In this document: positions 1-64,000 of the stretch, piece after piece | Numbering within the stretch: position 1 is the first letter of the stretch | Layout: the number at the start of each line of letters is the position of its first letter | From: Anaerolineae bacterium | Lineage (GTDB): Bacteria > Chloroflexota > Anaerolineae > Aggregatilineales > Phototrophicaceae | Direction of reading: 5' to 3' | NCBI GenBank assembly: GCA_033579375.1 | Contig: JAVQVU010000007.1 | Location: 63,118 to 127,117, forward strand | Length of the DNA: 64,000 bases | Position numbers and translations under genes: made by a program | The notes under the pieces: model-generated | Told to the model about the DNA's origin: nothing | What the model saw: the letters and a program-made list of their open reading frames with translations, nothing else | The model's database searches: none

Positions 1-608
1 TCCTGCCCATCACTTATGACCGCAGTGCTGCTGCTTTGTTGCTAGATAGCCTGAATAGCGGCGCGATCAGCCAGCAAGGGACTTCGCTGGCAGCAGCCAT
101 CCGCCGAGCCTTGCCGATGTTCGACGAGCGCAGTGGCGCACAGCGCTTCCTCATCCTGCTGACCGATGGCGAAGACCACGAGGGGGACGTGCTAGCCGCT
201 GCCCGCGAAGCTCAGTCGCGCAACGTCCGCATCGACGCTGTTGGCTTTGGTACACTTCTGGGGGGCATCATCCCCATCTATGATGCCCAGGGAATTGTTG
301 TTGACTACAAGAAAGATTCGTCGGGTAGCTTGGTTGAGACGCGCCGCGACGACGCCACGTTGAGCGCCCTCAGCCAAACAGCAGGCGGCACATACATCCC
401 CTACGAACCTGGAACGTCGCTCCAGCCCCTCATCGACGCCATCAACGGCGGCCAGCAGGGGGAGCGCATGGGCCGCTTGGTGGTGCGCCCGATTGAGCGC
501 TTCGGCTTCTTCGCTGCTCTGGCCATTCTGGCCCTAGGCTTGGAAGTATTCTTGCCCGACTCGCGCCCCAGCTCATCACGGAGGCCTAACTATGCGTCGC
601 GCTCTTAA
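1..608 (+). CDS. VWA-domain membrane protein, BatB-like (5' end lies off-window)
   Basis: Frame 3 is open from nt 3. It has a VWA block LLTDGEDHEGD and a C-terminal TM segment FFAALAILALGLEVFL. TPR, BatD-like and TPR-SH3 genes follow with overlapping stop/start codons. Confidence 0.8.
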   Translation, partial: LPITYDRSAAALLLDSLNSGAISQQGTSLAAAIRRALPMFDERSGAQRFLILLTDGEDHEGDVLAAAREAQSRNVRIDAVGFGTLLGGIIPIYDAQGIVVDYKKDSSGSLVETRRDDATLSALSQTAGGTYIPYEPGTSLQPLIDAINGGQQGERMGRLVVRPIERFGFFAALAILALGLEVFLPDSRPSSSRRPNYASRS

Positions 609-1335
609 ACTGCTGGCACTGCTGCTTACTGCTTGCAGCCCCAGCCCCCAAGCCAGCAACAACGCCGCCAATGAGCTGTTGCGCCAGGGACGCGCCCAGG
701 AAGCCCTGCGCGCTTACCAAGCCGCTCAAGTCGTCCAGCCCGACCAGCCCGTTTACTATTTCAACGCTGCTGCTGCTCTGGCAGAGCTAGGTCAGTCGGA
801 GACAGCAGCTCTGGCCTTGCGTCAGGCCATCCAGCGCGGTGATGAGGCACTGCAAGCCAATGCTCACTACAACTTGGGCAACCTCTACCTGGCTCAAGCC
901 GACTACCCATCCGCCATTCAAGCCTACCAGCAGGCTATCCTGCTGCGCCCCGATTTTGAAGACGCCCGCTTCAACCTAGAGCTGGCTCTCAGCTACTTGG
1001 ATCGGCCCACGCCGACGCCGATGGAGATGAACACTCGTCCCGATGAGCAGCAGGCCGATACCAGCGCCACGCCCACGCCCAACCCCAGCGGCATGAACGC
1101 CCCCAGTCCTACTCCGCCGCGCGTCGATCCTGGCGCCAACGAGAGAGAGCGTCTGCTCGGTGAACCAGGTGGACTGCCTGGCGGAGACAAGTTGGATGAA
1201 GATACTGAAGGCAACTTGAACATAGAAAGCGCTCGCCGCCTCCTGGAAGAAATCCCCAGACCAGCTCCTGGCTTAGGTGGATTACGCCCCACCACGACAC
1301 CTTTGCCCATCGCTCCTACATGGAAAGATTGGTGA
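592..1335 (+). CDS. TPR-repeat lipoprotein, BatC-like
   Basis: Lipobox-type signal MRRALKLLALLLTAC. TPR repeats are present (AHYNLGNLYLAQADYPSAIQAYQQAILLRPDF). The C-terminus is Pro/Thr-rich. The gene overlaps the upstream VWA gene by 17 nt. Confidence 0.65.
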   Translation: MRRALKLLALLLTACSPSPQASNNAANELLRQGRAQEALRAYQAAQVVQPDQPVYYFNAAAALAELGQSETAALALRQAIQRGDEALQANAHYNLGNLYLAQADYPSAIQAYQQAILLRPDFEDARFNLELALSYLDRPTPTPMEMNTRPDEQQADTSATPTPNPSGMNAPSPTPPRVDPGANERERLLGEPGGLPGGDKLDEDTEGNLNIESARRLLEEIPRPAPGLGGLRPTTTPLPIAPTWKDW

Positions 1336-2636
1336 TGGCCCGCTTGAATTTGCTGTGCGGCCTGCTGACCCTGCTGACTGCCGCCGCCTTTGCCCAGACG
1401 AGCGCCCTACCTTCAGATCGCTTGGTGGCGCGCTTGGATCAGATGCGGCCATTCGTCGGGCAGCCCATCGCTTACACTGTCGAAATCTACGATGCAGGCT
1501 ACGCCACAGGCCGCGTTTACACGCCGCCCAGCTTCATCGGCTTTGGCCAACAGCCCCAGGCTGTACCACCTGCACGCCCCGTCTTGGTGGATGGCCAAAG
1601 CTACACGCTGCTCAGCCAGACGACGCTCTTGTACCCTCTGTACCCCGGCCTGGTCACGATTGAACCGGCCCAACTAGACGTGCCAGGAGACAGTCAGCGG
1701 CCGTCTCTGAACCTGCGCAGCGAAGCCTTCACCCTAGAAGTACGACCGCTGCCCCCTGATCCGCCATCCACCTTCAGAAACGCCATCGGCACATTTAGCT
1801 TGCAAGCCAGCCTCAGCCGCGCAGAAATTCGCATCGGCTCAGATGTAGCCCTGAGCCTAGTCGTGCAGGGGACGGGCAATTTAGAGCGTCTCTTGCCCCC
1901 TGAGCTGAACCTACCTGAAGGTTGGCGCGCCGTCCTCGGCAACCAGAGCGTCAATAAGTTGGACATCTACAGTGGGCGCAAGACATTCACTTGGACGCTT
2001 TACCCCGATCCGAGAAGCGCTGGGCTTGTGACGCTGCCTCCCATCCTGTTCAGTGCCTTCAATCCACAGACTGAGCATTACGAGACTCGCAGCACCGATC
2101 CATTGACGCTGACCATCGTTGGACGACCTGTCAGCACTGCCGCACCCCTGCCCACGCTCAGCGCTGTGCTGTCTGTCTTCAGCTTAGATGCACAAGAGGC
2201 AGTAGATGTGGAGGCACCAGCCAGAGCTAGCGAGCCGCTCTGGCTGGCCCTGCTCGCGCCACCACCCTTGCTCTTCGCCCTGGTCGTCTTGCTCACGCGC
2301 CGCGGAGTCAAAGCGCCTGGCGCGCCGCGCGCAGCACGTGCTGTGCGTGCTGCTCCAGCAGACCAGCGCTCGCGCCTGCAAGCCGCTCGCGTCCTGCCTC
2401 CACTCCAAGCCTGCGCCGAAGTCGCTCAGGTCTTGCAGGCGCTCCAAGCTGACGCAGCCTTCCAGGCCTGGCCAGACGCCGCCAAGCGCCGTCTGCTGAC
2501 CTTGCTCAAGACGGCTCAAGCCGCACCTTACGCCCCGCTCAAAGCTGCAGACTCTGCTGCGCTCGTTGACGAGACGCTGACTCTGCTGGACGCGCTCAGC
2601 AGACGCACCACGACCAAGTCCAAAGGCCAACCATGA
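1320..2636 (+). CDS. BatD-like (oxygen-tolerance family) membrane protein
   Basis: Signal peptide present. The block FTLEVRPLPPDPPSTFRNAIGTFSL...VVQGTGNLERLLPPEL matches the BatD consensus as I recall it. A C-terminal TM segment (LWLALLAPPPLLFALVVLL) is present. ATG at 1335 is an alternative start. Confidence 0.6.
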   Translation: MERLVMARLNLLCGLLTLLTAAAFAQTSALPSDRLVARLDQMRPFVGQPIAYTVEIYDAGYATGRVYTPPSFIGFGQQPQAVPPARPVLVDGQSYTLLSQTTLLYPLYPGLVTIEPAQLDVPGDSQRPSLNLRSEAFTLEVRPLPPDPPSTFRNAIGTFSLQASLSRAEIRIGSDVALSLVVQGTGNLERLLPPELNLPEGWRAVLGNQSVNKLDIYSGRKTFTWTLYPDPRSAGLVTLPPILFSAFNPQTEHYETRSTDPLTLTIVGRPVSTAAPLPTLSAVLSVFSLDAQEAVDVEAPARASEPLWLALLAPPPLLFALVVLLTRRGVKAPGAPRAARAVRAAPADQRSRLQAARVLPPLQACAEVAQVLQALQADAAFQAWPDAAKRRLLTLLKTAQAAPYAPLKAADSAALVDETLTLLDALSRRTTTKSKGQP

Positions 2637-3349
2637 AGCGTCTGTCCTGGCTTATCTTGGCTTTGCTGTGCTGCGGGCTGGCCTATGCCCAAGACGCCCC
2701 CGACCTGAGGCAACAGGCCATCGACCGCTACGAACAGGCAGTTGCCCAGGGGGTGCGCAACGCACGCGCCTTAGCTCAGCTAGGTCGGTTGTACGCCCAA
2801 GCCGAAGACTGGCCGCGCGCTGCCCTGCGCTTCGCCCAAGCTCTAGCTTACGCCCCGCGCGATGCGTCGATCAGCGCTGCCCTGCTGGAAGCCCAGCAAC
2901 GCAGCGGCGCGTTGGTCGCGCCCCAGTCTGATCCCTGGCTGAGCATGGTCGAAGCTATGCAAAGCATGCTCAGCCGCGAAGAGTCACTGTGGTTAGCCGT
3001 CGCGTTGTGGTGGACTGTTTGGCTGCTAGCCAGCGCTATCCGTCTGCGCTCTGCTTGGCGGTCGTGGCTCTATCCTACCCTTGTCTCGCTCATCTTGTTG
3101 ACCAGCTTCTACTTCAGCCTGCTGAGCCTGCGTTTATGGGCCGAGACACAGCGTCCTCAGGTCATGCTCGTGCGGCCTAGCGCAGGCTACACTGGCCCTG
3201 GCGAAGACTTTCTGGCTTTGGGCGATTTTCCGCCTGCCACCCTGGCCCACCAAATCGAAGTGCGCGACGGTTGGGCCAGGGTGCAGTGGTCAGATGGCGG
3301 GCAGGCTTGGGTACGCAGCGAAGCGTTGGCCCTGATTGCGCTGCCCTAG
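2633..3349 (+). CDS. TPR + TM + SH3-like protein, BatE-like
   Basis: Signal peptide, TPR region, two TM helices, and a C-terminal SH3-like segment ([25 protein letters not shown]). ATGA overlap with the upstream gene. Confidence 0.6.
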
Positions 3350-4206
3350 CTGGCCAGCAAGTCTGGAATCTGCTCTGGATTGGCGGCCACGCGCACGCCT
3401 GCCGCTTCCAGCGCCGCAATCTTCTCTTCCGCCGAGCCTTCGCTACCTTCGACGATGGCGCCAGCGTGGCCCATGCGCCGCCCTGGAGGCGCGCTGCGTC
3501 CGGCGATGAAGGCTGCGACCGGCTTCGTCATGTGGTTCTTGATATATTCGGCAGCATCAATCTCGGCGCGTCCGCCAATTTCGCCCAGCAGCACGACGCT
3601 GGACGTGTCCGGATCGTTCTCAAACATCTGCAACACGTCGATGAACGTCGTGCCGATGACTGGGTCGCCGCCAATGCCGACGAACGTCGTCTGGCCCATG
3701 CCACGCCGCGACAGCGCGAAGCCCACTTCGTAGGTCAGCGTACCGCTCTTGGACACCACGCCAATGTGGCCGGGCATGCCGATCATGCCAGGGATAATAC
3801 CGATCTTAGCCTGGCCAGGCGTCATGACGCCAGGACAATTCGGGCCAATCAGGCGCGCACCCTTGAGTTTAACGTAGGCCACCGCCTTCATCATCTCCGA
3901 CACAGGGATATGCTCTGTTAGGCAGACGATGAGCTTAATGCCGCCGTCCACTGCTTCGTAAATCGCCTCAGCGGCGAAAGCTGCCGGCACAGCAATTAAG
4001 CTGTGGGTGGCGCCAGTGGCTTCGACAGCCTTGCTCACCGTGTCGAAGACAGGCTTGCCTTCAAACCATTCACCGCCACGCCCTGGTGTTACGCCGCCAA
4101 CGACGTTCGTCCCGTACTCCATCATCAACTTGGCATGAAAGCCGCCCTGCTTGCCAGTAATGCCCTGCACGATGACAGGGCTTTGTTTGTCCACCAGGAT
4201 CGCCAT
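3346..4206 (-). CDS. sucD: succinyl-CoA synthetase alpha subunit
   Basis: N-terminus [24 protein letters not shown]. The phosphohistidine region MGHAGAIV is present. It lies immediately downstream of sucC with a 1-nt gap. Confidence 0.95.
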
Positions 4207-4207
4207 C

Positions 4208-5368
4208 TCACATCGCCTTCTTCGCAGCTTCGACGGCCTTTTGCGCCGCCTCAGTCAAGGTCTCTGCACTCACCACGTTAGGAATCTGCGCCGCGTCGAT
4301 CAGCGCGCGGCCCTCTGCGGCATTCGTCCCCTGCAGGCGGATGATGATCGGCACGCTAGGCTTGACCTCATCGTAAGCAACTAGAATGCCGCGCGCCACG
4401 TCATCGCAACGGGTAATGCCGCCGAAGATGTTGATGAGGACGGACTTCACGTTGCTATCGGAGAGGATAATGCGCAGCGCGGCTGCCACCTGATCGCTGC
4501 TTGCGCCACCGCCAATGTCCAGGAAGTTGGCTGGGCCAATGCCATCAGCCTCGCCATAGAGCTTGGTCATGTCCATCGTAGTCATGGCCAGGCCGGCGCC
4601 ATTGACCATGCAGCCAATTTGGCCGTCCAACTTGATGAAGGTAATCTCCGCTTCGCGAGCCTTCGTCTCGCTCTCTGGTTCTTCGCTTAAATCGCGCATG
4701 GCAGCTAGCTTGGGCTGGCGATAGAGTGCGTTGTCATCGATGATGACCTTGCCATCTAGGGCCAGCAGCTTGCCCTCGGTGGTGATGACCAGCGGGTTAA
4801 TCTCAGCCAGCTCAGCGTCGCTCTTGATGTAGCATTCGTAGAGTTGTTGAACAATCTGGACAAAGGCGCGGTAATGCTCGCGCGGCACGCCCATCGCGCT
4901 CACGACGTTGTTGGCGTGGTAGACCTTGAGGCCCACTAGCGGATCGATATGTAAGCGGACGATGGCCGAGGGTTTCTTGACGGCCAATTCCTCAATATCC
5001 ATGCCACCTTCGGCAGAAGCGATGATGAGTGCGCGCCCTGCCTGGCGGTCGTTAGTGATGGCCAAGTAGATTTCTTGCTGGATGTTGGCAGCAGGATCGA
5101 CCAAGACTTGGCGCACTGTCAGGCCTTTGATGGTCATGCCCAGGATTTTGCTGGCCACTTCGCGGGCTTCTTCGGGTGACTTAGCCAGCTTGACGCCGCC
5201 GGCCTTGCCACGCCCGCCCACATGAACCTGAGCTTTGACGACGACCGCGCCGCCAATCTCGGCTGCAATGGCATAGGCTTCATCCGACGTGGTGGCGACT
5301 TTGCCACGCGGCACGGGGATGCCGTACTCCCCAAATAAAGCCTTCGACTGAAATTCGTGGAGTTTCAA
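4208..5368 (-). CDS. sucC: succinyl-CoA synthetase beta subunit
   Basis: The canonical N-terminus (M)[19 protein letters not shown] begins at a TTG at 5368, preceded by GGAGG. The ATP-grasp and ligase-CoA domains are present. The track ORF up to 5767 is a spurious 5' extension. Confidence 0.93.
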
Positions 5369-5501
5369 CGCTGACCTCCAAAAGAGATGGGTATGTATTG
5401 AAGGCGAATATTTCGGGCCGATTATAACCCAGGCCTTTGTCTGCTCACACACCCAACAAGAGGAAGACAGGCCATTTGCTATCCCGCGCCTAAGCTTCAA
5501 G

Positions 5502-5529
5502 TTGTGGATTTTCCAACCTGCGCTATACT
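5502..5529 (+). promoter_or_regulatory. putative sigma70-type promoter for the LysM/PT-rich gene
   Basis: TTGTGG (5502-5507), 16-nt spacer, TATACT (5524-5529), about 40 nt upstream of the ATG at 5568. Confidence 0.3.
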
Positions 5530-5567
5530 TCACAGCAGATACAGCCGCGCAACGGTCAGGAGTGGAC

Positions 5568-7535
5568 ATGGAATCGCCACGTTTACACGGCATCCTCAGC
5601 ATATGGTTGGCCCTCTGCTTGGCTCTGACGGGCTTCGTGCAGGCGCAAGAGACGAATCTGCTCAACAACCCTGGCTTTGAAGGGGGCTTCACCCAGTACA
5701 GCGGCGAACAACCGCGTTCGGTTGCCAACGGCTGGACGCCCTGGAACGTGGCTCGCGATCCTGGCATGCCCTCTTTTCAGAACACGCCGCCCAAATATTT
5801 GGCTGCTTCTGCGGCCTCCGCCGCTGGCATCACGCCGCGCATTCGTAGCGGCAGCAACGCCCAAATTTACTATTCGTTCTTCGAGACGCACGACGGCGGC
5901 ATTTATCAGCAGGTGAGCGGGATTACGCCTGGCACAGAGCTGCGCTTTAGTCTGTATGCCTATGTCTGGTCGTCCACCTTCAGCGACCAGGACAGGAGCG
6001 ACGATCCTGGCGACGTCGCCCTGCGCGTCGGCATTGACCCGACTGGCGGCACAGACGCCACCGCCAGCCGCGTCGTCTACTCCACCCCCCTCATCGCCTA
6101 TGACACTTTCCGCGAATACTCGGTGATCGCCACCGCGCAGTCCAGCACGGTCACTGTCTTCGTGCGCTCCACCGTCGGCCTACCCGTACAGTCCACCTAC
6201 ATTTACCTCGACGATGCCGTCCTGGCCCAGACGACAGACAGCAGCGCGACGCTGCCCACCAGCACGCCACCTTTGCCACAGGCCACCGTCACCAATACCC
6301 CTCTGTCGGCAACGAATACGCCGCAACTGCCCACTAGCACGCCCATCCTACCCACAGCCACTCCCATCCTACCGACGGTGACCCCTGTCGTTGTGCAGCC
6401 GACCAACACCAGCGCACCAATCATCATCCCAAGCGAAACGCCGCTCCTGCCCACTGTTACCCCCGCCATCGTGCAACCGCCGACAGCGACTTCGGCCATC
6501 ATCATCGCAGCTAGCGACACACCGCGCCCTGCCACCAATACGCCTGTGCCACCGACGCCTATCCTGCCAACGGCCACCCTGCCCGTCATCATCGTCGCCA
6601 GCGACACGCCGCGCCCTGCCACCAACACGCCTGTGCCACCGACAGCTACGCCCATCTTGCCAACGGCCACCCTGCCCGTCATCATCGTCGCCAGCGACAC
6701 ACCGCGTCCCAGCCCAGAGCCGCCTACGCCCACCCGTGAAGTCTTGGTGACTCTGCCGCCTGCCACCAACACGCCTCCGTCTAGCTTCGCTGAGTTCCCT
6801 GGCACGCTGACTCACGTCGTACGCAGTGGCGACAGCATCGCCTCGCTGGCTTCACTCTATGGCAGCTCCATCGCTGCCATCCTAGCTGCCAACGGTTTAC
6901 CGCCCAACGCCGAGCTGGCCAGTGGACAAACGCTCTTCATCCCTGTTGCTATCGCCAACGTCATTCCGCCCACGCGCCCGCCCGTCATCGTGGCTACGCC
7001 AACAGCGGTCATCCCACCCATCGGCGGGTTCAACACCCCTGTGCTGCCCCAGCCTGTTCCAACGAATGCTCCTAGCATCGTCGCCTTCGAGTACACTGTG
7101 CAGCGCAGCGACTCACTGTGGTTGATCGCCCAACGCTTCCGCACCACCATAGCGACGCTAGTGCAGATTAACGGCATTGCTAACCCGAACAGTTTGCGGC
7201 CCGGCCAACGCATCTTCGTGCCTGTCAGCGAAGGGATTGGCGGCCCAATCGCGCCTCTGCCACCTGCTCCCACGCCCACGCCGCGCATAGTCGTCGTCAC
7301 TAACACGCCACCGCCGGTAGTGATCGTCGTCACTAACACCCCTGCACCAGTGGTCGTGACGCCCAGCAGGCCACCGACAGCCATCGGCACATACATCGTC
7401 CGACCTGGTGACAGCCTCTACCTGATCGCAGTGCGCTTCGGCGTATCCATCGTCGATCTTGGTCGCCTGAACAACATCAGCAACTACAACCTGATCTTCG
7501 TCGGACAACGACTGCTCATCCCAGGACGGCGCTGA
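5568..7535 (+). CDS. secreted protein: jelly-roll/CBM-like domain, Pro/Thr linker, three LysM domains
   Basis: The ATG at 5568 gives the signal peptide MESPRLHGILSIWLALCLALTGFVQAQ. An N-terminal domain starts NLLNNPGFEGGF. A PT-rich region of roughly 200 aa follows. Three LysM-like segments are present (THVVRSGDSIASLASLYG, YTVQRSDSLWLIAQRF, YIVRPGDSLYLIAVRFG). Confidence 0.75.
   Translation: MESPRLHGILSIWLALCLALTGFVQAQETNLLNNPGFEGGFTQYSGEQPRSVANGWTPWNVARDPGMPSFQNTPPKYLAASAASAAGITPRIRSGSNAQIYYSFFETHDGGIYQQVSGITPGTELRFSLYAYVWSSTFSDQDRSDDPGDVALRVGIDPTGGTDATASRVVYSTPLIAYDTFREYSVIATAQSSTVTVFVRSTVGLPVQSTYIYLDDAVLAQTTDSSATLPTSTPPLPQATVTNTPLSATNTPQLPTSTPILPTATPILPTVTPVVVQPTNTSAPIIIPSETPLLPTVTPAIVQPPTATSAIIIAASDTPRPATNTPVPPTPILPTATLPVIIVASDTPRPATNTPVPPTATPILPTATLPVIIVASDTPRPSPEPPTPTREVLVTLPPATNTPPSSFAEFPGTLTHVVRSGDSIASLASLYGSSIAAILAANGLPPNAELASGQTLFIPVAIANVIPPTRPPVIVATPTAVIPPIGGFNTPVLPQPVPTNAPSIVAFEYTVQRSDSLWLIAQRFRTTIATLVQINGIANPNSLRPGQRIFVPVSEGIGGPIAPLPPAPTPTPRIVVVTNTPPPVVIVVTNTPAPVVVTPSRPPTAIGTYIVRPGDSLYLIAVRFGVSIVDLGRLNNISNYNLIFVGQRLLIPGRR
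6501..6710 (+). repeat. in-frame tandem repeat (about 2.3 copies of a 90-93-bp unit) encoding a PT-rich linker
   Basis: Unit ...ASDTPRPATNTPVPPT(A)TPILPTATLPVII... is repeated at 6501-6590 and 6591-6683, with a partial copy at 6684-6710. The copies are nearly identical at the DNA level. Confidence 0.85.
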
Positions 7536-7538
7536 GTC

Positions 7539-7916
7539 ATGCCGCAGTATCGCGTTGTGCGCAATCAGCGCAATGGTCAGGTGGTCTTGCAGCGGGCCAG
7601 ATGGTGCGCCAGCGCCTGGTGTCACTTTCGCGGCCTGCAATTCGTCCGCTACTTGCCCGAAGGCGAAGGCCTGCTCTTCGTCCGCAGCGGCGAATCCATC
7701 GCTGGAACGACGATCCATATGTTCTTCATGGCTTTCCCGATAGCCGTCGTCTGGCTGAATAAGCATGGCCAGGTCATCGATAAGCAGTACGCCAAAGTTT
7801 GGCGACCCGCCTATGCGCCGCACAGCAAGGCCCAGTACTACATTGAAGCCAATCCTTCTTTGCTAGATCACGTGGAGATTGGCGACACCCTGACCTTTGA
7901 CGAGGTCGTGCCTTGA
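7539..7916 (+). CDS. DUF192-like small protein
   Basis: 125 aa. The pattern GLLFV...IHMFFMAFPIAVVWLNKHGQVID resembles the DUF192 (COG1430) signature. It starts 4 nt after the upstream gene and overlaps the downstream LysM-M23 gene. Confidence 0.55.
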   Translation: MPQYRVVRNQRNGQVVLQRARWCASAWCHFRGLQFVRYLPEGEGLLFVRSGESIAGTTIHMFFMAFPIAVVWLNKHGQVIDKQYAKVWRPAYAPHSKAQYYIEANPSLLDHVEIGDTLTFDEVVP

Positions 7917-9325
7917 AACATCGCTTTATCATCCTGATGATCCTCTGCTTGAGCTTGATTGGGAGGTCGAACAGTCAAGCCACGCCCACCCCTGCTCCGC
8001 TCGGCTTGACAATCCACGTCCTCCAGCGTGGCGAAACGCTGGAAGGCCTAGCCCAGGCTTATGGCCTGAGCCTGGCTGATCTGCTGCGCCTCAACAGTTT
8101 GAGTGACGCGCAGTCTGTCCAGGTGGGTCAACGTTTGCTCGTGCCAGCTCAGATCATCGCTGACAGCCCCACCCAGCCCTACATCGTCCAGCCCGGTGAG
8201 ACGTTGGACAGCCTCGCCAACCGTTTCGGCTTGGCCATAGCAGAGCTGATCCAAATCAATGGCATCACCGATCCCAACCAAGTCTACAGCGGCCAGGTGA
8301 TCCAGCTACCCAGCAGCGTTCAGCTGCCTGATGAAGTCACCAACGCAGGCACGCCCATCCTGCACACTGTTCAGCGCGGCGAGACGCTCTTCCAGATTGC
8401 CCTGGCCTACGGCTCAACTGTCAGCGACTTGGTGAACGCCAATAGCATTGCCGACCCGACTCGTATCTTCGTTGGGCAACAGCTCATCATCCCTGTCCAG
8501 ACGCGCGGCAGCGCGGCACAGGCTCTGCCCGCCCCGCTCACCAGTCTGCAAGTCGTCCCGCTGGCTTTCGTTGAAGGCGAGACGGGAGTGCTGCGCTTCA
8601 GCACCAGCCAGCCTACGCAGATCAGCGGCACATTCCTAGAGCGCGAGCTACGCATCATCAGCGATGACGGCCTTCAGCACCTTGCTATCATCGGCGTGCC
8701 GCTGCTGACACCAGCGGGCATTTATCGTGTCTCGCTCCGCCTAGCTTCAAATAGCACAACAATCCCTTTCGCCTTCAACCTGCGCGTGCTAAGTGGCAGC
8801 TACGCCACCAGCAACTTGAACCTGTCACAGGAACAAATGGCCCTGCTTGCGCCAGCCGTTGAAGAATTCGAGCTTGGACTACTCACTAGAGTCACCACAC
8901 CGTTCAACATTCGGCGTCTATACACGGCGCCCTTCAGCCTGCCGGCGGCGGCAGCCATGAACGCGCCTTTCGGCACGCGCCGCTCCTACAACGGTGGCGA
9001 AGTCAACCGCATCCACAATGGCGCCGACTTCGCCAGCGCGCCAGGCGCTCCTGTCTATGCTGCTGCTGCTGGTCGCGTCGTCCTGGCTGATTTGCTCAAC
9101 ATACGTGGCAATACCATCGTCCTCGATCACGGCTGGGGGGTATACAGCGTCTACGCCCATCTCAGCAGCATGAGCGTACAGCTCGGTGACAGTGTGCGCG
9201 TAGGACAGATCATCGGCGCTGCCGGCGCAACGGGCCGCGTCACAGGCCCACATTTGCATTGGGAAGTGTGGGTCAATGGAGTCTCGGTTAATCCTTTGCA
9301 ATGGACACATCAAACGATCCCTTGA
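7913..9325 (+). CDS. LysM-domain M23 family metallopeptidase
   Basis: TTG start and signal peptide. Three LysM segments are present (HVLQRGETLEGLAQAYG, YIVQPGETLDSLANRFG, HTVQRGETLFQIALAYG). C-terminal M23 motifs HNGADFA and GPHLHWEVWV are present. Confidence 0.85.
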   Translation: MKHRFIILMILCLSLIGRSNSQATPTPAPLGLTIHVLQRGETLEGLAQAYGLSLADLLRLNSLSDAQSVQVGQRLLVPAQIIADSPTQPYIVQPGETLDSLANRFGLAIAELIQINGITDPNQVYSGQVIQLPSSVQLPDEVTNAGTPILHTVQRGETLFQIALAYGSTVSDLVNANSIADPTRIFVGQQLIIPVQTRGSAAQALPAPLTSLQVVPLAFVEGETGVLRFSTSQPTQISGTFLERELRIISDDGLQHLAIIGVPLLTPAGIYRVSLRLASNSTTIPFAFNLRVLSGSYATSNLNLSQEQMALLAPAVEEFELGLLTRVTTPFNIRRLYTAPFSLPAAAAMNAPFGTRRSYNGGEVNRIHNGADFASAPGAPVYAAAAGRVVLADLLNIRGNTIVLDHGWGVYSVYAHLSSMSVQLGDSVRVGQIIGAAGATGRVTGPHLHWEVWVNGVSVNPLQWTHQTIP

Positions 9326-9332
9326 CGTTCCA

Positions 9333-9704
9333 TCAGCTTGCGTGCAAGAAACTTTCTATCGTCTCAAGCAATTCTTTGCGACTCACTGGCTTAGCCAGAT
9401 AACCATCGCAACCAGCTTCCAAAAAGCGCTCACGGTCACCAAACATAGCATTCGCCGTGAGAGCGATCACCGGGATGTGCCGCAGAGCGGGATTAGCCTT
9501 AATCATCGAAGTCACCTGTACGCCGTCGATGTCGGGTAGGTTGATGTCCATCAGAATCAGATCAGGACGCCTCGTCCGAGCCATCTCCAACCCAGTCGTG
9601 CCGTCCATTGCTTCCAGCATGTCGTAGCCTGCTGCGCTGAGCATTTTACGCACTAGACGCATGTTCTGAGGATTGTCGTCAACATAAAGGATGACAGCAG
9701 ACAT
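9333..9704 (-). CDS. stand-alone response regulator receiver domain (CheY-like)
   Basis: 123 aa. It has ILYVDDNPQNMRL, the phospho-acceptor context LILMDINLPDIDG, and a conserved Lys near the C-terminus (YLAKP). Confidence 0.85.
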   Translation of the reverse strand: MSAVILYVDDNPQNMRLVRKMLSAAGYDMLEAMDGTTGLEMARTRRPDLILMDINLPDIDGVQVTSMIKANPALRHIPVIALTANAMFGDRERFLEAGCDGYLAKPVSRKELLETIESFLHAS

Positions 9705-9779
9705 AGCTAACGATCTTTGGGTGGTGGTTCTTCTCTGATGACCATTATCTCCTTCGTGTGGTGTTAAGACAAGTTAAGG

Positions 9780-10973
9780 TTAACGATTTTTGTCCGACCT
9801 TTGCCTGGCGCGCCACTGACGCCATAGACGACCTGGTGAGAAACGTCGCCAAAGTTGGCGTAACCCGCGCTGCCAGCGCACCAGGCGCGCGCGCCAGCGC
9901 GCCAATGTGTATTCCAGGACGCGCCGCTGCTTGACCAGGGTCGGCGCTTGCTTTAGGCGAGCGGGGATACCCCAGCGCAGCACCAACGCTGCCCAAGCCA
10001 GGCCGCCGCCGAAGCCTACCATCACCAGGTGATCGCCCTCTTTCACGCGCCCCTGTTCGATGGCTTCACACAGGGCTATTGGGATAGAGGCTGCCGAGGT
10101 GTTGCCATACTTGTCGACGTTGCTCATGAAGCGCGACTCGTCCAGCCTGAGCTTCTTGGCAACGCTAGCGATAATGCGCTGGTTCGCCTGATGCGGCACG
10201 ATGAGACTCACGTCGTCTAGCGTCAGGCCAGCCTCTTCCACCGCTTGACGAATGCTTTCATCGACGACGCGCGTGGCAAATTTGAAGACTTCGCTGCCCG
10301 CCATGTACATGCGGTTGATCCTGTGGCCCTGTGCATCGCGCACGTTGTGCGTGGGGATCAACAGCACATCACAGCCTGCCCCATCAGAGCGCAAGACGCT
10401 AGATAGTACACCACCTTCGTCTTCGCCTGCGCTCAGGACGACAGCCCCTGCCCCATCGCCGAAAAGAATGCACGTCCCGCGATCTTGCCAATCTAGTACG
10501 CGGCTCATTGTCTCTGCGCCGATCACCAGCACATTTTGCGCGCTGCCGCTGCGAATGGCTTGCGTTGCCACGTCCAGGGCGTAGACGAAGCCGCTGCACG
10601 CTGCGCTCAGATCAAAAGCGCCTGCCCGCGTCGCCCCAAGCCAGTCTTGCACCAGGCTGGCAGTGCTGGGGAAGACGTGTTCAGGGGTAGAGGTCGCCAC
10701 GATGATGAGGTCAAGTTCGCTGGCCAGCATGTTGGCCACCTCCAGCGCTGCTAGCGCTGCTTTGTGGGCTAGCGTCGCCGTCGATTCGCTTTCGTTGGCA
10801 ATGCGCCGCTCACGAATCCCGGTACGATCGCGGATCCATTCGTCACTAGTCTCCACCAGCGCAGCCAGATCATCGTTGGTCATAACTCCAGACGGTACAG
10901 CCATGCCCCAACCGACGATATGGGCCGAGAGGCCCGTGCTGCGCCAAGCAGAGGGGCGTTTAGGCATAGCCAT
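9780..10973 (-). CDS. fabH: 3-oxoacyl-ACP synthase III with a 63-aa Arg/Trp-rich C-terminal extension
   Basis: Motifs DLSAACSGFVYAL (active Cys), VPHQANQRI and GNTSAASIP. The core ends at about ...AALVLRW (about 334 aa) and is followed by a basic tail. The gene overlaps the fabF stop by 14 nt. Confidence 0.9.
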   Translation of the reverse strand: MAMPKRPSAWRSTGLSAHIVGWGMAVPSGVMTNDDLAALVETSDEWIRDRTGIRERRIANESESTATLAHKAALAALEVANMLASELDLIIVATSTPEHVFPSTASLVQDWLGATRAGAFDLSAACSGFVYALDVATQAIRSGSAQNVLVIGAETMSRVLDWQDRGTCILFGDGAGAVVLSAGEDEGGVLSSVLRSDGAGCDVLLIPTHNVRDAQGHRINRMYMAGSEVFKFATRVVDESIRQAVEEAGLTLDDVSLIVPHQANQRIIASVAKKLRLDESRFMSNVDKYGNTSAASIPIALCEAIEQGRVKEGDHLVMVGFGGGLAWAALVLRWGIPARLKQAPTLVKQRRVLEYTLARWRARLVRWQRGLRQLWRRFSPGRLWRQWRARQRSDKNR

Positions 10974-12216
10974 CGTCCGTGTAGCGCCCTAGGATGATCG
11001 TCGCGTTGTGGCCGCCAAAGCCGAAGCCGTTGCTCATCACAACATCTACTCGGCGGGCAACGCCCACGTTCGGCGTATAATTCAAATCACAAGACGGATC
11101 AGGTGTGTCTAAGTTGATCGTGGGCGGGATGAAGTTGTCGCGGATGGCCATGATGCTGAAGATGGCTTCGATGGCGCCTGCCGCACCCAATAGATGACCC
11201 GTCATCGACTTGGTGGAGCTGATGGGAATGCTGTAAGCTACTTCGCCCAGAGCTAGCTTGATTGCTGTCGTCTCAGAGGTATCGTTGAGCGGCGTGCCTG
11301 TGCCGTGTGCGTTGATATAATCGAGGTCTTCAGGCTTCAATCTAGCTTCTTCAAGGGCCATCGTCATCGCGCGCGCTGCGCCTTCACCCGTCTCCATCGG
11401 AGCGGTAGGGTGGTAGGCATCGGAAGTGTGACCGTAGCCCAAGACCTCGGCGTAAATGCGCGCGCCGCGCGCCAGGGCATGTTCCAGGTCTTCCAGCACC
11501 AGCACCGCTGCGCCCTCGCCAGCCACGAAGCCATCGCGATCTGCGTCGAAGGGCCGCGAAGCTTTCTCTGGCTCATCGTTGCGCAGCGACAGGGCGCGCA
11601 TGTTGTTGAAGCCTGCCATGCAAATCGCCACGATAGCTGCTTCGGTCGCGCCAGCCAGCATGACCTTCGCTTGACCGCGCCGAATCACTTCCGCGGCTTC
11701 GCCAATGCAGTTGTTGCCGGTGGCGCAAGCGGTCGTCAGGCAGAAGTTAGGCCCGCGCAGGCCCAAATCCATCGACACGCGCCCGCTGCTGCTGTCGATG
11801 AGAATTTTGTTAATGGAGAAAGGGCTAATGGCCTTGTGGCCCTTGTCGATGAAAGTGCGCACCGCTTCATCCAACGACGCAATGCCGCCCACGCCACTAC
11901 CTATCACGCAGCCCACATCATCCCGATTGTGTGGTGTGATTGTCAGGCCGCTGTCCTCCAGCGCCTGGCGCGCCGCCACCATCGCAAACTGAGTTACGCG
12001 GTCGGTGCGGCGCGCTTCCCGATGCCCCAACAGAGCGTCAGCGTCGAAGCCCTTGACTTCTCCAGCAATTTTGTTAGCGATAATAGACGTGTCAATCATC
12101 GTGATTAGGCCAATGCCGCTTTTGCCCGCGCGGGCATTTTGCCAGGACTCTTCTGGGGTGTTGCCCAACGGCGACACAGCTCCCAGGCCTGTAATCACAA
12201 TCCGTCGTCTCTGCAT
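10960..12216 (-). CDS. fabF: 3-oxoacyl-ACP synthase II
   Basis: Motifs IVITGLGAVSPLG, TTACATGNNCIG (active Cys), HGTGTPLND, GHLLGAAG and GFGGHN. Confidence 0.93.
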   Translation of the reverse strand: MQRRRIVITGLGAVSPLGNTPEESWQNARAGKSGIGLITMIDTSIIANKIAGEVKGFDADALLGHREARRTDRVTQFAMVAARQALEDSGLTITPHNRDDVGCVIGSGVGGIASLDEAVRTFIDKGHKAISPFSINKILIDSSSGRVSMDLGLRGPNFCLTTACATGNNCIGEAAEVIRRGQAKVMLAGATEAAIVAICMAGFNNMRALSLRNDEPEKASRPFDADRDGFVAGEGAAVLVLEDLEHALARGARIYAEVLGYGHTSDAYHPTAPMETGEGAARAMTMALEEARLKPEDLDYINAHGTGTPLNDTSETTAIKLALGEVAYSIPISSTKSMTGHLLGAAGAIEAIFSIMAIRDNFIPPTINLDTPDPSCDLNYTPNVGVARRVDVVMSNGFGFGGHNATIILGRYTDDGYA

Positions 12217-12323
12217 GGTTTTTCTCCCTCATGGTGTTCGAGTCGTCTGCCAACGCACAGCTCGCCCCCGACGACTCACTCTTTCAGCTAAAACCCAGGC
12301 AAGCCCAGGATGTTGCCATCTTA

Positions 12324-12332
12324 TGCTATAAT
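12324..12332 (+). promoter_or_regulatory. putative extended -10 promoter (TGcTATAAT)
   Basis: TG at 12324-12325 and TATAAT at 12327-12332, in the 180-bp divergent region between fabF and the SDR gene. No good -35 element. Confidence 0.35.
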
Positions 12333-12396
12333 CGCTTCCGCGCAGTCCAAAGCGCAGCGCTCAACCTTCTTCTCGTCCTCTGCTCACCAGATTACG

Positions 12397-13356
12397 ATGA
12401 TCCTCATCACCGGCGCAAGCGGTTTTATCGGACGACACGTCGTGCAGGCCCTGATGGCCGAGGGCTTGCCTTGCCGCGTTTATCTGCCACCCTGGCGGCA
12501 GAGGCGGCTACCCTGGGATACTAATCACCCCAACGCACCAGCCATCGTCACAGGGACAATCCTGAATGAAGAAACCCTATTCCAAGCCACGAGTGGCGTT
12601 CACACCATCATCCATCTGGAAAATGCTTTGTGGTGGGGACGCCTGCGCGACTTAGAGCGCATTGAAGTCGCTGGCACGCGCCAGTTGTTGACAGCTGCGC
12701 GCTCGGCGCGCGTGGGCCGCATTGTCTACTTGAGCCAGCTAGGTGCTTCGCCCTCTTCAGCCTATGCGCTGCACCGTATCAAAGGCCAAGCCGAAGAGAT
12801 TGTGCGTGGCAGTGGTCTAGCCTATACGATCCTACGACCTGGTATTGTCTACGGTCTAAACGACGCCTTCATCAGTCACATTGCGATGATGTTCAGCATC
12901 AACCCTTTTCTGTTCGCCATGCCAGGCGAAGGCGAAGTGGTGCTGCACCCTCTCTACATTGATGACTTGGTGCGGGCCATCCTAATAAGCCTGGAGTCGC
13001 TAGACGTGGTAGATCGCACTATCGAATTCGGCGGTATGGAGACTATCAGCTTGTTCGACTTGCTGCAAACGATCATGCGCGTGACCAACATGCCGCGCCT
13101 GATCCTGCCTGTGCCGCCCTATCTGCTGCGCATCATCACTCGCTTATACAACCTGCTACTGCCTCGCACCCTGATGACGCCACAGTGGTTGGACATTCTA
13201 GCGACCAACCGTACCGCCAAGCTGTCCAACACCTACGACTATTTCGGCTTTCAGCCGCGTCGTTTAGAAGATACCCTGCTCACTTATCTTCCACGCCAGC
13301 GCCATTTTCTCAATCTGTTGCGCTATACTTTTCGCCGCCGTCCACGCGGCATTTGA
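12397..13356 (+). CDS. NAD(P)-binding extended-SDR / epimerase-like protein (NDUFA9/NmrA-like)
   Basis: The ATG at 12397 gives MILITGASGFIGRHVVQAL, a Rossmann GxxGxxG motif. The upstream part of track ORF 12310 looks like an extension. Confidence 0.7.
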   Translation: MILITGASGFIGRHVVQALMAEGLPCRVYLPPWRQRRLPWDTNHPNAPAIVTGTILNEETLFQATSGVHTIIHLENALWWGRLRDLERIEVAGTRQLLTAARSARVGRIVYLSQLGASPSSAYALHRIKGQAEEIVRGSGLAYTILRPGIVYGLNDAFISHIAMMFSINPFLFAMPGEGEVVLHPLYIDDLVRAILISLESLDVVDRTIEFGGMETISLFDLLQTIMRVTNMPRLILPVPPYLLRIITRLYNLLLPRTLMTPQWLDILATNRTAKLSNTYDYFGFQPRRLEDTLLTYLPRQRHFLNLLRYTFRRRPRGI

Positions 13357-13373
13357 GAGGACATGACCGACAT

Positions 13374-14219
13374 ATGGGCGAAATTCTCTACCGTACTCTG
13401 CGCTCTCCCGCTGAGATGGAGCAAGTCGTTGAATTGCAGAAGGGCTATTGGGGTGATGACGGCTTAGCGCTCGTCCCCTCTCACATGCTGCTGTCCATCG
13501 CCAACTACGGTGGCCAGGTTGTCGGCGCATACGACGGAGATGAGCTGGTCGGCGTCCTGATCGGCTTCCTGGGAGCAGATATCGACGCCGACGATGCTCA
13601 GAGCGCTGCTGCGCGCCTACTGGTCATGAGCAAGCGCATGATCGTCCTACCCCAGTACCGCAGCCAAAAGATCGGAGAACATCTCAAGTGGCTTCAGCGC
13701 GACTATGCCCTACGACATGGCGTCCAGCTCATCACCTGGACGTTTGATCCACTCCTGGCGCGCAACGCCTATCTCAACCTGCACAAGCTTGGTGCTGTTG
13801 GTCAGCGTTACCAGATCGACTACTTCGGGGCAAGCGCCTCTCATCCTACGCTCAGCGCGGATCGCCTAGTGGCCAACTGGTGGGTGCGTCATCCTCACGC
13901 CCAGCCCAACGCGCCGCGCCCCCTGCCCGACAACGCACAGTCTTTCAATCGTGTTCGGCCCTTCGGCGATTTCTCTGCACCAAGTGAGCTAGAAGGCCTG
14001 CAACGGCCCTGCTCTGCCTGGCTAGTCGAAATTCCTGCCGATTTTCCTGCTCTACAAAGCGTTGATCCCATGCTGGCGGCTGATTGGCGCGCCCATATTC
14101 GCCAAGCGTTCACCGCGCTGTTGGAAGCAGGCTATCTGGCCAGCGACTTCCTGCGCCGCGATAACCGCACCTTCTACGTGTTCACACCCGATGACGGCAC
14201 ATTCACACTGACCCCTTGA
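13374..14219 (+). CDS. GNAT-fold acyltransferase-like protein (COG3375-type, uncertain)
   Basis: The ATG at 13374 gives MGEILYRTL. It has an acyl-CoA-binding-like segment VLPQYRSQKIGEHL and the block TWTFDPLLARNAYLNLHKLGA. It sits directly upstream of the enolase-superfamily gene. Confidence 0.45.
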   Translation: MGEILYRTLRSPAEMEQVVELQKGYWGDDGLALVPSHMLLSIANYGGQVVGAYDGDELVGVLIGFLGADIDADDAQSAAARLLVMSKRMIVLPQYRSQKIGEHLKWLQRDYALRHGVQLITWTFDPLLARNAYLNLHKLGAVGQRYQIDYFGASASHPTLSADRLVANWWVRHPHAQPNAPRPLPDNAQSFNRVRPFGDFSAPSELEGLQRPCSAWLVEIPADFPALQSVDPMLAADWRAHIRQAFTALLEAGYLASDFLRRDNRTFYVFTPDDGTFTLTP

Positions 14220-14231
14220 AGGACAACCCCT

Positions 14232-15380
14232 ATGCAACCCATCACCATCCAGGCTGTTCACTTGCACCCTGTCGCTCTGCCGCTGGTCGAACCGCTGCGC
14301 ACCAGCTTCGGCGTCGAGCCGTTCAAATCTGCTATATTGTGCGAAGTCGTCACCAAAGAAGGCGTCATCGGCTGGGGCGAGTCCGCCGTTGCGCCCGCGC
14401 CTGGCTACGCCGGGGAGACGATGGCCACTGCCTATCATCTGCTCAAGCACTTCCTCGCTCCGTTGCTAATTAACAAGACGCTGTCCAGCCCCTACGATGC
14501 TCGCCCCATCTTGGCTTTCATCCGCGATAACAAGCACGCTCGCGCTGGCCTAGAGATGGCCGTTTGGGACGCTTTCGCCAAAGCCAACGGCTTGCGGTTA
14601 GCTGACCTATTCGCTCATTACCTGGGCCAGCCCTCCACCAACCGCGCTGTCGTCGGCGTGAGCATCGGTATTCAGCCCAGCGTTGAGGACACGCTCAAGA
14701 TCATCCGCAAGCGCCTAGACCAGGGCTACAAGCGTATCAAGCTCAAGATTGAGCCAGGCTGGGACATAGAGCTGGCGCGAGGCGTCCGCGCCGTGCTACC
14801 CGACACCATGCTTATGCTAGACGCCAACAGCGCCTACAGACTAGAAGATGCTGATCATCTGGCCCAATTGGACGCCTTCAACCTCATCATGATCGAACAG
14901 CCCCTAGCCCACGACGACATTTACGAACACAGCAAATTGCAACCGCGCCTCAAGACGCCCATTTGCCTGGATGAGAGCGTCAAATCAGCCAATGACCTGC
15001 GCTTGGCCCTGGAGCTGGGGGCAATCGGCGTCCTCAACCTGAAGCCAGCGCGCGTGGGTGGCTTCGCCGAGAGCCTAGACATGATGGCCATCTGCGCTGA
15101 ACGCGCCCTGCCGCTGTGGATCGGTGGCATGTTGGAGACGGGCATTGGACGCGCCGCCAACGTCGCCCTGGCTTCTTTGCCCCCTGTCACTCTGCCCTGC
15201 GACATCAGCGCCACCGATCGCTATTTCGCCCAAGACATCACCGAGCCGCCCTTCGTCCTGCAAGCCGACAGCACGCTCTCCGTCCCCGACGGCCTGGGAA
15301 TCGGCGTCGAAGTACAGCGTGAACGCCTAGAAGCCGCCGTCGCGCTCTGGCAGGCCGAAGCCGACTATCCACTGGGTTAG
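14232..15380 (+). CDS. enolase-superfamily o-succinylbenzoate synthase / N-acylamino acid racemase family
   Basis: Metal and catalytic blocks KLKIEPGWD, MLDANSAY, IEQPL, LDES and NLKPARVGG. The length (382 aa) is typical of the OSBS/NSAR subfamily. Confidence 0.8.
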   Translation: MQPITIQAVHLHPVALPLVEPLRTSFGVEPFKSAILCEVVTKEGVIGWGESAVAPAPGYAGETMATAYHLLKHFLAPLLINKTLSSPYDARPILAFIRDNKHARAGLEMAVWDAFAKANGLRLADLFAHYLGQPSTNRAVVGVSIGIQPSVEDTLKIIRKRLDQGYKRIKLKIEPGWDIELARGVRAVLPDTMLMLDANSAYRLEDADHLAQLDAFNLIMIEQPLAHDDIYEHSKLQPRLKTPICLDESVKSANDLRLALELGAIGVLNLKPARVGGFAESLDMMAICAERALPLWIGGMLETGIGRAANVALASLPPVTLPCDISATDRYFAQDITEPPFVLQADSTLSVPDGLGIGVEVQRERLEAAVALWQAEADYPLG

Positions 15381-15396
15381 CCTAGAGAGGTGCAAG

Positions 15397-16221
15397 ATGT
15401 TGTTTGAAGACGTTACCCTGGGTTTCATCGGCGCAGGCGTGATGGGATCAGCCATGATTCATGGCCTACTGGCCAAAGAACTGATTCGGCCAGAGAACAT
15501 CATTGCCTCTGATCCACACACTGAGAAGGCCGAAGAAATCGCCAACAAGTACGGCATTCGCGTCACCGAAGACAACTACGAAGCTGCTTCCCACGCCGAT
15601 ATTCTCGTCCTAGCCGTTAAGCCGCAAACGCTACACAAAGTCATGCAGCCTCTGCGCGGCAAAGTCGATCACTGCGCACTGATCGTGAGCATCGTCGCCA
15701 GCATTAAAATGCAGACCATTGTCAATGAACTGCTCAATAGCCGCGTGGTGCGCAGTATGCCCAACACGCCGGCCCAGATTGGCGAAGGCATGACCGTCTG
15801 GACAGCCACCCGCGAAGTCGCAGAGCGCCAGCACCGCCAGGCAGCTGCCTTGTTAGGCGGATTCGGCGAACAGCTCTACGTAGATGACGAACGCCTCTTG
15901 GACATGGCAACAGCCCTGAGCGGCTCTGGCCCGGCCTACGTCTTCCTGTTCATGGAGGCAATGATCGACGCTGGTGTACGCATGGGCTTCAGCCACCGTG
16001 ACGCCACTAAACTGGTGTTGCAGACGCTCAAGGGCTCAGCCGACTATGCCTTGAAGTCAGGTCAGCACCCAGCTATCTTGCGCAATCAGGTGACCAGTCC
16101 TGGCGGCACGACCGCTGCTGCACTCTACGAACTGGAGCGCACCCAGTTCCGCACCTCCATCGCCGAAGGTATTTGGGCAGCGTATCAGCGCAGCCTAGCT
16201 CTGGGGCGCGATCAGGACTGA
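15397..16221 (+). CDS. proC: pyrroline-5-carboxylate reductase
   Basis: Rossmann motif LGFIGAGVMGSAM, plus the ProC signature VTSPGGTTAAAL. Confidence 0.9.
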   Translation: MLFEDVTLGFIGAGVMGSAMIHGLLAKELIRPENIIASDPHTEKAEEIANKYGIRVTEDNYEAASHADILVLAVKPQTLHKVMQPLRGKVDHCALIVSIVASIKMQTIVNELLNSRVVRSMPNTPAQIGEGMTVWTATREVAERQHRQAAALLGGFGEQLYVDDERLLDMATALSGSGPAYVFLFMEAMIDAGVRMGFSHRDATKLVLQTLKGSADYALKSGQHPAILRNQVTSPGGTTAAALYELERTQFRTSIAEGIWAAYQRSLALGRDQD

Positions 16222-17594
16222 TCCTGGGGCGGCGTGGGCAGGTGAGGATTTAAGCCTGCCCGCTCTCGTTCCTCGCGATAGTCTTGAGGCGTGTCGATGT
16301 CGCACAAAATGCTGTCGTTGCTCACTTCCACATAGGCAATCGCAGCTTCGTTAGCGTTCATCACTTCGCGCGCGGATTGGCCCGTTTTCAAAGCCAGGAT
16401 GTCTTGCCAGTAACACCGATCCAGCAGATAGGGATGGCCACGCCGCCTTTGGTAGCTGGGCATGACGATGTCTCCCTGACCTTCGGCGTAGGCCTTCAAC
16501 ACCTTGTAAATCGTGCGCGGCTCCATGCGCGGCTGATCGCCCAAGACGATCAGCGCCGCCGCCATGCGCGGACTGAGCGCCTTCAGGCCCGTCTGCATAG
16601 AGACTAGCATTTCACCGTTCTTGTAAGCCTTGTTGATGACACAAGTCACGCCATAGGGCTTGAGTAGGCGCTTCACTGCGTCAGCTTGGTGGCCCAAGAC
16701 GACGACAATTTCTTCTAAGCGAGAGCGCACCAACTGTTCGACGATGTGTTCAATGATCGTCTTGCCGTCCTGCCAGGGCAGCAAAATTTTATGCTGACCC
16801 ATGCGCGACGATAGGCCAGCGGCCAGCACCACCGCCCCTATCGGCTTCTGCACTTCGTAGATCGGATCAGCGGCGCGCACTGAGCCGATGGCTACAGCGT
16901 CAATTCGCGAGGCTTTAAGCGTCAGCCTAGCGATGGTACGAGCGCGCTGACGGCTGTGCTGGCCAAGCGGTACTTGGTTCAAAAAAGTGATGATGCGGGC
17001 CTGCGATGGCGCACCGCGCCAGCCCAACTCCTCATCGCGCAGAATTTGCGCCACCCAGGGCGCTTGGATCGGCGTCTCTGGAAAGAAGCCGTACTTTTCG
17101 TGCATAGCCTGGGGATTGTAGACATACTGTTCATTGAGCGGCTTGTCCAGCACAGACAGGGCCGCCATCTGCACGACCAGCGTCGCTTCCGACGGGATCA
17201 TCGGCTCATGCGGCTTGAGAGCCTTAAATAGGCGTCCACGCGCCCCATCGGCCTCCACTAACAAAACATCGCTGTCTACGGCGTCCAGCAAGCGCCTAAT
17301 CCAGTCGCCGTCTCCGCCAAAGACCTTGTTCTGACGAATTGAGTCGTACAGGAAGACAAAACGATGGTCGCTGAGAGCCTGAGACATGATGATAGGGCTA
17401 GCGTCGTAGCGCATAGCAAAAGGCATCAGATCGAGCTGATCGACTCCAATGCGCGTCGTCGTCGTCGCCAACACGCGCCAGCCTTGCTCCATCAGCTCAT
17501 AGCCTAGGCCCACCAACGCCGAGGTCTTCCCCCCTGCCCCGATGAAGGCCACTACTTCGCCCTTGCTCAGCCCGAAGGCCCGCGCTAGCTTCAC
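16212..17594 (-). CDS. fusion of YqeC-like accessory protein (N-terminal) with MocA-like molybdenum cofactor cytidylyltransferase (C-terminal)
   Basis: GTG start. The N-terminus VVAFIGAGGKTSALVGL...VLATTTTR is YqeC-like. The C-terminal half GAVVLAAGLSSRMGQHKILLPW...LGDQP is a MobA/MocA NTP-transferase signature. Confidence 0.75.
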   Translation of the reverse strand: MKLARAFGLSKGEVVAFIGAGGKTSALVGLGYELMEQGWRVLATTTTRIGVDQLDLMPFAMRYDASPIIMSQALSDHRFVFLYDSIRQNKVFGGDGDWIRRLLDAVDSDVLLVEADGARGRLFKALKPHEPMIPSEATLVVQMAALSVLDKPLNEQYVYNPQAMHEKYGFFPETPIQAPWVAQILRDEELGWRGAPSQARIITFLNQVPLGQHSRQRARTIARLTLKASRIDAVAIGSVRAADPIYEVQKPIGAVVLAAGLSSRMGQHKILLPWQDGKTIIEHIVEQLVRSRLEEIVVVLGHQADAVKRLLKPYGVTCVINKAYKNGEMLVSMQTGLKALSPRMAAALIVLGDQPRMEPRTIYKVLKAYAEGQGDIVMPSYQRRRGHPYLLDRCYWQDILALKTGQSAREVMNANEAAIAYVEVSNDSILCDIDTPQDYREERERAGLNPHLPTPPQDQS

Positions 17595-17631
17595 GACTCA
17601 CGCTCCCCTGTCGGCGTCCCAAGCGCAGACA

Positions 17632-19854
17632 CTAGACGACGCCCAAACCTTGACGACGCAAGGCTTCGACCACCTTGTCAGGGGTGAAGGGTTGGCTGGT
17701 CAGCCAGATGCCTGTCGCGTCGTGGACGGCCGCTGCCAACGCCGGCGTGAAGGGTAGCATGGGCATCTCAGCCATGCCGCGCGCTCCCCAGGGGCCAATT
17801 GGATCAGGATACTCTAAGATGACGCTGCGCACTTCCAGTGGCATATCCAATACCGTCGGGATGAGGTAAGTAGACAGGTAGGGATTCAGCACCCGTCCCT
17901 CTTTGACGACCAGGCGCTCCATCAGAGCGTAGCCTAGCGCCTGGGCCACCGCGCCTTCGATCTGGCCGCGCACTTGCTGTGGATTGATAGCTTTGCCCAC
18001 GTCGTTCACAGCTACCACGCGCAGCACTTGGATGAGGCCCGTCTCCAAGTCAACTTCCACCTCAACGGCCTGCGCCGCATAACCGTAGGCGAAGTTAGGT
18101 TCGCTGCGTCCAGTCATCGGATCATAAGGCGTGGTCTTGGGCGGACGATAGGTGAATTCGGCTTTGGCCGGGCGTTCTTCGTTGTGCCAGGCTTGCAGAG
18201 CTAGTTCAACAGCGCCGCGTATGGCGTTGCCCGCCATGAAGGTCAGGCGCGAAGCTGAGGCGCTGCCCGACGAACCCGTCTCAGCGCTATCAGAAGCGAT
18301 CAAGCGCACGCGCTCCATCGGCACGCCAACAGCTTCGGCTGCCATCTGCACAAAGACCGTGTGCGCGCCCTGGCCGACGTCGGCGCCACCTTGGCGCACA
18401 ATCACCTCTTCAATCTCGCGACCGCCGCGCAGCTCCACGCCAGCCCAACAGCGTTCCGGGAAGCCAAAGCTGTAACCCACGTTCTTGAAGCCAACAGCCA
18501 TGCCGATTCCGCGTCGTCTGTTGGCTTCCTTAGGCTGAGTCGGGCTAGGTTTGCGCCAAGTCTCACCTTCTTGCACCCAGCCCGCTTCGCGCGCGCAGGC
18601 TTCAATGACCTGTGGTACGCTTACGCCGACAGGGAGGGGTGTGCCAGTGGACAGAATGCTGCCCTCGCGGAAGCAATTCTTCAGACGCAGGGTGACCGAG
18701 TCTATGTCTAGAGCTAAGGCCAGGCGTTCAATCATGCCCTCGGCCGCAAACAGAGCTTGCGGCGCACCAAAGCCGCGAAACGCGCCTGTGGGGATGTTGT
18801 TGGTGTAGACAGCATAGGTGTCTACGTAGATGTTGTCTACGTCGTATGCGCCGCTCACGGTCAGGTTGGCGTTGCCCAGCACCTTGTTGGAGGTGTAGTT
18901 GTAGCCGCCAGCATCGCCAATTACGCGCGCCTGGATGGCGACGATTCGGCCATCGCGCATAGCGCCCCACCTGGCGCGCACGCTGATGGGGTGGCGCTTG
19001 TGGTGATAGAGGATAGATTCTTCGCGCGACCAGACAATCTTCACCGGACGTTGCAGTTTCCAGGCCGCCAAAGCCAGCACAATCTGCACCGACATATCTT
19101 CGCGCCCCCCGAACGCACCGCCAATCGCAGGATAAACCACACGCACCTGTTCGGGTGGCAAATTCAGCGCATGATAGATTTGTTCCTGGTCTTCATGCGT
19201 CCACTGGCCAGCCACCAGCACCGTCACCCGCCCTTGCTCGTCGATATAGCCCAGACCCGCTTCTGGCTGCAAATAGGCGTGTTCCTGCCAACTTGTGTGA
19301 AATTCATCTTCGACGATCACGTCCGCCTGGGCAAAGGCCGCTTCAACATCGCCCTTGCGAATGCGGTAGTGGGCGACGATGTTGTTGGGCGTATCAGGAT
19401 GAAGCTGAGGCGCGCCATCCTGCATAGCCTCCTCAGGATCGAAGACCGCAGGCAAGTCTTCATAATCAACGCGCACCAGCCCCACCGCCTGAGCAGCGAT
19501 GGCTTCCGTCTGGGCTACCACGACGGCCACTACATCCATGTAACAGCGCACAATATCCGTGCCGAGTTTGTCACCGCCCGGCCCGCAGATGACGGGTTGA
19601 TCCTTGATGACTAGGCCGTATTCGTTGACAGGAACATCTAGAGAGGTGAAGACAGCCACCACCCCAGGCAGAGCAAGGGCTGCGCTGACGTCCACGCCAC
19701 GCACGCGGGCATGGGCGCGCTCGCTCCATTTCAGCTTCATCCAAAGCTGGCCTTCGATGTTCACATCGCTGGGATAGGGCGTCTCGCCCGTCACTTTGCC
19801 CAGGGCGTCCAAACGCTTGACGGATTGGCCAATGACGAGGTGTTTATCAGCCAT
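17632..19854 (-). CDS. xanthine dehydrogenase family molybdopterin-binding subunit
   Basis: 740 aa. It has an a/b-hammerhead N-terminus (VKRLDALGKVTGETPYPSD), AIGGAFGGRED, FRGFGAPQ and a C-terminal dimerisation domain. Confidence 0.9.
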   Translation of the reverse strand: MADKHLVIGQSVKRLDALGKVTGETPYPSDVNIEGQLWMKLKWSERAHARVRGVDVSAALALPGVVAVFTSLDVPVNEYGLVIKDQPVICGPGGDKLGTDIVRCYMDVVAVVVAQTEAIAAQAVGLVRVDYEDLPAVFDPEEAMQDGAPQLHPDTPNNIVAHYRIRKGDVEAAFAQADVIVEDEFHTSWQEHAYLQPEAGLGYIDEQGRVTVLVAGQWTHEDQEQIYHALNLPPEQVRVVYPAIGGAFGGREDMSVQIVLALAAWKLQRPVKIVWSREESILYHHKRHPISVRARWGAMRDGRIVAIQARVIGDAGGYNYTSNKVLGNANLTVSGAYDVDNIYVDTYAVYTNNIPTGAFRGFGAPQALFAAEGMIERLALALDIDSVTLRLKNCFREGSILSTGTPLPVGVSVPQVIEACAREAGWVQEGETWRKPSPTQPKEANRRRGIGMAVGFKNVGYSFGFPERCWAGVELRGGREIEEVIVRQGGADVGQGAHTVFVQMAAEAVGVPMERVRLIASDSAETGSSGSASASRLTFMAGNAIRGAVELALQAWHNEERPAKAEFTYRPPKTTPYDPMTGRSEPNFAYGYAAQAVEVEVDLETGLIQVLRVVAVNDVGKAINPQQVRGQIEGAVAQALGYALMERLVVKEGRVLNPYLSTYLIPTVLDMPLEVRSVILEYPDPIGPWGARGMAEMPMLPFTPALAAAVHDATGIWLTSQPFTPDKVVEALRRQGLGVV

Positions 19855-19881
19855 AAAACGTACTCCGTGCCAGCGGCAGAC

Positions 19882-20283
19882 TCATCGCCCTCCGCCTTCT
19901 TTGTTGCGAGCGCGCATTTTAGCCTGCATTTCTTTCTTGCGGCGCTTGGCAGCTTCCATCTCCTTTTGGCGTTCGCGCTTCTCGCGATCTAGGTCACGCT
20001 CAGTGACGCCCTTGGGCATGCGCGGTTGGAAGGCTGCGTAGGCCATAGACAGCACCATAATGAAGATGAGGAAGATAGCGCCTGCGACGACGAAGCGCAC
20101 CTCTGGCTGACTAGGGAAGCCGCTGATACGCAGCCTCAGCTCGCGGAAGGCCGGCTCGCTCAGGAAATATGAGGCTGCGCCGACCACCAGGACGATGATG
20201 AAGCCTAGAGCGTACAGGAAAGGCTGCCATCTACTTCTGGGTCTGGCGGCTTTTTTCGCTGAATATTCGTCTTCAAAACTCAT
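19882..20283 (-). CDS. small two-TM membrane protein with a Lys/Arg/Glu-rich tail (unknown function)
   Basis: 133 aa. TM segments FLYALGFIIVLVVGAASYFL and VVAGAIFLIFIMVLSMAYAAF. The tail is highly charged (DREKRERQKEMEAAKRRKKEMQAKMRARNKE). ATGA overlap with the upstream FAD/FeS gene. Confidence 0.5.
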   Translation of the reverse strand: MSFEDEYSAKKAARPRSRWQPFLYALGFIIVLVVGAASYFLSEPAFRELRLRISGFPSQPEVRFVVAGAIFLIFIMVLSMAYAAFQPRMPKGVTERDLDREKRERQKEMEAAKRRKKEMQAKMRARNKEGGGR

Positions 20284-21719
20284 GATGATGTCTCCTTCGG
20301 TTGAGCCACTTTGCGACGGCTCGCTTCGATGAACGCCTGGATGATATTATAATATCCTGTGCAGCGGCACAAATTCCCACTCATGCTTTGCTGGATTTGC
20401 TCTTGGCTGGGCTGAGGTATCTCCTCCAGCAACTTTGCGCCACTCATCAAGAAGCCTGGCGTGCAGAAGCCGCACTGTACAGCGTCTGCCTGTACAAAAG
20501 CCGCTTGAATGGGGTGCAGCTCCTCGCCCTTCAGACCTTCCACTGTGATGATGTGCGCTCCATGCGCGCGCGGCGCCGCCACCATGCAGCTCATGACCGC
20601 CGCGCCATCCAAGAAGACAGTACAAGCCCCGCACTCGCCTTCGGCGCAACCCTCTTTCGTACCAGGCAGGCCCACATCATCGCGCAGCCAGTGCAGCAGC
20701 GTCTTGTGCTGGCCTGTCGCTATGCGCACCGCCTGGCCGTTGATCGTCGCCTCAATCGGCGTTTCGGCATCGTGCTGCTGAGCCGTCGCCAGCGCTTGGC
20801 TGTTCACGCGAGCCTGGTGTTCACCCCAGAGCATGGGCGGGTTGTGCGGGTAAGACTCAGCTTCACGGCCCTCGGCCAGCAGGCGAAGCGCACGCGCCAC
20901 CAGCACCTTGACCATCTCGGTGCGATAGGCTGCCGTGCTGCGCACGTCATCGATGGGGCTTGGGGCAGCGCCTGCTAGGCGCGCCACTTCGCGGATGGTG
21001 GTGTCATCCAACGTGCGGCCTATCAAAGCCGACTCGGCTACCGCCGCGCGGATGATCGTTGGTGCGACGCTGCCCAAAGCAATGGCAGCGCGCGTCACCG
21101 TCGGCCCATCGAATGCCAACACGACGGCGCAGTTTACGACGCTGATGGCTTGCGCGCGGCGCAAACCCAGCTTGAGGAAGACACCACGTTCATGAGGCTG
21201 GAGGGCAGCAAATTGGACAGAGGTCAGCACTTCGTTGGGCTGCATGACTGTGCGCCGCAGGCCTATGTAGAAGTCCTTCAATTCAACGGTGCGCTCGCCC
21301 TCGGTGCTAGCCAGGGTCACGCTGGCGGAGAGGGCCATCAGCGGCGTGATGGTGTCGTTGGCTGCCGAGCCTGTGATGAGGTTGCCGGCCACCGTCGCGC
21401 GATTGCGAATCTGAGGCGCGCCTACTTCCCAACTAGCCTGGGCTAGGGGCAATGCCCGCTGGCGAATCAGATCGCTGGCGACGACGTGGTTGTGATTGAC
21501 CAGCGCCCCCAGGCGAATTTCATCGCCATGCTGGCTGATAGCGTCCAGGCCAGGCACGCGCGTAATGTCGATCAAGGCTTTGACGTCGGGACGCTTGCCT
21601 TGTTCCAGCTCCAACAGCAAATCGGTGCCGCCGGCGATGATGCGCGCCTGCGCGCCATACATGCTCAACAATTCTAACGCTTCAACCAAGTTGCTTACGC
21701 TGTGATACTTCTCCCACAT
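20280..21719 (-). CDS. fused FAD-binding (CoxM/XdhB-like) and [2Fe-2S] (CoxS/XdhA-like) subunit of a molybdenum hydroxylase
   Basis: The N-terminal FAD domain has IIAGGTDLLLEL and RNRATVAGNL. The C-terminal part has CAEGECGACTV, CGFCTPG and NLCRCTGY. Confidence 0.88.
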   Translation of the reverse strand: MWEKYHSVSNLVEALELLSMYGAQARIIAGGTDLLLELEQGKRPDVKALIDITRVPGLDAISQHGDEIRLGALVNHNHVVASDLIRQRALPLAQASWEVGAPQIRNRATVAGNLITGSAANDTITPLMALSASVTLASTEGERTVELKDFYIGLRRTVMQPNEVLTSVQFAALQPHERGVFLKLGLRRAQAISVVNCAVVLAFDGPTVTRAAIALGSVAPTIIRAAVAESALIGRTLDDTTIREVARLAGAAPSPIDDVRSTAAYRTEMVKVLVARALRLLAEGREAESYPHNPPMLWGEHQARVNSQALATAQQHDAETPIEATINGQAVRIATGQHKTLLHWLRDDVGLPGTKEGCAEGECGACTVFLDGAAVMSCMVAAPRAHGAHIITVEGLKGEELHPIQAAFVQADAVQCGFCTPGFLMSGAKLLEEIPQPSQEQIQQSMSGNLCRCTGYYNIIQAFIEASRRKVAQPKETSS

Positions 21720-21731
21720 GGCCTGCCATCT

Positions 21732-22355
21732 CTACTTCAACGGTTCAATATCTATGACGGTATACGGGTTGACGTTGACGATTCGCGTCTGGTGATAGTC
21801 CGTCTGCACGACCTGTCGCCGATCCCAGGTGTGGACGTGACCATGCACCATGTAGCGCGGATGATACCACTCCATGAAGCGCAGGAATGACTCGAAGCCA
21901 TTGTGCGGATAATCTGCTGCGTCGTGGATGCCCTTCGGCGGGGCATGGGTCACGAATACATCGACGCCTGCGCCGCGCCGCCAGCGATTATAGCGCAGAC
22001 GTGGCGCTAACTTCAGAACGTTCACGCGCATTTCTGCAGGCGTGTATTGAATTGTACCGCGATTATAGCGTATTGAGCCTTCCAGGCCCACGAACGACAA
22101 GCCCATGTACTCAAAATAGTTCATGTGCAGATTAATCCCGCCTGGTGGTTCTTGCTCGTACATCTCGTCGTGGTTGCCGCGCACATACAGCAACGGCACA
22201 CTGAGGATAGTTGAGATGAAGTCCAGGTAAGCCGCCGGCATGTCGCCACAGCTGACGACGACGTCGACGTCGGCGTGGCGCCTGCGCAGATTGGCGGCAT
22301 TCTCTAATTGGGGCATGACCGTATCGCTCACGAATAGAATCTTAGCCATGCCCAC
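21732..22355 (-). CDS. metallophosphoesterase
   Basis: Motifs ILFVSD, CGDM, RGNHDE, VTHAPP and GHVH (calcineurin-like phosphoesterase pattern). Confidence 0.75.
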   Translation of the reverse strand: MGMAKILFVSDTVMPQLENAANLRRRHADVDVVVSCGDMPAAYLDFISTILSVPLLYVRGNHDEMYEQEPPGGINLHMNYFEYMGLSFVGLEGSIRYNRGTIQYTPAEMRVNVLKLAPRLRYNRWRRGAGVDVFVTHAPPKGIHDAADYPHNGFESFLRFMEWYHPRYMVHGHVHTWDRRQVVQTDYHQTRIVNVNPYTVIDIEPLK

Positions 22356-22361
22356 GCACTT

Positions 22362-23174
22362 TCAAGCGTCTAGCCAGCGCATGGGAGCGCCACTCCCCCC
22401 ACGCCGCACCATGACAATCTCAGCCAAAATGCTCAGGGCAATTTCGCGCGGCGACTCGGCCTCCAACTCCAAGCCGATTGGGGCATGCACGCGCCTGATT
22501 TGCTCCTCGCTCATGCCCACCTCGCGTAGGGCTTTCACCGTCAAGGCCCAGCGGCGCTTGCTGCCGATCAGGCCCACGTAGCGCGCCGACGTGCTAGCCA
22601 GAGCAGGCAAAAGCTGCACATCGACAGGCAGACCGCGCGTCAGGCAGGCGATGTAGGTGTTGCTCGTAATCGTCGTATGCTGTGGAACTTCGTGCGGCTT
22701 GCAGATGACGTAGCCATCTAGGCCAGGCGCATAGCCTGGATTGGCGAATTCGGGCCGATCATCGCATAGCACTACGCGAAAGCCTAGCCATTTGCCCAGT
22801 TCGGCAACGGCCTTGCCAGTGTGTCCCCCACCAATCACCAGCAACGTGGGGGCAACCTCCAACGGCTCGATGAAGATGCGGGCCGTGCCGCCGCAAACGC
22901 CGGGGTCGCCGTCTTCCAGATTATTCAGAGTGTAAGTCTCAAGGCGAGCTTGGCCATCCACCAGCGCTGCCAGCGCCGCCTGGATGACGCGCGCTTCCAT
23001 TGAGCCACCACCTACTGTGCCGACGATACGGCCATCGGCGTAGACCAGCATTTTGCTGCCCACGTGGCGCGGCATACTCCCCTGAGTCTCGATCACTGTC
23101 GCCAAAGCAGCGCTCTGACCACGCTGGTGGACTTCCAGCAGCGCGGCGTAGACAGCTTCATGGTCATCGGCCAA
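22362..23174 (-). CDS. xdhC: XdhC/CoxI-family molybdenum hydroxylase maturation protein
   Basis: N-terminal block ALATVIETQGSMPRHVGSKMLV...GTVGGG, plus the Rossmann-like segment LLVIGGGHTGKAV. Confidence 0.85.
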   Translation of the reverse strand: MADDHEAVYAALLEVHQRGQSAALATVIETQGSMPRHVGSKMLVYADGRIVGTVGGGSMEARVIQAALAALVDGQARLETYTLNNLEDGDPGVCGGTARIFIEPLEVAPTLLVIGGGHTGKAVAELGKWLGFRVVLCDDRPEFANPGYAPGLDGYVICKPHEVPQHTTITSNTYIACLTRGLPVDVQLLPALASTSARYVGLIGSKRRWALTVKALREVGMSEEQIRRVHAPIGLELEAESPREIALSILAEIVMVRRGGSGAPMRWLDA

Positions 23175-25629
23175 TGCGAACCTCTCCTAAGAACAAGCGC
23201 CCGTCTTCAGAAGTGGCTAAAGTATGGCTGTTAGCTATGAGTCTTTTATGAGAACGCGCATCGTAGAAACCGATAGCCAGGCGGTACAGGCCAGGTGGCA
23301 ACGAGTCGATGTCTAGCTCGGTCACCTCTGACCAGGCCGAGGGAAGAAGGTTACCCAGGGCCGCTCCACCCTGTAAATAGCCATCCCATTGAACAGGCGG
23401 CGGCTTATCCTGAGCAGCAGACGGGTAGAGATGAATGAAGCCGCGCACATCGCCGTGTGCGTTACCATTCGACCACCAATCCAGCGACACTTGCAAGCCG
23501 TCTGCCAGACGTTGGCTAGCCCAGCCTCGCAGGACGAGCGCGCCGTCTTGAAAGCTGGCTAGCTCTGCGGAGGCGCGTGGCAGCGGCGCGAGCGGACTAC
23601 CGTCCTCTGTCTGGATGAGCCAATGCCAGCCTGCTTCGTAGCGCGCCCCACCCAAGCCGACCTCCAAGCGCTCCGTCACTCTGTCAGCAGGGATGAGGGT
23701 GGTCAACTCTAGCCATTGGCCGCCTATGCCAGACAGAATGCGCGTCTCCAGCGCTTCACCGTTGACTTGTATCAACAGATCGCCAGGCGCGTCGGCGTGC
23801 AGGCGCGTCACTAGGGCTGCTTCTTGGCCTGGCCTAGCCTGCATGATGAACGTCTCACCGTTCACAGGACGCACGCCATCCAGCAAAGGACGATTGTTCA
23901 GCGGCAGTTGGCGCGGCAGAGTGAGAAAGCCAGCGCTGCCATCGACGCGCCGCCATTGGTAGCCGTGAGCCTGCTCGTCACGCCAATCTGCTACGTTCAG
24001 GCTATCTACGATTCGCGCCTGCTCGCTCAGCCAGCGCAAGGCCGCGCGCGGCTCATGCCTGTCTTGCGCCGCTAGCGCCGACCAGTCAGGCCGATAGATG
24101 GCCTGTCGCGGGCCAGCCAACGCCACGTTGTAAACAGGCAAAGCTTGGCCTACGTCAAAGACTGCCAGTGGCTCAGCGTACAAAGCCGTATTGGCCAGCA
24201 GGCCCAAGCCGTAGCCATGCCCCTGCCCATAGCTGGCGATGAAGTTGGGCTGTTCGCGCAGCAGCAGTTCCGCCACGCTGCCCACACCATTGCGCCAGTA
24301 CTGGGCCGCTTGTGGCGTGGTCAGGCCCACCATGTCCAGAGTCGTCCGTCCGCCCAGGTAGCGAATCAGCCCTACGTCGTGGACGGCAACGACGCTATCC
24401 TCTGGTGTATTCTCAGCGACCCAACGAGCCATCGCGTAGGGCTGGGCGCGCACATAAGCCACGTTGGCAGCGTAGAAGACCAGGTACTGGCTCGTCAGCA
24501 GCAGGCAAGCTACCAGGCTGATTGCAGCGTACAAACGGGCGGCGTGACGGCCCACGCGCAGGGCATAACGCGGCACATCAGCCAGAGCGAAGGCTACTAG
24601 CGGTACGAACAGGGCCACCAGCGGCATTTGATAGCGCTTGAAGTGCCAAAAAGCGTTATCCAGCGTGGCCACCGCTCCGCTGAGCAGCAGCGCCCAAACT
24701 AGCACCAACAGCGCCACCGGCCGACCCTGTGACCGCGTCCACAAGCTGCCCCAACCTACCAGGGCCACCCCCAACAGCAACGGCGGCAGCTGACCGCCGT
24801 CGCGGCCTTCGCCGCTCAGGAACTCTGCCCAAGTGCGCAGGAAATTCTCAGCGATTCGACTGGCTATGTCGAGCGGATCGGCGTAGGGGCTGGCCAAAAT
24901 AGACTTAGCTTGGTTGCCACTGGCCACCCAAGAACCTGTCAAAGCTGTATTCACCAGAGGCTGGAGAGCCAGCGCTGCCAAAGGCAGCAGAGCCAAGCTC
25001 TGGGCGCGCCAGCCTACCCCGCGCAAGCGCAGCAGCAGGGCTATCCCCGCTGAAGCCGCCAAAAAACCGCCTTCAGGCCGCATGAGCGCCAACAGCACGC
25101 CAAACAGGGCGAAAGAGGCGACGCGCTCCTGAGCATAGGCCCACAGCGTCCACAGGGTCAGGGCCATCACCAGGGTCGTCTCCATGCCACTGAAGGCGTG
25201 CCAGCTCGTCGCGCCCAGCAGCACAAACAGGAAGGGAGCAACGCTCTGCACCCAAGCAGGCGCGCCCCACCACAGCGCTAAGCAGCGCACCACCCAAGCT
25301 GAAGCCAGCAGTCCACCAACTCCAACGAGTATGGCCCACAGTCCCAGGCTGAGGCCTTGCCAACCCAGCGTATGACCCAGAGCCAGCAGCAACGGATACA
25401 AGAAGCTGGTCGCGCCACTGGTGGGAGGCTGTCCAGGATTGTAAACGTTGAACTGGCCCAGGGCCGCCTGGCGCGCATACTGGAGATGAATGTAGGCGTC
25501 GTCCAGAGGCAGCAAGCCCTGGCCATCGCCTGCCGACACATACAGGACGGCCAGCAGACCTGTTAAGCTGCACAGCCCCGCCCAGGTCAGCAATGCCGTA
25601 CAGCGCACGGACGGCGTCTGCGTCGTCAA
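23164..25629 (-). CDS. large polytopic membrane protein, GT-C-type glycosyltransferase-like, with a roughly 400-aa extracytoplasmic C-terminal domain
   Basis: More than 10 predicted TM helices in the N-terminal half. An acidic first-loop motif LPLDDAYIHLQYA is present. The family assignment is tentative. The gene overlaps the xdhC start by 11 nt. Confidence 0.5.
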   Translation of the reverse strand: MTTQTPSVRCTALLTWAGLCSLTGLLAVLYVSAGDGQGLLPLDDAYIHLQYARQAALGQFNVYNPGQPPTSGATSFLYPLLLALGHTLGWQGLSLGLWAILVGVGGLLASAWVVRCLALWWGAPAWVQSVAPFLFVLLGATSWHAFSGMETTLVMALTLWTLWAYAQERVASFALFGVLLALMRPEGGFLAASAGIALLLRLRGVGWRAQSLALLPLAALALQPLVNTALTGSWVASGNQAKSILASPYADPLDIASRIAENFLRTWAEFLSGEGRDGGQLPPLLLGVALVGWGSLWTRSQGRPVALLVLVWALLLSGAVATLDNAFWHFKRYQMPLVALFVPLVAFALADVPRYALRVGRHAARLYAAISLVACLLLTSQYLVFYAANVAYVRAQPYAMARWVAENTPEDSVVAVHDVGLIRYLGGRTTLDMVGLTTPQAAQYWRNGVGSVAELLLREQPNFIASYGQGHGYGLGLLANTALYAEPLAVFDVGQALPVYNVALAGPRQAIYRPDWSALAAQDRHEPRAALRWLSEQARIVDSLNVADWRDEQAHGYQWRRVDGSAGFLTLPRQLPLNNRPLLDGVRPVNGETFIMQARPGQEAALVTRLHADAPGDLLIQVNGEALETRILSGIGGQWLELTTLIPADRVTERLEVGLGGARYEAGWHWLIQTEDGSPLAPLPRASAELASFQDGALVLRGWASQRLADGLQVSLDWWSNGNAHGDVRGFIHLYPSAAQDKPPPVQWDGYLQGGAALGNLLPSAWSEVTELDIDSLPPGLYRLAIGFYDARSHKRLIANSHTLATSEDGRLFLGEVRIGR

Positions 25630-25668
25630 GCCTGCCCTCCTGCTCTCAAGTTGGGAAGACCAGGCCTC

Positions 25669-26673
25669 CTAGTTATAGCCATTGGCGAAAGTGTCGATCA
25701 TCAACTTCACGTCTGGCCCTAGCGGATAGAGAATGGGGCAGGTAGCGCCGCTGGCCACGTATTCGCGCACTTTGCGCTTGACCTCGTCGGGCGTGCCGCT
25801 GGCCGTAATCATCTGCACCACGTCATCTGGCACGAGTTCCATCGCGCGCAAAATTTGCTCTTCGGTAGCAGGCCAAGTTAGCACGCGGCCGATTTCGTCT
25901 AGTAGCTCTTGGCTCACGCCGCTGGCTTTCATGATGTGCGGCTGCTGGCCCAGATATTGCGTCACCAGTTTGCGCGCCCCGTCCAGCGCTTTCTTGCGGT
26001 CATTGTCCACCGAGCAGACGACGAGCTGCGGACGGTCAATCTGGTCAATGGTCTTGCCCACCTTCTTCGCGCCTTCCTCAAGCTGCGACACAGCAGCCTC
26101 GTTGTACTTGGGCGAGACTAGGTAGTTCAGCACCGCACCGTCGGCAATTTCGCCCGTCAGCGTCATCATCTGCGGGCCGGTCGCACCAATGTAGATGGGG
26201 ACGTTGCGCGGCGTCTTGCGTCCATGCACCACGTCCAGCTCAACATCATCTAAATGGACGAACTGCCCGTGAAAGGTGACGCGCTCACGGGCTAGCAGAC
26301 GGCGCGTCACCTCCACGACTTCGCGCATGGCCGTGAGAGGTTTATCGCGCTTGATGCCTACTTTCGCCGCCAACGGATCCCACCAAGCGCCAATCCCCAA
26401 GATGATCCGATCCTCTGCCAGGTCATCGAGCGTGAGGAAGGTGGCTGCAATCACCGCCGCGTTGCGCGTCCAGTTGTTGATGACGCCAGAGCCAATTTTA
26501 ATGCGCGTCGTGGTAGCCGCAAACGCCGCCATCGGCACGATAGCGTCGCGCACCAGGCGACTCTCGGCCTGCCAGACGGCTTCAAAGTTGTTGGCTTCGG
26601 CGTACTGCACGTACTCAATGGCATCGCGCAGAGGGTGAGCGTCCTGTAAATAGAGAGCCACGCGGTCGGTCAT
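25669..26673 (-). CDS. LLM-class (luciferase-like) F420-dependent oxidoreductase
   Basis: Luciferase-like TIM-barrel pattern ([11 protein letters not shown]..., [21 protein letters not shown]). It is adjacent to the F420 genes. The ATG at 26673 has GGAG 8 nt upstream; TTG at 26703 is the alternative start. Confidence 0.8.
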
Positions 26674-26734
26674 GAACATTACTCCGTTCCAGATATTGGT
26701 CAAACACAGACGAAAGTGCGCCCGATTGTAACGC

Positions 26735-27379
26735 TCAAATCAAATCAGGCAAAAAAGGCGTGAGGCTGCTGTATTGGCCGCTTGTGACCATCTGATTGTA
26801 GCGCCCCAAGTCCTGCGGTACGTCAACGTCCAGGGCAATCGTCGGCGACTCGTAAACTTTGACGTAAGCGCGCGCCGCCAGTGCAGCCTCCATGTGCTTG
26901 CGAAAGCTACCATCACCATAGGCATAATCAAACAGACCAGGCGGGCGCACCAACATAGCGTTCGTCCCGTCCTGTTCTGGATCAGTGGCGATCACCACCG
27001 AGACTGCGCCCAGGGCCATCTCGATCATCTTGAAGATGTCGTCTTCAGTCACAAATGGCAAATCCGCCGGCAGGATCAGCACAGCGCTGCCGCGCCAGGC
27101 GCGCACCAATTCTGTCGCGCGGCGCAGGGCCAGGTTGAGGTCAGAGTTAGAACCCTCCTGAATAGTGCGCGCGCCCATCTCACGGGCTATCGCCAGGGCT
27201 TTTGTGTCGCGACTGATGACGACTGTGCCAGCCAATTGCTTGACGTTCGTCACCACACCCAGCACATGCCGATAGATGAGCGTCGCGAATTCGTAGCGCT
27301 GGTTGGCCGACAAGACGCTGGCCAGACGGCTCTTAGCTCGATTCAAAGGTTTCACAGGAATAATGGCCCAAATGCTCAT
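26735..27379 (-). CDS. cofC: 2-phospho-L-lactate / phosphoenolpyruvate guanylyltransferase
   Basis: Typical N-terminus [17 protein letters not shown]. The size is about 214 aa. It is adjacent to cofD. Confidence 0.8.
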
Positions 27380-27392
27380 AAGTATGTCTTCC

Positions 27393-28334
27393 TCACCACT
27401 CAGCCAACCAGCTCAGGATATCTTGCGCCAGCCGCACTTTGGCATTGTTATCTACCATCATTGTATCAAAGGCGGCGCTGCGCTTGTCATGAGGTTGAAC
27501 TTGGGCATCGCGCAGATCATAGACGAAGCCGTTAATCAACGCGCCGTAGTAGTCGCGCACTGCTTGCGGACTCGGCTCAAGGCCCAGTTCGCGCATGAGC
27601 TTGGCCGTCGGGCCTTTGATAGCCTGGCCCTGGACGATGGGCGTCACTGCCACGCGCGGCAGTTCGCGGGCCAGCAGCGCTTGGCGGAAAGCCGTCATGT
27701 GCAGCATAGGCGCAATCGACAACCAGGGATTGGACGGCGCAATGACGACAGCACTAGCCCAAGCCAGCGCTTCCGCGACGGCCTGGCTCAGGCGAGCAGT
27801 CTCTGCGCCTTGATAGCGCAGGCTGCGCAGCGTCGGTTGCCAGCGGTAGCGCACAAAATACTCTTGGAACTCCAGCCAACCGTGTTCCACCGTCTCCACT
27901 AGCGTCGGCACGTCATCATCGCTCATGGGCATGACTTGCAGGCTAATGCCCATCTGCGCCGCCAAATGCGCCGCCACTTGGCTCAGCGTCCAACCGCGCC
28001 GCAGACGATCTGTGCGCAGCAGGTGCGTGGCAATGTCTTTGTCCCCCAGGCGAAACCAAGCGTCTTCGCCATAGGCACGCAGCGCCTCCAGCGCGGTCGT
28101 GCTGTCGTTGGCCACGCCCCAGCCCTGGCTGCGCTCCACCCGTCCTGATAGGGTGTACAGCACCGTATCCAAGTCGGGGCAAATCTTCAGACCATAGTGC
28201 CAAAAGTCATCGCCCGTGTTGACAACGATCCGCAGGCGCTCAGGAGGCAGGATAGCCTGCATACCCAGGGCTAACTTTGCCCCGCCCACCCCGCCCACCA
28301 GCAGCAGAATGTTCTGTTCGGTGTTCAGCGCCAC
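27393..28334 (-). CDS. cofD: 2-phospho-L-lactate transferase (FO to F420-0)
   Basis: LLVGGVGGAKLALG and the CofD/FbiA-length fold. Located between cofC and the nitroreductase/cofE genes. Confidence 0.88.
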   Translation of the reverse strand: MALNTEQNILLLVGGVGGAKLALGMQAILPPERLRIVVNTGDDFWHYGLKICPDLDTVLYTLSGRVERSQGWGVANDSTTALEALRAYGEDAWFRLGDKDIATHLLRTDRLRRGWTLSQVAAHLAAQMGISLQVMPMSDDDVPTLVETVEHGWLEFQEYFVRYRWQPTLRSLRYQGAETARLSQAVAEALAWASAVVIAPSNPWLSIAPMLHMTAFRQALLARELPRVAVTPIVQGQAIKGPTAKLMRELGLEPSPQAVRDYYGALINGFVYDLRDAQVQPHDKRSAAFDTMMVDNNAKVRLAQDILSWLAEW

Positions 28335-28942
28335 AGCGTCCTCGTCTCCTGAGAATGACGCGTCTTGTCGCGCACCTGGTCGGGATAACCCAGGGTGATG
28401 AGTCCTTGGGCTTGCCAGTCGGCGGGCAGAGCCAGCGCTTCACGCACGACATCAGGGCAAAAGAGCGGCGCACACATCCAACATGCTCCCAGGCCTGCTT
28501 CATGCGCCGCCAGCAGGATGTTTTGACCAGCCATCGCCACGCTTTGGACGGCCATCAGGAATTCGTTGGCGCTGCGCCACTCATCGGGGTAGGCGTCCAT
28601 ATCGACCATGCTCAGGCACAAGACGATCAGCACGGGCGCACCTGTTAGACGCTCATAGGAACGGTTGGCATCAGCATCGATAACTTCCTGGGCTACGCCG
28701 TCCGCCGCCAAATCTCGACGCAGACGCGCACCCATCGCGCGGGCTAGCGCCTCTTTAGCCTGAGCCGTCTCCACGATGACGAAGCGCCAGGGCTGGCGGT
28801 TGTGAGCGCTGGGCGACCAGATGGCCGCTTCTAATAGGCGCTCCAGCAGAGCGCGCGGCACAGGCTCAGGCCTATAGCGGCGCAGAGAGCGGCGCGTCTT
28901 GATGAGGTGCAGCAGCGACGTTTCGGAAGTCATAACTGACAT
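28325..28942 (-). CDS. nitroreductase-family protein, equivalent to the C-terminal domain of mycobacterial FbiB
   Basis: KTRRSLRRY...PSAHNRQPWRF nitroreductase signature. Its start codon directly abuts the cofE stop (0-nt gap), and it overlaps the cofD start by 10 nt. Confidence 0.75.
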   Translation of the reverse strand: MSVMTSETSLLHLIKTRRSLRRYRPEPVPRALLERLLEAAIWSPSAHNRQPWRFVIVETAQAKEALARAMGARLRRDLAADGVAQEVIDADANRSYERLTGAPVLIVLCLSMVDMDAYPDEWRSANEFLMAVQSVAMAGQNILLAAHEAGLGACWMCAPLFCPDVVREALALPADWQAQGLITLGYPDQVRDKTRHSQETRTLWR

Positions 28943-29695
28943 CTAGCGATACATGTCTTGCTCAAGTGGACGATACAAATCGCTGGCGCGCCCTGCGCCC
29001 TGAGGTAACTCCAGGCCGCGCAGCACGACCACCGGGCGGCCCTCGGCAGCTTCTCCGCACAGCAAATGGGCGGCCGAAGCGATCAGATCGGCATAGCCCT
29101 GCTGGGTAATTTTCAGCACACGCCCGAACAAGTCGGGCAGGCCGCGCATGTCCACTAGGGCAGGCAAGCCAGCCACGCCTATGGCTACGCCCACGTTGCC
29201 CAGGCGGAAGGGTCGGCCATGCGTGTCGCTGATGACGACGGCCAGCGGTACGCCCACGAGTTGGCCCAGAGAAACGCGCAGCTTTTCAGCGCTAGTATCG
29301 GGGTCTTGGGGAAGCAGCAGGGCCACTTCGTCTCCACCCTCTACGTTGGACTGGTCAATCCCAGCATTGGCCGAGACGAAGCCCAGGCGGTGCTGCGTCA
29401 CCAGCACGCCTCGTCCTGCTCGTGACACAGCCACGCTCTCGCGCAGCACCAGCTCTACCAGGCGCGGGTCTTTGCCCGTCACTTCGGCGTAGTGCAGCGC
29501 CTCGGCACTGGGAATGACATCGCTCAGGGCTACGCGGCGGCCCTCGGCCTTGCTGACGATCTTAGACGACACTACCAGCACATCACCTGCTTGCAGCGGC
29601 CTGTAGGCTTCCGCCGCCCAATGGATGAGCGTCGCCAAGTCGTCTCCTGCCTGGATCAGAGGCATACCAGGCAGGGCAAAGGCACAAAATTCCAC
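28943..29695 (-). CDS. cofE: F420-0:gamma-glutamyl ligase
   Basis: Motifs VVSSKIVSKAEGR, GFVSANAGID and VISDTHGRPFRLG. Confidence 0.85.
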   Translation of the reverse strand: MEFCAFALPGMPLIQAGDDLATLIHWAAEAYRPLQAGDVLVVSSKIVSKAEGRRVALSDVIPSAEALHYAEVTGKDPRLVELVLRESVAVSRAGRGVLVTQHRLGFVSANAGIDQSNVEGGDEVALLLPQDPDTSAEKLRVSLGQLVGVPLAVVISDTHGRPFRLGNVGVAIGVAGLPALVDMRGLPDLFGRVLKITQQGYADLIASAAHLLCGEAAEGRPVVVLRGLELPQGAGRASDLYRPLEQDMYR

Positions 29696-29707
29696 GTCTG
29701 TTCAGCC

Positions 29708-30379
29708 CTAATCTGCTAGGCCAGTGATACGAATGCCTGCACCCTTGACCTTATACTTCTTGTTGATCCACAGCAGGACGGGGGTCAAAGCCTCGGCAGC
29801 AACGGCATTGGCCAGCGGGCCAGCATCAATGCCGCGCAGGCCAGCGGCTGCCACCAACGCGATGACATCGGCTTTGGCCTCATCATCATCGGCGCACACC
29901 AACACGTCGCAATCGACAACGTTGTTCGGGTCTTTGAGCTTGACCGCGCTCACATTTTGGAAAGCAGCGACGACGCGCACACCACTGCCCAACAAGGTCT
30001 GGGCCTCCAGACAAGCCGATTTTCCTTCAGGGATATGGACTTTCGTAATGGACGGCGGCGCCAAAGGCACAGTCAAATCAACCAAGACTTTGCCCTCTAG
30101 GTGCGGCTTGACCGACTCTAGGGTGGTCTTGTGGGCGTCGTAAGGCACGCTCAGGACGACTATACTGGCCTGTGCGGCGGCGTCTGCGTTGCTCATGCCC
30201 AACAAAATCTCGCCTTCAACGAGCTGAGTGTTCAGTTCAGCAGCAGTAGCCTGCGCTTTTTCGGCGCTACGCGAGCCGACGATAACTTTATAGCCTTTGA
30301 GCGCCCAGCGCAGGGCCAAAGCCGAGCCTTCTTTGCCCGTGCCACCCAAGACAGCAATCGTCTGAATTAAATCCGACAT
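29708..30379 (-). CDS. fno: NADPH-dependent F420 reductase
   Basis: IAVLGGTGKEGSALALRWA NADP Rossmann motif. The 223-aa length is typical of NpdG/Fno. Confidence 0.85.
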   Translation of the reverse strand: MSDLIQTIAVLGGTGKEGSALALRWALKGYKVIVGSRSAEKAQATAAELNTQLVEGEILLGMSNADAAAQASIVVLSVPYDAHKTTLESVKPHLEGKVLVDLTVPLAPPSITKVHIPEGKSACLEAQTLLGSGVRVVAAFQNVSAVKLKDPNNVVDCDVLVCADDDEAKADVIALVAAAGLRGIDAGPLANAVAAEALTPVLLWINKKYKVKGAGIRITGLAD

Positions 30380-30410
30380 GATACCCTTCTTCCAGATGAG
30401 TTAGGCGAGA

Positions 30411-31775
30411 TTATGTTTCACTTTGCAGGTAACGCTCCACGTAGCGACGGTAATTAGCCCAAACCTGCGGCGCATGAGCCAGCGCTTCCCGCAGGATGGC
30501 ACGTTCGTCCAGAGTCTGTAGGCGTCGATCCTTCATCAGGATTTTACCGTCCACCAGCGTCCCCGTCACCATCGAAGTCTCAAACCCGAAGATGACATGC
30601 CAGGGCGCATTCTCACCCGTGAACGGTGTGAAGGGCCGATAGTCCACTAGGATCAGGTCGGCCTGCGCGCCGACTTCTAGCACGCCCAAGCGCTGCCCAG
30701 GGAAGAGGGTTTCGGCCAGGCGCGCGTTGTTCACAGTGGCCATGCGCGCAATGTCTGCGCCGTTGGCTTGGCGCGCGTCGCGGTGGACGACCTTATGCAG
30801 AAAATAGGCGGCGCGCCATTCCGCCCATAGGTCGTTGCTGAAGCCATCCGTCCCCAGGCATAACTTGACGCCTGAATTGAGCATAGCCTGCAAGTCCATC
30901 GCGCCGACGGCGTTGTTCATGTTGCTGCGCGGCTGGTGCGTCACCCAGACGCCTCGCTCCACCAGCAAACGGCGCTCGGCGTCATCGATGTGGACGCAGT
31001 GAGCTGCAATGCTGTTCGCTCGCCATAAACCAAACGAGTCCAAGCGCTGGACGACGCGCTGACCGCTGCGCCGCAGGCTGTCGTCTTCATCAGCTTCGTG
31101 TTCTGCCACGTGGACGTGGATGCCCACGCCCTCAGGCAGTGCGTCAGCACACGCCCGCAGCGAACCGTCGGACAGGCTGAGGCTAGCGTGCAGGCCGAAA
31201 GTCCCCGCTAAACGCGGCTCGCCCTGGCAAGCCCTCAGCCAACGCAGATTTTCGTCAATACCAGCTTGCATTCTGTCCAGGCCGTCCCGATCTGTGACTT
31301 CATAGCACAAAACAGCGCGCAGGCCCGCCTGCTCCACCGCCTGGCCGATCAGGTCTAGACTGCCAGAGATGATGTTGGGACTGGCGTGATGGTCAAAGAG
31401 CGTGGTCACGCCATGCTTGATGGCGTCGACCAGCATGACCAGGGCGCTGAGTCGCACCGCGTCAGCATCCAGGGCTTTGTCAAGCTGCCACCACAGACGA
31501 CGCAAAATCTCAGGAAACTCGGCCATCGGCGCGCCAGGGATAGCCATGCCGCGCGCATATGCGCCGTAAAAGTGGGTGTGGGCCACAATCCCACCCGGCA
31601 TAACGATCTGGCCATCAGCGTCCCAGCGCTCCGCTTGGGGATAGCTGGATCGCAGGTCAGCACTCGCGCCGATGGCGACGATTCGACCATCGACGATATA
31701 AACAGACTGATCGGGGGTCACCTGAGGATCGTCGCCCCAATTCAGCAAGGTGGCATTCTCAATCAACAAGCTCAT
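30411..31775 (-). CDS. ssnA: SsnA-like amidohydrolase (chlorohydrolase/aminohydrolase superfamily)
   Basis: The blocks AHTHFY, LWWQLDKAL, DHHASP, RSNMNNAVG and LGTDG are the same blocks I recall in E. coli SsnA. Confidence 0.8.
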   Translation of the reverse strand: MSLLIENATLLNWGDDPQVTPDQSVYIVDGRIVAIGASADLRSSYPQAERWDADGQIVMPGGIVAHTHFYGAYARGMAIPGAPMAEFPEILRRLWWQLDKALDADAVRLSALVMLVDAIKHGVTTLFDHHASPNIISGSLDLIGQAVEQAGLRAVLCYEVTDRDGLDRMQAGIDENLRWLRACQGEPRLAGTFGLHASLSLSDGSLRACADALPEGVGIHVHVAEHEADEDDSLRRSGQRVVQRLDSFGLWRANSIAAHCVHIDDAERRLLVERGVWVTHQPRSNMNNAVGAMDLQAMLNSGVKLCLGTDGFSNDLWAEWRAAYFLHKVVHRDARQANGADIARMATVNNARLAETLFPGQRLGVLEVGAQADLILVDYRPFTPFTGENAPWHVIFGFETSMVTGTLVDGKILMKDRRLQTLDERAILREALAHAPQVWANYRRYVERYLQSET

Positions 31776-32212
31776 AGGTCTCTCTCGGTGGTTTGTAGTG
31801 GACGAGGACGAGCTAACTCGCTGATGTCTTGGGCAGCCAAGAAGCGCTCCCCCGTCGTCCAGATGAAGCTCACGCGCCGCCCCAGGCGGTTGAGGATTGG
31901 CGGAGTCTTGTTCAACAGGGCCTCTAGGTGCAGCCTATAGTAAGCTTCGTCAGCGCGCGGATGGTCGGCCTCTTGAGGTAGCAAGTGGCGGCGCAAGTGT
32001 AGCTCCACGCCGCGCAACCGCCCGAAGTAGTAAATGCCGCTCACACCGTAGGGCCGCGCCGCCTGCCCGCTGAAGAACAGGGCCAGGTACTCTGCTCCAA
32101 AGCCATTCGGCATACGCCAGAGTGGAATACGATACCAAAGGTCGCGCAGCAGGCTCTCGGCGTCGCGCTGGCGATTGACGACGCCCACCAGCACGCGATC
32201 CTCTGGGTACAT
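31772..32212 (-). CDS. conserved hypothetical protein (146 aa), translationally coupled to ssnA
   Basis: No recognisable catalytic motif. Pattern VLVGVVNRQRD...WYRIPL...EYLALFF...HPRADEAYYRL. Its TGA overlaps the ssnA ATG (ATGA at 31772-31775). Confidence 0.5.
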   Translation of the reverse strand: MYPEDRVLVGVVNRQRDAESLLRDLWYRIPLWRMPNGFGAEYLALFFSGQAARPYGVSGIYYFGRLRGVELHLRRHLLPQEADHPRADEAYYRLHLEALLNKTPPILNRLGRRVSFIWTTGERFLAAQDISELARPRPLQTTERDL

Positions 32213-32224
32213 GATCGCTCGTCT

Positions 32225-33622
32225 TCAGTCGCCCACGACGGGCTGGCGTTCGCGAGTGGCGATCAGCATGTCGTCAATTTCGGCCACCATCTGTTGATGG
32301 CGAATCCACCACTGCGGGTTGCGCTGCGCATCAAGCTCATCGACTGTCTTGCCCTGCTGCTCCACCCAGGTGTAGTACTTGAGGTTGTGCCAGCGCTGGC
32401 GCGCATCAGACGTGCCGTCCATCACCCAATCGGTGCGCGCTCCATGAAAAATGCGTTCGATGTAGCCGATGGCCTGAGTTTCGGTGATGGGGCCGTGCTT
32501 GGCCTCCATGTGTTGCATAACGCTGTAGTAGCGTTCTAGTGAATCAGTGGCGACGGTGACGATCACGTCGCCTGCGCCGAGACGGTAGTGCCTGGCCGTC
32601 TTGATCGCGCCGATGATGTTGCACATGCCGCTGATCCCGAACAGGTTGCCGTAGAAGTCGATCTGACCATCGCCAAAGCCGTAGTGGCGCTCCAAGACCT
32701 GACGGCCAACAGGACTGGCGAAGACGCGCAGCGCGTTCACCGAGTCCATGTCGTCAATGCACATGAGCGCGTCCATGTTCAGCACGTTGTGAATCCAGGT
32801 GACGTGCTTGTCGCCAATGCCCTGAATTTCGTGCGCGCCGTAGCCGTTGTTGTAGAGCGTCGGGCATTGAATCGGCTCTAGCCCGACGATCTTATGCTCT
32901 GGGAAGAGTTGCTTGAGCCGATCACCAGCGGCGATTGTGCCAGCGCTGCCCATGCTGCTCACGTAAGCCGCTACGCGCCCATTGCCGATGCCGCGCGCAT
33001 GCAGCTCTGCCGCCAGTTCCGCCACCGTGTTGCCGGTGACGTAATAGTGGAAGCGGTAGTTGCCCATCACCTCAAACTGGTTGAGGATGCGAGCATTTGG
33101 GTTCTCGCGGCGGATGCGATTCACCTCATCGTAAATCTCTTTGACGTTGCTCTCGCTGCCTGGCGTGCGGATGATCCGCGCGCCGTAGCTCTCAATGCGT
33201 TGGAAGCGTTCCTTGCTCATGTCAGCGGGCAGGACGACCACGCTGTCATACCCCATGCGGCAGCCAATAAACGCGCCACCAATGCCATAATTGCCCGTCG
33301 AAGGCCAGACTAGCGTGTGTTTGCTGGGGTCAACCTCTCCCAAGAGTTGCTTTTCGATCAGGACGCTGTAAGCTGCGCCGACCTTGTGGCTGCCTGACGG
33401 GAAGGCCATGCCATAAATCACGACGATGTTGGTATCAACGCCAGTCAGGGCTTTGGGCAATACCACGTGGTAGACCTGATTTTCGCCATCGCGCCAAGTG
33501 ACGTTGTAAAGGTTGATCGGGTCTAGAGGTGCTTCGTGGCGCGCGCGCAAGGCTTTGGCGCGCACTTCAGGATCAATTTTGTGCGGATGAAGCATTTCTT
33601 CGAACGTTGGGCCAGTAACCAT
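32225..33622 (-). CDS. fold-type-II PLP-dependent enzyme (CysK/TrpB-like) with N- and C-terminal extensions
   Basis: PLP-lysine context SGSHKVGAAY. Also STGNYGIGGAF, VGLEPIQCPTL and HEIQGIGDKH. The 465-aa length is about 150 aa longer than CysK. Confidence 0.75.
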   Translation of the reverse strand: MVTGPTFEEMLHPHKIDPEVRAKALRARHEAPLDPINLYNVTWRDGENQVYHVVLPKALTGVDTNIVVIYGMAFPSGSHKVGAAYSVLIEKQLLGEVDPSKHTLVWPSTGNYGIGGAFIGCRMGYDSVVVLPADMSKERFQRIESYGARIIRTPGSESNVKEIYDEVNRIRRENPNARILNQFEVMGNYRFHYYVTGNTVAELAAELHARGIGNGRVAAYVSSMGSAGTIAAGDRLKQLFPEHKIVGLEPIQCPTLYNNGYGAHEIQGIGDKHVTWIHNVLNMDALMCIDDMDSVNALRVFASPVGRQVLERHYGFGDGQIDFYGNLFGISGMCNIIGAIKTARHYRLGAGDVIVTVATDSLERYYSVMQHMEAKHGPITETQAIGYIERIFHGARTDWVMDGTSDARQRWHNLKYYTWVEQQGKTVDELDAQRNPQWWIRHQQMVAEIDDMLIATRERQPVVGD

Positions 33623-33662
33623 CTTCTCTTCCCTCGACTGTGGCCGAATTTAAGCCTGCCAA

Positions 33663-33893
33663 TTATCCTTCGTCATCCATCGCCAACTGCTGCTCCAGCG
33701 CACGAATCTCGCTGAACAGATCGTCGCGGCGGCGCGCCCAAGCGCGGTAGCGCTCCAAATCCTGAGGCGAGAGACGGTCATTATGCCCGCCATGCACGCT
33801 CAGCAAGCCATCAATCTGTCGATCTAGCGCATGATAATCCGCCACCAGGGCCTGGTAGCGCACCAAGAGCGACTTGAGTTCCTCACTGGCCAT
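33663..33893 (-). CDS. small coiled-coil protein (DUF465/YdcH-like?)
   Basis: The ATG at 33893 has GGAG 10 nt upstream and gives the 76-aa protein MASEELKSLLVRYQALVADYHALDRQIDGLL.... The longer track ORF (to 33968) would overlap the GT2 gene by 86 nt. Confidence 0.35.
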   Translation of the reverse strand: MASEELKSLLVRYQALVADYHALDRQIDGLLSVHGGHNDRLSPQDLERYRAWARRRDDLFSEIRALEQQLAMDDEG

Positions 33894-34905
33894 TGCGGCT
33901 GCGCTCCACACTCTCGCGGGTAGCAATCGGCGGCACGCGCTGCGAACGCTCCACGTTGGGAAACTCATCGAAGTTGCGCGTCGAAGCTACCACGTACAAT
34001 GGACGATCACGTGTTTCGTCGTAAATGCGAGCAATATACTGGCCCACGATGAACAGGAAGAACAATTGGAAGGCGCTGAGCAGCATGAGCAGAATGATCG
34101 TCGTCGCCTGGCCACCGAAGAAATCTGGCCCTTGTGTCAGGCGCAAAACAGCCACTACGATCCCTACGATGACCGCCAGCACCGCCAAGCCCAGGCTGAG
34201 GTAGATCATCACCTGGAGGGGGAAGTACGAGAAGCCAGTGACGGCGTCCCAGGCGAAGCGAATCATCTTGCGCAAGGGATATTTGGTCTCGCCGGCTACG
34301 CGCGCCCTGCGCACATAGCCCACGCCAGTCTGCTTAAAGCCAGCCCAGCTGGTCATGCCGCGTATGAAGCGGTTGTGTTCGCGCATGTGGCGCAGCACAT
34401 CGGCGACCTTGCGATCCATCAGACGAAAGTCGCCAGTGTCAACGGGAATGTTGACATCAGTAATGCGATAGATGAGGCGGTAGAAGAGCTTAGCTGTCGT
34501 CAGCTTGAACCAGCTCTCACCTTCGCGCTGAGTGCGCACGGCGTACACCACATCGTAACCTTCGCGCCACTTGGCCACCAGCTCTGGGATCACCTCTGGT
34601 GGGTCTTGCAGGTCAGTATCGATCAGGACGACGGCGTCGCCGCTGGCGTGGTCAATGCCAGCGGTGACAGCCACCTGATGGCCAAAGTTGCGGGCAAAGT
34701 TGACGACGCGCACCCGTGAGTCGGACTCGGCCAGCCGCTCCATAATGGCCAGCGAGCCGTCACGGCTGCCATCGTTAATCATGATGAGTTCCCAGGGTTG
34801 CCCTAGACCTTCCATGACAGCCCGCACGCGCTCATAGAAAGCGGGCAGAATTTCTTCTTCATCGTAAACCGGCGCAACAATGGAAAAAGTCGGTCTGTTG
34901 TTCAT
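33883..34905 (-). CDS. GT2 polyprenol-phosphate glycosyltransferase (GtrB/ArnC/DPM1-like)
   Basis: Motifs SIVAPVYDEEE, INDGSRDGS and DTDLQDPPE (DxD). Two C-terminal TM helices, as in GtrB. Confidence 0.85.
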   Translation of the reverse strand: MNNRPTFSIVAPVYDEEEILPAFYERVRAVMEGLGQPWELIMINDGSRDGSLAIMERLAESDSRVRVVNFARNFGHQVAVTAGIDHASGDAVVLIDTDLQDPPEVIPELVAKWREGYDVVYAVRTQREGESWFKLTTAKLFYRLIYRITDVNIPVDTGDFRLMDRKVADVLRHMREHNRFIRGMTSWAGFKQTGVGYVRRARVAGETKYPLRKMIRFAWDAVTGFSYFPLQVMIYLSLGLAVLAVIVGIVVAVLRLTQGPDFFGGQATTIILLMLLSAFQLFFLFIVGQYIARIYDETRDRPLYVVASTRNFDEFPNVERSQRVPPIATRESVERSRNGQ

Positions 34906-36164
34906 GGAGTTTCTATCTTGTTGAGCAGCGCTTGGCGGATGATGGCCAGATCAGGCGGGACGCGCAGGCCGCCGCTTACAGCTTGCTGAGCGCGCTTGAT
35001 GTCTTTCAAGCCATTGCCAGTGAGCATAAGCAGAACACGCTCTTCTGAATGAATATACCCCGATTCTACTGCAATCTGCGCACCCGCAAAAGCGGCGGCT
35101 GAGGCCGGCTCGGCGAAGACGCCGCTCAGACGCGCCAATTGGGGGATTGCAGCGAGGATTTGCTCATCGCTGACGGCGACATATGCACCATTAGTCTGGC
35201 GCACAGCGCGCAGCGCCTTCACGCGGTCGCGCGGCAAGCCCGCCGAAATGCTGTCGGCGATGGTCTCCGCAGGAGCGGGTTGCATGTCCTGACCGGCTAT
35301 GCCAAGACGCCAAGCTTGCACTAACGCTGAGCTGCCCTCAGCCTGCACACCAATGATACGCGGCATACGATCTGTCCAGCCTAGTTGGTACAAATCCCAA
35401 AAACCTTTGTACAACCCGCTGATGATACTGCCATCCCCCACGCTGACGACGACGACATCCGGCACTCGCCAACCAAGCTGTTCGGCAATCTCCAGGCTGG
35501 CGCTCTTCTTGCCCTCGGTCGTGAAGGGATTCACGCCGGTGTTGCGGCAATACCAGTTGGCTTCCAGGCTTATCTGCATACACAGATCGAAAGCCACGTC
35601 GTAGCTGTCTTCGATGAGGATCACCTGCGCGCCGTAGACCAGCAGTTGGGCAATCTTGGCTTCTGGCGCAGTAGCAGGCACGAAGATGATGGTCTGCATG
35701 TGTGGCACAGACGCCATGACCCCAGCAAGCGCGGCGGCAGCGTTGCCCGTGCTGGCGGCGCTCACAGTGCGTATACCAAGCTCCATCGCGCGCGTCACCA
35801 CGACGACGCTGGCGCGGTCTTTGTAAGAGGCGGTTGGGTTACGTCCATCGTCTTTGAGCCAGACCTGGCGTAGGCCCAGGCTCTCGGCCACGCGCGGCGC
35901 ATTATAGAGTGGCGTCCAGCCTACCGACAGAGATGGCACAGGCGACTCGTCCGCGATGGGTAGAAGCGCTTTGTAACGCCAGACGTTCATGAGTGAGCTG
36001 TGGCCGATGGCATCACGGTCTACGCTGGCGCGCAGGGCAGCGTAGTCGTAGAGGATATCCAACGTACCCGCTTCGCCGCAATCAGGGCAGGTGTAGGTAA
36101 CTTCGCTCAGGCCGTACTGCCTGCCGCAGATAACGCACTGAAGGAACATCGATTTACTCATCAA
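34902..36164 (-). CDS. threonine-synthase-like PLP enzyme with an N-terminal Cys4 zinc ribbon
   Basis: Motifs CVICGRQY...CPDCG, PLP lysine TASYKDRAS and STGNAAAALAG. The function could be ThrC or a related beta-replacement/elimination enzyme. Confidence 0.75.
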   Translation of the reverse strand: MMSKSMFLQCVICGRQYGLSEVTYTCPDCGEAGTLDILYDYAALRASVDRDAIGHSSLMNVWRYKALLPIADESPVPSLSVGWTPLYNAPRVAESLGLRQVWLKDDGRNPTASYKDRASVVVVTRAMELGIRTVSAASTGNAAAALAGVMASVPHMQTIIFVPATAPEAKIAQLLVYGAQVILIEDSYDVAFDLCMQISLEANWYCRNTGVNPFTTEGKKSASLEIAEQLGWRVPDVVVVSVGDGSIISGLYKGFWDLYQLGWTDRMPRIIGVQAEGSSALVQAWRLGIAGQDMQPAPAETIADSISAGLPRDRVKALRAVRQTNGAYVAVSDEQILAAIPQLARLSGVFAEPASAAAFAGAQIAVESGYIHSEERVLLMLTGNGLKDIKRAQQAVSGGLRVPPDLAIIRQALLNKIETP

Positions 36165-37125
36165 AGTCGCTCCGTCGTCCGGGGATGATGCGTGTGCCGC
36201 TCTCGCCGCGCATAGCGCGCGTCAGGTTTTCAGGATTGGTGATGATGGCCTGTGGGCCACCGTGCTGCACAAACTCCACCGCCGCTTCGATCTTGGGCAG
36301 CATACTGCCCACCCCGAAGTGGCCTTCGCTGATGTAGCTGCGCGCTTCTTGCAAGGTCATCTCGTCCAAATCGCGCTGTTGTGGCTTGTTGAAGTACAAG
36401 CAGACCTTCTCAACGCCAGTGGAGATCATGAGCAGATCAGCGCGCAGAGTTTGTGCTAGCAGGCTGGCTGTGCGGTCTTTGTCGACGACAGCAAACACGC
36501 CGCGCAGGCTGCCATACTCGTTGCGCACCACGGGTATGCCTCCTCCGCCCGCTGCGATGACGACGTAGCCACTGAGCATGAGAGCTTGGATGGCGTTGAT
36601 TTCGTGGATAGCACGCGGGACGGGTGAAGCGACGACGCGCCGCCAACCGCGACCGCTGTCTTCCATCACCTGCCAGCCCTCGGCTTCGAATTTGCGCGCC
36701 TCTTCTTCTGTCATGAAGCCACCGACGGGCTTGGTGGGAGTCTGGAAAGCAGGATCGTCGGCGTCGACGCGCACTTGAGTGATGACGGTGACGCAAGTGC
36801 GATTGATCCCACGCCGACGCAAGGCGTTGTCCAGCGACTGGCTGAGCATGTAACCAATACTGCCCTGGGTGTCTGCTACGACCAGATCGAGCGGCACGTC
36901 ATGAATGCCCCCATGCTTGACAGCAATTTCACCGCGCCGCATGATATAGCCCACCTGTGGGCCGTTGCCATGCGTCACTACCACGTGCCAATTGTCAGCG
37001 ATCATGTCGGCGATGTGGTTGCAGGTCTTGCGCACCGCCTCCCATTGGCGCGCAATGCCGGGGTCTTTGGGATTCTCTATTAACGAGTTGCCGCCGATAG
37101 CGATGACCGCCAATTTTTCTATCAT
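36154..37125 (-). CDS. arcC: carbamate kinase
   Basis: Motifs VIAIGGNSL, VVTHGNGPQVG and IAAGGGGIPV. Confidence 0.9.
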   Translation of the reverse strand: MIEKLAVIAIGGNSLIENPKDPGIARQWEAVRKTCNHIADMIADNWHVVVTHGNGPQVGYIMRRGEIAVKHGGIHDVPLDLVVADTQGSIGYMLSQSLDNALRRRGINRTCVTVITQVRVDADDPAFQTPTKPVGGFMTEEEARKFEAEGWQVMEDSGRGWRRVVASPVPRAIHEINAIQALMLSGYVVIAAGGGGIPVVRNEYGSLRGVFAVVDKDRTASLLAQTLRADLLMISTGVEKVCLYFNKPQQRDLDEMTLQEARSYISEGHFGVGSMLPKIEAAVEFVQHGGPQAIITNPENLTRAMRGESGTRIIPGRRSDFDE

Positions 37126-37131
37126 AGTCTT

Positions 37132-37704
37132 CTATGCCTGCGCCTGGCTCAGGCGCGCCAACAAGTGCCAATGGCTAATGTCCCAATACACCTGAGCCTG
37201 GGCTGAAGGCGAAGGCAGGACGAACAGGCGCGTTGCGCCGCGCGCTGTGTCCTGTGGGCCATAGGCGATTTGCCCCGTCGTCAAGCCTAGCGCGACAGCT
37301 GCGGCCTTTTTGCTTGTGAAAGCCAACCAGCGCGGCTGGTAGCGGTCAATCTTGGCCCACAGAGCTTCAGCGTCAAAATCCCCAGGTTTTAGCGCCGAAT
37401 CGACGCCTTTGGCATGTTTGGCTAGGTCAGTTAGGCCCAGGCCATACTCTGGTAAACGAGGAAAATCGCGCGGCAAGAGCGGGACAGGCAGCAGTCCGAC
37501 AGCATATAGCGCAGGCCAGAAGCGGTTACTGGGGTTGGCGTAATAAGCTCCCAGGCGCGCCGAAACATCACTCGGCGCAGTGCCACAGAAGACCACGCGC
37601 AGCCCGTGCGCCAGAACATCCGCCAGGATGACTTGCTTTGTCACAGCGTCCTGCTCCTCTCCGCTTGCCACAGCCACCACGAGGCTCAGCCTTCCAGCAG
37701 ACAA
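37132..37704 (-). CDS. Mug/TDG-like (UDG family 2-like) DNA glycosylase with a non-canonical motif 1
   Basis: [33 protein letters not shown] aligns with E. coli Mug [33 protein letters not shown] (as recalled). GINPG is replaced by GTAPS. Confidence 0.75.
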   Translation of the reverse strand: [190 protein letters not shown]

Positions 37705-37709
37705 AAACC

Positions 37710-38693
37710 TTAGCGCAAAGTGAGCGCCATCGCCGCCTTCTGGACGTGCAGGCGGTTTTCAGCTTCCTGATAAACAATGCTCTGCGGCCCGTCGATGACT
37801 TCGTCGGTCACTTCAATGTTACGATCCGCTGGCAGACAATGCATGTATACCGCGCCTTCGTTGGCCAAAGCCATGCGGCGGCTGTCCGCGATCCAATCGG
37901 TGTACTGCCTGCCGATGACCGCCGACTCCTCCTTGTCTTCAGTGGTCATCCAGCAGCCCCAGCTCTTGGCGTAGATGATGTCTGCACCTTTGAAGCCTTC
38001 ATCGAAGTCGTGAAGCACCTCAAAAGAGCCGCGCGAACGCTTGGCGTTCTCGCGAGCTTGCTCCACGATATCAGGCATGAGGCTGAATTCTTTAGGATGG
38101 GTCAGGCGCACGTTCATGCCGTAGCGCGTCATCAGCAGGATGAGGCTCTGCGGCACGCTGAGCGGCTTCTGGTAGCTGCTGGCGTAAGCGTAGGAGACGT
38201 TGATCGTCTTGCCGCGCACATCACGGCCAAAGTGTTCCATGATGGTCATCATGTCGGCCAAAATCTGGAAAGGATGGAAGATGTCGTCCTGCATATTCAG
38301 GACAGGCACGCGGCTGGCCTCGGCTACTTCGCGAATGTACTTGTTGCCAAATTTCCAATCGCACTGGCGGATGGCGATCCCATCGGTGTAGCGTCCAATG
38401 ATCTCGCCAATCTCTTTGGCAGTGTCGCCGTGCGAGATTTGCGTTGTCTCGCTGTCAATGAACATGGCGTGACCGCCGAGTTGAGCCATACCGGCTTCAA
38501 AGCTGGCGCGAGTGCGCGTGCTGGTGAAGAAGAACAGCAGACCAAGCACCTTGTCGCGTAGATAAGCGTGGGGTTCACCGACGGCGCGCTTGCGCTTCAA
38601 GTCAAAAGCGACATCCAATAGGGTGTCAATTTCATCCCGCGTCCATTCCAATTCGGGGGCAATCGTATCACGCCCACGCAGGTCAGTTTGCAT
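37710..38693 (-). CDS. YgeW-like carbamoyltransferase (ATCase/OTCase superfamily)
   Basis: Motifs STRTRASFE, HPFQILAD and HCLPADR. The block YQKPLSVPQSLILLMTRYGMNV resembles E. coli YgeW (as recalled). There is no OTCase DxxxSMG motif (KSWGC instead). Confidence 0.8.
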   Translation of the reverse strand: MQTDLRGRDTIAPELEWTRDEIDTLLDVAFDLKRKRAVGEPHAYLRDKVLGLLFFFTSTRTRASFEAGMAQLGGHAMFIDSETTQISHGDTAKEIGEIIGRYTDGIAIRQCDWKFGNKYIREVAEASRVPVLNMQDDIFHPFQILADMMTIMEHFGRDVRGKTINVSYAYASSYQKPLSVPQSLILLMTRYGMNVRLTHPKEFSLMPDIVEQARENAKRSRGSFEVLHDFDEGFKGADIIYAKSWGCWMTTEDKEESAVIGRQYTDWIADSRRMALANEGAVYMHCLPADRNIEVTDEVIDGPQSIVYQEAENRLHVQKAAMALTLR

Positions 38694-38731
38694 GAACTTC
38701 TTCCTTTAGCCAATGAGTAACTCGTGAAGCC

Positions 38732-38740
38732 ATTCTAGCA
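38732..38740 (-). promoter_or_regulatory. putative extended -10 promoter (TGcTAGAAT) heading the 22-gene minus-strand array
   Basis: The minus strand reads cttgTGcTAGAATggc, about 40 nt upstream of the ATG at 38693. The RBS is AAAGGAAG. Confidence 0.3.
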
Positions 38741-38853
38741 CAAGCCCTGCAAGAAACGAACAGGGCTGAGACGCGCAGGCTAGCGCGCAGAAAAATATCG
38801 CGCAATGGGCTATAATTTGCTTGAATTATCTCCACGAAGGCTTCGTCTATCTC

Positions 38854-41223
38854 ATGCCCAAGCGCAAAAAGTCCCCTCAAGATTGGTTTTCAGCGACATT
38901 CGGCCCGCTCATCGACCAGCAGAAAGCTACTTTTGCTCACTACGCTAAGGTCTATGCCGAGCCTCGCGCCACTCAAGGTAGTTGGCACACGCTCATGGGC
39001 GAACCTGAAGCCAGCTTGGAGGGCCAGCGACTGCGCCTCAACTACGCCAACGCGCGCCTGTATGTGGACTTCCTGACGCCGAGCATAGTGCGCGTCTGGC
39101 TGGTACGACCAGGAGAGGACGACGCGCCGCCCTTCTCCTACGCGCTGCTAGAGTCGCTGCCTCGCGAGTCGCTCCGCCTACAATCTGAGGAACAGACCAT
39201 CCTCGCCCCTCTTGGCTCGCAGCGCTCACTGGCATCCCACGCGCTGCACCATCAGGGCCAGATTTTGTTCCGCTACAGCGCCGACGCAGCGACGTCCGTC
39301 ATCGACTGTCTGTATCAACCGATAGACATCGCCTGGCACGACGGTGGTCGGCTGCGCCTAAAGTTCCTCAATCAGGGCATAAGCGGCGCCTACGGTACAG
39401 GTGAGCGCACCTTCGACACCAACCTCCTGGGGCGCCGACTAACCTTCTGGAACACTGACGCTGGCTCGTATGTGCGCGGCTTTGAACCGATCAATACTAC
39501 CGTGCCGCTGCTCATCCTTCACAACTCTGAAGCCTATTGGGGCATTTTTCTCGACAACAGCCACCGCAGCGTCTTGGACATGCAGTCGCGCCAGACCACC
39601 ACTGCCAACCATTTAGAATGGGAGATAGCAGGTGGCAGACTGAGCTTTGTGTGCATGAGCGGCCCAACGCTGCAATCCATCGTCGAACAGTTCACCGCGC
39701 TCACAGGTCGTATGCCTATGCCACCGTTGTGGGCTTTGGGTTACCATCAATCGCGTTACAGTTACGCCACTCAAGCAGAAGTCTTGGAAGTCGCGCGCGA
39801 GCTGCGTCAGCGAGCCATCCCTTGTGACGTGATCCACCTAGACATTCACTACATGGACGGCTACCGCGTCTTTACCTGGGACGCGCAAGCTTTTCCCGAC
39901 CCGCGCGGTATGAGTGAGACGTTGCACGCAATGGGCTTCAAGCTGGTGACGATCCTCGACCCAGGCGTGAAGATCGATCCTGAGTATGCTGTTTACCAGA
40001 GTGGAGTCGCGCAAGACGTTTTCATGAAGTGGCCCGACGGTCAGCCAGTCGCTGGTGTGGTATGGCCTGGGATGACGCACCATCCCGATTTCACCAAGCC
40101 TAGCGCACGCGCCTGGTGGACAGAGCAAGTACGCAGCTTCGTGCAGAATTACGGGATTGATGGCCTATGGAACGACATGAATGAGCCGCTCTACTTCAGC
40201 AATGGCGAAGCCATCAGCCCGCCTGACATTGTGCGGCACGACTGGGAAGGCCGAGGGACAACCCATGCAGAGGCTCACAATCTGTATGGCACGCTGATGG
40301 CGCGCGCTTCCCGCGAGGGCCTAGAAGCGGCTCAGCCTCAGCGCCGTCCCTTCAACATCACGCGCGCCGGCTGGGCCGGGGCGCAGCGCTACGCTTCTTC
40401 GTGGACAGGGGACAATCAGGCCACTTGGGACGATCTGCGCCTGAGCATTGCCATGAACATCCACATGGCCCTGAGCGGCCAGTCGTTCACTGGGCCTGAT
40501 GTGGGCGGCTTCGCTGGAGATACCAACGGCGAGCTGTTGGCGCGCTGGACACAAGCTGCCTGCCTGCTGCCCTTCTTCCGCAATCACAGCGCCGTAGACA
40601 CCATCCGCCAAGAACCCTGGCGCTTCGGCCCAGAGGTTGAGCGCGTTTGCCGCGAAGCTATCGCCTTGCGTTATCGCCTCATGCCCTACTTGTACACTGC
40701 CTTCGCGCGTTGCCATTTCTACGGCACGCCCATCATCAAACCTGTGCTGCTGGACGAGGGCACCCTAGACGATTGCTTCATCTTGGGCGATGATATACTC
40801 GTCGCGCCAGTCCTGATGCCGCATACTCTGCGCCGCGTTGTCTTTTTGCCACAAGACGACGAGCGGGGTTGGGTAGATTTCTGGACAGGCCAGCTCTACC
40901 CTGGCGGACACGCCTTTGTTCAGTCCGCTCCACTAGACTGCCTGCCTCTCTTCGTCCGCAGCGGCGCGCTGATTCCTATGTGGCAGGAGGACTTACAAAA
41001 CCTAAGCCAATGGCCACAATCAGGCACGCTCGTGTTGTATGGCCAAGCTTCCGACAGGATGAGCGTCGTTTACGAAGATGATGGGGAAGGCCCAGAGTAT
41101 CGGCTGGGCAAGTACCTTTGGCGCAGCTTCCGCGTCAACGACCAGGGTAAGAGCTTGGAACTCGTGGAAACACGCCAGGGACAGGACAGAGCGCGTACAC
41201 ACTATCGACTCCAACGTCGCTAG
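38854..41223 (+). CDS. glycoside hydrolase family 31 alpha-glucosidase
   Basis: GIDGLWNDMNEP (nucleophile block), plus HNLYG and GPDVGGFAGD. ATG at 38854 is taken as the start; TTG at 38821 is an alternative. Confidence 0.88.
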   Translation: MPKRKKSPQDWFSATFGPLIDQQKATFAHYAKVYAEPRATQGSWHTLMGEPEASLEGQRLRLNYANARLYVDFLTPSIVRVWLVRPGEDDAPPFSYALLESLPRESLRLQSEEQTILAPLGSQRSLASHALHHQGQILFRYSADAATSVIDCLYQPIDIAWHDGGRLRLKFLNQGISGAYGTGERTFDTNLLGRRLTFWNTDAGSYVRGFEPINTTVPLLILHNSEAYWGIFLDNSHRSVLDMQSRQTTTANHLEWEIAGGRLSFVCMSGPTLQSIVEQFTALTGRMPMPPLWALGYHQSRYSYATQAEVLEVARELRQRAIPCDVIHLDIHYMDGYRVFTWDAQAFPDPRGMSETLHAMGFKLVTILDPGVKIDPEYAVYQSGVAQDVFMKWPDGQPVAGVVWPGMTHHPDFTKPSARAWWTEQVRSFVQNYGIDGLWNDMNEPLYFSNGEAISPPDIVRHDWEGRGTTHAEAHNLYGTLMARASREGLEAAQPQRRPFNITRAGWAGAQRYASSWTGDNQATWDDLRLSIAMNIHMALSGQSFTGPDVGGFAGDTNGELLARWTQAACLLPFFRNHSAVDTIRQEPWRFGPEVERVCREAIALRYRLMPYLYTAFARCHFYGTPIIKPVLLDEGTLDDCFILGDDILVAPVLMPHTLRRVVFLPQDDERGWVDFWTGQLYPGGHAFVQSAPLDCLPLFVRSGALIPMWQEDLQNLSQWPQSGTLVLYGQASDRMSVVYEDDGEGPEYRLGKYLWRSFRVNDQGKSLELVETRQGQDRARTHYRLQRR

Positions 41224-41224
41224 G

Positions 41225-41245
41225 GCTGGACTTGGCCAGTCCAGC
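41225..41245 (+). terminator. stem-loop after the GH31 gene (possible terminator, no U-tract)
   Basis: GCTGGACT-TGGCC-AGTCCAGC forms a perfect 8-bp stem 2 nt after the stop codon. It is followed by GGACTGTTG, a weak T-run. Confidence 0.3.
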
Positions 41246-41306
41246 GGACTGTTGCGAGTAGCTGAACCTGCATCGTCTACAGAAAGCGATCCCATCGACT
41301 GGCGCC

Positions 41307-44300
41307 ATGTTCATCCTTCATGGTTCATTCAACCCTGACCACCACCATTTCCTAATTTGGGCCGAGACGGATAACCCCCAAATGTCCAAGCGCAGCAAGA
41401 AGCGCAAGATCGGGCCATCCCCCCAAGAACGTCCCAAGCACCCACACCACCCTTTCGGAGCTTCGCAAGCGCAGCTGATGGCATGGCGCGAGTCGTGCAT
41501 TCCGCACCTGAAGGCTTCGCCTTCGGGCGCCATCGTCTTCTTGCCAGGCAGCGCCGACATGCCCCACCCCTCCATCGATTGGCAAGAGACGGGTCTTCAG
41601 CACCATCCCTTGTCTGAAGCGCCTGAACTCTACCATTGGCACGTCTTCGGCCTAGCCCTGCCTCTCAGTGCAGCCGTCGAATTCCTGCTTACTCCCAACA
41701 AATCTCTGGGGCGCGACCTACTCTTCTGGCGCATGGCCATTCTAGAGAGCCTAGCCTTCATCGCAGGCCAGCAAATCTTGCCTGGCCTGGTGCGCGACGG
41801 GATGTTCCTGCGAGCAGATTGGCTGATCGCCTCTGAAGCTGCCGAACGGATGGAAGCATTAGCTCAGCAAATGCCGCCCTTCTGCCGTGCTTACGCCACC
41901 AGTGAGGAGCTTCTGCCCAGCGCCAACCATATAATGAACGAGTTCACCCATGCGATGGCTCGCATGATTGTGCGCAGCGCTGCTTCTCAACTGCGGCTGC
42001 CAGGTGGTCGTTCGCACGGGCAAATCTGGCTCTACGCCCTGACGACGTCCGACACCCGTCTCAAGCTCCCTCCCAACCAGGTCGAAGATTTCTATACCAC
42101 CTGGCAAACCTGGAGTCAGCAGAACGACGCTGCTGGCAACCGTCACTTTCGCATCGCCTTGCGCCTGAACCCTCCAGAAGGCGACGACCAAGAATGGACG
42201 CTGGAGTACCTGCTGCAATCAGTGGAAAATCCCGCGCTGATGATCACGGCGGCCCAAGTTTGGCGCGGCCAGAACGACATTCTGCGCCAGCGCTTCGACC
42301 AAGCTCAGGAACGACTGCTACGCGGCTTAGCGTTTGCAGGACGCCTCTTCCCACCCATCCTGGAGAGCCTGCGCGACAAGACGCCGCAGCAAGCTGTTTT
42401 CGACACCGCTCAGGCAGCGGCTTTCCTGCAAGAAGCTGTCCCTTACCTCCAGGCTATCGGTTATCGTGTACTGCTGCCTGAGTCCTGGTCGAGCAAGAAG
42501 ACGCGCTTGTGCGCAACAGCGCGTATCAAGCCACGGAATGGCAAGGGTCTTCTCAATCTGTCCAGCATCGTAGATTTCGAATACGAAATTTCGCTGGGCG
42601 GCGAGATCATTGAACAGGAAGAATTCATGCGTCTGGCGGCGCTCAAGCAGCCGCTGGTGCGCGTGCGTGGGCAGTGGGTGCTGTTGGACGCTGAGCAGGC
42701 GGCTGCTGCGCTGAACATCATCCTGCACGGCAGAGGACAAATGTCCTTCGTCGATGCTCTGCGCTTGGGCCTAGACGGAGGTGAAGCGCACGGCCTGTCT
42801 GTCGAGAAGGTTGAAGCCGAGGGTTGGCTGAGCAACTTGTTCGTCAGCTTGCGAAACCCTGAAGTGATCGTGCTGCCCAGGCCGCCACAGGGCTTGCGTG
42901 CCGATATGCGCCCCTACCAGGTGCGCGGCTTCGCTTGGTTGCTATTCTTGCGGCGCTTCGGCCTGGGAGCTTGCTTAGCAGATGATATGGGTCTGGGAAA
43001 GACCTTGCAGGCCATTGCCTACCTTCAGCAGCTCAAGAACGACAATGCCAAGATTGCGCCGGCGCTGGTGGTCTGTCCAACCTCGGTCGTGGGTAATTGG
43101 CTGCGAGAGCTTCAACGCTTTGCCCCTGGGCTGCGAGCAGTTATTCATCAGGGAGCAGGGCGCAGCAGCGGCGAAGATTTTGCCAGACTGGCTCAGAGCG
43201 CCGATGTGGTGCTGACCAGCTACCCATTGCTAGCCCGCGATCAGGACAGCATTGTGCCAATTCAGTGGTCGGCTGTAATTTTGGATGAAGCCCAGAACAT
43301 CAAGAACAGCAGCACCAAACAAGCTCAGGCCGCCCATGAGTTGAAGGCCGAACATCGTATCGCCATGACTGGCACGCCGATTGAGAATCGCCTGAGCGAG
43401 TTGTGGTCGATCTTCCACTTCATCAACCCCAATTACCTGGGCAGCGAACGCAGCTTCCGCCAGAATTTCGCCTCACCCATCGAGCGCGCCGACGATGTTC
43501 ATGCCGCTCAGCGTCTCAAGCGTCTGACCGCACCCTTCATCCTGCGCCGCCTCAAGACCGACCCGACCATCATCAGTGATCTGCCCGAAAAGCTGGAAAT
43601 GATCGTCCACGTCAACCTGACGCAAGAGCAGGCGACACTGTACGAAGCTGTCGTTCGGCAGTCGCTGGAACTCATCAAGGAAGCTGAGGAAAAAGGCAAC
43701 GCCATGAGTCGACGCGGCCTAGTGTTGTCTTTGCTCACCCAGCTCAAGCAGGTATGCAACCATCCCGCCCACTTCATGAAGGACGGCAGCCCATTAGCAG
43801 GACGCAGCGGCAAGCTAGAACGCCTGACAGAAATGCTGGAAGAGGTCTTTGCAGAAGGCGACAAAGCCCTCGTCTTCACACAGTTTGCAGAGATGGGCGA
43901 ACTGTTGTGCCAGCACCTAGAAGCCAGCCTGGGCGAAAAGCCGCTTTGGTTGCATGGTGGCACGAAGGTCGAAGAGCGCGAAGACCTCATTCGTCGTTTC
44001 CAAGCGCCATATGGTCCACGTCTGTTCATCCTATCGCTCAAAGTTGGTGGCGTGGGCCTCAATCTCACTCAGGCCAACCACGTCTTCCACTTCGACCGCT
44101 GGTGGAATCCTGCTGTCGAAAATCAGGCAACCGACCGTGCTTATCGTATCGGCCAAATGCGCCGTGTACAGGTACACAAATTCGTAGCCATCGGCACGCT
44201 AGAGGAGCGCATTGACGCCATGATTGAGAGCAAGAAGGCCCTGGCTGAGCGTATCGTCAGCGTCGACGAAAGTTGGTTGACGGAACTCAGCACTGACGAT

Positions 44301-44333
44301 CTGCACGAATTGGTGGCCCTGCGCCCCTCTTGA
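41307..44333 (+). CDS. SNF2-family helicase/ATPase with a long N-terminal domain
   Basis: Motifs DDMGLGKT (I), LDEAQNIKN (II), MTGTPIENR (III), LKVGGVGLNLT and QATDRAYRIGQ (VI). The roughly 520-aa N-terminal region has no motif I recognise. Confidence 0.9.
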   Translation: MFILHGSFNPDHHHFLIWAETDNPQMSKRSKKRKIGPSPQERPKHPHHPFGASQAQLMAWRESCIPHLKASPSGAIVFLPGSADMPHPSIDWQETGLQHHPLSEAPELYHWHVFGLALPLSAAVEFLLTPNKSLGRDLLFWRMAILESLAFIAGQQILPGLVRDGMFLRADWLIASEAAERMEALAQQMPPFCRAYATSEELLPSANHIMNEFTHAMARMIVRSAASQLRLPGGRSHGQIWLYALTTSDTRLKLPPNQVEDFYTTWQTWSQQNDAAGNRHFRIALRLNPPEGDDQEWTLEYLLQSVENPALMITAAQVWRGQNDILRQRFDQAQERLLRGLAFAGRLFPPILESLRDKTPQQAVFDTAQAAAFLQEAVPYLQAIGYRVLLPESWSSKKTRLCATARIKPRNGKGLLNLSSIVDFEYEISLGGEIIEQEEFMRLAALKQPLVRVRGQWVLLDAEQAAAALNIILHGRGQMSFVDALRLGLDGGEAHGLSVEKVEAEGWLSNLFVSLRNPEVIVLPRPPQGLRADMRPYQVRGFAWLLFLRRFGLGACLADDMGLGKTLQAIAYLQQLKNDNAKIAPALVVCPTSVVGNWLRELQRFAPGLRAVIHQGAGRSSGEDFARLAQSADVVLTSYPLLARDQDSIVPIQWSAVILDEAQNIKNSSTKQAQAAHELKAEHRIAMTGTPIENRLSELWSIFHFINPNYLGSERSFRQNFASPIERADDVHAAQRLKRLTAPFILRRLKTDPTIISDLPEKLEMIVHVNLTQEQATLYEAVVRQSLELIKEAEEKGNAMSRRGLVLSLLTQLKQVCNHPAHFMKDGSPLAGRSGKLERLTEMLEEVFAEGDKALVFTQFAEMGELLCQHLEASLGEKPLWLHGGTKVEEREDLIRRFQAPYGPRLFILSLKVGGVGLNLTQANHVFHFDRWWNPAVENQATDRAYRIGQMRRVQVHKFVAIGTLEERIDAMIESKKALAERIVSVDESWLTELSTDDLHELVALRPS

Positions 44334-44356
44334 ACGCTCTGAAGGAGACCTGAAGC

Positions 44357-45337
44357 ATGGCCAACGCTCCCAAAACGCCATCGAAGCGCCCTAAGCCGGT
44401 CAGCGGTCATCGCAACAAGGCGCGCCCCTACCGTATCCCGCGCGTGCAGCCTGCACGACGCAGTGCTCGCGACTCACTTCAAGCAGGCATCGAATCCCAC
44501 CATGACGAGACGTATAGTCCGCCGCGCCGAGCCGATGGCCTCAAGAGTCGTACGGAACATGGCGCTTTCGCTGAGAACTGGTGGGCCAAACGCTGGATTA
44601 ACGTTCTAGAGAGCTATGGCCTGGGAACGCGCCTCCAGCGTGGGCAAGAGTACGCTCGCAAGGGTCAGGTTCTCAGCTTGACGATTGAGGTCGGACGTGT
44701 GCGTGCCAAAGTGCAGGGGTCGCGGCCCAAACCCTATCAAGTCCTGATTGAGGTCAAACCGCTGACCGATGAAGAATGGGAACGCGCCCTAGACGCCATC
44801 AGCGAGCAGGCTATCTTCACCGCCCAGCTGCTGGACGGCACTATGCCCCAGGAGATTGAGAGCGCTTTTGAACAAGCTAACGTTGGCCTCTTCCCTGACC
44901 ATGTGCGCGATATAATGACGGAGTGTAACTGCCCAGACACGGCCAACCCCTGCAAGCACATCGCGGCTGTCTACTACCTGCTGGGCGAACATTTCGACCA
45001 GGATCCCTTCCTGATCTTCGCTATGCGCGGCAAAACCCGCCAGCAGGTCATCGAAGCGCTGCGTCAGCGCCGCGCAGCCGCCACCCTGGCTGAAGCCAGC
45101 ACTCAAGAAGCGCCCCTTGTCCCTGGCGGCAGCGTGCCAATTCGTCAACTGTTGGACAGCTTTTGGGGACAGGAGCTGAACTGGTCGCCAGCACCTATCC
45201 AACCTCCTGTGCGCCCTATGCCGCTCATGCGTCATTTAGGGCCAGCACCAGGCGATACCCAGGAATACTTCGAAAACCTGTATCAGGCCATCACCGCCGT
45301 CTGCCTGAAGATGATCCGCAACGGGGAAGACGACTAA
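44357..45337 (+). CDS. SWIM zinc-finger protein
   Basis: CNCPDTANPCKHIAAV fits the CxCx(n)CxH pattern. The gene starts 23 nt downstream of the SNF2 gene. Confidence 0.8.
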   Translation: MANAPKTPSKRPKPVSGHRNKARPYRIPRVQPARRSARDSLQAGIESHHDETYSPPRRADGLKSRTEHGAFAENWWAKRWINVLESYGLGTRLQRGQEYARKGQVLSLTIEVGRVRAKVQGSRPKPYQVLIEVKPLTDEEWERALDAISEQAIFTAQLLDGTMPQEIESAFEQANVGLFPDHVRDIMTECNCPDTANPCKHIAAVYYLLGEHFDQDPFLIFAMRGKTRQQVIEALRQRRAAATLAEASTQEAPLVPGGSVPIRQLLDSFWGQELNWSPAPIQPPVRPMPLMRHLGPAPGDTQEYFENLYQAITAVCLKMIRNGEDD

Positions 45338-45400
45338 GGCTCTCTTCAGCTGGACGCGTTATGCTCCACAAAGACACACAGACAGGCGCGGAGACACAAA

Positions 45401-46855
45401 GTGGTTCTTCCCGAACAACTGCTCATCCTGGTGGCGCTCTTCCTCGCCCTGAGCATTATCGCTAGCAAGGTAGCCTCGCGCTCCGGCGTTCCAATTCTAC
45501 TGCTGTTTCTGGCATTAGGCATGCTGGCAGGCTCAGATGGGCCTGGCGGAATCTTCTTCGACAACCCCTGGTTGGCGCAGATGGTAGGGGTAGTTGCCCT
45601 GGTGTTGATCCTGTTCTCTGGTGGTCTGGACACACAGTTGAGCGACGTACGCGCTGTGTTGCGGCCTGGCTTGTCACTGGCGACGGTGGGAGTGGTAGTG
45701 ACGGCGTGTAGCGTGGGCATCTTTATGCATCTGACCTTCAGCTTTACGCTTTATGAAGGGATTCTACTAGGGGCGATCATCTCCTCTACTGATGCTGCCG
45801 CCGTCTTGACGTTGCTGCGCGGACGAGGCGTTCACCTCAAATCACGTCTCAAGCCGCTGCTGGAACTAGAGTCGGGTAGCAATGACCCGATGGCCGTCTT
45901 CCTGACCGTCGGCATGATCCAACTCATCCAAAAACCCGATACATCGCCGCTGGTGTTGATCCCGCTGTTCGTGATACAGATGAGCTTAGGGGGGATGGCT
46001 GGCTTCATCATTGGGCGCGGCAGCGCCTGGCTCATCAACCGTCTGCGGCTGGAATACGACGGGTTGTACCCCGTTGTCACTCTGACGGCAGCTCTGCTGG
46101 CTTATTCAGCTACGACCCTCATCGGAGGCAACGGCTTCTTAGCAGTCTACCTAGCTGGTCTACTGATCGGGGATCGCAAGATCATCCACCGCAACAGCTT
46201 GCGCCGCTTCCACGATGGTTTGGCCTGGCTGGCACAGATTGCCATGTTCCTCACGTTAGGTTTGCAGGTCTACCCCTCGCGCCTGCCACCCGTTGTTGAG
46301 GAAGGACTGATCGTGGCTCTATTTCTCATTTTCGTGGCTCGCCCCCTGAGCATTGGCGTGGCGCTGCTGGCTTCGCGTCGCCTGAACTGGCGCAAGCGTC
46401 TATTTGTGGCCTGGGTAGGACTGCGTGGCGCTGCCCCTATCATCCTGGCCACCTTCCCCCTGCTAGCCGGCTTACAGCGCGCCGATGAAATCTTCCATTT
46501 GGTGTTCTTCATCGTCTTGACATCTGTCACCATTCAGGGGATGAGCCTGAGTTGGGTGGCGCGCCTGCTGCGCGTCCACGCCCCAGCGCCACCTCCTACC
46601 GCCAGCCTGGCCAAAGCCCTGGAAGACGAGCGCTTGACCGACAACATTCTAGAATTAGTCGTGCGGCCCAACTGCAGCGTGGTAGGCAAGCAGCTCTTGG
46701 ACTTGAAGCTGCCCAGAGGAGTACTGGTCGTGCTGATCGGCCGAGGCCGCGAGACTATCATCCCCAACGGTGGCACGCTGCTAGAGGCAGGCGACCTGGT
46801 GCTGTTGGTCGCCCAAGTGGAGGAGCGAGCCAAAGTCGAGGCGCTGTTCTCCTGA
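45401..46855 (+). CDS. K+/H+ (CPA1/NhaP2-type) antiporter with a C-terminal TrkA-C domain
   Basis: GTG start. About 12 TM helices, with SGSNDP and LRGAAPI blocks. The C-terminal RCK_C-like segment reads VVRPNCSVVGKQLLDLKLPRGVLVVLIGR. Confidence 0.85.
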   Translation: MVLPEQLLILVALFLALSIIASKVASRSGVPILLLFLALGMLAGSDGPGGIFFDNPWLAQMVGVVALVLILFSGGLDTQLSDVRAVLRPGLSLATVGVVVTACSVGIFMHLTFSFTLYEGILLGAIISSTDAAAVLTLLRGRGVHLKSRLKPLLELESGSNDPMAVFLTVGMIQLIQKPDTSPLVLIPLFVIQMSLGGMAGFIIGRGSAWLINRLRLEYDGLYPVVTLTAALLAYSATTLIGGNGFLAVYLAGLLIGDRKIIHRNSLRRFHDGLAWLAQIAMFLTLGLQVYPSRLPPVVEEGLIVALFLIFVARPLSIGVALLASRRLNWRKRLFVAWVGLRGAAPIILATFPLLAGLQRADEIFHLVFFIVLTSVTIQGMSLSWVARLLRVHAPAPPPTASLAKALEDERLTDNILELVVRPNCSVVGKQLLDLKLPRGVLVVLIGRGRETIIPNGGTLLEAGDLVLLVAQVEERAKVEALFS

Positions 46856-46857
46856 AG

Positions 46858-47760
46858 TTAAAGGATGCGCTTGCCCAGCAGGCTGGCCAACAGCTCCGCC
46901 GCAATGATGGCAGTACGATTGGCCACGTCCAGGATGGGATTGATCTCTACCACGTCCACGCTGCCCACCTTGCCGCTATCGGCTAGAATTTCCATCAGCA
47001 GATGAGCTTCGCGGTAGCTTAGGCCGCCGTCCACTGGCGTCCCCACGCCAGGGGCAATCTGCGGCTCACACGAGTCCAAGTCCAGGCTGACGTGCAAATA
47101 ATCACAATCGGCAAATTGAGCCAAGATGTTGTGAGCGACGCTGCTCATGCCGTGTTCGTCTACCGTACGGATTGTGTGGACGTTGATGCCGCTATCCAGC
47201 AGACGCAGGCGTTCATGCGGGTCAACATCGCGCACCCCCACCATCGCCACCTGGCATGGCTTGAGCTTAGGCTGCGAGCCGCCAATGACGGTCAGCTCAT
47301 GCGGGCCGTCGCCTAGCAGCACTGCAAGCACCATGCCATGAATGTTGCCACTGGGCGACGTTTCGGGCGTGTTGAAATCGGCATGAGCATCCACCCACAG
47401 CACACCAATCTTGCCACGCTGATGAATAGCGCTCACGGTGCCAATGCTTATGCTGTGATCGCCTCCCAGAAAGACGCCAATTTCATCGGGCTGAAGCTGC
47501 TGGTGAATGCGGTCGTAGGCTGCGCGACAAATCTGAGCCACTTGAGGCAAATAATGCACGCGAACGGAGTCGTTGTAACTGTCGAGGACTTCTTCCTGCT
47601 GAGACACTTCCACATTGCCGCTGTCGCAGACGGCATAGCCTAAGCTCTCCAGTTTTTCTTGGAGGCCCGCATAGCGAATGGCGCTCGGCCCCATGTCCAC
47701 GCCACGCCGCTTCTGCCCCATGTCCATCGGCACGCCGAAGATACGTATCTTGTTGCGCAT
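46858..47760 (-). CDS. rocF: arginase (ureohydrolase family)
   Basis: Mn-binding motifs GGDHSISIG, DAHADFNTPETSPSGNIHGM and SLDLDSCEP. Confidence 0.85.
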   Translation of the reverse strand: MRNKIRIFGVPMDMGQKRRGVDMGPSAIRYAGLQEKLESLGYAVCDSGNVEVSQQEEVLDSYNDSVRVHYLPQVAQICRAAYDRIHQQLQPDEIGVFLGGDHSISIGTVSAIHQRGKIGVLWVDAHADFNTPETSPSGNIHGMVLAVLLGDGPHELTVIGGSQPKLKPCQVAMVGVRDVDPHERLRLLDSGINVHTIRTVDEHGMSSVAHNILAQFADCDYLHVSLDLDSCEPQIAPGVGTPVDGGLSYREAHLLMEILADSGKVGSVDVVEINPILDVANRTAIIAAELLASLLGKRIL

Positions 47761-47985
47761 AAGCTAGCAACCTTTCAGCACGGAGAAGATGATCTCTAGT
47801 TGTGCCTATCATGTGCTGAGAGAGAGGCTTTGGCAAGCAGCAGATGCTCTTTGTACTCTCGCATAATATACTCCGCACAGGTGGGTTTAGAGAAGCTCAA
47901 AGATGATGAGCGGTTAGGCAATTTTGGTCGTCTGGCCCTCAAACCATCAGGCGACAAATCCAACTCAGCGTAAAAATCACATTAG

Positions 47986-48031
47986 AAACGGACATCAGTC
48001 CGTTTGTGAGGTAACGGCCCGCGTGTAGAAT
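47986..48031 (+). promoter_or_regulatory. perfect 8-bp-arm palindrome overlapping a putative promoter of the dioxygenase/esterase pair
   Basis: AAACGGAC-ATCA-GTCCGTTT lies at 47986-48005. It is followed by TTGTGA (48004-48009), a 16-nt spacer and TAGAAT (48026-48031). Confidence 0.3.
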
Positions 48032-48082
48032 GCGTCTATAGGCACGAATGACCTATCAACTACCACATGAGGGCAAACGACC

Positions 48083-49177
48083 ATGAACATCCTGGGACTG
48101 CACCACATCACGCTGGTGAGCAGCGACGCCCAGCGCACCACTAATTTTTACGTGGGCATGCTAGGCCTGCGCATGATTAAGCAGACAGTCAACTTCGATG
48201 ACCCCGGCTCGTATCACATCTATTTTGGCGACGACAACGGCACGCCTGGCAGCGCCATCACCTTCTTTGAATGGCGCAATGCACCTAAAGGACGCGATGG
48301 TATTGGCGGGACACACCACTTTGCCCTGACAGTAGCCGACGAGGTGGGCCTGCTGAAGTGGAAGCGCCGCCTGAACGACTTGGGAATCAAAGCCGATGGG
48401 CCATATGATCGGCACTACTTCAAGAGCATTTACTTCCGCGACCCTGATGGCGTGCTGGTGGAGATTGCCACCAGCGGGCCAGGCTGGACGGTGGACGAAG
48501 CCGCTGACGCACTAGGCCTTGTCCACCAAATCCCTCCTGCTCAGATGCTGCGCGCCAACCGCGACGCTGAGGCCATCGCGCGCACCACTTGGGCTGAGCC
48601 TGTGCCAACGATCACTGCCGACATGAAGCTAGCTTTCGGCATACATCACATCACCGCCATCAGCTCCGATATTGGCCGCACCCACGACTTTTTCGGGAAT
48701 GTACTAGGCATGCGCCGCGTCAAAATGACCGACAACTTCGACATGCCCGACTCAGCTCATTGGTACTGGGGCATCGGCGAAGGTAAGCCTGGCACGCTCA
48801 TCACCTACTTTGATTGGGGTAATTTTCCCAACGCGCGCCGCGCCCAGATAGGTGCCGGTCTGACGCACCATTTCGCCCTAGCTGTGCAGGACGAGGCCGA
48901 ACAGGCTCAGTGGCGCACGCGCCTGAGCGATGCTGGCTATCGCGTGTCGCCCATCATGAACCGTATGTACTTCCGCAGCATTTACACCAACGATCCAGAC
49001 GGCCACATCGTTGAACTTGCTACGATGGGGCCGGGCTTCAGTTGGGATGAAGGTGACGAGTCGATGGGGACAGCGCTCATGCTGCCACCCTGGTTAGAAC
49101 AGCACCGCGCGCTGATCGCACAGAACCTCAGGCCGCTGACTATCCCCCAGCCCTATGTAGTCGGCGAAGACCGCTGA
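48083..49177 (+). CDS. two-domain VOC-family ring-cleaving dioxygenase (MhqA/MhqO-like)
   Basis: The glyoxalase/VOC module is duplicated (LGLHHITLVSSD... and FGIHHITAISSD...). Metal ligands are in HHF and E contexts. Confidence 0.75.
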   Translation: MNILGLHHITLVSSDAQRTTNFYVGMLGLRMIKQTVNFDDPGSYHIYFGDDNGTPGSAITFFEWRNAPKGRDGIGGTHHFALTVADEVGLLKWKRRLNDLGIKADGPYDRHYFKSIYFRDPDGVLVEIATSGPGWTVDEAADALGLVHQIPPAQMLRANRDAEAIARTTWAEPVPTITADMKLAFGIHHITAISSDIGRTHDFFGNVLGMRRVKMTDNFDMPDSAHWYWGIGEGKPGTLITYFDWGNFPNARRAQIGAGLTHHFALAVQDEAEQAQWRTRLSDAGYRVSPIMNRMYFRSIYTNDPDGHIVELATMGPGFSWDEGDESMGTALMLPPWLEQHRALIAQNLRPLTIPQPYVVGEDR

Positions 49178-49190
49178 AGGAGAAGCTGAG

Positions 49191-49832
49191 ATGGCAACGC
49201 CGATGATTCATCAGACCATGCCCGTACTGCACATAGGGGCGCCGCTGGAACAGGCTAAGCATGTCATGATCCTGGTACATGGACGCGGTGCAGGTGCTGG
49301 CAGCATGATCCCGCTTGCAGAGTATCTGTCACAAAAAGATTGGGCTTTCCTTGTGCCACAGGCTGCTGAGAATACCTGGTATCCGCAGCGCTTCATCATG
49401 CCGCGCCGCAGTAACGAGCCTTATCTGTCTTCGGCCCTGGCAATCCTCGATCAGACAGTTCAAAAGGCGCAGGCCTTTGTTGGATTGGAGCATATCATGC
49501 TGCTAGGCTTTTCACAGGGAGCATGCTTAACCCTCGAATACGCTGCGCGCCACCCGCAACCTTATGGCGGGGTGGTAGCGCTCAGCGGTGGCCTCATCGG
49601 CACAGATGAGGAACTAACAGGGTATGAGGACAATGCACTGGCAGGCGTGCCAATCTTCCTGGGTTGCAGCGACACCGATTGGCATATTCCACTAGAGCGC
49701 GTGCAGCGCTCCACCCAAATTTTACGACAGATGGGCGCAAAAGTGGATGAGCGCATCTACCCTGGCATGGATCACACCATCAACCGAGATGAGGTAGACG
49801 CCGTGCGCGCCATCATGACCAGTCTGCGCTGA
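49191..49832 (+). CDS. alpha/beta hydrolase, phospholipase/carboxylesterase family (MhqD-like)
   Basis: GFSQGA nucleophile elbow. The 213-aa size and the position after a VOC dioxygenase match the B. subtilis mhq genes. Confidence 0.75.
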   Translation: MATPMIHQTMPVLHIGAPLEQAKHVMILVHGRGAGAGSMIPLAEYLSQKDWAFLVPQAAENTWYPQRFIMPRRSNEPYLSSALAILDQTVQKAQAFVGLEHIMLLGFSQGACLTLEYAARHPQPYGGVVALSGGLIGTDEELTGYEDNALAGVPIFLGCSDTDWHIPLERVQRSTQILRQMGAKVDERIYPGMDHTINRDEVDAVRAIMTSLR

Positions 49833-49859
49833 AGCCAGACAGGGACTTGCGTCCCTACC

Positions 49860-49888
49860 TGCACAACCAGGCCAGAGTGCTGTATAAT
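49860..49888 (+). promoter_or_regulatory. putative sigma70-type promoter for the FtsB-like gene
   Basis: TGCACA (49860-49865), 17-nt spacer, TATAAT (49883-49888). Confidence 0.35.
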
Positions 49889-49957
49889 TTCGAGCGATGG
49901 CAGTCCGCACGACAGAGACTTATGCAGCCCTCTCGGCCTGACTCTACTCAAGGTTAA

Positions 49958-50395
49958 ATGCCCTTCACTACAGACGAGCAACCCGCTCGTACCATCAGCG
50001 GCACACAAGTCATGTTCGCAGTCATCGTGGCGCTGGCCCTCATGCTGACCGTCAACTTCAGCGGGCGCGTGTCCGCAGATCGTCAGCTGCGCGCCATTCG
50101 CGACACGGTGCTACGCGAGATCGACCTGCTCAAGCGCGAACAAGGTGAACTCATCGCACGCCTGGCTTACGTTCAGAGCGATGCTTATGTGAGCGATTGG
50201 GCGCGCAGCGAAGCTAAAATGGTGCGCGACGGTGAAGTGCTGATCCTGCCTGTCCCCATGAGCGCAACTTCAGCAGAGGATGACCAGCCTGCTGTGACTG
50301 AGTTTGCACCACCGCAAACGCGCCAGCAACAGCCAGAAAACTGGCAACTATGGTGGGCGTTGTTCTTCGACAGCCCGCCCCCCGTCCTCAATTAA
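49958..50395 (+). CDS. septum formation initiator (FtsB/DivIC-like) protein
   Basis: A single N-terminal TM segment (VMFAVIVALALMLTV) followed by a coiled coil (LREIDLLKREQGELIARL). The end SDAYVSDWARSEAKMVRDGEVLI is typical of FtsB/DivIC. Confidence 0.55.
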   Translation: MPFTTDEQPARTISGTQVMFAVIVALALMLTVNFSGRVSADRQLRAIRDTVLREIDLLKREQGELIARLAYVQSDAYVSDWARSEAKMVRDGEVLILPVPMSATSAEDDQPAVTEFAPPQTRQQQPENWQLWWALFFDSPPPVLN

Positions 50396-50401
50396 GCAAG
50401 C

Positions 50402-51481
50402 TTAATCACTGGGTAACTCATCGCGCAGAAAACGGGGCTGTGCGCCTAGCAGCTCACCCACGTGCGCCGTCGTACGCGCCTCCCCCACCAGCACAACAGA
50501 CGCTTCCTGGCTCAGCAGGCTCGTCTTGACGACACCCATCGCGTAAATCTGGCCATCGGGGGCTGTGACAGCGCTTGTCAGCGTCCCAACAGACTGACCC
50601 TCTGGCGTAGACAGGGCGGCAGGCGCTTGGACAGGCGCTTCAGGATGAAGACGCACCAGAGTGCGCGCTAGCTTGGCGCGGCTCTCCATGCGCGCAATGA
50701 CCTCCTGCCCCGTGTAGCAACCCTTGTGGAAGCTCACTTCGTCCCACAGGCCCAGCTCTAGCGGAATGTACTCTTCATTGAGTTCTGGCAGGCCAGGCAC
50801 GCCAGCGCGAATGCGCAACACATTGTAGAGTAGCGAGCCGGAGGGACGCGCGCCAGCTTCTTGCAAAGCTTCAAAGACGGAAGCCGCACCCTCAGCGGGA
50901 CAGATAATCAGCCAATGTGCGCCACTTAGGGGTTTATTGCGCGCTGCATAGATAACCTGCCCTGCCAGGGTGGTATTCATCCCCCCCAGAGGCGGCAGAG
51001 CAGCGCTATCAGGCAGCAAGCGCGCCATGAGGTCATCAGCTTGTGGGCCGTGCAGGCTGAACTGATGAGTCGTGGAGGTAATGTCTTGAACCTGAACGTC
51101 ATCGTTGAAGAAGATATTGCGCTGGAGATAGCGGGCAAATAGTGCGCCATGCCCCGGCAGAGTCACGCACAGCAGACCGTCAGAGCGATTGTAAGCCGTC
51201 ACTCGCTCTAGAATGCGCGCAGTGGGCGTGGTGAACAACGTAGGTTGGCCCTGGTCAGGCGCGAGTTTGAGCATATGGTTGGTGGACATGCGGTTGAGCA
51301 GCTCGTGACGCTGGCTGCCCATCACCAGCACGCGACCCTCGTGACTGCGATCCAGCAGCACTACTGCGCTCAGCGCGGTTTGATATTCGACTGCCAAATC
51401 GCCAAAATCCAGCGGAATGCCGTCTTGTGCCAAGCGCGCACCGTGCTGCTGATACCGTTCTCTGAGCAAACTTTGAGACAT
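50402..51481 (-). CDS. folate-binding YgfZ/GcvT-family protein
   Basis: KGCYTGQEVIARMESRAKLARTL is the signature block of YgfZ-type aminomethyltransferase-fold proteins. Confidence 0.8.
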   Translation of the reverse strand: MSQSLLRERYQQHGARLAQDGIPLDFGDLAVEYQTALSAVVLLDRSHEGRVLVMGSQRHELLNRMSTNHMLKLAPDQGQPTLFTTPTARILERVTAYNRSDGLLCVTLPGHGALFARYLQRNIFFNDDVQVQDITSTTHQFSLHGPQADDLMARLLPDSAALPPLGGMNTTLAGQVIYAARNKPLSGAHWLIICPAEGAASVFEALQEAGARPSGSLLYNVLRIRAGVPGLPELNEEYIPLELGLWDEVSFHKGCYTGQEVIARMESRAKLARTLVRLHPEAPVQAPAALSTPEGQSVGTLTSAVTAPDGQIYAMGVVKTSLLSQEASVVLVGEARTTAHVGELLGAQPRFLRDELPSD

Positions 51482-51503
51482 AAGCGCCGTTCTCGCTATG
51501 AAC

Positions 51504-52151
51504 TTAGAGGGTCTGGTGCAGGCGCGCGGTCATGCGCTCCATCACCAAATCGTAAAGGGCTTGTTCGGCGCGCTGGCGGTCGTCGTTGACGATCACGTAA
51601 TCGCAGGAGTCAGCGAAGGGCAGTTCAATCTCTTTGGCGCGCTGCAGGCGAGCTTCTACTCGCGCAGCGTCCATGTCTCCGCGCTTCTCCATGCGCTGGC
51701 GCAAGAGGGCCAGGCGCTCTTCATCGCCGCTGCCAGGCACGGTGATGAAGATCGTCACCGAGTCCTGAGGATAGAATTGGCGCAGAGCCTTCGTGCCAAA
51801 TACATCAATGTCCAGGATCAGGTTGCGGCCCTCTGCCAGCAACGGCTCTATGCTGGCGCGCGGCGTCCCGTAGTAATCCCCACTAGTCACTTCCACGTGT
51901 TCAAACAACTCGTCATCATCGATCATCTGGCGGAAGCGCTCGCGGCTGATGAAGTGGTAGTTAACGCCATCCGTCTCGCCCTGGCGCATGGGACGCGTGG
52001 TAGCCGTGACGACGGGTAGGAGCGCGTGCTGGGGGTCGTCGTGCAAGCGTTCAATCACAGCCTGCATAAGGGTATCTTTGCCCGCTCCACCAGGGCCAAC
52101 GATGAGGAAGAGAAGTCCACGAGGTGCAACGTTGGGCGTTGTCATCATCAA
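51504..52151 (-). CDS. gmk: guanylate kinase
   Basis: P-loop GPGGAGKDTL, plus TTRPMRQGETDGVNYHF and YYGT. Confidence 0.85.
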   Translation of the reverse strand: MMMTTPNVAPRGLLFLIVGPGGAGKDTLMQAVIERLHDDPQHALLPVVTATTRPMRQGETDGVNYHFISRERFRQMIDDDELFEHVEVTSGDYYGTPRASIEPLLAEGRNLILDIDVFGTKALRQFYPQDSVTIFITVPGSGDEERLALLRQRMEKRGDMDAARVEARLQRAKEIELPFADSCDYVIVNDDRQRAEQALYDLVMERMTARLHQTL

Positions 52152-52228
52152 ATACTCGGTTTTCGCTTGCCGATGCCTGCGTTAGTGTAGCAAGTTTGGC
52201 TGCACCAGAACAGGCAAAAGGAGGTCTG

Positions 52229-52260
52229 CAAAAACGAAGCCCCTCTAATTGAGGGGCTTC
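52229..52260 (-). terminator. rho-independent terminator of the giant gene
   Basis: The minus strand reads GAAGCCCCTC-AATTA-GAGGGGCTTC followed by GTTTTTG. It sits 46 nt downstream of the stop at 52306. Confidence 0.65.
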
Positions 52261-52305
52261 ATCAAGTTCTACCTCCGAATTGTCAGGCCTAAAAGGCCGC
52301 GTGCT

Positions 52306-55300
52306 TTACGGATCGACGACCTGGATGTCGGTGAGCCACCAGCTCACCCGATAGTCGAAGTTTGCGCCAGCCGTGTTGTTGGGGTGGACGCTGGCCGTCT
52401 CTTCGGAGAGGCGATCAATGCGGAAGCGCAGCAGCAACGGCACTGAGCCAGGCCCAGCGTACGCCGACAGGTCGTGAGTACGCAGCTGCCAGTCGCCCAT
52501 GTCAGGGGTGTAGGTTGTGCCGCTGATGCGCGGAGAGCTGAAATTGCCTTGTGTCATGCTGAAGCTGATGCGGTTAGGCTGGCCGCCAGCGAAGTAGTCG
52601 AGCTGCAAGACGTGGTGGCCAGGCGGCAGGGTACGGGTGACCGTATGCGTATTCGTACCCTGGAATTCCCAGTCGTCGATTAGCAGACAGCTCGTGCGTT
52701 GCCAGACGGCGCTGGTATCGCCGCGCGTATGGTTGACTTGACCGTTGTTCGGGCCACCGCTGAAGATGTACGTGCCAACAGGATTGTTGTTGTCGCGCCA
52801 CGCGCAGCCTGGTGTGTAGTTGATCCACAGACGGAAGCCATCGTCGCCAGAGACCGTGAACTGATAGGTCGTGTTCACCTGGCTTGGATCAATGAAGATG
52901 CTCTTGAGCCAGCGCACGCTGTAGTTGCTGCTGTTGATCGGCGAGAAAGGATTGGTACTCGACCAGTCGAAGTTCAAGCCAGATTGCAAGCCATCATTAC
53001 GATAACCATTGACGCTGTTGAACGTCGTAATACCAGTCGTTGCTGTCGCGTTCACCGCTAAATTAGGCGTGCCTGTCGGCCTCCAGCCAGCAGACTGCGT
53101 CGGCGCGGTATTCGAGTTATCTGGGAGTGGCGTGTACGCCTTGTAGCCACCCGTCACGCTGAAGTCCAGGCTCGTGTTGTTCCAGTAGTAGCCGTGCCAG
53201 GGGCTAGTAAAGATGCTGGCCGGACGCAGCGCCGTCGTACTGATCGGCCTACCTGACAAGAAGTCCGTCGTCCAGGTGAAGCCGCCATCGACCGATACTT
53301 CAACCTGAACCGCCCCGCCCAACTCGTAGTAGGTATAGTAGTTGAGGACGGGCGCGACGGCCTGCGACAGATCGAGGGCGCTGTTGAGCATCATCGAGTA
53401 GCTGGCGCGTGCCTCTGCGGGGCGCTGCTCGCTGGCCAAGCGACCAGAGCCGACAGGTTGAGCCGCCGTGAACGAGAAGCTGAACGAACCGAGGGAGAGC
53501 TGGACGGAGGCATCGCCGCTGTTTTCGTAGTATTCCATGACGAAGGTATACTGCGTAAAGGCTTCAATGCGCGCCGAGCTGACCGTCGTGGTGCGGGCCT
53601 GATCCTGCCAGTTGTTGACGATGTTCCAGGGCGGGTTGCTGTAGGCCGGCGGATCATCAGGCAGGGCTGGCGGCATGGGCGAGCCATTCGTCTTGAAGTA
53701 GCGCAGGCGCACGCCATCATCCGCGCTGGTGATGAAGCTGTAGCGGCCAGGATTGATGCCGCTGACGGGCGTCGTCAGCGTCCAGCGGTAGGCGAAACGG
53801 TCGGTAATGCGCTCGCCATCGCTGCGGCGCGGGCCGCTGCTGCCCCAGTTCTCGCGAATTTCGGTCACAACACCAGTGTCCCAGCGGTTGGCATTCGTGA
53901 AGTTGTTACCCGACAGAGTGCCGTCTAGCGCGCGGCCAATGCAGACGTTGGTAGCCAAGCTACCGCAGCTCAGCGAGACGCGGTTGGAGCCGCTCGTACC
54001 CCAGTTCCAAATGCTGTACGTCCAGGTGCTGTTCAAGCTGCTCGGACCGCCGCCGCTGCCTCTGAAGACTGCTGGCGTGAGACCCCAATGGCCTTCGCGC
54101 ATCCAGTTGAGGGTATTGCGCGCAGCATCGAAGAAAGTCGTCGTGCCAGTCACCTTGCCAATGCGGATGGTGTTTGGATTGTAGAGCGTCACCTGAACGC
54201 CGTCGATGTACCAACCATCGCGGCGTGCGCCACCGTCCAAAGCATCGGCGATGAAGCGGATACGAATGCGCTGACCATCACGCGTTGTGGTGCGCGCATA
54301 GGGGCTGAGGTCGATCTGTTGGCGCGTCCAGGCATAGTTGCGGCTGTTGGTCGCCTGCCAGACCGTCGTCCATGGCCCCCAGCCCAACTGGCGCTCGTAG
54401 CACTGGCGCATATTGGGGTCGACCACGCTGTTAATCGTGCAACTGATGGGTGCAGGATCTTCAACCGAGATTTGCACCTGGAAGTAATCGGCGTTGCCTG
54501 CGAAGTGGCGCGACCAGAAGTATAAAATGGGACGATCCGTGTTCATCGTGCCGCGCAAGTCGATAATGGTGCGCAGTTGCAGCACATTGAACGTATCCAA
54601 GCGTAGGTCGCCGTTGTTGCCCATCATTGGGCTGGGAATGCTGGCGTTGATGCTGGGCGCGCGGTTGTTCAGATCAGTCGGGACAGTGGACGCCACGTGG
54701 AAGGAATACAGGCCATCGCGCTGCTCCCAGGTGATTGCTTCCCAGTCGCCACCCATCGACCACAGGTTGGGAAACAGAGCAGCGTTGTCGGGGTCTAGGA
54801 ACTCTGTGCCATTGCCCAACGTGTTCGCCGTGTTGTAACGGTTGCGATAGGGCGTGCCGGCAATGCTGTTGCGTGTCTGGCCCGTCGTCCACAAGGCATG
54901 GCTCAGCTCATCGCGCTCTGCAATGCGGATGTTGTCCAAGAAGACACCTTCGTTGCGCGCCGCGCCGTTATTGACCGTCATGCGGAAGCGCAGCATGATG
55001 TCGTCATCAGTGCGGTCGGCGTTGGTACGTGCGTTGGGCGGCAGAGCGTTGAAGATAGGACGCAGATCGACTTCGACCTCTTCCCAGCCAATGCTGAAAC
55101 GCGCGCGATCGCCGTTGGCAGGGATGTTGTTGGCCACTGGCGAGCTGCTGCCCGTGATTGGATTGCCCTGGGCAACGCGCATACCGTCGGCATAAGCCCA
55201 CAAGCCACGCCACTGTGTGCTTGGCTCGCTGCGTAGCTTCCATTCGACTGCCAGCGTCACGCCATTGGAGAACAAGCGCTGGTGCTGGAAGGTCAACACA

Positions 55301-57945
55301 GGATCATTGAGCGGCGTGAGCGGCGTCTGGCACAGCGACGAAGGAACGAGATTGCAGCTGGGCGAACGCGGATTCTGCGGCGTATCCAGGAACAGGTCGA
55401 TGGCGTTCTTCAGCTCAAGGATGGCCGTGCTGGGCGAGAGGTACTGGCCAGTGGGCGTATCCGTGTAAGAGAAACCTGTTGTGTTGGGCAGGGGACGATG
55501 ACCACCCTCCACGCGCCCCCACGTGCCAATGGGAATCCAATTGGTCAGCAGGTTGTTCTCGTTCTCTACGTCGTCCAAGAACGGTAGATCGGTGAAGCGC
55601 AGGCGGTCAGCGCGCTCTAGACGAATTTGGTCAATCCACCAACCCGGCGTATTCCAGCTCTCATAGTTGCGATGGACGAACATAGCGAAGCGGACGCGCA
55701 CTGGCTGAGCAAAGGGCGTGTCGTTGGCGTTGCGCAGACGGATGGTGACGCGCTCCATGATGGGCAGCTGGCTGCGCGTCGTGTTGTTGCGATTCACCAG
55801 CACGCCATCGGCGAAGGTCGTCCAGGTGGGGTTAAGATTGGTGAACGGATCGGTCGTGTACTGGACTTCCAGGCCCACGAAGCGGCTCACGTCGTAGGAG
55901 TGGTAGAAGGTGAGGATGGGGTCGCCCTGGTCGCCCTCTTCGTCAGTTGCGCCGCGCGGGTCGGCCACGTCAATGAAGCCATTCCACTCAATCGTGTGAG
56001 CGCGCAGGTTGGTCGTGTCGAGCTGGCCTGGTCGGCTCATGTTGTTGTCAGAGAAACGGTCGTCGTAGAAGCTGTGCGTTGTGCGGTTGGGGCTTTCGTG
56101 GAAGCTCGTGCCGCTGCCAAAGGTGCGCTCTGTCGTCAGCTGCCAGTTGCCGCTGGTGACGAAGTCCCTGAGCTGATCGGGGCTGTCTAGATTCCAGGTC
56201 TGGGCTGTGTAGTAAGTCTGACGCTGGACATTGTCAATCCGCATGGAGTCGATATACCAATGGTGGTTACCGCTCGTGCCTTCATTGCGCTCAATGACGA
56301 AGCGGAACGTCAAGCGGCGGCTCTGGCCTGGCAAAAGGTAGGGCGACAGATCAATCGTGTTGTACGTCCAGTTGAAGTTCCACGTGTTGCCAGTGCGCAG
56401 CGGGATGGTCTGCCAATTCAGACGGCTACGATCCGCTGGGGAACTGATGAGTGTACCAGTGTTAGCAGGATCGTAGTTGGCAACTTGCAGATAGGCGCGC
56501 GCACCTGGCGAAGAACCTAAGTTCCAAACATCCCAGAAGGTAAGAGCAGGGTTGGTTATGGTCGGCGGAATCTCAACCGCGCCGCGCAGTTCTAGGTGGC
56601 AACGGTTGCCAGCAGGGATACTGTCCCAGATACCGGCAGCGATGTACTCCTTCCATCCATGATCCAACGTGTCGGTGCGAGCATCTGCGAAGTTTCTCCA
56701 GCGGCAGTCTATTATACCGCTGGTAGGCAGACCAGCTGAGTTGACGCGCGTGTCATCAGGGTTTGTGCTGCGGTTGGGCGTAGCGTCAAAGATTTCCAGC
56801 CGCACTCGCGCAGTGTTCACGCGCTCCGCAAAATCGAGTTGCAAGGTGTACTGACCCGGCGGCACAGTGCGGGTGAAGTGGATGCTACGGCTGACTGGCA
56901 AATCTTGGCTCGTCCAGTTCTCCGCCAGCAAACACTCTGTGGGAATCTGATTGCCAGGCCCTACAGGATTGTTCGGGTCGAACCCCAAGCCCAGATTGTT
57001 GTACAGTTGCCAATGATTGTTGTTTGTGGTACGGTTAGCAGGCGTTGTGTAGGGGTTTCCACCAAAGCCTGCGCTGTCCAAGCCACTGTAGAGAGGCCCG
57101 CCGCTAGTCACCCTGACCGACGTATTGTCGCGGCGTACGGCGTTAGAACAGTTGCCGGGGCCGCCGTTGATGACGCTGGGGTTGCCGCCGTAAATGCCGC
57201 CCAAAATCCACAAGCGCACTGCATCCTCAACGTTAGATAGCTGGAAGCGCAGCGTCGTGTTGCCCATCTCTGGAGTGATGGTGATGGTGCGCCGCCAAAC
57301 CACGCCGAAGTTATCGGTCTGCCAACCAGCAATCGGCGAATTCGTACCCCAGTTGAAATCGATAATGCCCGTGAAGGCCGGATCAATCTCCTGATTGTAG
57401 AGACTGTGGGCCGCAGCTCCTGTGAGTTGCGTGTTGGGATAGTACAGCCCGTACCAATCCGCAGAACCTAAGAACAGCGCGTTGTCGACGCGCCAATGCC
57501 TGACTGTCTCTGGGTTGCCTGTGTCTGTCCAGGGCGCCATGTGGATGATATCTTGCGGCGTCGGCGACGGTGACGGCGTGAACGTCGGCGTCCAGGTCGG
57601 AGAGGGTGTAATGGGCGTGTTCGTGGGCGAGGGACCTGATGTCGGTGGCAGGGTAGGCGGTGCGAGCGTGCGCGTGGCCAGCGGAGTCTCTTGAGGCGTC
57701 TGCGTTGCTACCCAAGTCACTGTCAGCCAGAATTGCTCCACGCCAGGCAGTTGAGCAATCGTGCGCGGGTCTGCGCCAACTAAATTGACGACCGTATTGC
57801 TGAAGACATTGCCAATTGCTGGCCCAGTAGCAGCCAGAGCAAAGCCAAAGGCCAGGATCGCCAGCACAACAATCAGCGTGTATTCTACCAGCGACTGACC
57901 GCTCTCCTGGGGACGTGGGTGTTTTAGAGGCGTCGTTTCGGCCAT
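52306..57945 (-). CDS. giant secreted/surface protein (1,879 aa): Flp/TadE-like prepilin-type N-terminus, PT linker, three PA14-like domains, repeated jelly-roll modules
   Basis: The ATG at 57945 is preceded by GAGGG. The N-terminus is MAETTPLKHPRPQESGQSLVEYTLIVVLAILAFGFAL. PA14-like blocks include YGLYYPNTQLTG...IDFNWG...DNFGVVWRR, FAYRWT...ADDGVRLRY and NYSVRWL...GDDGFRLWINY. The track ORF continues to 58293, but that part overlaps folD and is rejected. Confidence 0.8.
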   Translation of the reverse strand: MAETTPLKHPRPQESGQSLVEYTLIVVLAILAFGFALAATGPAIGNVFSNTVVNLVGADPRTIAQLPGVEQFWLTVTWVATQTPQETPLATRTLAPPTLPPTSGPSPTNTPITPSPTWTPTFTPSPSPTPQDIIHMAPWTDTGNPETVRHWRVDNALFLGSADWYGLYYPNTQLTGAAAHSLYNQEIDPAFTGIIDFNWGTNSPIAGWQTDNFGVVWRRTITITPEMGNTTLRFQLSNVEDAVRLWILGGIYGGNPSVINGGPGNCSNAVRRDNTSVRVTSGGPLYSGLDSAGFGGNPYTTPANRTTNNNHWQLYNNLGLGFDPNNPVGPGNQIPTECLLAENWTSQDLPVSRSIHFTRTVPPGQYTLQLDFAERVNTARVRLEIFDATPNRSTNPDDTRVNSAGLPTSGIIDCRWRNFADARTDTLDHGWKEYIAAGIWDSIPAGNRCHLELRGAVEIPPTITNPALTFWDVWNLGSSPGARAYLQVANYDPANTGTLISSPADRSRLNWQTIPLRTGNTWNFNWTYNTIDLSPYLLPGQSRRLTFRFVIERNEGTSGNHHWYIDSMRIDNVQRQTYYTAQTWNLDSPDQLRDFVTSGNWQLTTERTFGSGTSFHESPNRTTHSFYDDRFSDNNMSRPGQLDTTNLRAHTIEWNGFIDVADPRGATDEEGDQGDPILTFYHSYDVSRFVGLEVQYTTDPFTNLNPTWTTFADGVLVNRNNTTRSQLPIMERVTIRLRNANDTPFAQPVRVRFAMFVHRNYESWNTPGWWIDQIRLERADRLRFTDLPFLDDVENENNLLTNWIPIGTWGRVEGGHRPLPNTTGFSYTDTPTGQYLSPSTAILELKNAIDLFLDTPQNPRSPSCNLVPSSLCQTPLTPLNDPVLTFQHQRLFSNGVTLAVEWKLRSEPSTQWRGLWAYADGMRVAQGNPITGSSSPVANNIPANGDRARFSIGWEEVEVDLRPIFNALPPNARTNADRTDDDIMLRFRMTVNNGAARNEGVFLDNIRIAERDELSHALWTTGQTRNSIAGTPYRNRYNTANTLGNGTEFLDPDNAALFPNLWSMGGDWEAITWEQRDGLYSFHVASTVPTDLNNRAPSINASIPSPMMGNNGDLRLDTFNVLQLRTIIDLRGTMNTDRPILYFWSRHFAGNADYFQVQISVEDPAPISCTINSVVDPNMRQCYERQLGWGPWTTVWQATNSRNYAWTRQQIDLSPYARTTTRDGQRIRIRFIADALDGGARRDGWYIDGVQVTLYNPNTIRIGKVTGTTTFFDAARNTLNWMREGHWGLTPAVFRGSGGGPSSLNSTWTYSIWNWGTSGSNRVSLSCGSLATNVCIGRALDGTLSGNNFTNANRWDTGVVTEIRENWGSSGPRRSDGERITDRFAYRWTLTTPVSGINPGRYSFITSADDGVRLRYFKTNGSPMPPALPDDPPAYSNPPWNIVNNWQDQARTTTVSSARIEAFTQYTFVMEYYENSGDASVQLSLGSFSFSFTAAQPVGSGRLASEQRPAEARASYSMMLNSALDLSQAVAPVLNYYTYYELGGAVQVEVSVDGGFTWTTDFLSGRPISTTALRPASIFTSPWHGYYWNNTSLDFSVTGGYKAYTPLPDNSNTAPTQSAGWRPTGTPNLAVNATATTGITTFNSVNGYRNDGLQSGLNFDWSSTNPFSPINSSNYSVRWLKSIFIDPSQVNTTYQFTVSGDDGFRLWINYTPGCAWRDNNNPVGTYIFSGGPNNGQVNHTRGDTSAVWQRTSCLLIDDWEFQGTNTHTVTRTLPPGHHVLQLDYFAGGQPNRISFSMTQGNFSSPRISGTTYTPDMGDWQLRTHDLSAYAGPGSVPLLLRFRIDRLSEETASVHPNNTAGANFDYRVSWWLTDIQVVDP

Positions 57946-58101
57946 AATATTCCCTCGAAAGTATGACGGACTCTTCCGTACCCCTATGGTACTAGAGATT
58001 GGGCCGAGACGGGATTTGTAGATTGTTGTTTCTTGTTCAAATGCGTTGACAAAAAGACGACCACAAGGCGAAACCATTGAACATCGCTGAGAGAAGGTAA
58101 G

Positions 58102-58989
58102 ATGAGCGCGCAGATACTCAACGGTCAAGACATAGCAGACCGTCTCCAGGCCCAAATTGCCCATGAGGTAGAAGCTTTCAAAGGACGCTACGGAATTGTG
58201 CCAGGGCTTGGCGTGGTCATGGCTGGCGACAACCCTGCTTCGGCGCAATACGTGCGCATGAAGCGCAAAGCCTGCGAGAAAGTTGGCATTCATTCAGTGA
58301 CCCATTTGGTCAATTCTAGCACGCCGCAGGACGAGGTACTCAGCTTGGTGCGCGCGCTGAACGATGATCCACTCATTCACGGCGTCCTGGTTCAGCTCCC
58401 CTTACCTGCGCACATTGACGAAGTTGCCGTCTTGTCAGCGGTCGGTTTGGAGAAGGACGTGGACGGCTTTCACCCTCTCAACATCGGCGCGCTGGCCATG
58501 AAGGGCCGCGAGCCGAGCTTTGTGCCGGCGACTCCTAGCGGCTGCATGGTGCTGCTGCGAGAAGCAGGCGTCGAGCTGGATGGTGCAAACGCCGTCATTC
58601 TGGGTCGCAGCAACATCGTCGGCCTGCCTATGACCCTGCTGCTCATGAAGGCCAACGCCACTGTGACCGTCTGCCACAGTCGTACTCGTGGCCTGGCCGA
58701 CGTGGTACGCCGCGCTGACGTGCTGATCGCTGCCGTTGGGCGCGCCGAGATGGTGCGTGGAGACTGGATCAAGCACGGCGCCGTCGTGATCGACGTAGGG
58801 ACGAACAAGGTCGATGATCCTAGCAGTGATAAAGGCTACAAAATCGTGGGCGACGTGCATTTCCCCAGCGCAGTCGAAGTCGCCAGCGTCATCACCAAAG
58901 TCCCTGGCGGGGTCGGCCCGATGACGATCACCATGCTGCTCAGCAACACGCTCAAAGCTGCCAGACAGCACGTGGGCGAGAAAGTCTAG
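58102..58989 (+). CDS. folD: bifunctional methylenetetrahydrofolate dehydrogenase/cyclohydrolase
   Basis: Motifs GLGVVMAGDNPASAQYVRMKRKAC, GVLVQLPLP, VDGFHP, GRSNIVGLP and PGGVGPMT. Confidence 0.93.
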   Translation: MSAQILNGQDIADRLQAQIAHEVEAFKGRYGIVPGLGVVMAGDNPASAQYVRMKRKACEKVGIHSVTHLVNSSTPQDEVLSLVRALNDDPLIHGVLVQLPLPAHIDEVAVLSAVGLEKDVDGFHPLNIGALAMKGREPSFVPATPSGCMVLLREAGVELDGANAVILGRSNIVGLPMTLLLMKANATVTVCHSRTRGLADVVRRADVLIAAVGRAEMVRGDWIKHGAVVIDVGTNKVDDPSSDKGYKIVGDVHFPSAVEVASVITKVPGGVGPMTITMLLSNTLKAARQHVGEKV

Positions 58990-59067
58990 AGCAGCCCTTG
59001 TGAAAAGTGGCCTTGCGCCGTATTGTTAACGCGCAATCTCGGTTATCTCCACCCAGGAAGGCTTCTT

Positions 59068-60432
59068 TTGGCGACGCTCATCTTGCGAAACATCCACACC
59101 TTAGCTACTCTAGACGACGCAGGGACGGTGATTCAGCAGGGGGCGCTGGTGGCTCGCGACGGCGTCATCGTCTGGTTAGGCTCAAGCGCTCAATTGCCTT
59201 CTGAACTGCAAGCTGAAGCAAATGAGGTCATCGAGCTGGACAAACACGTCGTCATCCCTGGCCTGGTCAACGCCCATCACCACATGGTGCAAAGCTTGAC
59301 GCGCGTCATGGCCAAAGACCACGAGCTTTTCGACTGGCTGACGACGCTCTACCCCATCTGGCGCAACTTGCGCAGCCAACACGTCTACATCGCCGCCAAG
59401 CTGGCGATGGCTGAACTCATCCTGTCAGGTTGTACCACCTCAAGCGATCATCTCTACATTTATCCTAACGATGTGACGCTGGAGGATGAGATACGCGCTG
59501 CTCAGGAGATTGGTATACGCTTCCATGCCTCGCGCGGCAGCATGAGCCTGGGCGAGAGCAAAGGAGGCCTGCCTCCTGATAGCGTAGTGGAAGACGAAGA
59601 CGAGATTCTGCGAGTGACGCGGGACGCCATCGAACGCTGGCACGATCCTCAGCGCTACAGTATGCTACGCATTGTCGTCGCACCTTGCTCACCGTTCACC
59701 GTAACCAACGACCTCATGCGTGAAGCTGCCAACCTCGCGCGGGCCTACGGCGTGCGTCTGCATACCCATCTGGCAGAGAACGTCAAAGATATTGAATACG
59801 GCCTGGAACGCTGGGGTATGCGCCCCGGCGATTACGCTGAGTCAGTGGGCTGGCTAGGAGACGACGTTTGGCACGCCCACTGCGTCAAACTGGACGCGCA
59901 CGAAATAGGCTTATTCGGGCGTACAGGGACAGGCATTTGCCACTGCCCAAGCTCCAACATGCGCCTGGCGTCTGGCATTGCGCCACTGCGCACCATGCTA
60001 GATCAGCGCGTCAGAGTTGGCCTGGGCGTAGACGGCTCGGCTTCCAACGATAGTGGTCACCTGTTGACTGAGGCGCGCCTGGCCATGCTCTTGCAGCGGG
60101 CAGCCAGTGAAAATCCCAGCCATATCACCACCGACGAAGCACTGCGCTTGGCCACGCGCGGCGGAGCTAGCGTCTTGGGGCGGGATGACGTTGGCCATCT
60201 GGCCGTCGGCATGGCCGCTGACCTAGTAGCTTACCGTCTGGATCAGATAGGGTTCGCCGGCGCCCAACATGACCCTGTAGCAGCTCTGGTGCTGTGCCAG
60301 CCTGCCAGTGTCGATTACTCCATCATTCATGGGCGGCCTGTGGTGCGCGATGGCCATCTGATGACGGTTGACCTGCCGCAACTGATCGAAGTCCACAATG
60401 CCCTCTCTAAACAGTTGATCGACGGAGCGTGA
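59068..60432 (+). CDS. COG0402 amidohydrolase (guanine / 8-oxoguanine / cytosine deaminase-like)
   Basis: Motifs PGLVNAHHHMVQSLTR, HTHLAE and GVDGSASND. The TTG at 59068 is preceded by AGGAAGG. The track start at 59023 is the alternative. Confidence 0.8.
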   Translation: MATLILRNIHTLATLDDAGTVIQQGALVARDGVIVWLGSSAQLPSELQAEANEVIELDKHVVIPGLVNAHHHMVQSLTRVMAKDHELFDWLTTLYPIWRNLRSQHVYIAAKLAMAELILSGCTTSSDHLYIYPNDVTLEDEIRAAQEIGIRFHASRGSMSLGESKGGLPPDSVVEDEDEILRVTRDAIERWHDPQRYSMLRIVVAPCSPFTVTNDLMREAANLARAYGVRLHTHLAENVKDIEYGLERWGMRPGDYAESVGWLGDDVWHAHCVKLDAHEIGLFGRTGTGICHCPSSNMRLASGIAPLRTMLDQRVRVGLGVDGSASNDSGHLLTEARLAMLLQRAASENPSHITTDEALRLATRGGASVLGRDDVGHLAVGMAADLVAYRLDQIGFAGAQHDPVAALVLCQPASVDYSIIHGRPVVRDGHLMTVDLPQLIEVHNALSKQLIDGA

Positions 60433-60434
60433 AG

Positions 60435-61121
60435 ATGGGCCTGCATATTGGCGTCGTCTGTCTGGTGCAAGACGATCAAGAGCGCTTTCTGATCGCCAAG
60501 CGCAGCGATTTTGGCACATGGAACTTTCCGACAGGCCGACTAGATTATGGCGAGACGCTGATCGAAGCAGCAGAGCGCGAGACCTTCGAGGAGACGGGGA
60601 TTCACTGCCGCGTCTCAAGGCCCATCGGCTTGTATTACCAGCAGGGACGTGAACGCATGAACGTCGCCTTCTTGGCCAAAGCCGTAGGCGGCAGTCTTGA
60701 ACCTGACTTGATCGAAACCAGCGAGTGTCGCTGGAGTGCAATAGACGAGCTTCCTCCAAACCTCTTTGGGCGCTACATGCTGGAACACGCCCTGGCAGGT
60801 GGCTTACACTGCCATATTCACCACACTCCAGAAGAAACCCTGCGCGAGTTGGAGCGTAAACTACAAGAGCGCAGACAGCGCAACGCCGCTGAAGGTCGTC
60901 CAGAGCCTGAATGGGCCGAATTCCGAGTGACCGCCAGAGCCGACGTAGCCGGCCGCGTCTACCGCGCCATCATCAGTCCACACACGCCCCCCTGGGAACA
61001 ATTGGCCCAAGTCATCCAGCAGCAGGGCGGCCCACAAATCGCGCTGGACTGGCTGAGCGTCGATGAGAACCTCGTCGCCCACCAGCTTGAATTCGTGTTT
61101 ATCCAAGCCAGACCAAGCTGA
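60435..61121 (+). CDS. Nudix hydrolase with a C-terminal extension
   Basis: Nudix box GRLDYGETLIEAAERETFEETGI. The ATG at 60435 has GGAG 7 nt upstream. GTG at 60429 (GTGA overlap with the upstream stop) is the alternative. Confidence 0.8.
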   Translation: MGLHIGVVCLVQDDQERFLIAKRSDFGTWNFPTGRLDYGETLIEAAERETFEETGIHCRVSRPIGLYYQQGRERMNVAFLAKAVGGSLEPDLIETSECRWSAIDELPPNLFGRYMLEHALAGGLHCHIHHTPEETLRELERKLQERRQRNAAEGRPEPEWAEFRVTARADVAGRVYRAIISPHTPPWEQLAQVIQQQGGPQIALDWLSVDENLVAHQLEFVFIQARPS

Positions 61122-61135
61122 GGAAAGCTGAACTT

Positions 61136-62329
61136 ATGGTAGATCAAAGCAAGATCAACCTGTTAAAAGCTCGCGTCGCTGAACAACGCGAAGCCATCCT
61201 AAAATTCTTCAAAGAGATCATCGCCATCCCCAGCATGGATGGCCAAATCCGCGAAGTTGGCGAGCGTGTGGCCGAAGAAATGCGCACGCTGGGCTTTGAC
61301 GATGTTTGGTGGGACAAAATGGGCAACATCGTGGGCAGGGTCGGCGATGGCCCGCGCATTCTGCTTTACGACAGCCACATCGACACAGTGGGCATTGGCG
61401 ACCCCAACGCTTGGGCTTGGGACCCGTTCAAAGGCAAAGAGGAGGACGGAATCTTCTACGCGCGCGGCGCGTGCGACGAGAAGCAAAGCACGCCCGGCAT
61501 GATCTACGGCCTAGCGCTGGCCAGAGAATTGGGCTTCCTGAACGGTTGGACAGCTTACTACTTCGGCAACATGGAAGAATGGAACGACGGCCAAGCCCCC
61601 CATGCCTTCGTACAAACCGAGGGGATTAAACCAGATTTCGTCGTCATCGGTGAGCCGACTAAAATGCAGGTCTATCGCGGTCATAAAGGCCGCGTCGAAT
61701 TCGCCATCACCGCGCGCGGCAAGAGCGCTCATGCTGCCAGCAACTTCTTGGGCGATAACGCCATCTACAAGCTACTGCCCATCATTGAGCGCCTGAGCAA
61801 GATTGAGCCAGAACTCGGCGATCACGAATTCTTGGGGCATGGCCGCCTCACCGTGACTGATATGCACGTCAAGACCCCCAGCATTAACGCTGTACCAGAC
61901 GAAGCTACCATCTACATTGATCGGCGTATCACCTTCGGCGAGACGCCAGAAGCTGAATTGCAGCGCCTCAAAGACATCGTCGGCCCGCGCGACGACATCG
62001 AGGTACGCATTCTCGTGTACGATGAACCGAGCTACACTGGCTTCGTCTTCCCGCTGGACAAGATTTATCCTGCCTGGGCTTACGAAGAATCGCACCCTTT
62101 TGTGCAGGCTGGCGTCAAGGCCGGTGAGCTGCTCTATGGCAGCATGACGACGGGCAAATGGGACTTCAGCACCAACGGCATCTACTGGGCAGGCAAAGCT
62201 GGCATTCCTTCCATCGGCTTCGGCCCTGGCGACGAAGTCCATGCTCATACTGTCATTGACCAAGTGAAGCTGGACGACGTGGTGCGCGCCACCGAGTGGT
62301 ATGCCCTGCTGCCTGCGATGATTGAGTGA
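61136..62329 (+). CDS. ygeY: YgeY-like M20-family peptidase/deacylase
   Basis: The blocks IAIPS, MGNIVGRVGDGPRILLYDSHIDTVG, YRGHKGR, RGDNAIYK-like and STNG...GIPSIGFGPG are co-linear with E. coli YgeY as I recall it. Confidence 0.78.
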   Translation: MVDQSKINLLKARVAEQREAILKFFKEIIAIPSMDGQIREVGERVAEEMRTLGFDDVWWDKMGNIVGRVGDGPRILLYDSHIDTVGIGDPNAWAWDPFKGKEEDGIFYARGACDEKQSTPGMIYGLALARELGFLNGWTAYYFGNMEEWNDGQAPHAFVQTEGIKPDFVVIGEPTKMQVYRGHKGRVEFAITARGKSAHAASNFLGDNAIYKLLPIIERLSKIEPELGDHEFLGHGRLTVTDMHVKTPSINAVPDEATIYIDRRITFGETPEAELQRLKDIVGPRDDIEVRILVYDEPSYTGFVFPLDKIYPAWAYEESHPFVQAGVKAGELLYGSMTTGKWDFSTNGIYWAGKAGIPSIGFGPGDEVHAHTVIDQVKLDDVVRATEWYALLPAMIE

Positions 62330-62350
62330 ACGTCGGGATCAACCACGAAG

Positions 62351-62380
62351 AAGGCCACCCTCAGAGGTGGCTTTTCGCTT
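62351..62380. terminator. bidirectional stem-loop terminator between ygeY-like gene and tRNA-Leu
   Basis: AAGGCCACC-CTCAGA-GGTGGCTTT, followed by TCGCTTCTTG on the plus strand. The reverse reading is followed by CTTCTTCG. Confidence 0.55.
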
Positions 62381-62389
62381 CTTGTCTTG

Positions 62390-62471
<82 letters not shown>

Positions 62472-62484
62472 TCACATGCTGCAA

Positions 62485-62512
62485 ATTTTAACAGACGCGA
62501 CCTTCATGTCAA
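62485..62512 (-). promoter_or_regulatory. sigma70-type promoter of tRNA-Leu
   Basis: The minus strand reads TTGACA (62512-62507), 16-nt spacer, TAAAAT (62490-62485). The tRNA 5' end lies 13 nt downstream. Confidence 0.55.
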
Positions 62513-62617
62513 GCCTAAATCGCGCTTGGTGAACTTGGTTTCGCTCTGTGCATGGGCAGGGCCTTCCTGTGTATAATGCCGCCAATTGTCTGGTGGCTTC
62601 ATGGGAGAAAACGCCTC

Positions 62618-64000
62618 ATGCGTATCGTCCTCATCTCGCTTGCCCTGCTGATCGGAGCAAGCCTGCTGTTGGCCCAGAGCAACGTCACAGCCGAGGCTAT
62701 AGGCCAGGCCAACGTGCGAGCTAGCGTCGGCGTAGATGCCCTCAAGGTGGGCGAAATCAGCAGCGGTACGCGCTACCCTGTCATTGGCCGCAGCGAATTC
62801 TTCCCCTGGGTGCTAATCGCTGACCCTGTCACACTGCGCCCGCTGGGCTGGGTCTTCCAGGATTTGGTGACGATCCAGGGCAACCTCAACAGCGTGCCGC
62901 TCTCCAGCCAAGTAATCGATCCCAACGCCCTGCCTACACCTATGCCTACCCTGGCCATACCTGCCCTCACCTTGCCTACCTCGCCTATCCTAGCCACGCC
63001 TAGCGCTACGCCAGCACAGCCCACGCCGACTCTGGCCTCCAACGTCATCGGCACAGTAAAAGGCGAGGTCAACATACGCTATGGGCCAGGGATCAACTAT
63101 CCGCGCTTGGGGGTCGCTCAAGCAGGCGAACGCTTCGCCATTGTGGGTTACCATACCCAATTCCCCTGGGCGCAAGTGGCCTATGCCAATTCGCCTAATG
63201 GCCGCGCTTGGATTGCGCTGGATTTGCTAGAGGTGCAAGGCAACATCTTCAGCCAACCAGCCATCAGCGACGCTGTGCTGAACCTGCCTACGCTCACCCC
63301 CACTCCCTCGGTCATCACTTCCGTGAGCATAGATGGACAGCAGGCGGTCGCCATCAGTCCGTCCTTTGCAGCTCTGGGTAATCAGCTTTACGACCTGTTC
63401 CTGCGCGGCAAATTCGACCCAGCCACTAGCCGTTTTGGCGCGCTATTCCTGATGGACTTGCAGACAGGCGAAACGCTGACTTTTGGCGACAACATCGCCT
63501 TTAGTGGCACGTCCGTCATGAAAATTGCCATTCTTGCCCGCCTTTATGGCACGCTGAGCGCACCACCGGACGAACGCACTGCCACAGACATCGCCAATAC
63601 CATGATTTGCAGCGAGAATGGCGCAACCAATCGCCTGCTGGCCCTTATTGGCAGTGGCGACGAATGGAACGGCGCACTAGAAGTGACGCGCTTCATGAAC
63701 GTGTTAGGCCTGGAGAGCAGCTTCATCACCTCACCCTACATCGTCGATCCGAGCAGACCGCCCGTGCCGCCCCGTCCTATCCCTATCCCCACCACCTCCG
63801 CTGACCAGAAGCGTGCCAATCCTGACTTCTCCAACCAGACAACCGTGAGTGAGATGGGCCTCCTGTTGGCCAGCATGTACCAATGTGCCTATCAAGATCG
63901 CGGCCCGCTGATCGAAAACCCTGCTCTTGCGGGCGCGTATGAGCCGCGCGAATGTCGCCAAATGCTCCACGTCATGAGCAACAACACCGTCGACGCATTG
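62618..64000 (+). CDS. secreted protein with two SH3b-like domains and a class-A beta-lactamase-like serine hydrolase domain (3' end off-window)
   Basis: It is not in the ORF track because there is no stop inside the window. My translation from the ATG at 62618 starts MRIVLISLALLIGASLLLAQS (signal peptide). SH3b-like segments are ANVRASVGVDALKVGEISSGTRYPVIGR and VNIRYGPGINYPRLGVAQAGERFAIVGY. The motifs SVMK (SxxK) and CSENGATN (SDN-like) are present. Confidence 0.7.
   Translation, partial: MRIVLISLALLIGASLLLAQSNVTAEAIGQANVRASVGVDALKVGEISSGTRYPVIGRSEFFPWVLIADPVTLRPLGWVFQDLVTIQGNLNSVPLSSQVIDPNALPTPMPTLAIPALTLPTSPILATPSATPAQPTPTLASNVIGTVKGEVNIRYGPGINYPRLGVAQAGERFAIVGYHTQFPWAQVAYANSPNGRAWIALDLLEVQGNIFSQPAISDAVLNLPTLTPTPSVITSVSIDGQQAVAISPSFAALGNQLYDLFLRGKFDPATSRFGALFLMDLQTGETLTFGDNIAFSGTSVMKIAILARLYGTLSAPPDERTATDIANTMICSENGATNRLLALIGSGDEWNGALEVTRFMNVLGLESSFITSPYIVDPSRPPVPPRPIPIPTTSADQKRANPDFSNQTTVSEMGLLLASMYQCAYQDRGPLIENPALAGAYEPRECRQMLHVMSNNTVDAL

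Follow-up and report, generated by a model that had tools for sequence, protein, structure and literature searches.

The E. coli pathway of reductive purine degradation has been reconstituted, the function of its SsnA enzyme characterised, and YgfK found to need coupling to SsnA (PMC12507026). In Chloroflexota, Li et al. 2025 noted a luciferase-family F420 enzyme in place of YgfK/UacX and, from genomics, proposed an F420-dependent yanthine reductase (PMC12507026). The locus analysed here, in a 64-kb stretch of Anaerolineae DNA (the window), comprises 22 tightly packed minus-strand ORFs running from 38693 down to 16212 (22,482 bp), recovering the 22-gene, 22.5-kb co-directional array of a preliminary description whose gene identities also proved mostly right when family profiles were scored. 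We consider it probable, though far from certain, that this array encodes the Anaerolineae form of reductive 2,8-dioxopurine (yanthine) urate/purine degradation, in which a luciferase-like (LLM) enzyme, recharged by Fno, is the SsnA-coupled F420H2-dependent reductase. The array genes, in order of reading, are as follows.

37710-38693, minus: carbamoyltransferase of the OTC/AOTC/YgeW superfamily, 327 aa (NCBIfam, PDB matches)
37132-37704, minus: Mug-like uracil-DNA glycosylase (UDG) superfamily protein (PF03167; NF007570 88 bits, below the cut-off of 144)
36154-37125, minus: carbamate kinase, YqeA counterpart (NCBIfam)
34902-36164, minus: threonine-synthase-like (ThrC-like) fold-type-II PLP enzyme, extended at the N-terminus by a Zn-ribbon-like segment (NCBIfam, PDB)
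33883-34905, minus: GT2 polyprenyl-phosphate sugar glycosyltransferase (PgfS and ArnC matches under cut-offs)
33663-33968, minus: small hypothetical protein, 76-101 aa depending on start codon (no family match)
32225-33622, minus: CysK-like fold-type-II PLP enzyme, 465 aa (PF00291)
31772-32212, minus: gene 8, Chloroflexota-specific protein with a predicted PUA-like (ASCH/YTH-type) fold (AF2, Foldseek)
30411-31775, minus: SsnA (NCBIfam)
29708-30379, minus: Fno, NADPH:F420 oxidoreductase (TIGR01915, 212.7 bits, cut-off 149.8)
28943-29695, minus: CofE, F420-0:glutamate ligase (TIGR01916, 276 bits, cut-off 181)
28325-28942, minus: stand-alone FbiB-C-terminal-type nitroreductase, FbiE, dehydro-F420-0 reductase (TIGR03553)
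27393-28334, minus: CofD (FbiA), 2-phospho-L-lactate transferase (TIGR01819, 293.5 bits, cut-off 257)
26735-27379, minus: CofC (FbiD), guanylyltransferase (TIGR03552, 156 bits, cut-off 105)
25669-26703, minus: Mer-like LLM F420-dependent oxidoreductase (PF00296, 233 bits)
23164-25629, minus: multi-pass membrane protein, 821 aa (no Pfam or NCBIfam match)
22362-23174, minus: XdhC/CoxI-family Moco-insertion chaperone (NCBIfam)
21732-22355, minus: calcineurin-like metallophosphoesterase (PF00149)
20280-21719, minus: fused FAD-binding (N-terminal) and 2x[2Fe-2S] (C-terminal) Mo-hydroxylase subunit (xdhA_small, XdhB, XdhC_FeS matches)
19882-20283, minus: predicted membrane protein, 133 aa (weak matches only)
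17632-19854, minus: molybdopterin subunit of a xanthine-dehydrogenase (XDH)-family hydroxylase (NCBIfam)
16212-17594, minus: YqeC (selenium-cofactor trait marker) fused to MocA-type Moco cytidylyltransferase (TIGR03172, TIGR03310)

Every plus-strand ORF inside this range overlapped a family-matched minus-strand ORF. The seven overlaps previously claimed were all present: six directly (36154-36164, 34902-34905, 31772-31775, 28325-28334, 23164-23174 and 20280-20283), and 33883-33893 on condition that gene 6, the small hypothetical protein, starts at the internal ATG 33893. The remaining gaps were 0-40 nt, apart from 61 nt between CofC and LLM if the latter starts at the ATG at 26673, its likely start since homologues of 334-335 aa begin there. 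Terminator-like hairpins were not enriched in the array (12 against 13.9 expected; in a second count, 2 against 4.8 expected), in agreement with the earlier reading, which found no intrinsic terminators inside it. Two weak candidates were seen at gene ends (37729-37711 and 26734-26718). Upstream lies

38694-38820, minus: head intergenic region of 127 nt, common to the array and a divergent alpha-glucosidase gene

which contains an extended -10-like TGCTAGAAT, gave no Rfam family match and, as read from its sequence, is likely to be the promoter region.

Gene order was compared across 80 related Anaerolineae loci (SsnA 56-69% identity), and the order SsnA-Fno-CofE-FbiE-CofD-CofC-LLM was retained in nearly all of them. 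Fno lay directly downstream of SsnA in 77/78 testable loci and LLM followed in 57/61, so that the F420 block, whose location elsewhere in relatives would have told against the earlier hypothesis, kept its place. The SsnA-to-LLM order persisted even in lineages with unrelated upstream neighbours; LLM-centred sampling gave the same array, and SsnA-based sampling found it in the cultured Phototrophicus methaneseepsis as well. YgfK was sought by tblastn with the E. coli protein and found in 0/80 loci. Among related arrays, 8 contain HyuA, 8 an XdhD-like enzyme and 21 adenine deaminase. Against the pathway reading, SsnA stands without Fno in L052, and in L084 Mo genes are missing from the surrounding 10 kb.

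As the preliminary description had it, cofC, cofD, a nitroreductase, cofE, fno and LLM stand between xdhC and ssnA, all with the families assigned, although it omitted the 821-aa membrane protein between LLM and XdhC, and its nitroreductase is more exactly the stand-alone FbiB-C-terminal homologue (top match TIGR03553, 145 bits, under the cut-off of 249) whose name FbiE and role in Chloroflexi have been described (PMC8498797). LLM is the best-conserved gene of the array (median 83% identity, range 64-88%, across 63 loci). Its best models are all of F420 type, Mer first (200 bits, cut-off 276), and its nearest PDB structure is the F420-dependent Mer (158 bits). Mer delivers hydride to a nitrogen-flanked carbon. 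LLM nonetheless failed to reach threshold with any of the curated F420-LLM subfamily models, and we therefore infer both its substrate and even its use of F420.

Conserved order might alone account for this arrangement. The array does lie within a class-wide gene block of conserved order that also holds unrelated genes, and about 8 of the 22 genes appear unrelated to purines, with no plausible pathway role. The GT2 gene (54 related loci) is probably unconnected with purines; the 821-aa membrane protein (30 loci, 33-47% identity) may partner it and is probably outside the pathway. The Mug-like protein, patchily distributed (tblastn match in 1/80 loci), is probably not a pathway member either; a UDG gene occurs in Phototrophicus too. 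The metallophosphoesterase was present in 34 loci. Three small proteins, gene 8 among them, had no family match: the one at 33663-33968 has homologues in 39 loci (30-60% identity); the second is the 133-aa ORF, in whose region, between the FAD/FeS and Mo genes, 12 related loci have a 584-aa DUF6909 protein and L083 a 136-aa ORF as well as DUF6909; and gene 8, whose last 4 nt are shared with the start of ssnA, matched nothing in Pfam or NCBIfam. All 348 homologues of gene 8 are from Chloroflexota (present in 59 related loci), and its AF2 model (pLDDT 91.6) gave ASCH 5gus as top Foldseek match (E 6e-4, TM 0.52).

The array might instead be a set of functionally independent modules that Anaerolineae inherited together: one for purine catabolism, a self-contained F420 biosynthesis operon including Fno and LLM, and a pair of genes for glycosylation. 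LLM would then act on something other than purines, and an enzyme encoded elsewhere would carry out the reductive step. This reading would explain the GT2, membrane protein, metallophosphoesterase, Mug, ThrC-like and small unknown genes. It would also accommodate units not delimited by any promoter or terminator signal, the unrelated genes upstream of SsnA in Anaerolineales loci, and locus L088, where a hyp146-Fno-cof-LLM-membrane protein-XdhC backbone persists without SsnA, carbamoyltransferase or carbamate kinase. However, the SsnA-Fno adjacency has survived upstream reshuffling, inversion and replacement, and no locus has YgfK though much of the pathway is otherwise present. The LLM of the SsnA-less L088 is, moreover, only 48% identical, compared with 64-88% in SsnA-linked loci. 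Distant LLM homologues (45-48% identity) adjoin cyclic amidohydrolases in contexts with no cof genes: the order in L090/L091 is GntR, LLM, SsnA-like amidohydrolase, then XDH, HyuA-like and M20 genes, and in L085 and L093 the LLM gene overlaps the amidohydrolase gene. Such pairing away from cof genes argues against mere inherited order, an explanation to which we give perhaps one chance in five.

Returning to the reductive 2,8-dioxopurine pathway, SsnA, YgeY, YqeC and carbamate kinase passed their family models, whereas those for YgeW and Se-dependent Mo hydroxylases failed. SsnA (34.5% identical to E. coli SsnA) scored 483 bits with NF005540 (cut-off 444) and 463 with TIGR03314 (cut-off 455.5). 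The carbamate kinase (NF009007, 403 bits, cut-off 266; TIGR00746, 367.6 bits, cut-off 358), 50% identical to E. coli YqeA, forms ATP from carbamoyl phosphate. The carbamoyltransferase, found in 44 related loci (75-91% identity), had been called YgeW-like, which holds for the superfamily: it shares 37% identity and the KPLSVPQ and KSW motifs with E. coli YgeW but lacks three insertions of the latter, and it missed both YgeW models (204/193 bits, cut-offs 453/500), with AOTC as top NCBIfam (261 bits, cut-off 288) and PDB match. We propose that it is the functional counterpart of YgeW in ureido-group phosphorolysis. The ThrC-like enzyme (53 loci; NF006050, 307 bits, cut-off 303; PDB ThrC 6cgq, 210 bits) could be either a housekeeping ThrC or the C3 end of the pathway. 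The CysK-like enzyme (56 loci, 60-78% identity) fell far under the cut-off of CysK models (131 bits; PDB cysteine synthases about 111 bits) and is a candidate stand-in for the diaminopropionate ammonia-lyase YgeX. As previously noted, the 64-kb window yielded no HyuA or YgeX, nor any tblastn match to E. coli YgfK. Outside the array, three further genes were found.

59023-60432, plus: amidohydrolase (COG0402) of the 8-oxoguanine deaminase family (NF006055, 669.5 bits, cut-off 532)
60429-61121, plus: Nudix hydrolase, between the deaminase and YgeY (weak Nudix/MutT matches)
61136-62329, plus: YgeY-family M20 hydrolase, ureido-group hydrolysis (TIGR03526, 463.5 bits, cut-off 321.5)

Family scores bore out the YgeY-like gene and deaminase reported there. 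YgeY was detected in 27 of the related loci, 24 of which have it on the same strand as SsnA, and typically lies directly upstream of the carbamoyltransferase; here it is 22 kb from the array, having been relocated in this genome. The deaminase gene adjoins the array in L003, L012, L013, L020 and L043, and is proposed as a feeder step from 8-oxoguanine to urate. In some relatives a gene of this family heads the array.

The Mo subunit is about 31% identical to E. coli XdhA and likewise to XdhD, and scored 554 bits with PucD (cut-off 784) and 434 with Se_dep_XDH (cut-off 830). It carries Glu252, Arg360 and Glu696 in motifs like those of the XDH active site, and lacks the XdhD-specific Glu606 insertion. 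On its residues it is a generic XDH-family enzyme, not of XdhD type, which leaves the conversion of urate to 2,8-dioxopurine with no clear enzyme in the window. FAD and FeS subunits, formerly listed separately, are both present but as one fused ORF (28% identity with XdhB and 42% with XdhC of E. coli). The XdhC chaperone (NF045664, 231 bits, cut-off 350; TIGR02964, 120 bits, cut-off 162) shares 33% identity with E. coli YqeB over the N-terminal half of the latter; in the fusion protein the YqeC domain passed (TIGR03172, 141 bits, cut-off 73), while the MocA domain fell short (TIGR03310, 177 bits, cut-off 186).

An XDH-like sole Mo enzyme, the missing HyuA and YgeX and a carbamoyltransferase that is not a YgeW equivalog would also fit an LLM-SsnA pair that reduces and opens another N-heterocycle (for example xanthine, urate as such, products from 8-oxoguanine or a pyrimidine) without passing through 2,8-dioxopurine. 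Consistent with this are the 8-oxoguanine-deaminase-family, Nudix and Mug genes associated with the array, and the pairing of distant LLM homologues with dihydropyrimidinase/hydantoinase-like enzymes. Against it, SsnA passed both SsnA-specific models, and HyuA and XdhD-like genes occur in the arrays of relatives that share the conserved LLM (76-82% identity) and SsnA (58-62%); we regard such a substrate as unlikely. It is very improbable that SsnA works not in purine catabolism but in making or salvaging deazaflavin/F420, which would explain its fixed place ahead of the cof genes. Although Anaerolineales-type loci keep only SsnA, cof genes and LLM together within 10 kb, F420 biosynthesis has no known amidohydrolase step (reviewed in PMC8498797), SsnA reaches the equivalog threshold set for the enzyme of the purine pathway, and most loci place it with YgeY, carbamoyltransferase and carbamate kinase, while HyuA or an XdhD-like enzyme accompanies it in some.

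In the F420-dependent 2,8-dioxopurine pathway, purines would reach the dioxopurine level through feeder deaminases, acting on 8-oxoguanine here and on adenine in relatives, and through the Mo enzyme of the XDH family (17632-19854 with 20280-21719), putatively matured by XdhC and YqeC-MocA. LLM (25669-26673) would then move hydride from F420H2 to C6 of 2,8-dioxopurine, the task of YgfK/UacX; on family-level assignments, Fno would recharge F420 from NADPH, and CofC, CofD, FbiE and CofE of the same block would make the cofactor tail. SsnA, being orthologous to the E. coli enzyme of known function, would hydrolyse the reduced six-membered ring to a ureidomethyl-hydantoin, whose five-membered ring a hydantoinase would open (none in the window; HyuA in the array of some relatives). 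One ureido group would be taken off by the compact YgeW-like carbamoyltransferase together with carbamate kinase, yielding ATP, and the other by YgeY; more speculatively, one or other fold-type-II PLP enzyme might stand in for YgeX and set free pyruvate and ammonia.

The hypothesis of an F420H2-dependent variant, advanced in the preliminary description, is partly supported: the failed YgeW and Se-Mo models, the lack of the Glu606 insertion, the missing HyuA and YgeX, the roughly one-third of the 22 genes that are unconnected with purines and the SsnA-free L088 limit it, and synteny, absence of YgfK, LLM-amidohydrolase pairing and the proposal of Li et al. 2025 favour it. The locus is a further example of the variant already predicted for Chloroflexota (PMC12507026).

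The array comprises 22 co-directional minus-strand genes running from 38693 down to 16212, a layout claimed in a preliminary description made from the sequence alone and borne out by ORF listing and translation. All seven gene overlaps reported there are present, the one at 33883–33893 only if the sixth gene starts at the internal ATG 33893. Other intergenic gaps are 0–40 nt, and 61 nt separate cofC from the gene for a Mer-like, luciferase-like predicted F420 oxidoreductase (LLM) if the latter starts at ATG 26673, as its 334–335-aa homologues do. GC content is uniform across the array (~0.59–0.62), and its sole sizeable non-coding stretch is a 127-nt head region (38694–38820). Across the array, the numbers of terminator-like hairpins and sigma-70-like promoters are about what chance predicts (12 versus 13.9 expected, 7 versus 5.6, 2 versus 4.8 and 2 versus 2.4), and since the consensus scans showed no enrichment over shuffles, transcription units in the array are not definable. 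The statement that the array lacks intrinsic terminators agrees with these data: hairpins do not exceed chance and only two, both weak, lie at gene ends (37729–37711 and 26734–26718). In the window as a whole, Rfam matched a single tRNA (62390–62471) and no purine, Moco or other riboswitch.

Scored against curated family models (bit-score cut-offs in brackets), the genes of the array and its flanks are as follows.

30411–31775 (-), SsnA: NF005540 483 bits (444), TIGR03314 463 bits (455.5)
Array (-), carbamate kinase, YqeA counterpart: generic models NF009007 403 bits (266) and TIGR00746 367.6 bits (358)
Array (-), ThrC-like PLP enzyme: threonine-synthase model PRK08197 307 bits (303)
Array (-), Fno: TIGR01915 212.7 bits (150)
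Array (-), CofE: TIGR01916 276 bits (181)
Array (-), CofD: TIGR01819 293.5 bits (257)
Array (-), CofC: TIGR03552 156 bits (105)
Array (-), between cofE and cofD, stand-alone FbiB-C-terminal nitroreductase: best match TIGR03553 145 bits (249)
16212–17594 (-), YqeC-MocA fusion, YqeC being the N-terminal domain: TIGR03172 141 bits (73)
Array (-), family-level assignment only, below cut-off: OTC-superfamily carbamoyltransferase, Mug-like glycosylase, XdhC-family chaperone, Mer-like LLM, XDH-family Mo subunit, fused FAD and 2x[2Fe-2S] subunit
Array (-), without evident purine or F420 role: GT2 glycosyltransferase, 821-aa membrane protein, metallophosphoesterase, three small proteins
59023–60432, 8-oxoguanine-deaminase-family enzyme: 669 bits (532)
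61136–62329 (+), YgeY M20 hydrolase, 22 kb from the array: TIGR03526 463.5 bits (321.5)

The identities of SsnA, carbamate kinase, YgeY, Fno, CofC, CofD, CofE and YqeC are thereby established by family or orthology, as far as sequence can assign them. Among the families that the preliminary description had singled out for scoring, SsnA, YgeY and YqeC pass their models; YgeW and the selenium-dependent Mo hydroxylase fail. An identity as FbiE is favoured for the nitroreductase by where its gene lies, between cofE and cofD, and by the stand-alone enzyme of that kind reported from Thermomicrobium roseum (PMC8498797). A Nudix gene sits between the 8-oxoguanine deaminase and YgeY genes, and the ORF family matches of the remainder of the window included nothing pathway-related. 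Neither SelD, FO synthase nor a PF01180 protein is among the family matches of annotated window ORFs, and no recurrent family of the FO synthase kind (FbiC or CofG/CofH) occurs within ±10 kb of the related loci. The carbamoyltransferase and carbamate kinase genes have an arginase gene 8 kb away (46858–47760, minus strand; TIGR01229 286 bits, cut-off 228). Nothing points to an ADI-type role for these two, as arginine deiminase is not among the genes seen. A 1995-aa ORF (52306–58293, minus strand) has no NCBIfam match.

The reference for comparison is the E. coli cluster, which has been reconstituted (Li et al. 2025, PMC12507026; Liu et al. 2025, bioRxiv 10.1101/2025.04.24.650524). There, XdhD-YgfM reduces urate to 2,8-dioxopurine (yanthine), on which YgfK acts as a reductase only if it is coupled to SsnA; SsnA in turn opens the ring, giving ureidomethyl-hydantoin, and the remaining route to pyruvate runs through HyuA, YgeW (with YqeA), YgeY and YgeX. 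When the E. coli K-12 proteins were searched against the window by tblastn, identities were 34.5% for SsnA, 37% for YgeW, 38% for YgeY, 50% for YqeA, 28% for XdhA and 29% for XdhD. E. coli YqeB (541 aa) shares 33% identity over its N-terminal half with the XdhC-family protein (270 aa), and the only models to match the latter are of XdhC type, below cut-off. These queries gave no match in the window for YgfK, YgeX, YgfM, UacT or XanQ, and there is no HyuA homologue in the 64 kb, the sole tblastn match being a 62-residue N-terminal piece (36%) inside the ssnA gene. The reported absence of YgfK, HyuA and YgeX from the window therefore stands for E. coli queries.

The association of SsnA with F420 genes is class-wide. 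Sampling one genome per species by an SsnA alignment scan yielded 80 Anaerolineae loci with SsnA identities of 56–69%, onto all of which the window proteins were mapped. The closest SsnA homologues are all from Anaerolineae, among them that of the cultured Phototrophicus methaneseepsis (65%), which has the same array. Fno directly follows SsnA in 77/78 loci with enough sequence, CofE comes next in 74/75 and LLM follows in 57/61; SsnA without Fno was seen at a single locus (L052). LLM is the best-conserved protein, with a median identity of 83% (64–88%), compared with medians of 63% for SsnA and 51% for CofD. In most Phototrophicaceae and Aggregatilineales loci the upstream half reads (adenine or 8-oxoguanine deaminase)-YgeY-carbamoyltransferase-carbamate kinase-ThrC-like-GT2-small ORF-CysK-like-146-aa ORF-SsnA, continuing SsnA-Fno-CofE-FbiE-CofD-CofC-LLM-(membrane protein-XdhC)-phosphoesterase-FAD/FeS-(DUF6909)-Mo. 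This order implies that the 8-oxoguanine deaminase-Nudix-YgeY triplet of the window has simply been relocated. YgeY was detected in 27 related loci (24 on the SsnA strand), typically immediately 5′ of the carbamoyltransferase, and the YgeY/carbamoyltransferase/carbamate kinase set is inverted yet adjacent in three (L012, L013 and L037). At loci of Anaerolineales type, what remains together is limited to SsnA, LLM and the cof genes, with beta-lactamase-like, CT398-like and NACHT/HEAT proteins encoded upstream. An artefact of sampling close relatives can be rejected as the source of the SsnA-F420 link, which persists down to 56% SsnA identity and amid unrelated upstream genes, and relatives with their F420 genes elsewhere, the contrary case envisaged at the outset, were not encountered in the 80 Anaerolineae loci.

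Several other members of the array have distributions of their own. The ORF directly upstream of ssnA (31772–32212, minus strand; 146 aa; stop overlapping the start of ssnA) is one of a family confined to Chloroflexota (348 matches, no Pfam match), in which most homologues are ~225 aa, with an additional C-terminal domain that the window copy lacks. Its AlphaFold2 model (pLDDT 91.6) suggests a PUA-like fold of ASCH/YTH type, that is, a nucleobase- or modified-base-binding fold; as to function, structure prediction yielded this generic fold only. In 59/80 loci its gene immediately precedes ssnA, and it persists even in L088, a metagenomic contig from which SsnA has been lost. The GT2 gene (33883–34905, minus strand), encoding a polyprenyl-phosphate sugar transferase, is kept inside the array in 54 loci and the 821-aa multi-pass membrane protein gene (23164–25629, minus strand; no family match) in 30; the two, scattered among purine and F420 genes, may work as a pair in lipid-linked glycosylation. 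The weak terminator-like hairpin at 37729–37711 (minus strand) sits exactly at the carbamoyltransferase stop and is followed by the Mug-like glycosylase gene (37132–37704, minus strand), which was found in 1/80 related loci; Phototrophicus has a UDG-family gene at that position. Anaerolineales-type loci (L051, L060, L062, L067, L070–L077 and L079–L081) have, between cofE and fbiE, a ~132-aa PNPOx-like split-barrel ORF, absent from the window, which may encode a second F420H2-dependent (FDOR-type) reductase.

Some relatives carry pathway genes beyond those of the window. No match to E. coli YgfK was obtained by tblastn in any of the 80 loci. A full-length HyuA homologue (36–40% identical to E. 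coli HyuA) heads the array in eight (L041, L047, L049, L053, L059, L061, L063 and L066), an XdhD-like fused FeS-Mo enzyme is present in eight related loci (that of L079 being 38–42% identical to E. coli XdhD, with a Glu606-type insertion, checked in L079 only), and an adenine deaminase gene lies upstream of YgeY in 21. By these three additions the array is linked to purine catabolism. In seven loci (L041, L047, L053, L059, L061, L063 and L066), HyuA is adjoined by a further carbamoyltransferase of the OTC family (317 aa), which has 25% identity to that of the window, and both ureido groups might there be removed phosphorolytically.

LLM has the luciferase-like TIM-barrel domain (PF00296, 233 bits, cut-off 27.9) and falls below the cut-offs of all curated F420 subfamily models (Mer, Fgd and TIGR035xx), the best being Mer NF002619 (200.8 bits versus 276) and TIGR03555 (195.7 versus 348.7). 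Use of F420 is predicted from its top 17 matches, all F420-type models, from a PDB match to Mer and from gene context. A search of 1.84 billion cluster representatives showed the clade to be small: 390 representatives were recovered at E ≤ 1e-30, full-length members range from 56% down to ~43% identity, and below these come Mer-like proteins at 33–38%.

Distant members of the clade recur beside ring-opening amidohydrolases outside cof operons. P0367 (about 44–45% identical to the window LLM; GC 0.48) is encoded on L090/L091 (at least 14 similar places), where there are no cof genes and the order is GntR, LLM and an amidohydrolase that matches the window SsnA best (29%, 165 bits); genes for a three-subunit XDH, an M20 peptidase, a PALP enzyme, a HyuA-like enzyme (38% identical to that of E. 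coli) and a member of the hydantoin racemase family accompany them, and the whole looks like another F420-type heterocycle degradation cluster. These metagenomic contigs further hold PFOR and a succinyl-CoA-ligase-like gene. The gene for P0364 (48%; L085) overlaps a COG0402 amidohydrolase gene, and that for P0372 (46%; L093/L094, GC 0.65) is overlapped by a HyuA-like amidohydrolase gene and followed by IclR. Three further representatives, P0366, P0371 and P0376 (43–46%), have no amidohydrolase-type neighbour (L089 and L092; the third place is without DNA). The repeated pairings argue that LLM clade members may be ring reductases.

The principal rival is that synteny is frozen and LLM has nothing to do with purines. 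L088 (GC 0.48) speaks for it: this locus encodes P0365 (about 48–49%) in the order 146-aa ORF homologue-Fno-cof genes-LLM-membrane protein-XdhC-phosphoesterase and keeps 8-oxoguanine deaminase, Nudix and GT2, with SsnA, the PLP genes, carbamoyltransferase and carbamate kinase missing, so the syntenic backbone can persist without SsnA. The amidohydrolase pairings in places lacking cof genes weaken the idea of LLM as a mere cof-operon member, but L088 stands, and we regard frozen synteny as unlikely. Still less probable is that the same logic serves a different heterocycle. The reading in which LLM takes the place of YgfK and draws on F420 is the one we consider probable.

Several genes fit that substitution poorly. 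The Mo subunit (17632–19854, minus strand) is equally far from XdhA and XdhD (~31% identity), scores 434 bits against the TIGR03311 cut-off of 830 and has Arg360 where XdhD has Gln; it is probably not an XdhD, a reading rejected on the deletion found where XdhD carries Glu606, and for this reason the step from urate to 2,8-dioxopurine has no assigned enzyme in this lineage. Its Glu252, Arg360 and Glu696 lie in motifs that, by resemblance, would correspond to those of Glu802, Arg880 and Glu1261 in bovine XOR. The fused electron-transfer subunit (20280–21719, minus strand) has its FAD domain N-terminal and two [2Fe-2S] domains C-terminal, an arrangement kept in 30 related loci and the reverse of the order in Rhodobacter XdhA. 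Between the FAD/FeS and Mo genes, a set of relatives (L007–L011, L014, L015, L023, L026, L030, L034, L043 and L083) encode a 584-aa DUF6909 protein; at this place in the window there is just a membrane ORF of 133 aa (19882–20283), and L083 has both a 136-aa ORF and DUF6909.

The 327-aa carbamoyltransferase was likewise rejected as a member of the YgeW family (NF005538 204.6 bits versus 453; TIGR03316 193.5 versus 500). It shares KPLSVPQ and KSW motifs with YgeW, the latter found also in AOTC, and is without the three YgeW insertions; judged on sequence, it probably works like YgeW though it is no member of the model. Among PLP enzymes of the window, the diaminopropionate ammonia-lyase model reached 26.6 bits (cut-off 276), and YgeX being unmatched, the CysK-like and ThrC-like PALP enzymes present are the only candidate substitutes.

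On the F420-substitution reading, context and published analogy suggest that LLM would pass a hydride from F420H2 to C6 of 2,8-dioxopurine, formally a Mer reaction at a nitrogen-flanked carbon and equivalent to PydA-type reduction, that hydrolysis by SsnA would pull this reduction forward, and that Fno would recharge F420 from NADPH. The carbamoyltransferase and carbamate kinase would conserve the energy of one ureido group. More speculatively, a PLP enzyme might stand in for YgeX and the hydantoin ring might be opened by an enzyme encoded elsewhere. The F420H2-dependent variant proposed in the preliminary description thus gains part of its support from comparative evidence, and has appeared in print as a genomic inference (PMC12507026); the Mo subunit, the carbamoyltransferase, HyuA and YgeX do not fit it well.

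Were LLM an F420H2:2,8-dioxopurine reductase, it would be a third, deazaflavin redox solution beside NAD(P)H-linked YgfK and ferredoxin-linked UacX, would assign F420 a definite function in the catabolism of Chloroflexota, a group in which no F420-dependent enzyme has been experimentally studied (PMC8498797), and would carry a gut pathway only recently discovered over to bacteria abundant in the environment and in wastewater. A broader proposal, which we hold only tentatively at somewhat under even odds, is that the LLM clade as a whole (a few hundred 50%-identity clusters) consists of F420H2-dependent N-heterocycle ring reductases working in tandem with SsnA- or HyuA-like amidohydrolases in several lineages, F420 tail genes and Fno having been recruited into the purine array in Anaerolineae. 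If so, purine/urate breakdown would be among the main purposes that F420 serves in the physiology of this class, which is abundant in the environment, and a previously uncharacterised family would provide the first F420-dependent enzyme of nucleobase catabolism. As the idea is in print as a genomic remark, the value of the locus is that of a well-documented test case, the more so as the cultured Phototrophicus methaneseepsis has the same array.

Compared with E. coli ygeW-xdhD, both have SsnA, YgeY, carbamate kinase, an OTC-superfamily carbamoyltransferase, purine deaminase feeders, an XDH-family Mo enzyme with FAD subunit, XdhC/YqeB-like and YqeC/MocA maturation genes and a reductase gene (here predicted) close to ssnA. 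The window differs in being without YgfK, HyuA and YgeX, in its predicted F420-dependent LLM reductase, in F420 tail genes and Fno embedded in the array with several unrelated genes interleaved, in a compact carbamoyltransferase that fails the YgeW models, in a Mo subunit probably not of XdhD type and in a YgeY gene 22 kb off on the other strand. The Clostridioides difficile system (PydA-like reductase UacX, hydrolase UacY) shows that the reductase and ureido-cleaving modules of the pathway can be swapped between lineages according to redox carrier: there, a ferredoxin-linked flavoenzyme is combined with hydrolytic ureido cleavage, whereas in the window a predicted deazaflavin reductase is combined with a retained phosphorolytic, ATP-yielding carbamoyltransferase and carbamate kinase route. 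Mer shares the TIM-barrel LLM fold with the window protein, is its best NCBIfam and PDB match and, by analogy, would likewise direct hydride to a nitrogen-flanked carbon; unlike Mer, the window LLM scores below cut-off (200 versus 276; 196 versus 349), is bacterial, has no methanopterin context and belongs to a small separate clade. The F420 biosynthesis genes of Chloroflexi (PMC8498797; stand-alone FbiE in Thermomicrobium roseum) comprise the same CofC/FbiD, CofD/FbiA and CofE, a stand-alone FbiB-C-terminal homologue and Fno, but the window's cof genes are embedded in a purine-catabolic array directly after ssnA, and no FO synthase is among the family matches of the window. According to a 2021 review of F420 (PMC8498797), no F420-dependent enzyme had been experimentally studied in bacteria outside Actinobacteria, and the words ‘purine’ and ‘uric’ do not occur in its main text; among the papers searched there were no subsequent experiments on an F420-dependent reductase of yanthine or uracil. 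Li et al. 2025 (PMC12507026), in a few sentences and Fig. 3c, describe a gene context of SsnA in Chloroflexota in which an F420 enzyme of the PF00296 ‘luciferase family’ takes the place of YgfK/UacX, and propose an F420-dependent yanthine reductase. The window locus represents precisely this variant, and hence a further member of an already noted predicted pathway, for which the hypothesis reached from the sequence alone matches theirs. Beyond those sentences and figure, the present analysis adds the embedded cofC/cofD/fbiE/cofE/fno block, a gene order shared across the class, the HyuA, XdhD-like and adenine deaminase genes that some lineages have and others lack, and the pairing of LLM with amidohydrolases outside cof operons.

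Follow-up and report, generated by a model that had tools for sequence, protein, structure and literature searches.

A predicted giant modular Flp pilin with PA14 and jelly-roll domains, conserved in an order of filamentous Chloroflexota

Results

Within the window (the whole 64-kb stretch of Anaerolineae DNA analysed here), one gene is predicted to encode a giant modular Flp pilin, composed of a copy of the Flp pilin, a second helix, a Pro/Thr tether of about 45 residues and a domain array of about 1,750 residues (Table 1). The initial annotation had proposed a Flp-type prepilin N-terminus joined to some 1,800 residues of PA14 and jelly-roll domains, and this central claim is supported by homology to the 48-aa Flp pilins. 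Flp pilins are, to our knowledge, the smallest pilins, made of one helix without a globular domain, and we know of no account of how Tad pili gain binding specificity beyond their TadE/F/G tips. Literature searches returned no published description of a giant Flp fusion family; as far as the literature found goes, the Flp class would with it have its first described modular pilin.

Gene structure and expression signals

The proposed open reading frame was confirmed and placed on the minus strand, which had been left unstated. A mechanical reading takes the frame further upstream, as far as 58293, and there into overlap with the divergently oriented folD. Translation was assigned to the ATG at 57945, which has the sequence GAGGGA 6 nt upstream and coincides with the place where the N-termini of the homologues begin. 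The gene does have the strong terminator of its own that had been claimed for it: direct reading of the sequence revealed a GC-rich hairpin with a perfect 10-bp stem and a T5 run after it, visible by eye although the automatic terminator scan missed it. A promoter scan of the folD intergenic region found no promoter. Codon bias and GC3 are typical of a native gene (ENC 41.1, the fifth lowest among 46 genes; GC3 0.735). An exact-sequence look-up found no database record for the window protein itself.

Table 1. Features of the giant gene and its product (window coordinates; residues counted from the assigned start).
Feature	Residues	Position	Strand	Basis or remark
Giant Flp-pilin fusion gene		52306..57945	-	1,879 codons + stop
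Ribosome-binding site GAGGGA		57951..57956	-	direct sequence reading
Leader peptide MAETTPLKHPRPQESG	1-16	57898..57945	-	polar, basic, Gly-1 last; disordered in AF2 model
Flp pilin module QSLVEYTLIVVLAILAFGFALAATGPAIGNVFSNTVVNLV	17-56	57778..57897	-	one 40-residue alpha-helix (AF2)
Second short helix FWLTVTWVATQ	69-81	57703..57741	-	AF2 model, family alignment
Pro/Thr-rich linker	82-131	57553..57702	-	composition from sequence
PA14-like domain a	133-395	56761..57549	-	weak Pfam PA14 match; Foldseek, RsgI3 PA14 (6qe7)
Jelly-roll module 1, ends HHWYIDSMRIDN	399-572	56230..56751	-	motif, AF2, hhalign
Jelly-roll module 2, ends GWWIDQIRLER	576-778	55612..56220	-	motif, AF2, hhalign
Jelly-roll module 3, ends GVFLDNIRIAER	789-1011	54913..55581	-	motif, AF2, hhalign
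Jelly-roll module 4, ends GWYIDGVQVTL	1015-1254	54184..54903	-	motif, AF2, hhalign
PA14-like domain b	1258-1496	53458..54174	-	hhalign, AF2 model
Jelly-roll module 5, N-terminal half	1511-1591	53173..53415	-	first half of module 4, 91.7%
PA14 domain c, nested in jelly-roll module 5	1648-1801	52543..53004	-	Pfam, PDB, Foldseek
Jelly-roll module 5, C-terminal half, ends WWLTDIQVVDP	1806-1879	52309..52530	-	last strands of module 4, 96%
Intrinsic terminator GAAGCCCCTC-AATTA-GAGGGGCTTC, then G-TTTTT		52230..52260	-	45 nt past stop codon

A complete Flp pilin at the N-terminus

The first 40 residues are exactly those previously quoted. The segment G16|QSLVEY matches G-x4-EY, the sole such motif within the 64 kb of the window, and from this motif the prepilin-peptidase cleavage site is predicted to lie between G16 and Q17. 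The module that follows carries the invariant E5 and Y6 together with a GP..GN.FSN motif. The prepilin motif is kept on equally large proteins in 118 of the 120 homologues listed, and neither the alternative starts nor the ordinary Sec signals that had been feared in homologues were found. Among 179 full-length relatives, Gly-1 is present in 177, and Gln+1, Glu+5 and Tyr+6 are present in all. A second cluster of invariant or nearly invariant residues (T40, G41, P42, N46, F48 and N50) lies outside the most hydrophobic stretch and is common to the short Flp pilins. Such conservation, at Gly-1, Q+1, E5 and Y6 and again from T40 to N50, would exceed the needs of a plain membrane anchor.

The relationship to genuine pilins was apparent in both sequence and profile comparisons. 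BLASTP aligned residues 12-55 with genuine 48-aa Anaerolineae Flp pilins at 57% identity (E 3e-11), and hhalign matched the two with 99.3% probability (E 9.3e-21) over 45 columns corresponding to positions 4-48 of the 48-residue Flp. The short family carries PF04964 and is annotated at its source as Flp pilin; one of its genes lies in a canonical tad locus (L141) of the order flp-tadE-tadE-tadG...rcpC-tadZ-tadA-tadB. The only PDB sequence matches of the N-terminus were the Tad pilins 8U1K and 8U2B, both weak and with E5 and Y6 in register. We consider the profile-profile homology decisive for the pilin assignment: on this comparison, the predicted N-terminal 55 residues are homologous to the lineage's 48-aa Flp over its full length and amount to more than a signal.

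The Pfam models Flp_Fap and TadE gave no significant match to the window protein, an outcome that the initial annotation had named as counting against its reading. The Flp test is weak here because genuine 48-aa Flp pilins also fall under the PF04964 gathering cut-off, scoring 26.8 and 24.0 bits against 32.2. PF04964 did match six of eight other giant N-termini, with E values from 2e-4 to 0.15. The TadE and Tad N-terminal models (PF07811, PF13400) had no match in the window protein, and the true TadE/TadG proteins of locus L141 scored E 1e-11 to 1e-17. With the N_methyl model (IPR012902/PF07963) the protein reached 8.9 bits (E 1.5), under the cut-off of 21.2.

The short helix beyond the Flp module is specific to the family, with F72, W73, T75 and V76 invariant or nearly so, and in a search of 1.84 billion representative proteins matches extending through residue 80 were almost restricted to the giant family. 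The Pro/Thr linker proposed earlier agrees with the AF2 model, in which residues 82-122 are predicted to be disordered (pLDDT <50).

An array of PA14 and MAM-like domains

Beta-sandwich domains of the lectin type, in which disulfide pairs are conserved, make up the cargo: three are PA14 domains and five are MAM-like jelly rolls. After the linker come a PA14 domain, four jelly rolls, a second PA14 domain and a fifth jelly roll, which is split in this protein by the nested third PA14; of 121 relatives, about 72 have it uninterrupted. The protein ends with the last strand of jelly roll 5 and has no C-terminal anchor motif. Assignment of PA14 held up in Pfam, where residues 1658-1709 scored 27.8 bits against a cut-off of 24. 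The other two of the three PA14-like domains originally noticed are sub-threshold in Pfam, and all three are mutually homologous by hhalign (98-100%; PA14a-PA14c 100%, E 1e-40; PA14a-PA14b 98%; PA14b-PA14c 99%). PA14c also matched RsgI3 (6qe7) in a PDB sequence search (E 5.7e-8) and, in Foldseek, the A domains of the adhesins Epa and Cea1, and PA14a has a low-confidence inserted loop and a conserved Cys266-Cys338 pair.

All five jelly-roll signature motifs were found where they had been reported, and modules 1 to 4 are mutually homologous with hhalign probabilities of 97-99.5%. In Pfam, InhA-like_MAM (PF20773) reached 17.6 bits at residues 1202-1254 against a cut-off of 26.9, and precomputed matches to this model are present in many homologues. 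The AF2 models (pLDDT 81 and 85; pTM 0.65-0.77) matched in Foldseek the PA14 domain of the RsgI3 sensor and the adhesin A domains of Epa and Cea1; meprin chains, which include a MAM domain, reelin repeats and CBM-bearing enzymes were further matches, those to meprin and reelin not being mapped to individual query domains. Matches in sequence and fold link the array to the PA14 lectin/adhesin domains (yeast Epa, Flo and Cea1; Clostridium RsgI3) and, sub-threshold in Pfam for the window protein, to the MAM or InhA-like MAM jelly rolls; the number and order of domains are specific to the giant family and ligand specificity is not transferable.

Pfam and NCBIfam searches with the whole protein and with 300-aa slices found only PA14 and a weak MAM match, with no Flp, TadE, enzyme or anchor domain; no SLH, LPXTG, PEP-CTERM or other wall or C-terminal anchor was matched in these databases. 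The protein has six closely spaced Cys pairs and 0.4% Lys, a content like that of the LysM wall proteins of the window, and these features would fit an extracytoplasmic protein. N-glycosylation sequons showed no enrichment over composition (z = 0.5).

Distribution and genomic setting

Conservation of the family spans one order of filamentous Chloroflexota. The search returned 235 homologues, the 120 listed measuring 1,429-2,208 aa; the 179 full-length relatives span 1,300-2,433 aa and all contain the same fusion, in independent assemblies that include complete genomes (CP062983.1 and, from Aggregatilineales SYSU G02658, CP146238.1 among them). The carriers are environmentally abundant filamentous bacteria, including the Flexifilum of activated sludge and the cultured Phototrophicus methaneseepsis, whose strain ZRK33 encodes the giant protein G4Y79_17715 in CP062983.1. 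All 121 members share the core domain order and vary only where a PA14 copy is added or absent. The gene lies divergent from folD, with gmk and a gcvT-like gene after it, in 68 of the 79 loci taken from genomes of Aggregatilineales, Phototrophicaceae and Flexifilum. Order-wide conservation therefore makes the protein a testable candidate for the attachment of filaments to flocs, to polysaccharides and to each other.

As previously observed, the window contains no tad genes, a result now obtained with Pfam on 40 open reading frames and with scans for TadA-type Walker A and A24 peptidase motifs. Motif scans likewise found no tad genes within 10 kb of the giant gene in the 79 related loci. The missing linkage is uninformative, because most of the short flp genes examined in Anaerolineae likewise lie apart from tad loci. 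At one locus (L042), two flp genes lie 3 kb from the giant gene. With the L141 TadA as query, the best 120 matches (identity 68-100%) included no contig bearing the giant gene. The supplements of a wastewater Chloroflexota paper and of two P. methaneseepsis papers hold no tad, pilus or locus-tag data.

Discussion

Our preferred reading, to which we give about an even chance, is that the Tad prepilin peptidase processes the giant Flp pilin, which would then act as a putative glycan-binding adhesin, presented on or tethered through its Flp helix. A tip or minor pilin and a pilin-signal-anchored adhesin are both possible forms of it; cleavage, assembly and ligand we infer. Sec would insert the prepilin so that the leader stays within the cell while the cargo lies outside. 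The Tad prepilin peptidase would cleave at G16|Q17, and the 40-residue helix, having retained Glu5 and Tyr6, would be taken by the Tad machinery into a Flp filament, which the giant subunit would probably enter first or occasionally. The Tad pilus of Caulobacter has a core hydrogen-bond network formed by Glu5 and Tyr6, and its pilins direct their C-termini outward (PMC11067988), so that a tethered cargo could project from the filament. The PA14 and jelly-roll array might then bind glycans or surfaces and thereby mediate pilus-dependent adhesion of filamentous Anaerolineae. Adhesin function is established for modular type IV pilins (PMC8179133), and modular tip pilins occur on Tad pili (PMC12075869).

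Like the Flp/Fap major pilins of Tad (type IVc) pili (PF04964; Caulobacter PilA, 8U1K; the 48-aa Anaerolineae Flp), the giant protein has a short polar leader ending in Gly, G|x4-E-Y and a helix of about 40 residues. Flp pilins, however, measure 45-80 aa and consist of the helix only, whereas the giant protein runs about 1,820 residues further and falls below the Pfam Flp model or has no match to it. A pilin-type signal also places large substrate-binding proteins at the cell surface in the Sulfolobus "bindosome" of sugar-binding proteins; that system differs in being archaeal, in its peptidase PibD, in the smaller size of its proteins and in its dedicated assembly locus. As in the modular type IV pilins (S. 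sanguinis PilB with vWA and PilC with a lectin module; CofB; ComZ; PMC8179133), a functional module is grafted by a linker onto a pilin module, and the N-terminal pilin module is combined with domains not specific to pilus biology. In those pilins the pilin module is of type IVa/b, bearing the N-methylation motif IPR012902 and a globular pilin domain, and their genes lie in pilus loci; the giant protein, in contrast, has a bare Flp helix and a cargo of about 1,750 aa, and its gene sits among housekeeping genes. TadE, TadF and TadG and the KilL/M/N tip minor pilins (PMC12075869) are likewise substrates of the Tad prepilin peptidase that expose variable C-terminal domains, but their N-termini are of the TadE/TadG type (PF07811, PF13400) and their genes belong to tad or tip clusters, as in L141, whereas the giant protein has a Flp-type N-terminus.

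Several points argue against the pilin reading. The cargo, at about 190 kDa, is far above that of described modular pilins (860 aa maximum, PMC8179133), the whole protein being more than twice the size of the largest reported there, and passage of such a cargo across the cell wall may be difficult. If a pilin, the protein would probe the cargo limit of a type IV filament machine in a monoderm-like envelope. Its conserved gene position and domain order look more like those of a core envelope component than of an adaptable adhesin. The window protein lacks a Pfam Flp_Fap match, and the gene lies away from tad genes in 79 loci.

A possible though distinctly less favoured explanation is that the role of the Flp module is confined to that of a class III signal and anchor: after cleavage the helix would stay in the cytoplasmic membrane, and the Pro/Thr tether would extend the array into or across the wall, to form a constitutive surface coat or glycan-capture layer. 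Archaeal non-pilin proteins carrying class III signals set a precedent for such a membrane stalk. Vertical inheritance, the fixed position and the uniform core order speak for it, as does the absence of linkage to tad genes; a codon bias among the strongest in the window, together with the dedicated terminator, is consistent with steady expression, and the pTM of the models suggests a rather rigid body. Electron microscopy of P. methaneseepsis showed a "cell wall surface layer" (PMC8941918), which also favours this explanation. A simple anchor, however, leaves unexplained both the invariance of Glu5 and Tyr6 and the helix half bearing GP..GN.FSN, which is common to polymerising Flp. Moreover, the tether of about 45 residues would reach at most about 15 nm, a short span for crossing the multilayered Chloroflexota envelope, and Pfam and NCBIfam revealed no SLH or other wall-binding domain.

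Rather unlikely, in our estimate, is a further step in the same direction, whereby Aggregatilineales would have co-opted the Flp/Tad pathway as an archaeal-style surface assembly, the giant fusion being a core subunit of an envelope coat or sheath. A core envelope role would explain the fixed position among housekeeping genes and the invariant nine-domain order. Were this so, the giant protein would be needed for the integrity of multicellular filaments or for cell-cell cohesion, rather than being an accessory adhesin, and would be the first case of a bacterial class III (Flp) signal building a cell-surface layer.

We regard as improbable that the protein simply leaves the cell through the Sec pathway, signal peptidase I cutting at the AxA-like site ALA38|A39 to release a soluble extracellular lectin-like protein. 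The n-region is basic, and 144 of 166 members have an AxA-compatible tripeptide before the TGP motif; in the remaining 22, however, the site is incompatible (ALI|A, AIQ|A, ALL|A), and the prepilin site at Gly-1/Gln+1 is better conserved. An invariant charged Glu would lie inside the would-be h-region, and the Flp homology crosses the putative cut site and continues to residue 55. An artefactual merger of a small flp gene with a large downstream gene, by sequencing or assembly error or by read-through in gene calling, has nothing beyond the unusual architecture in its favour and was rejected: the fusion recurs in the 179 full-length proteins, the open reading frame is continuous in the window, and helix 69-81 and the Pro/Thr linker join both parts in every family member.

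Identification of a complete Flp pilin at the N-terminus of the giant protein

Both the coordinates of the gene for the 1,879-aa protein ("the giant") and its possession of a terminator of its own agree with the initial annotation (see table). Taken from its most upstream start, at 58293, the mechanical ORF overlaps the divergently transcribed folD gene (58102-58989); the ATG at 57945 is preceded, 6 nt upstream, by the Shine-Dalgarno sequence GAGGGA, and homologues begin at the equivalent methionine. Downstream, gmk follows from about 52151. The codon usage is that of a native gene and is fairly biased, with an ENC of 41.1 (fifth lowest of 46 genes) and a GC3 of 0.735.

The initial annotation had read the beginning of the protein as a Flp/TadE-type prepilin. 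Pfam searches with the window protein returned neither Flp_Fap nor TadE, the only N-terminal matches being weak ones to DUF4244 (E 0.02) and N_methyl (E 1.5). The Flp assignment was upheld by direct comparison: aa 12-55 give an ungapped alignment with Flp residues 5-48 (57% identity, E 3e-11), and profile-profile comparison of 28 giant N-termini with 35 short Flps, the genuine 48-aa pilins of Anaerolineae, gave 99.3% probability (E 9.3e-21) over Flp positions 4-48 of 48. The C-terminal end of the short Flp coincides exactly with the beginning of the giant's extension. Judged from these alignments, the N-terminus is a whole Flp pilin, more than a signal. The motif G-x4-EY near the N-terminus, followed by ...ATGPAIGNVFSN, occurs in 118 of the 120 top-ranking homologues, whose lengths are 1,429-2,208 aa; the prepilin motif is therefore kept on equally large proteins, a point the initial annotation had proposed to check. 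Counting from the predicted cleavage site between G16 and Q17, Gly-1 is present in 177 of 179 full-length family members, and Gln+1, Glu+5 and Tyr+6 in every one. Several homologues are labelled "Flp pilus assembly pilin Flp" by JGI. When a profile of giant N-termini was searched against PDB sequences (E up to 10), the only matches were the Tad pilins 8U1K (PilA) and 8U2B/8UCR (Flp), in register with E5/Y6 but weak (E 0.3-0.4).

In the AlphaFold2 prediction, aa 17-56 form a single unbroken helix and aa 69-81 (FWLTVTWVA) a second, shorter one specific to the family; the Pro/Thr stretch of aa 82-122 is disordered, in line with the PT linker first annotated. The 81-aa N-terminal module had 300 matches among 1.84 billion representative proteins; those whose match extends across the second helix come from giants, whole or fragmentary.

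Features of the giant, of related loci and of the window (window coordinates unless stated; domain percentages from profile-profile comparison)
Feature	Position	Strand	Remarks
Giant gene	52306-57945	minus	ORF; product 1,879 aa
Terminator	52260-52230		perfect 10-bp GC-rich hairpin, then T5; 45 nt past giant stop
PA14a	aa 133-395		98-100% to other PA14 copies
JR1	aa 399-572		97-99.5% among JR1-JR4
JR2	aa 576-778		97-99.5% among JR1-JR4
JR3	aa 789-1011		97-99.5% among JR1-JR4
JR4	aa 1015-1254		97-99.5% among JR1-JR4
PA14b	aa 1258-1496		98-99% to other PA14 copies
JR5 N-half	aa 1511-1591		92% to first half of JR4
PA14c	aa 1648-1801		nested inside JR5
JR5 C-half	aa 1806-1879		96% to end of JR4
Low-lysine proteins	5502-7535, 7913-9325, 2633-3349, 23164-25629, 52306-57945
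821-aa ORF	23164-25629	minus	between xdhC-like and F420-related genes; 0.5% Lys
Coenzyme F420 cluster	25669-30379	minus	luciferase-like monooxygenase, CofC, CofD, nitroreductase-like, F420:gamma-glutamyl ligase, F420-dependent NADP oxidoreductase
SNF2-family helicase with DUF3670 (1,008 aa), directly followed by SWIM zinc-finger protein (326 aa)	41307-45337	plus
Two tandem flp genes, 48/49 aa	L042 6592-6938		inside peptide ABC-transporter cluster, Anaerolineae MAG
Short flp	L080-L084, 10001-10147 in each
tad locus	L141 6093-16161		48-aa-type flp, tadE, tadE, tadG, rcpC, tadZ, tadA, tadB

Organization of the cargo

Two AlphaFold2 models, each built from 58-sequence alignments (aa 1-1011, pLDDT 80.8, pTM 0.65; aa 1012-1879, pLDDT 84.9, pTM 0.77), are all-beta past the linker. 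Profile-profile comparison of sub-alignments recovered the three PA14-like domains and the repeated jelly-roll (JR) modules of the initial annotation, the fifth module being split by PA14c. The latter scores above the Pfam cut-off and matches the RsgI3 PA14 structure in sequence. Since JR5 is uninterrupted in about 72 of 121 family proteins, PA14c is an insertion. Foldseek matches included reelin repeats, MAM-containing meprin chains, RsgI3, the Epa and Cea1 PA14 adhesins and CBM-bearing glycosidases, in alignments covering several domains, so that individual matches are not assignable to one query domain. Profile library searches found no catalytic domain.

The protein lacks a C-terminal anchor. 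Its twelve cysteines are arranged as six closely spaced pairs, four of them at invariant positions. Its lysine content is 0.4%, a level otherwise confined in the window to the LysM wall proteins and a small number of further putatively exported products. An extracytoplasmic location would agree with both features. All 121 family proteins examined have the same domain order. Members of the P0027-P0050 subgroup (about 1,950-2,020 aa) have an extra F5/8 type C (discoidin) domain, which in P0027 and P0036 appears to occupy a gap of about 150 aa between JR3 and JR4; others add TSP3 or LamG-like domains. The core order stays fixed while accessory lectin modules are gained.

Distribution and genomic context

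With each species represented by a single genome, the scan yielded 78 loci; relatives are encoded on at least 157 stretches. Nearly all are labelled Chloroflexota/Anaerolineae (Aggregatilineales, Phototrophicaceae/Phototrophicales, Ca. Flexifilum), two complete genomes being included; three labelled otherwise (Bacteroidetes, Pleurocapsa) are presumably mis-binned. The gene is flanked by divergent folD upstream in 68 of 79 loci and by gmk downstream in 58, with a gcvT-like gene (55) and ftsB/DivIC (50) following. This synteny persists down to 27% protein identity and so indicates an old gene that has been inherited vertically within a housekeeping locus. Pfam analysis of 40 window ORFs yielded metabolic and housekeeping genes only, and motif scans detected no TadA-type ATPase or A24 peptidase in the window or in any of the 79 loci, in agreement with the lack of tad genes noted at first.

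In Anaerolineae the short Flp makes up a very large family (7,531 matches; PF04964, "Flp family type IVb pilin") that is highly conserved, mean column identity being 94% among 35 cluster representatives. Its gene usually lies amid unrelated genes, far from any tad gene, in the genomes inspected, including L080-L084. Only at L042, among the 79 loci, do short and giant genes neighbour each other, the flp pair lying 3 kb upstream of the giant gene. On L141, a related metagenome contig, a 48-aa-type flp heads a complete, canonical Chloroflexota-type tad locus. This locus also encodes a 729-aa Kelch-repeat protein, between tadG and rcpC, and a TadZ with a response-regulator receiver domain at its N-terminus. 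Four distinct Flp-like segments occur in P0364 (418 aa), which represents either a poly-Flp protein or a gene-calling merger of several small flp genes. The same longest contig (6,247,952 bp) is listed for P0162, a 48-aa Flp, and P0103, a giant, which suggests, short of proof, that both belong to one genome. None of the best 120 matches to the L141 TadA lay on a giant-bearing contig. Published surveys report tad genes in most Chloroflexota genomes (PMC7332563; PMC10746286).

Possible modes of surface display

The giant consists of a complete Flp module, in which the residues for processing and assembly are conserved, followed by a flexible tether and a rigid lectin-like array; it bears extracytoplasmic hallmarks and shows strong purifying conservation. 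We propose that the Tad prepilin peptidase would cleave at the predicted site, that the helix would then engage the Tad machinery, and that the protein would enter the Flp filament with its cargo exposed to the outside, probably at the tip or at scattered points on the shaft. We give such incorporation about an even chance. In its favour, the core of the Caulobacter Tad pilus has a hydrogen-bond network built by Glu5 and Tyr6, and the pilin C-terminus is directed outward there (PMC11067988); the giant family keeps both residues along with the outer GP..GN.FSN helix half common to polymerising Flp.

The giant may instead be a constitutive, membrane-tethered surface component, a reading that we consider less likely but still plausible. 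The fixed chromosomal locus, the invariant domain order, the very large cargo (about 190 kDa) and the separation from tad genes would suit this role; the last point is uninformative, since in this lineage the short flp genes, too, mostly lie apart from tad loci. Secretion through Sec and signal peptidase I is possible but weaker. An AxA-like tripeptide (here ALA|A, aa 36-39, window 57829-57840) is found in 144 of 166 members; it lies where the hydrophobic helix of the Flp part ends and may be a signal peptidase I site that overlaps the pilin module. The short Flp reads ILALLGP at the equivalent position. A fusion artefact was excluded.

Modular pilins are established for types IVa and IVb (more than 1,200 proteins, the largest of 860 aa, defined through IPR012902; PMC8179133), and Tad pili carry modular TadG/KilN tips (PMC12075869). 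The giant family departs from the known modular pilins in using a bare Flp helix as carrier, in a size about double that of the largest one described, and in having its gene at a housekeeping locus. A full-text literature search found no description of the family, whose members are labelled "hypothetical", "PA14 domain-containing protein" or, from the N-terminus alone, "Flp". The family should surprise a pilus specialist, and its inferred function is directly testable in a cultured organism.

Other features of the window

Lysine accounts for 0.1-0.5% of residues in the giant, two LysM-repeat proteins (one with an M23 peptidase domain), a 238-aa ORF and the 821-aa ORF, which matches no Pfam family at E <= 1e-4; cytoplasmic enzymes of the window contain 1.3-7%. 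In this Anaerolineae bacterium, near-absence of lysine may be a compositional mark of exported proteins. A coenzyme F420 cluster and a SNF2-family helicase gene were also recognized (see table).
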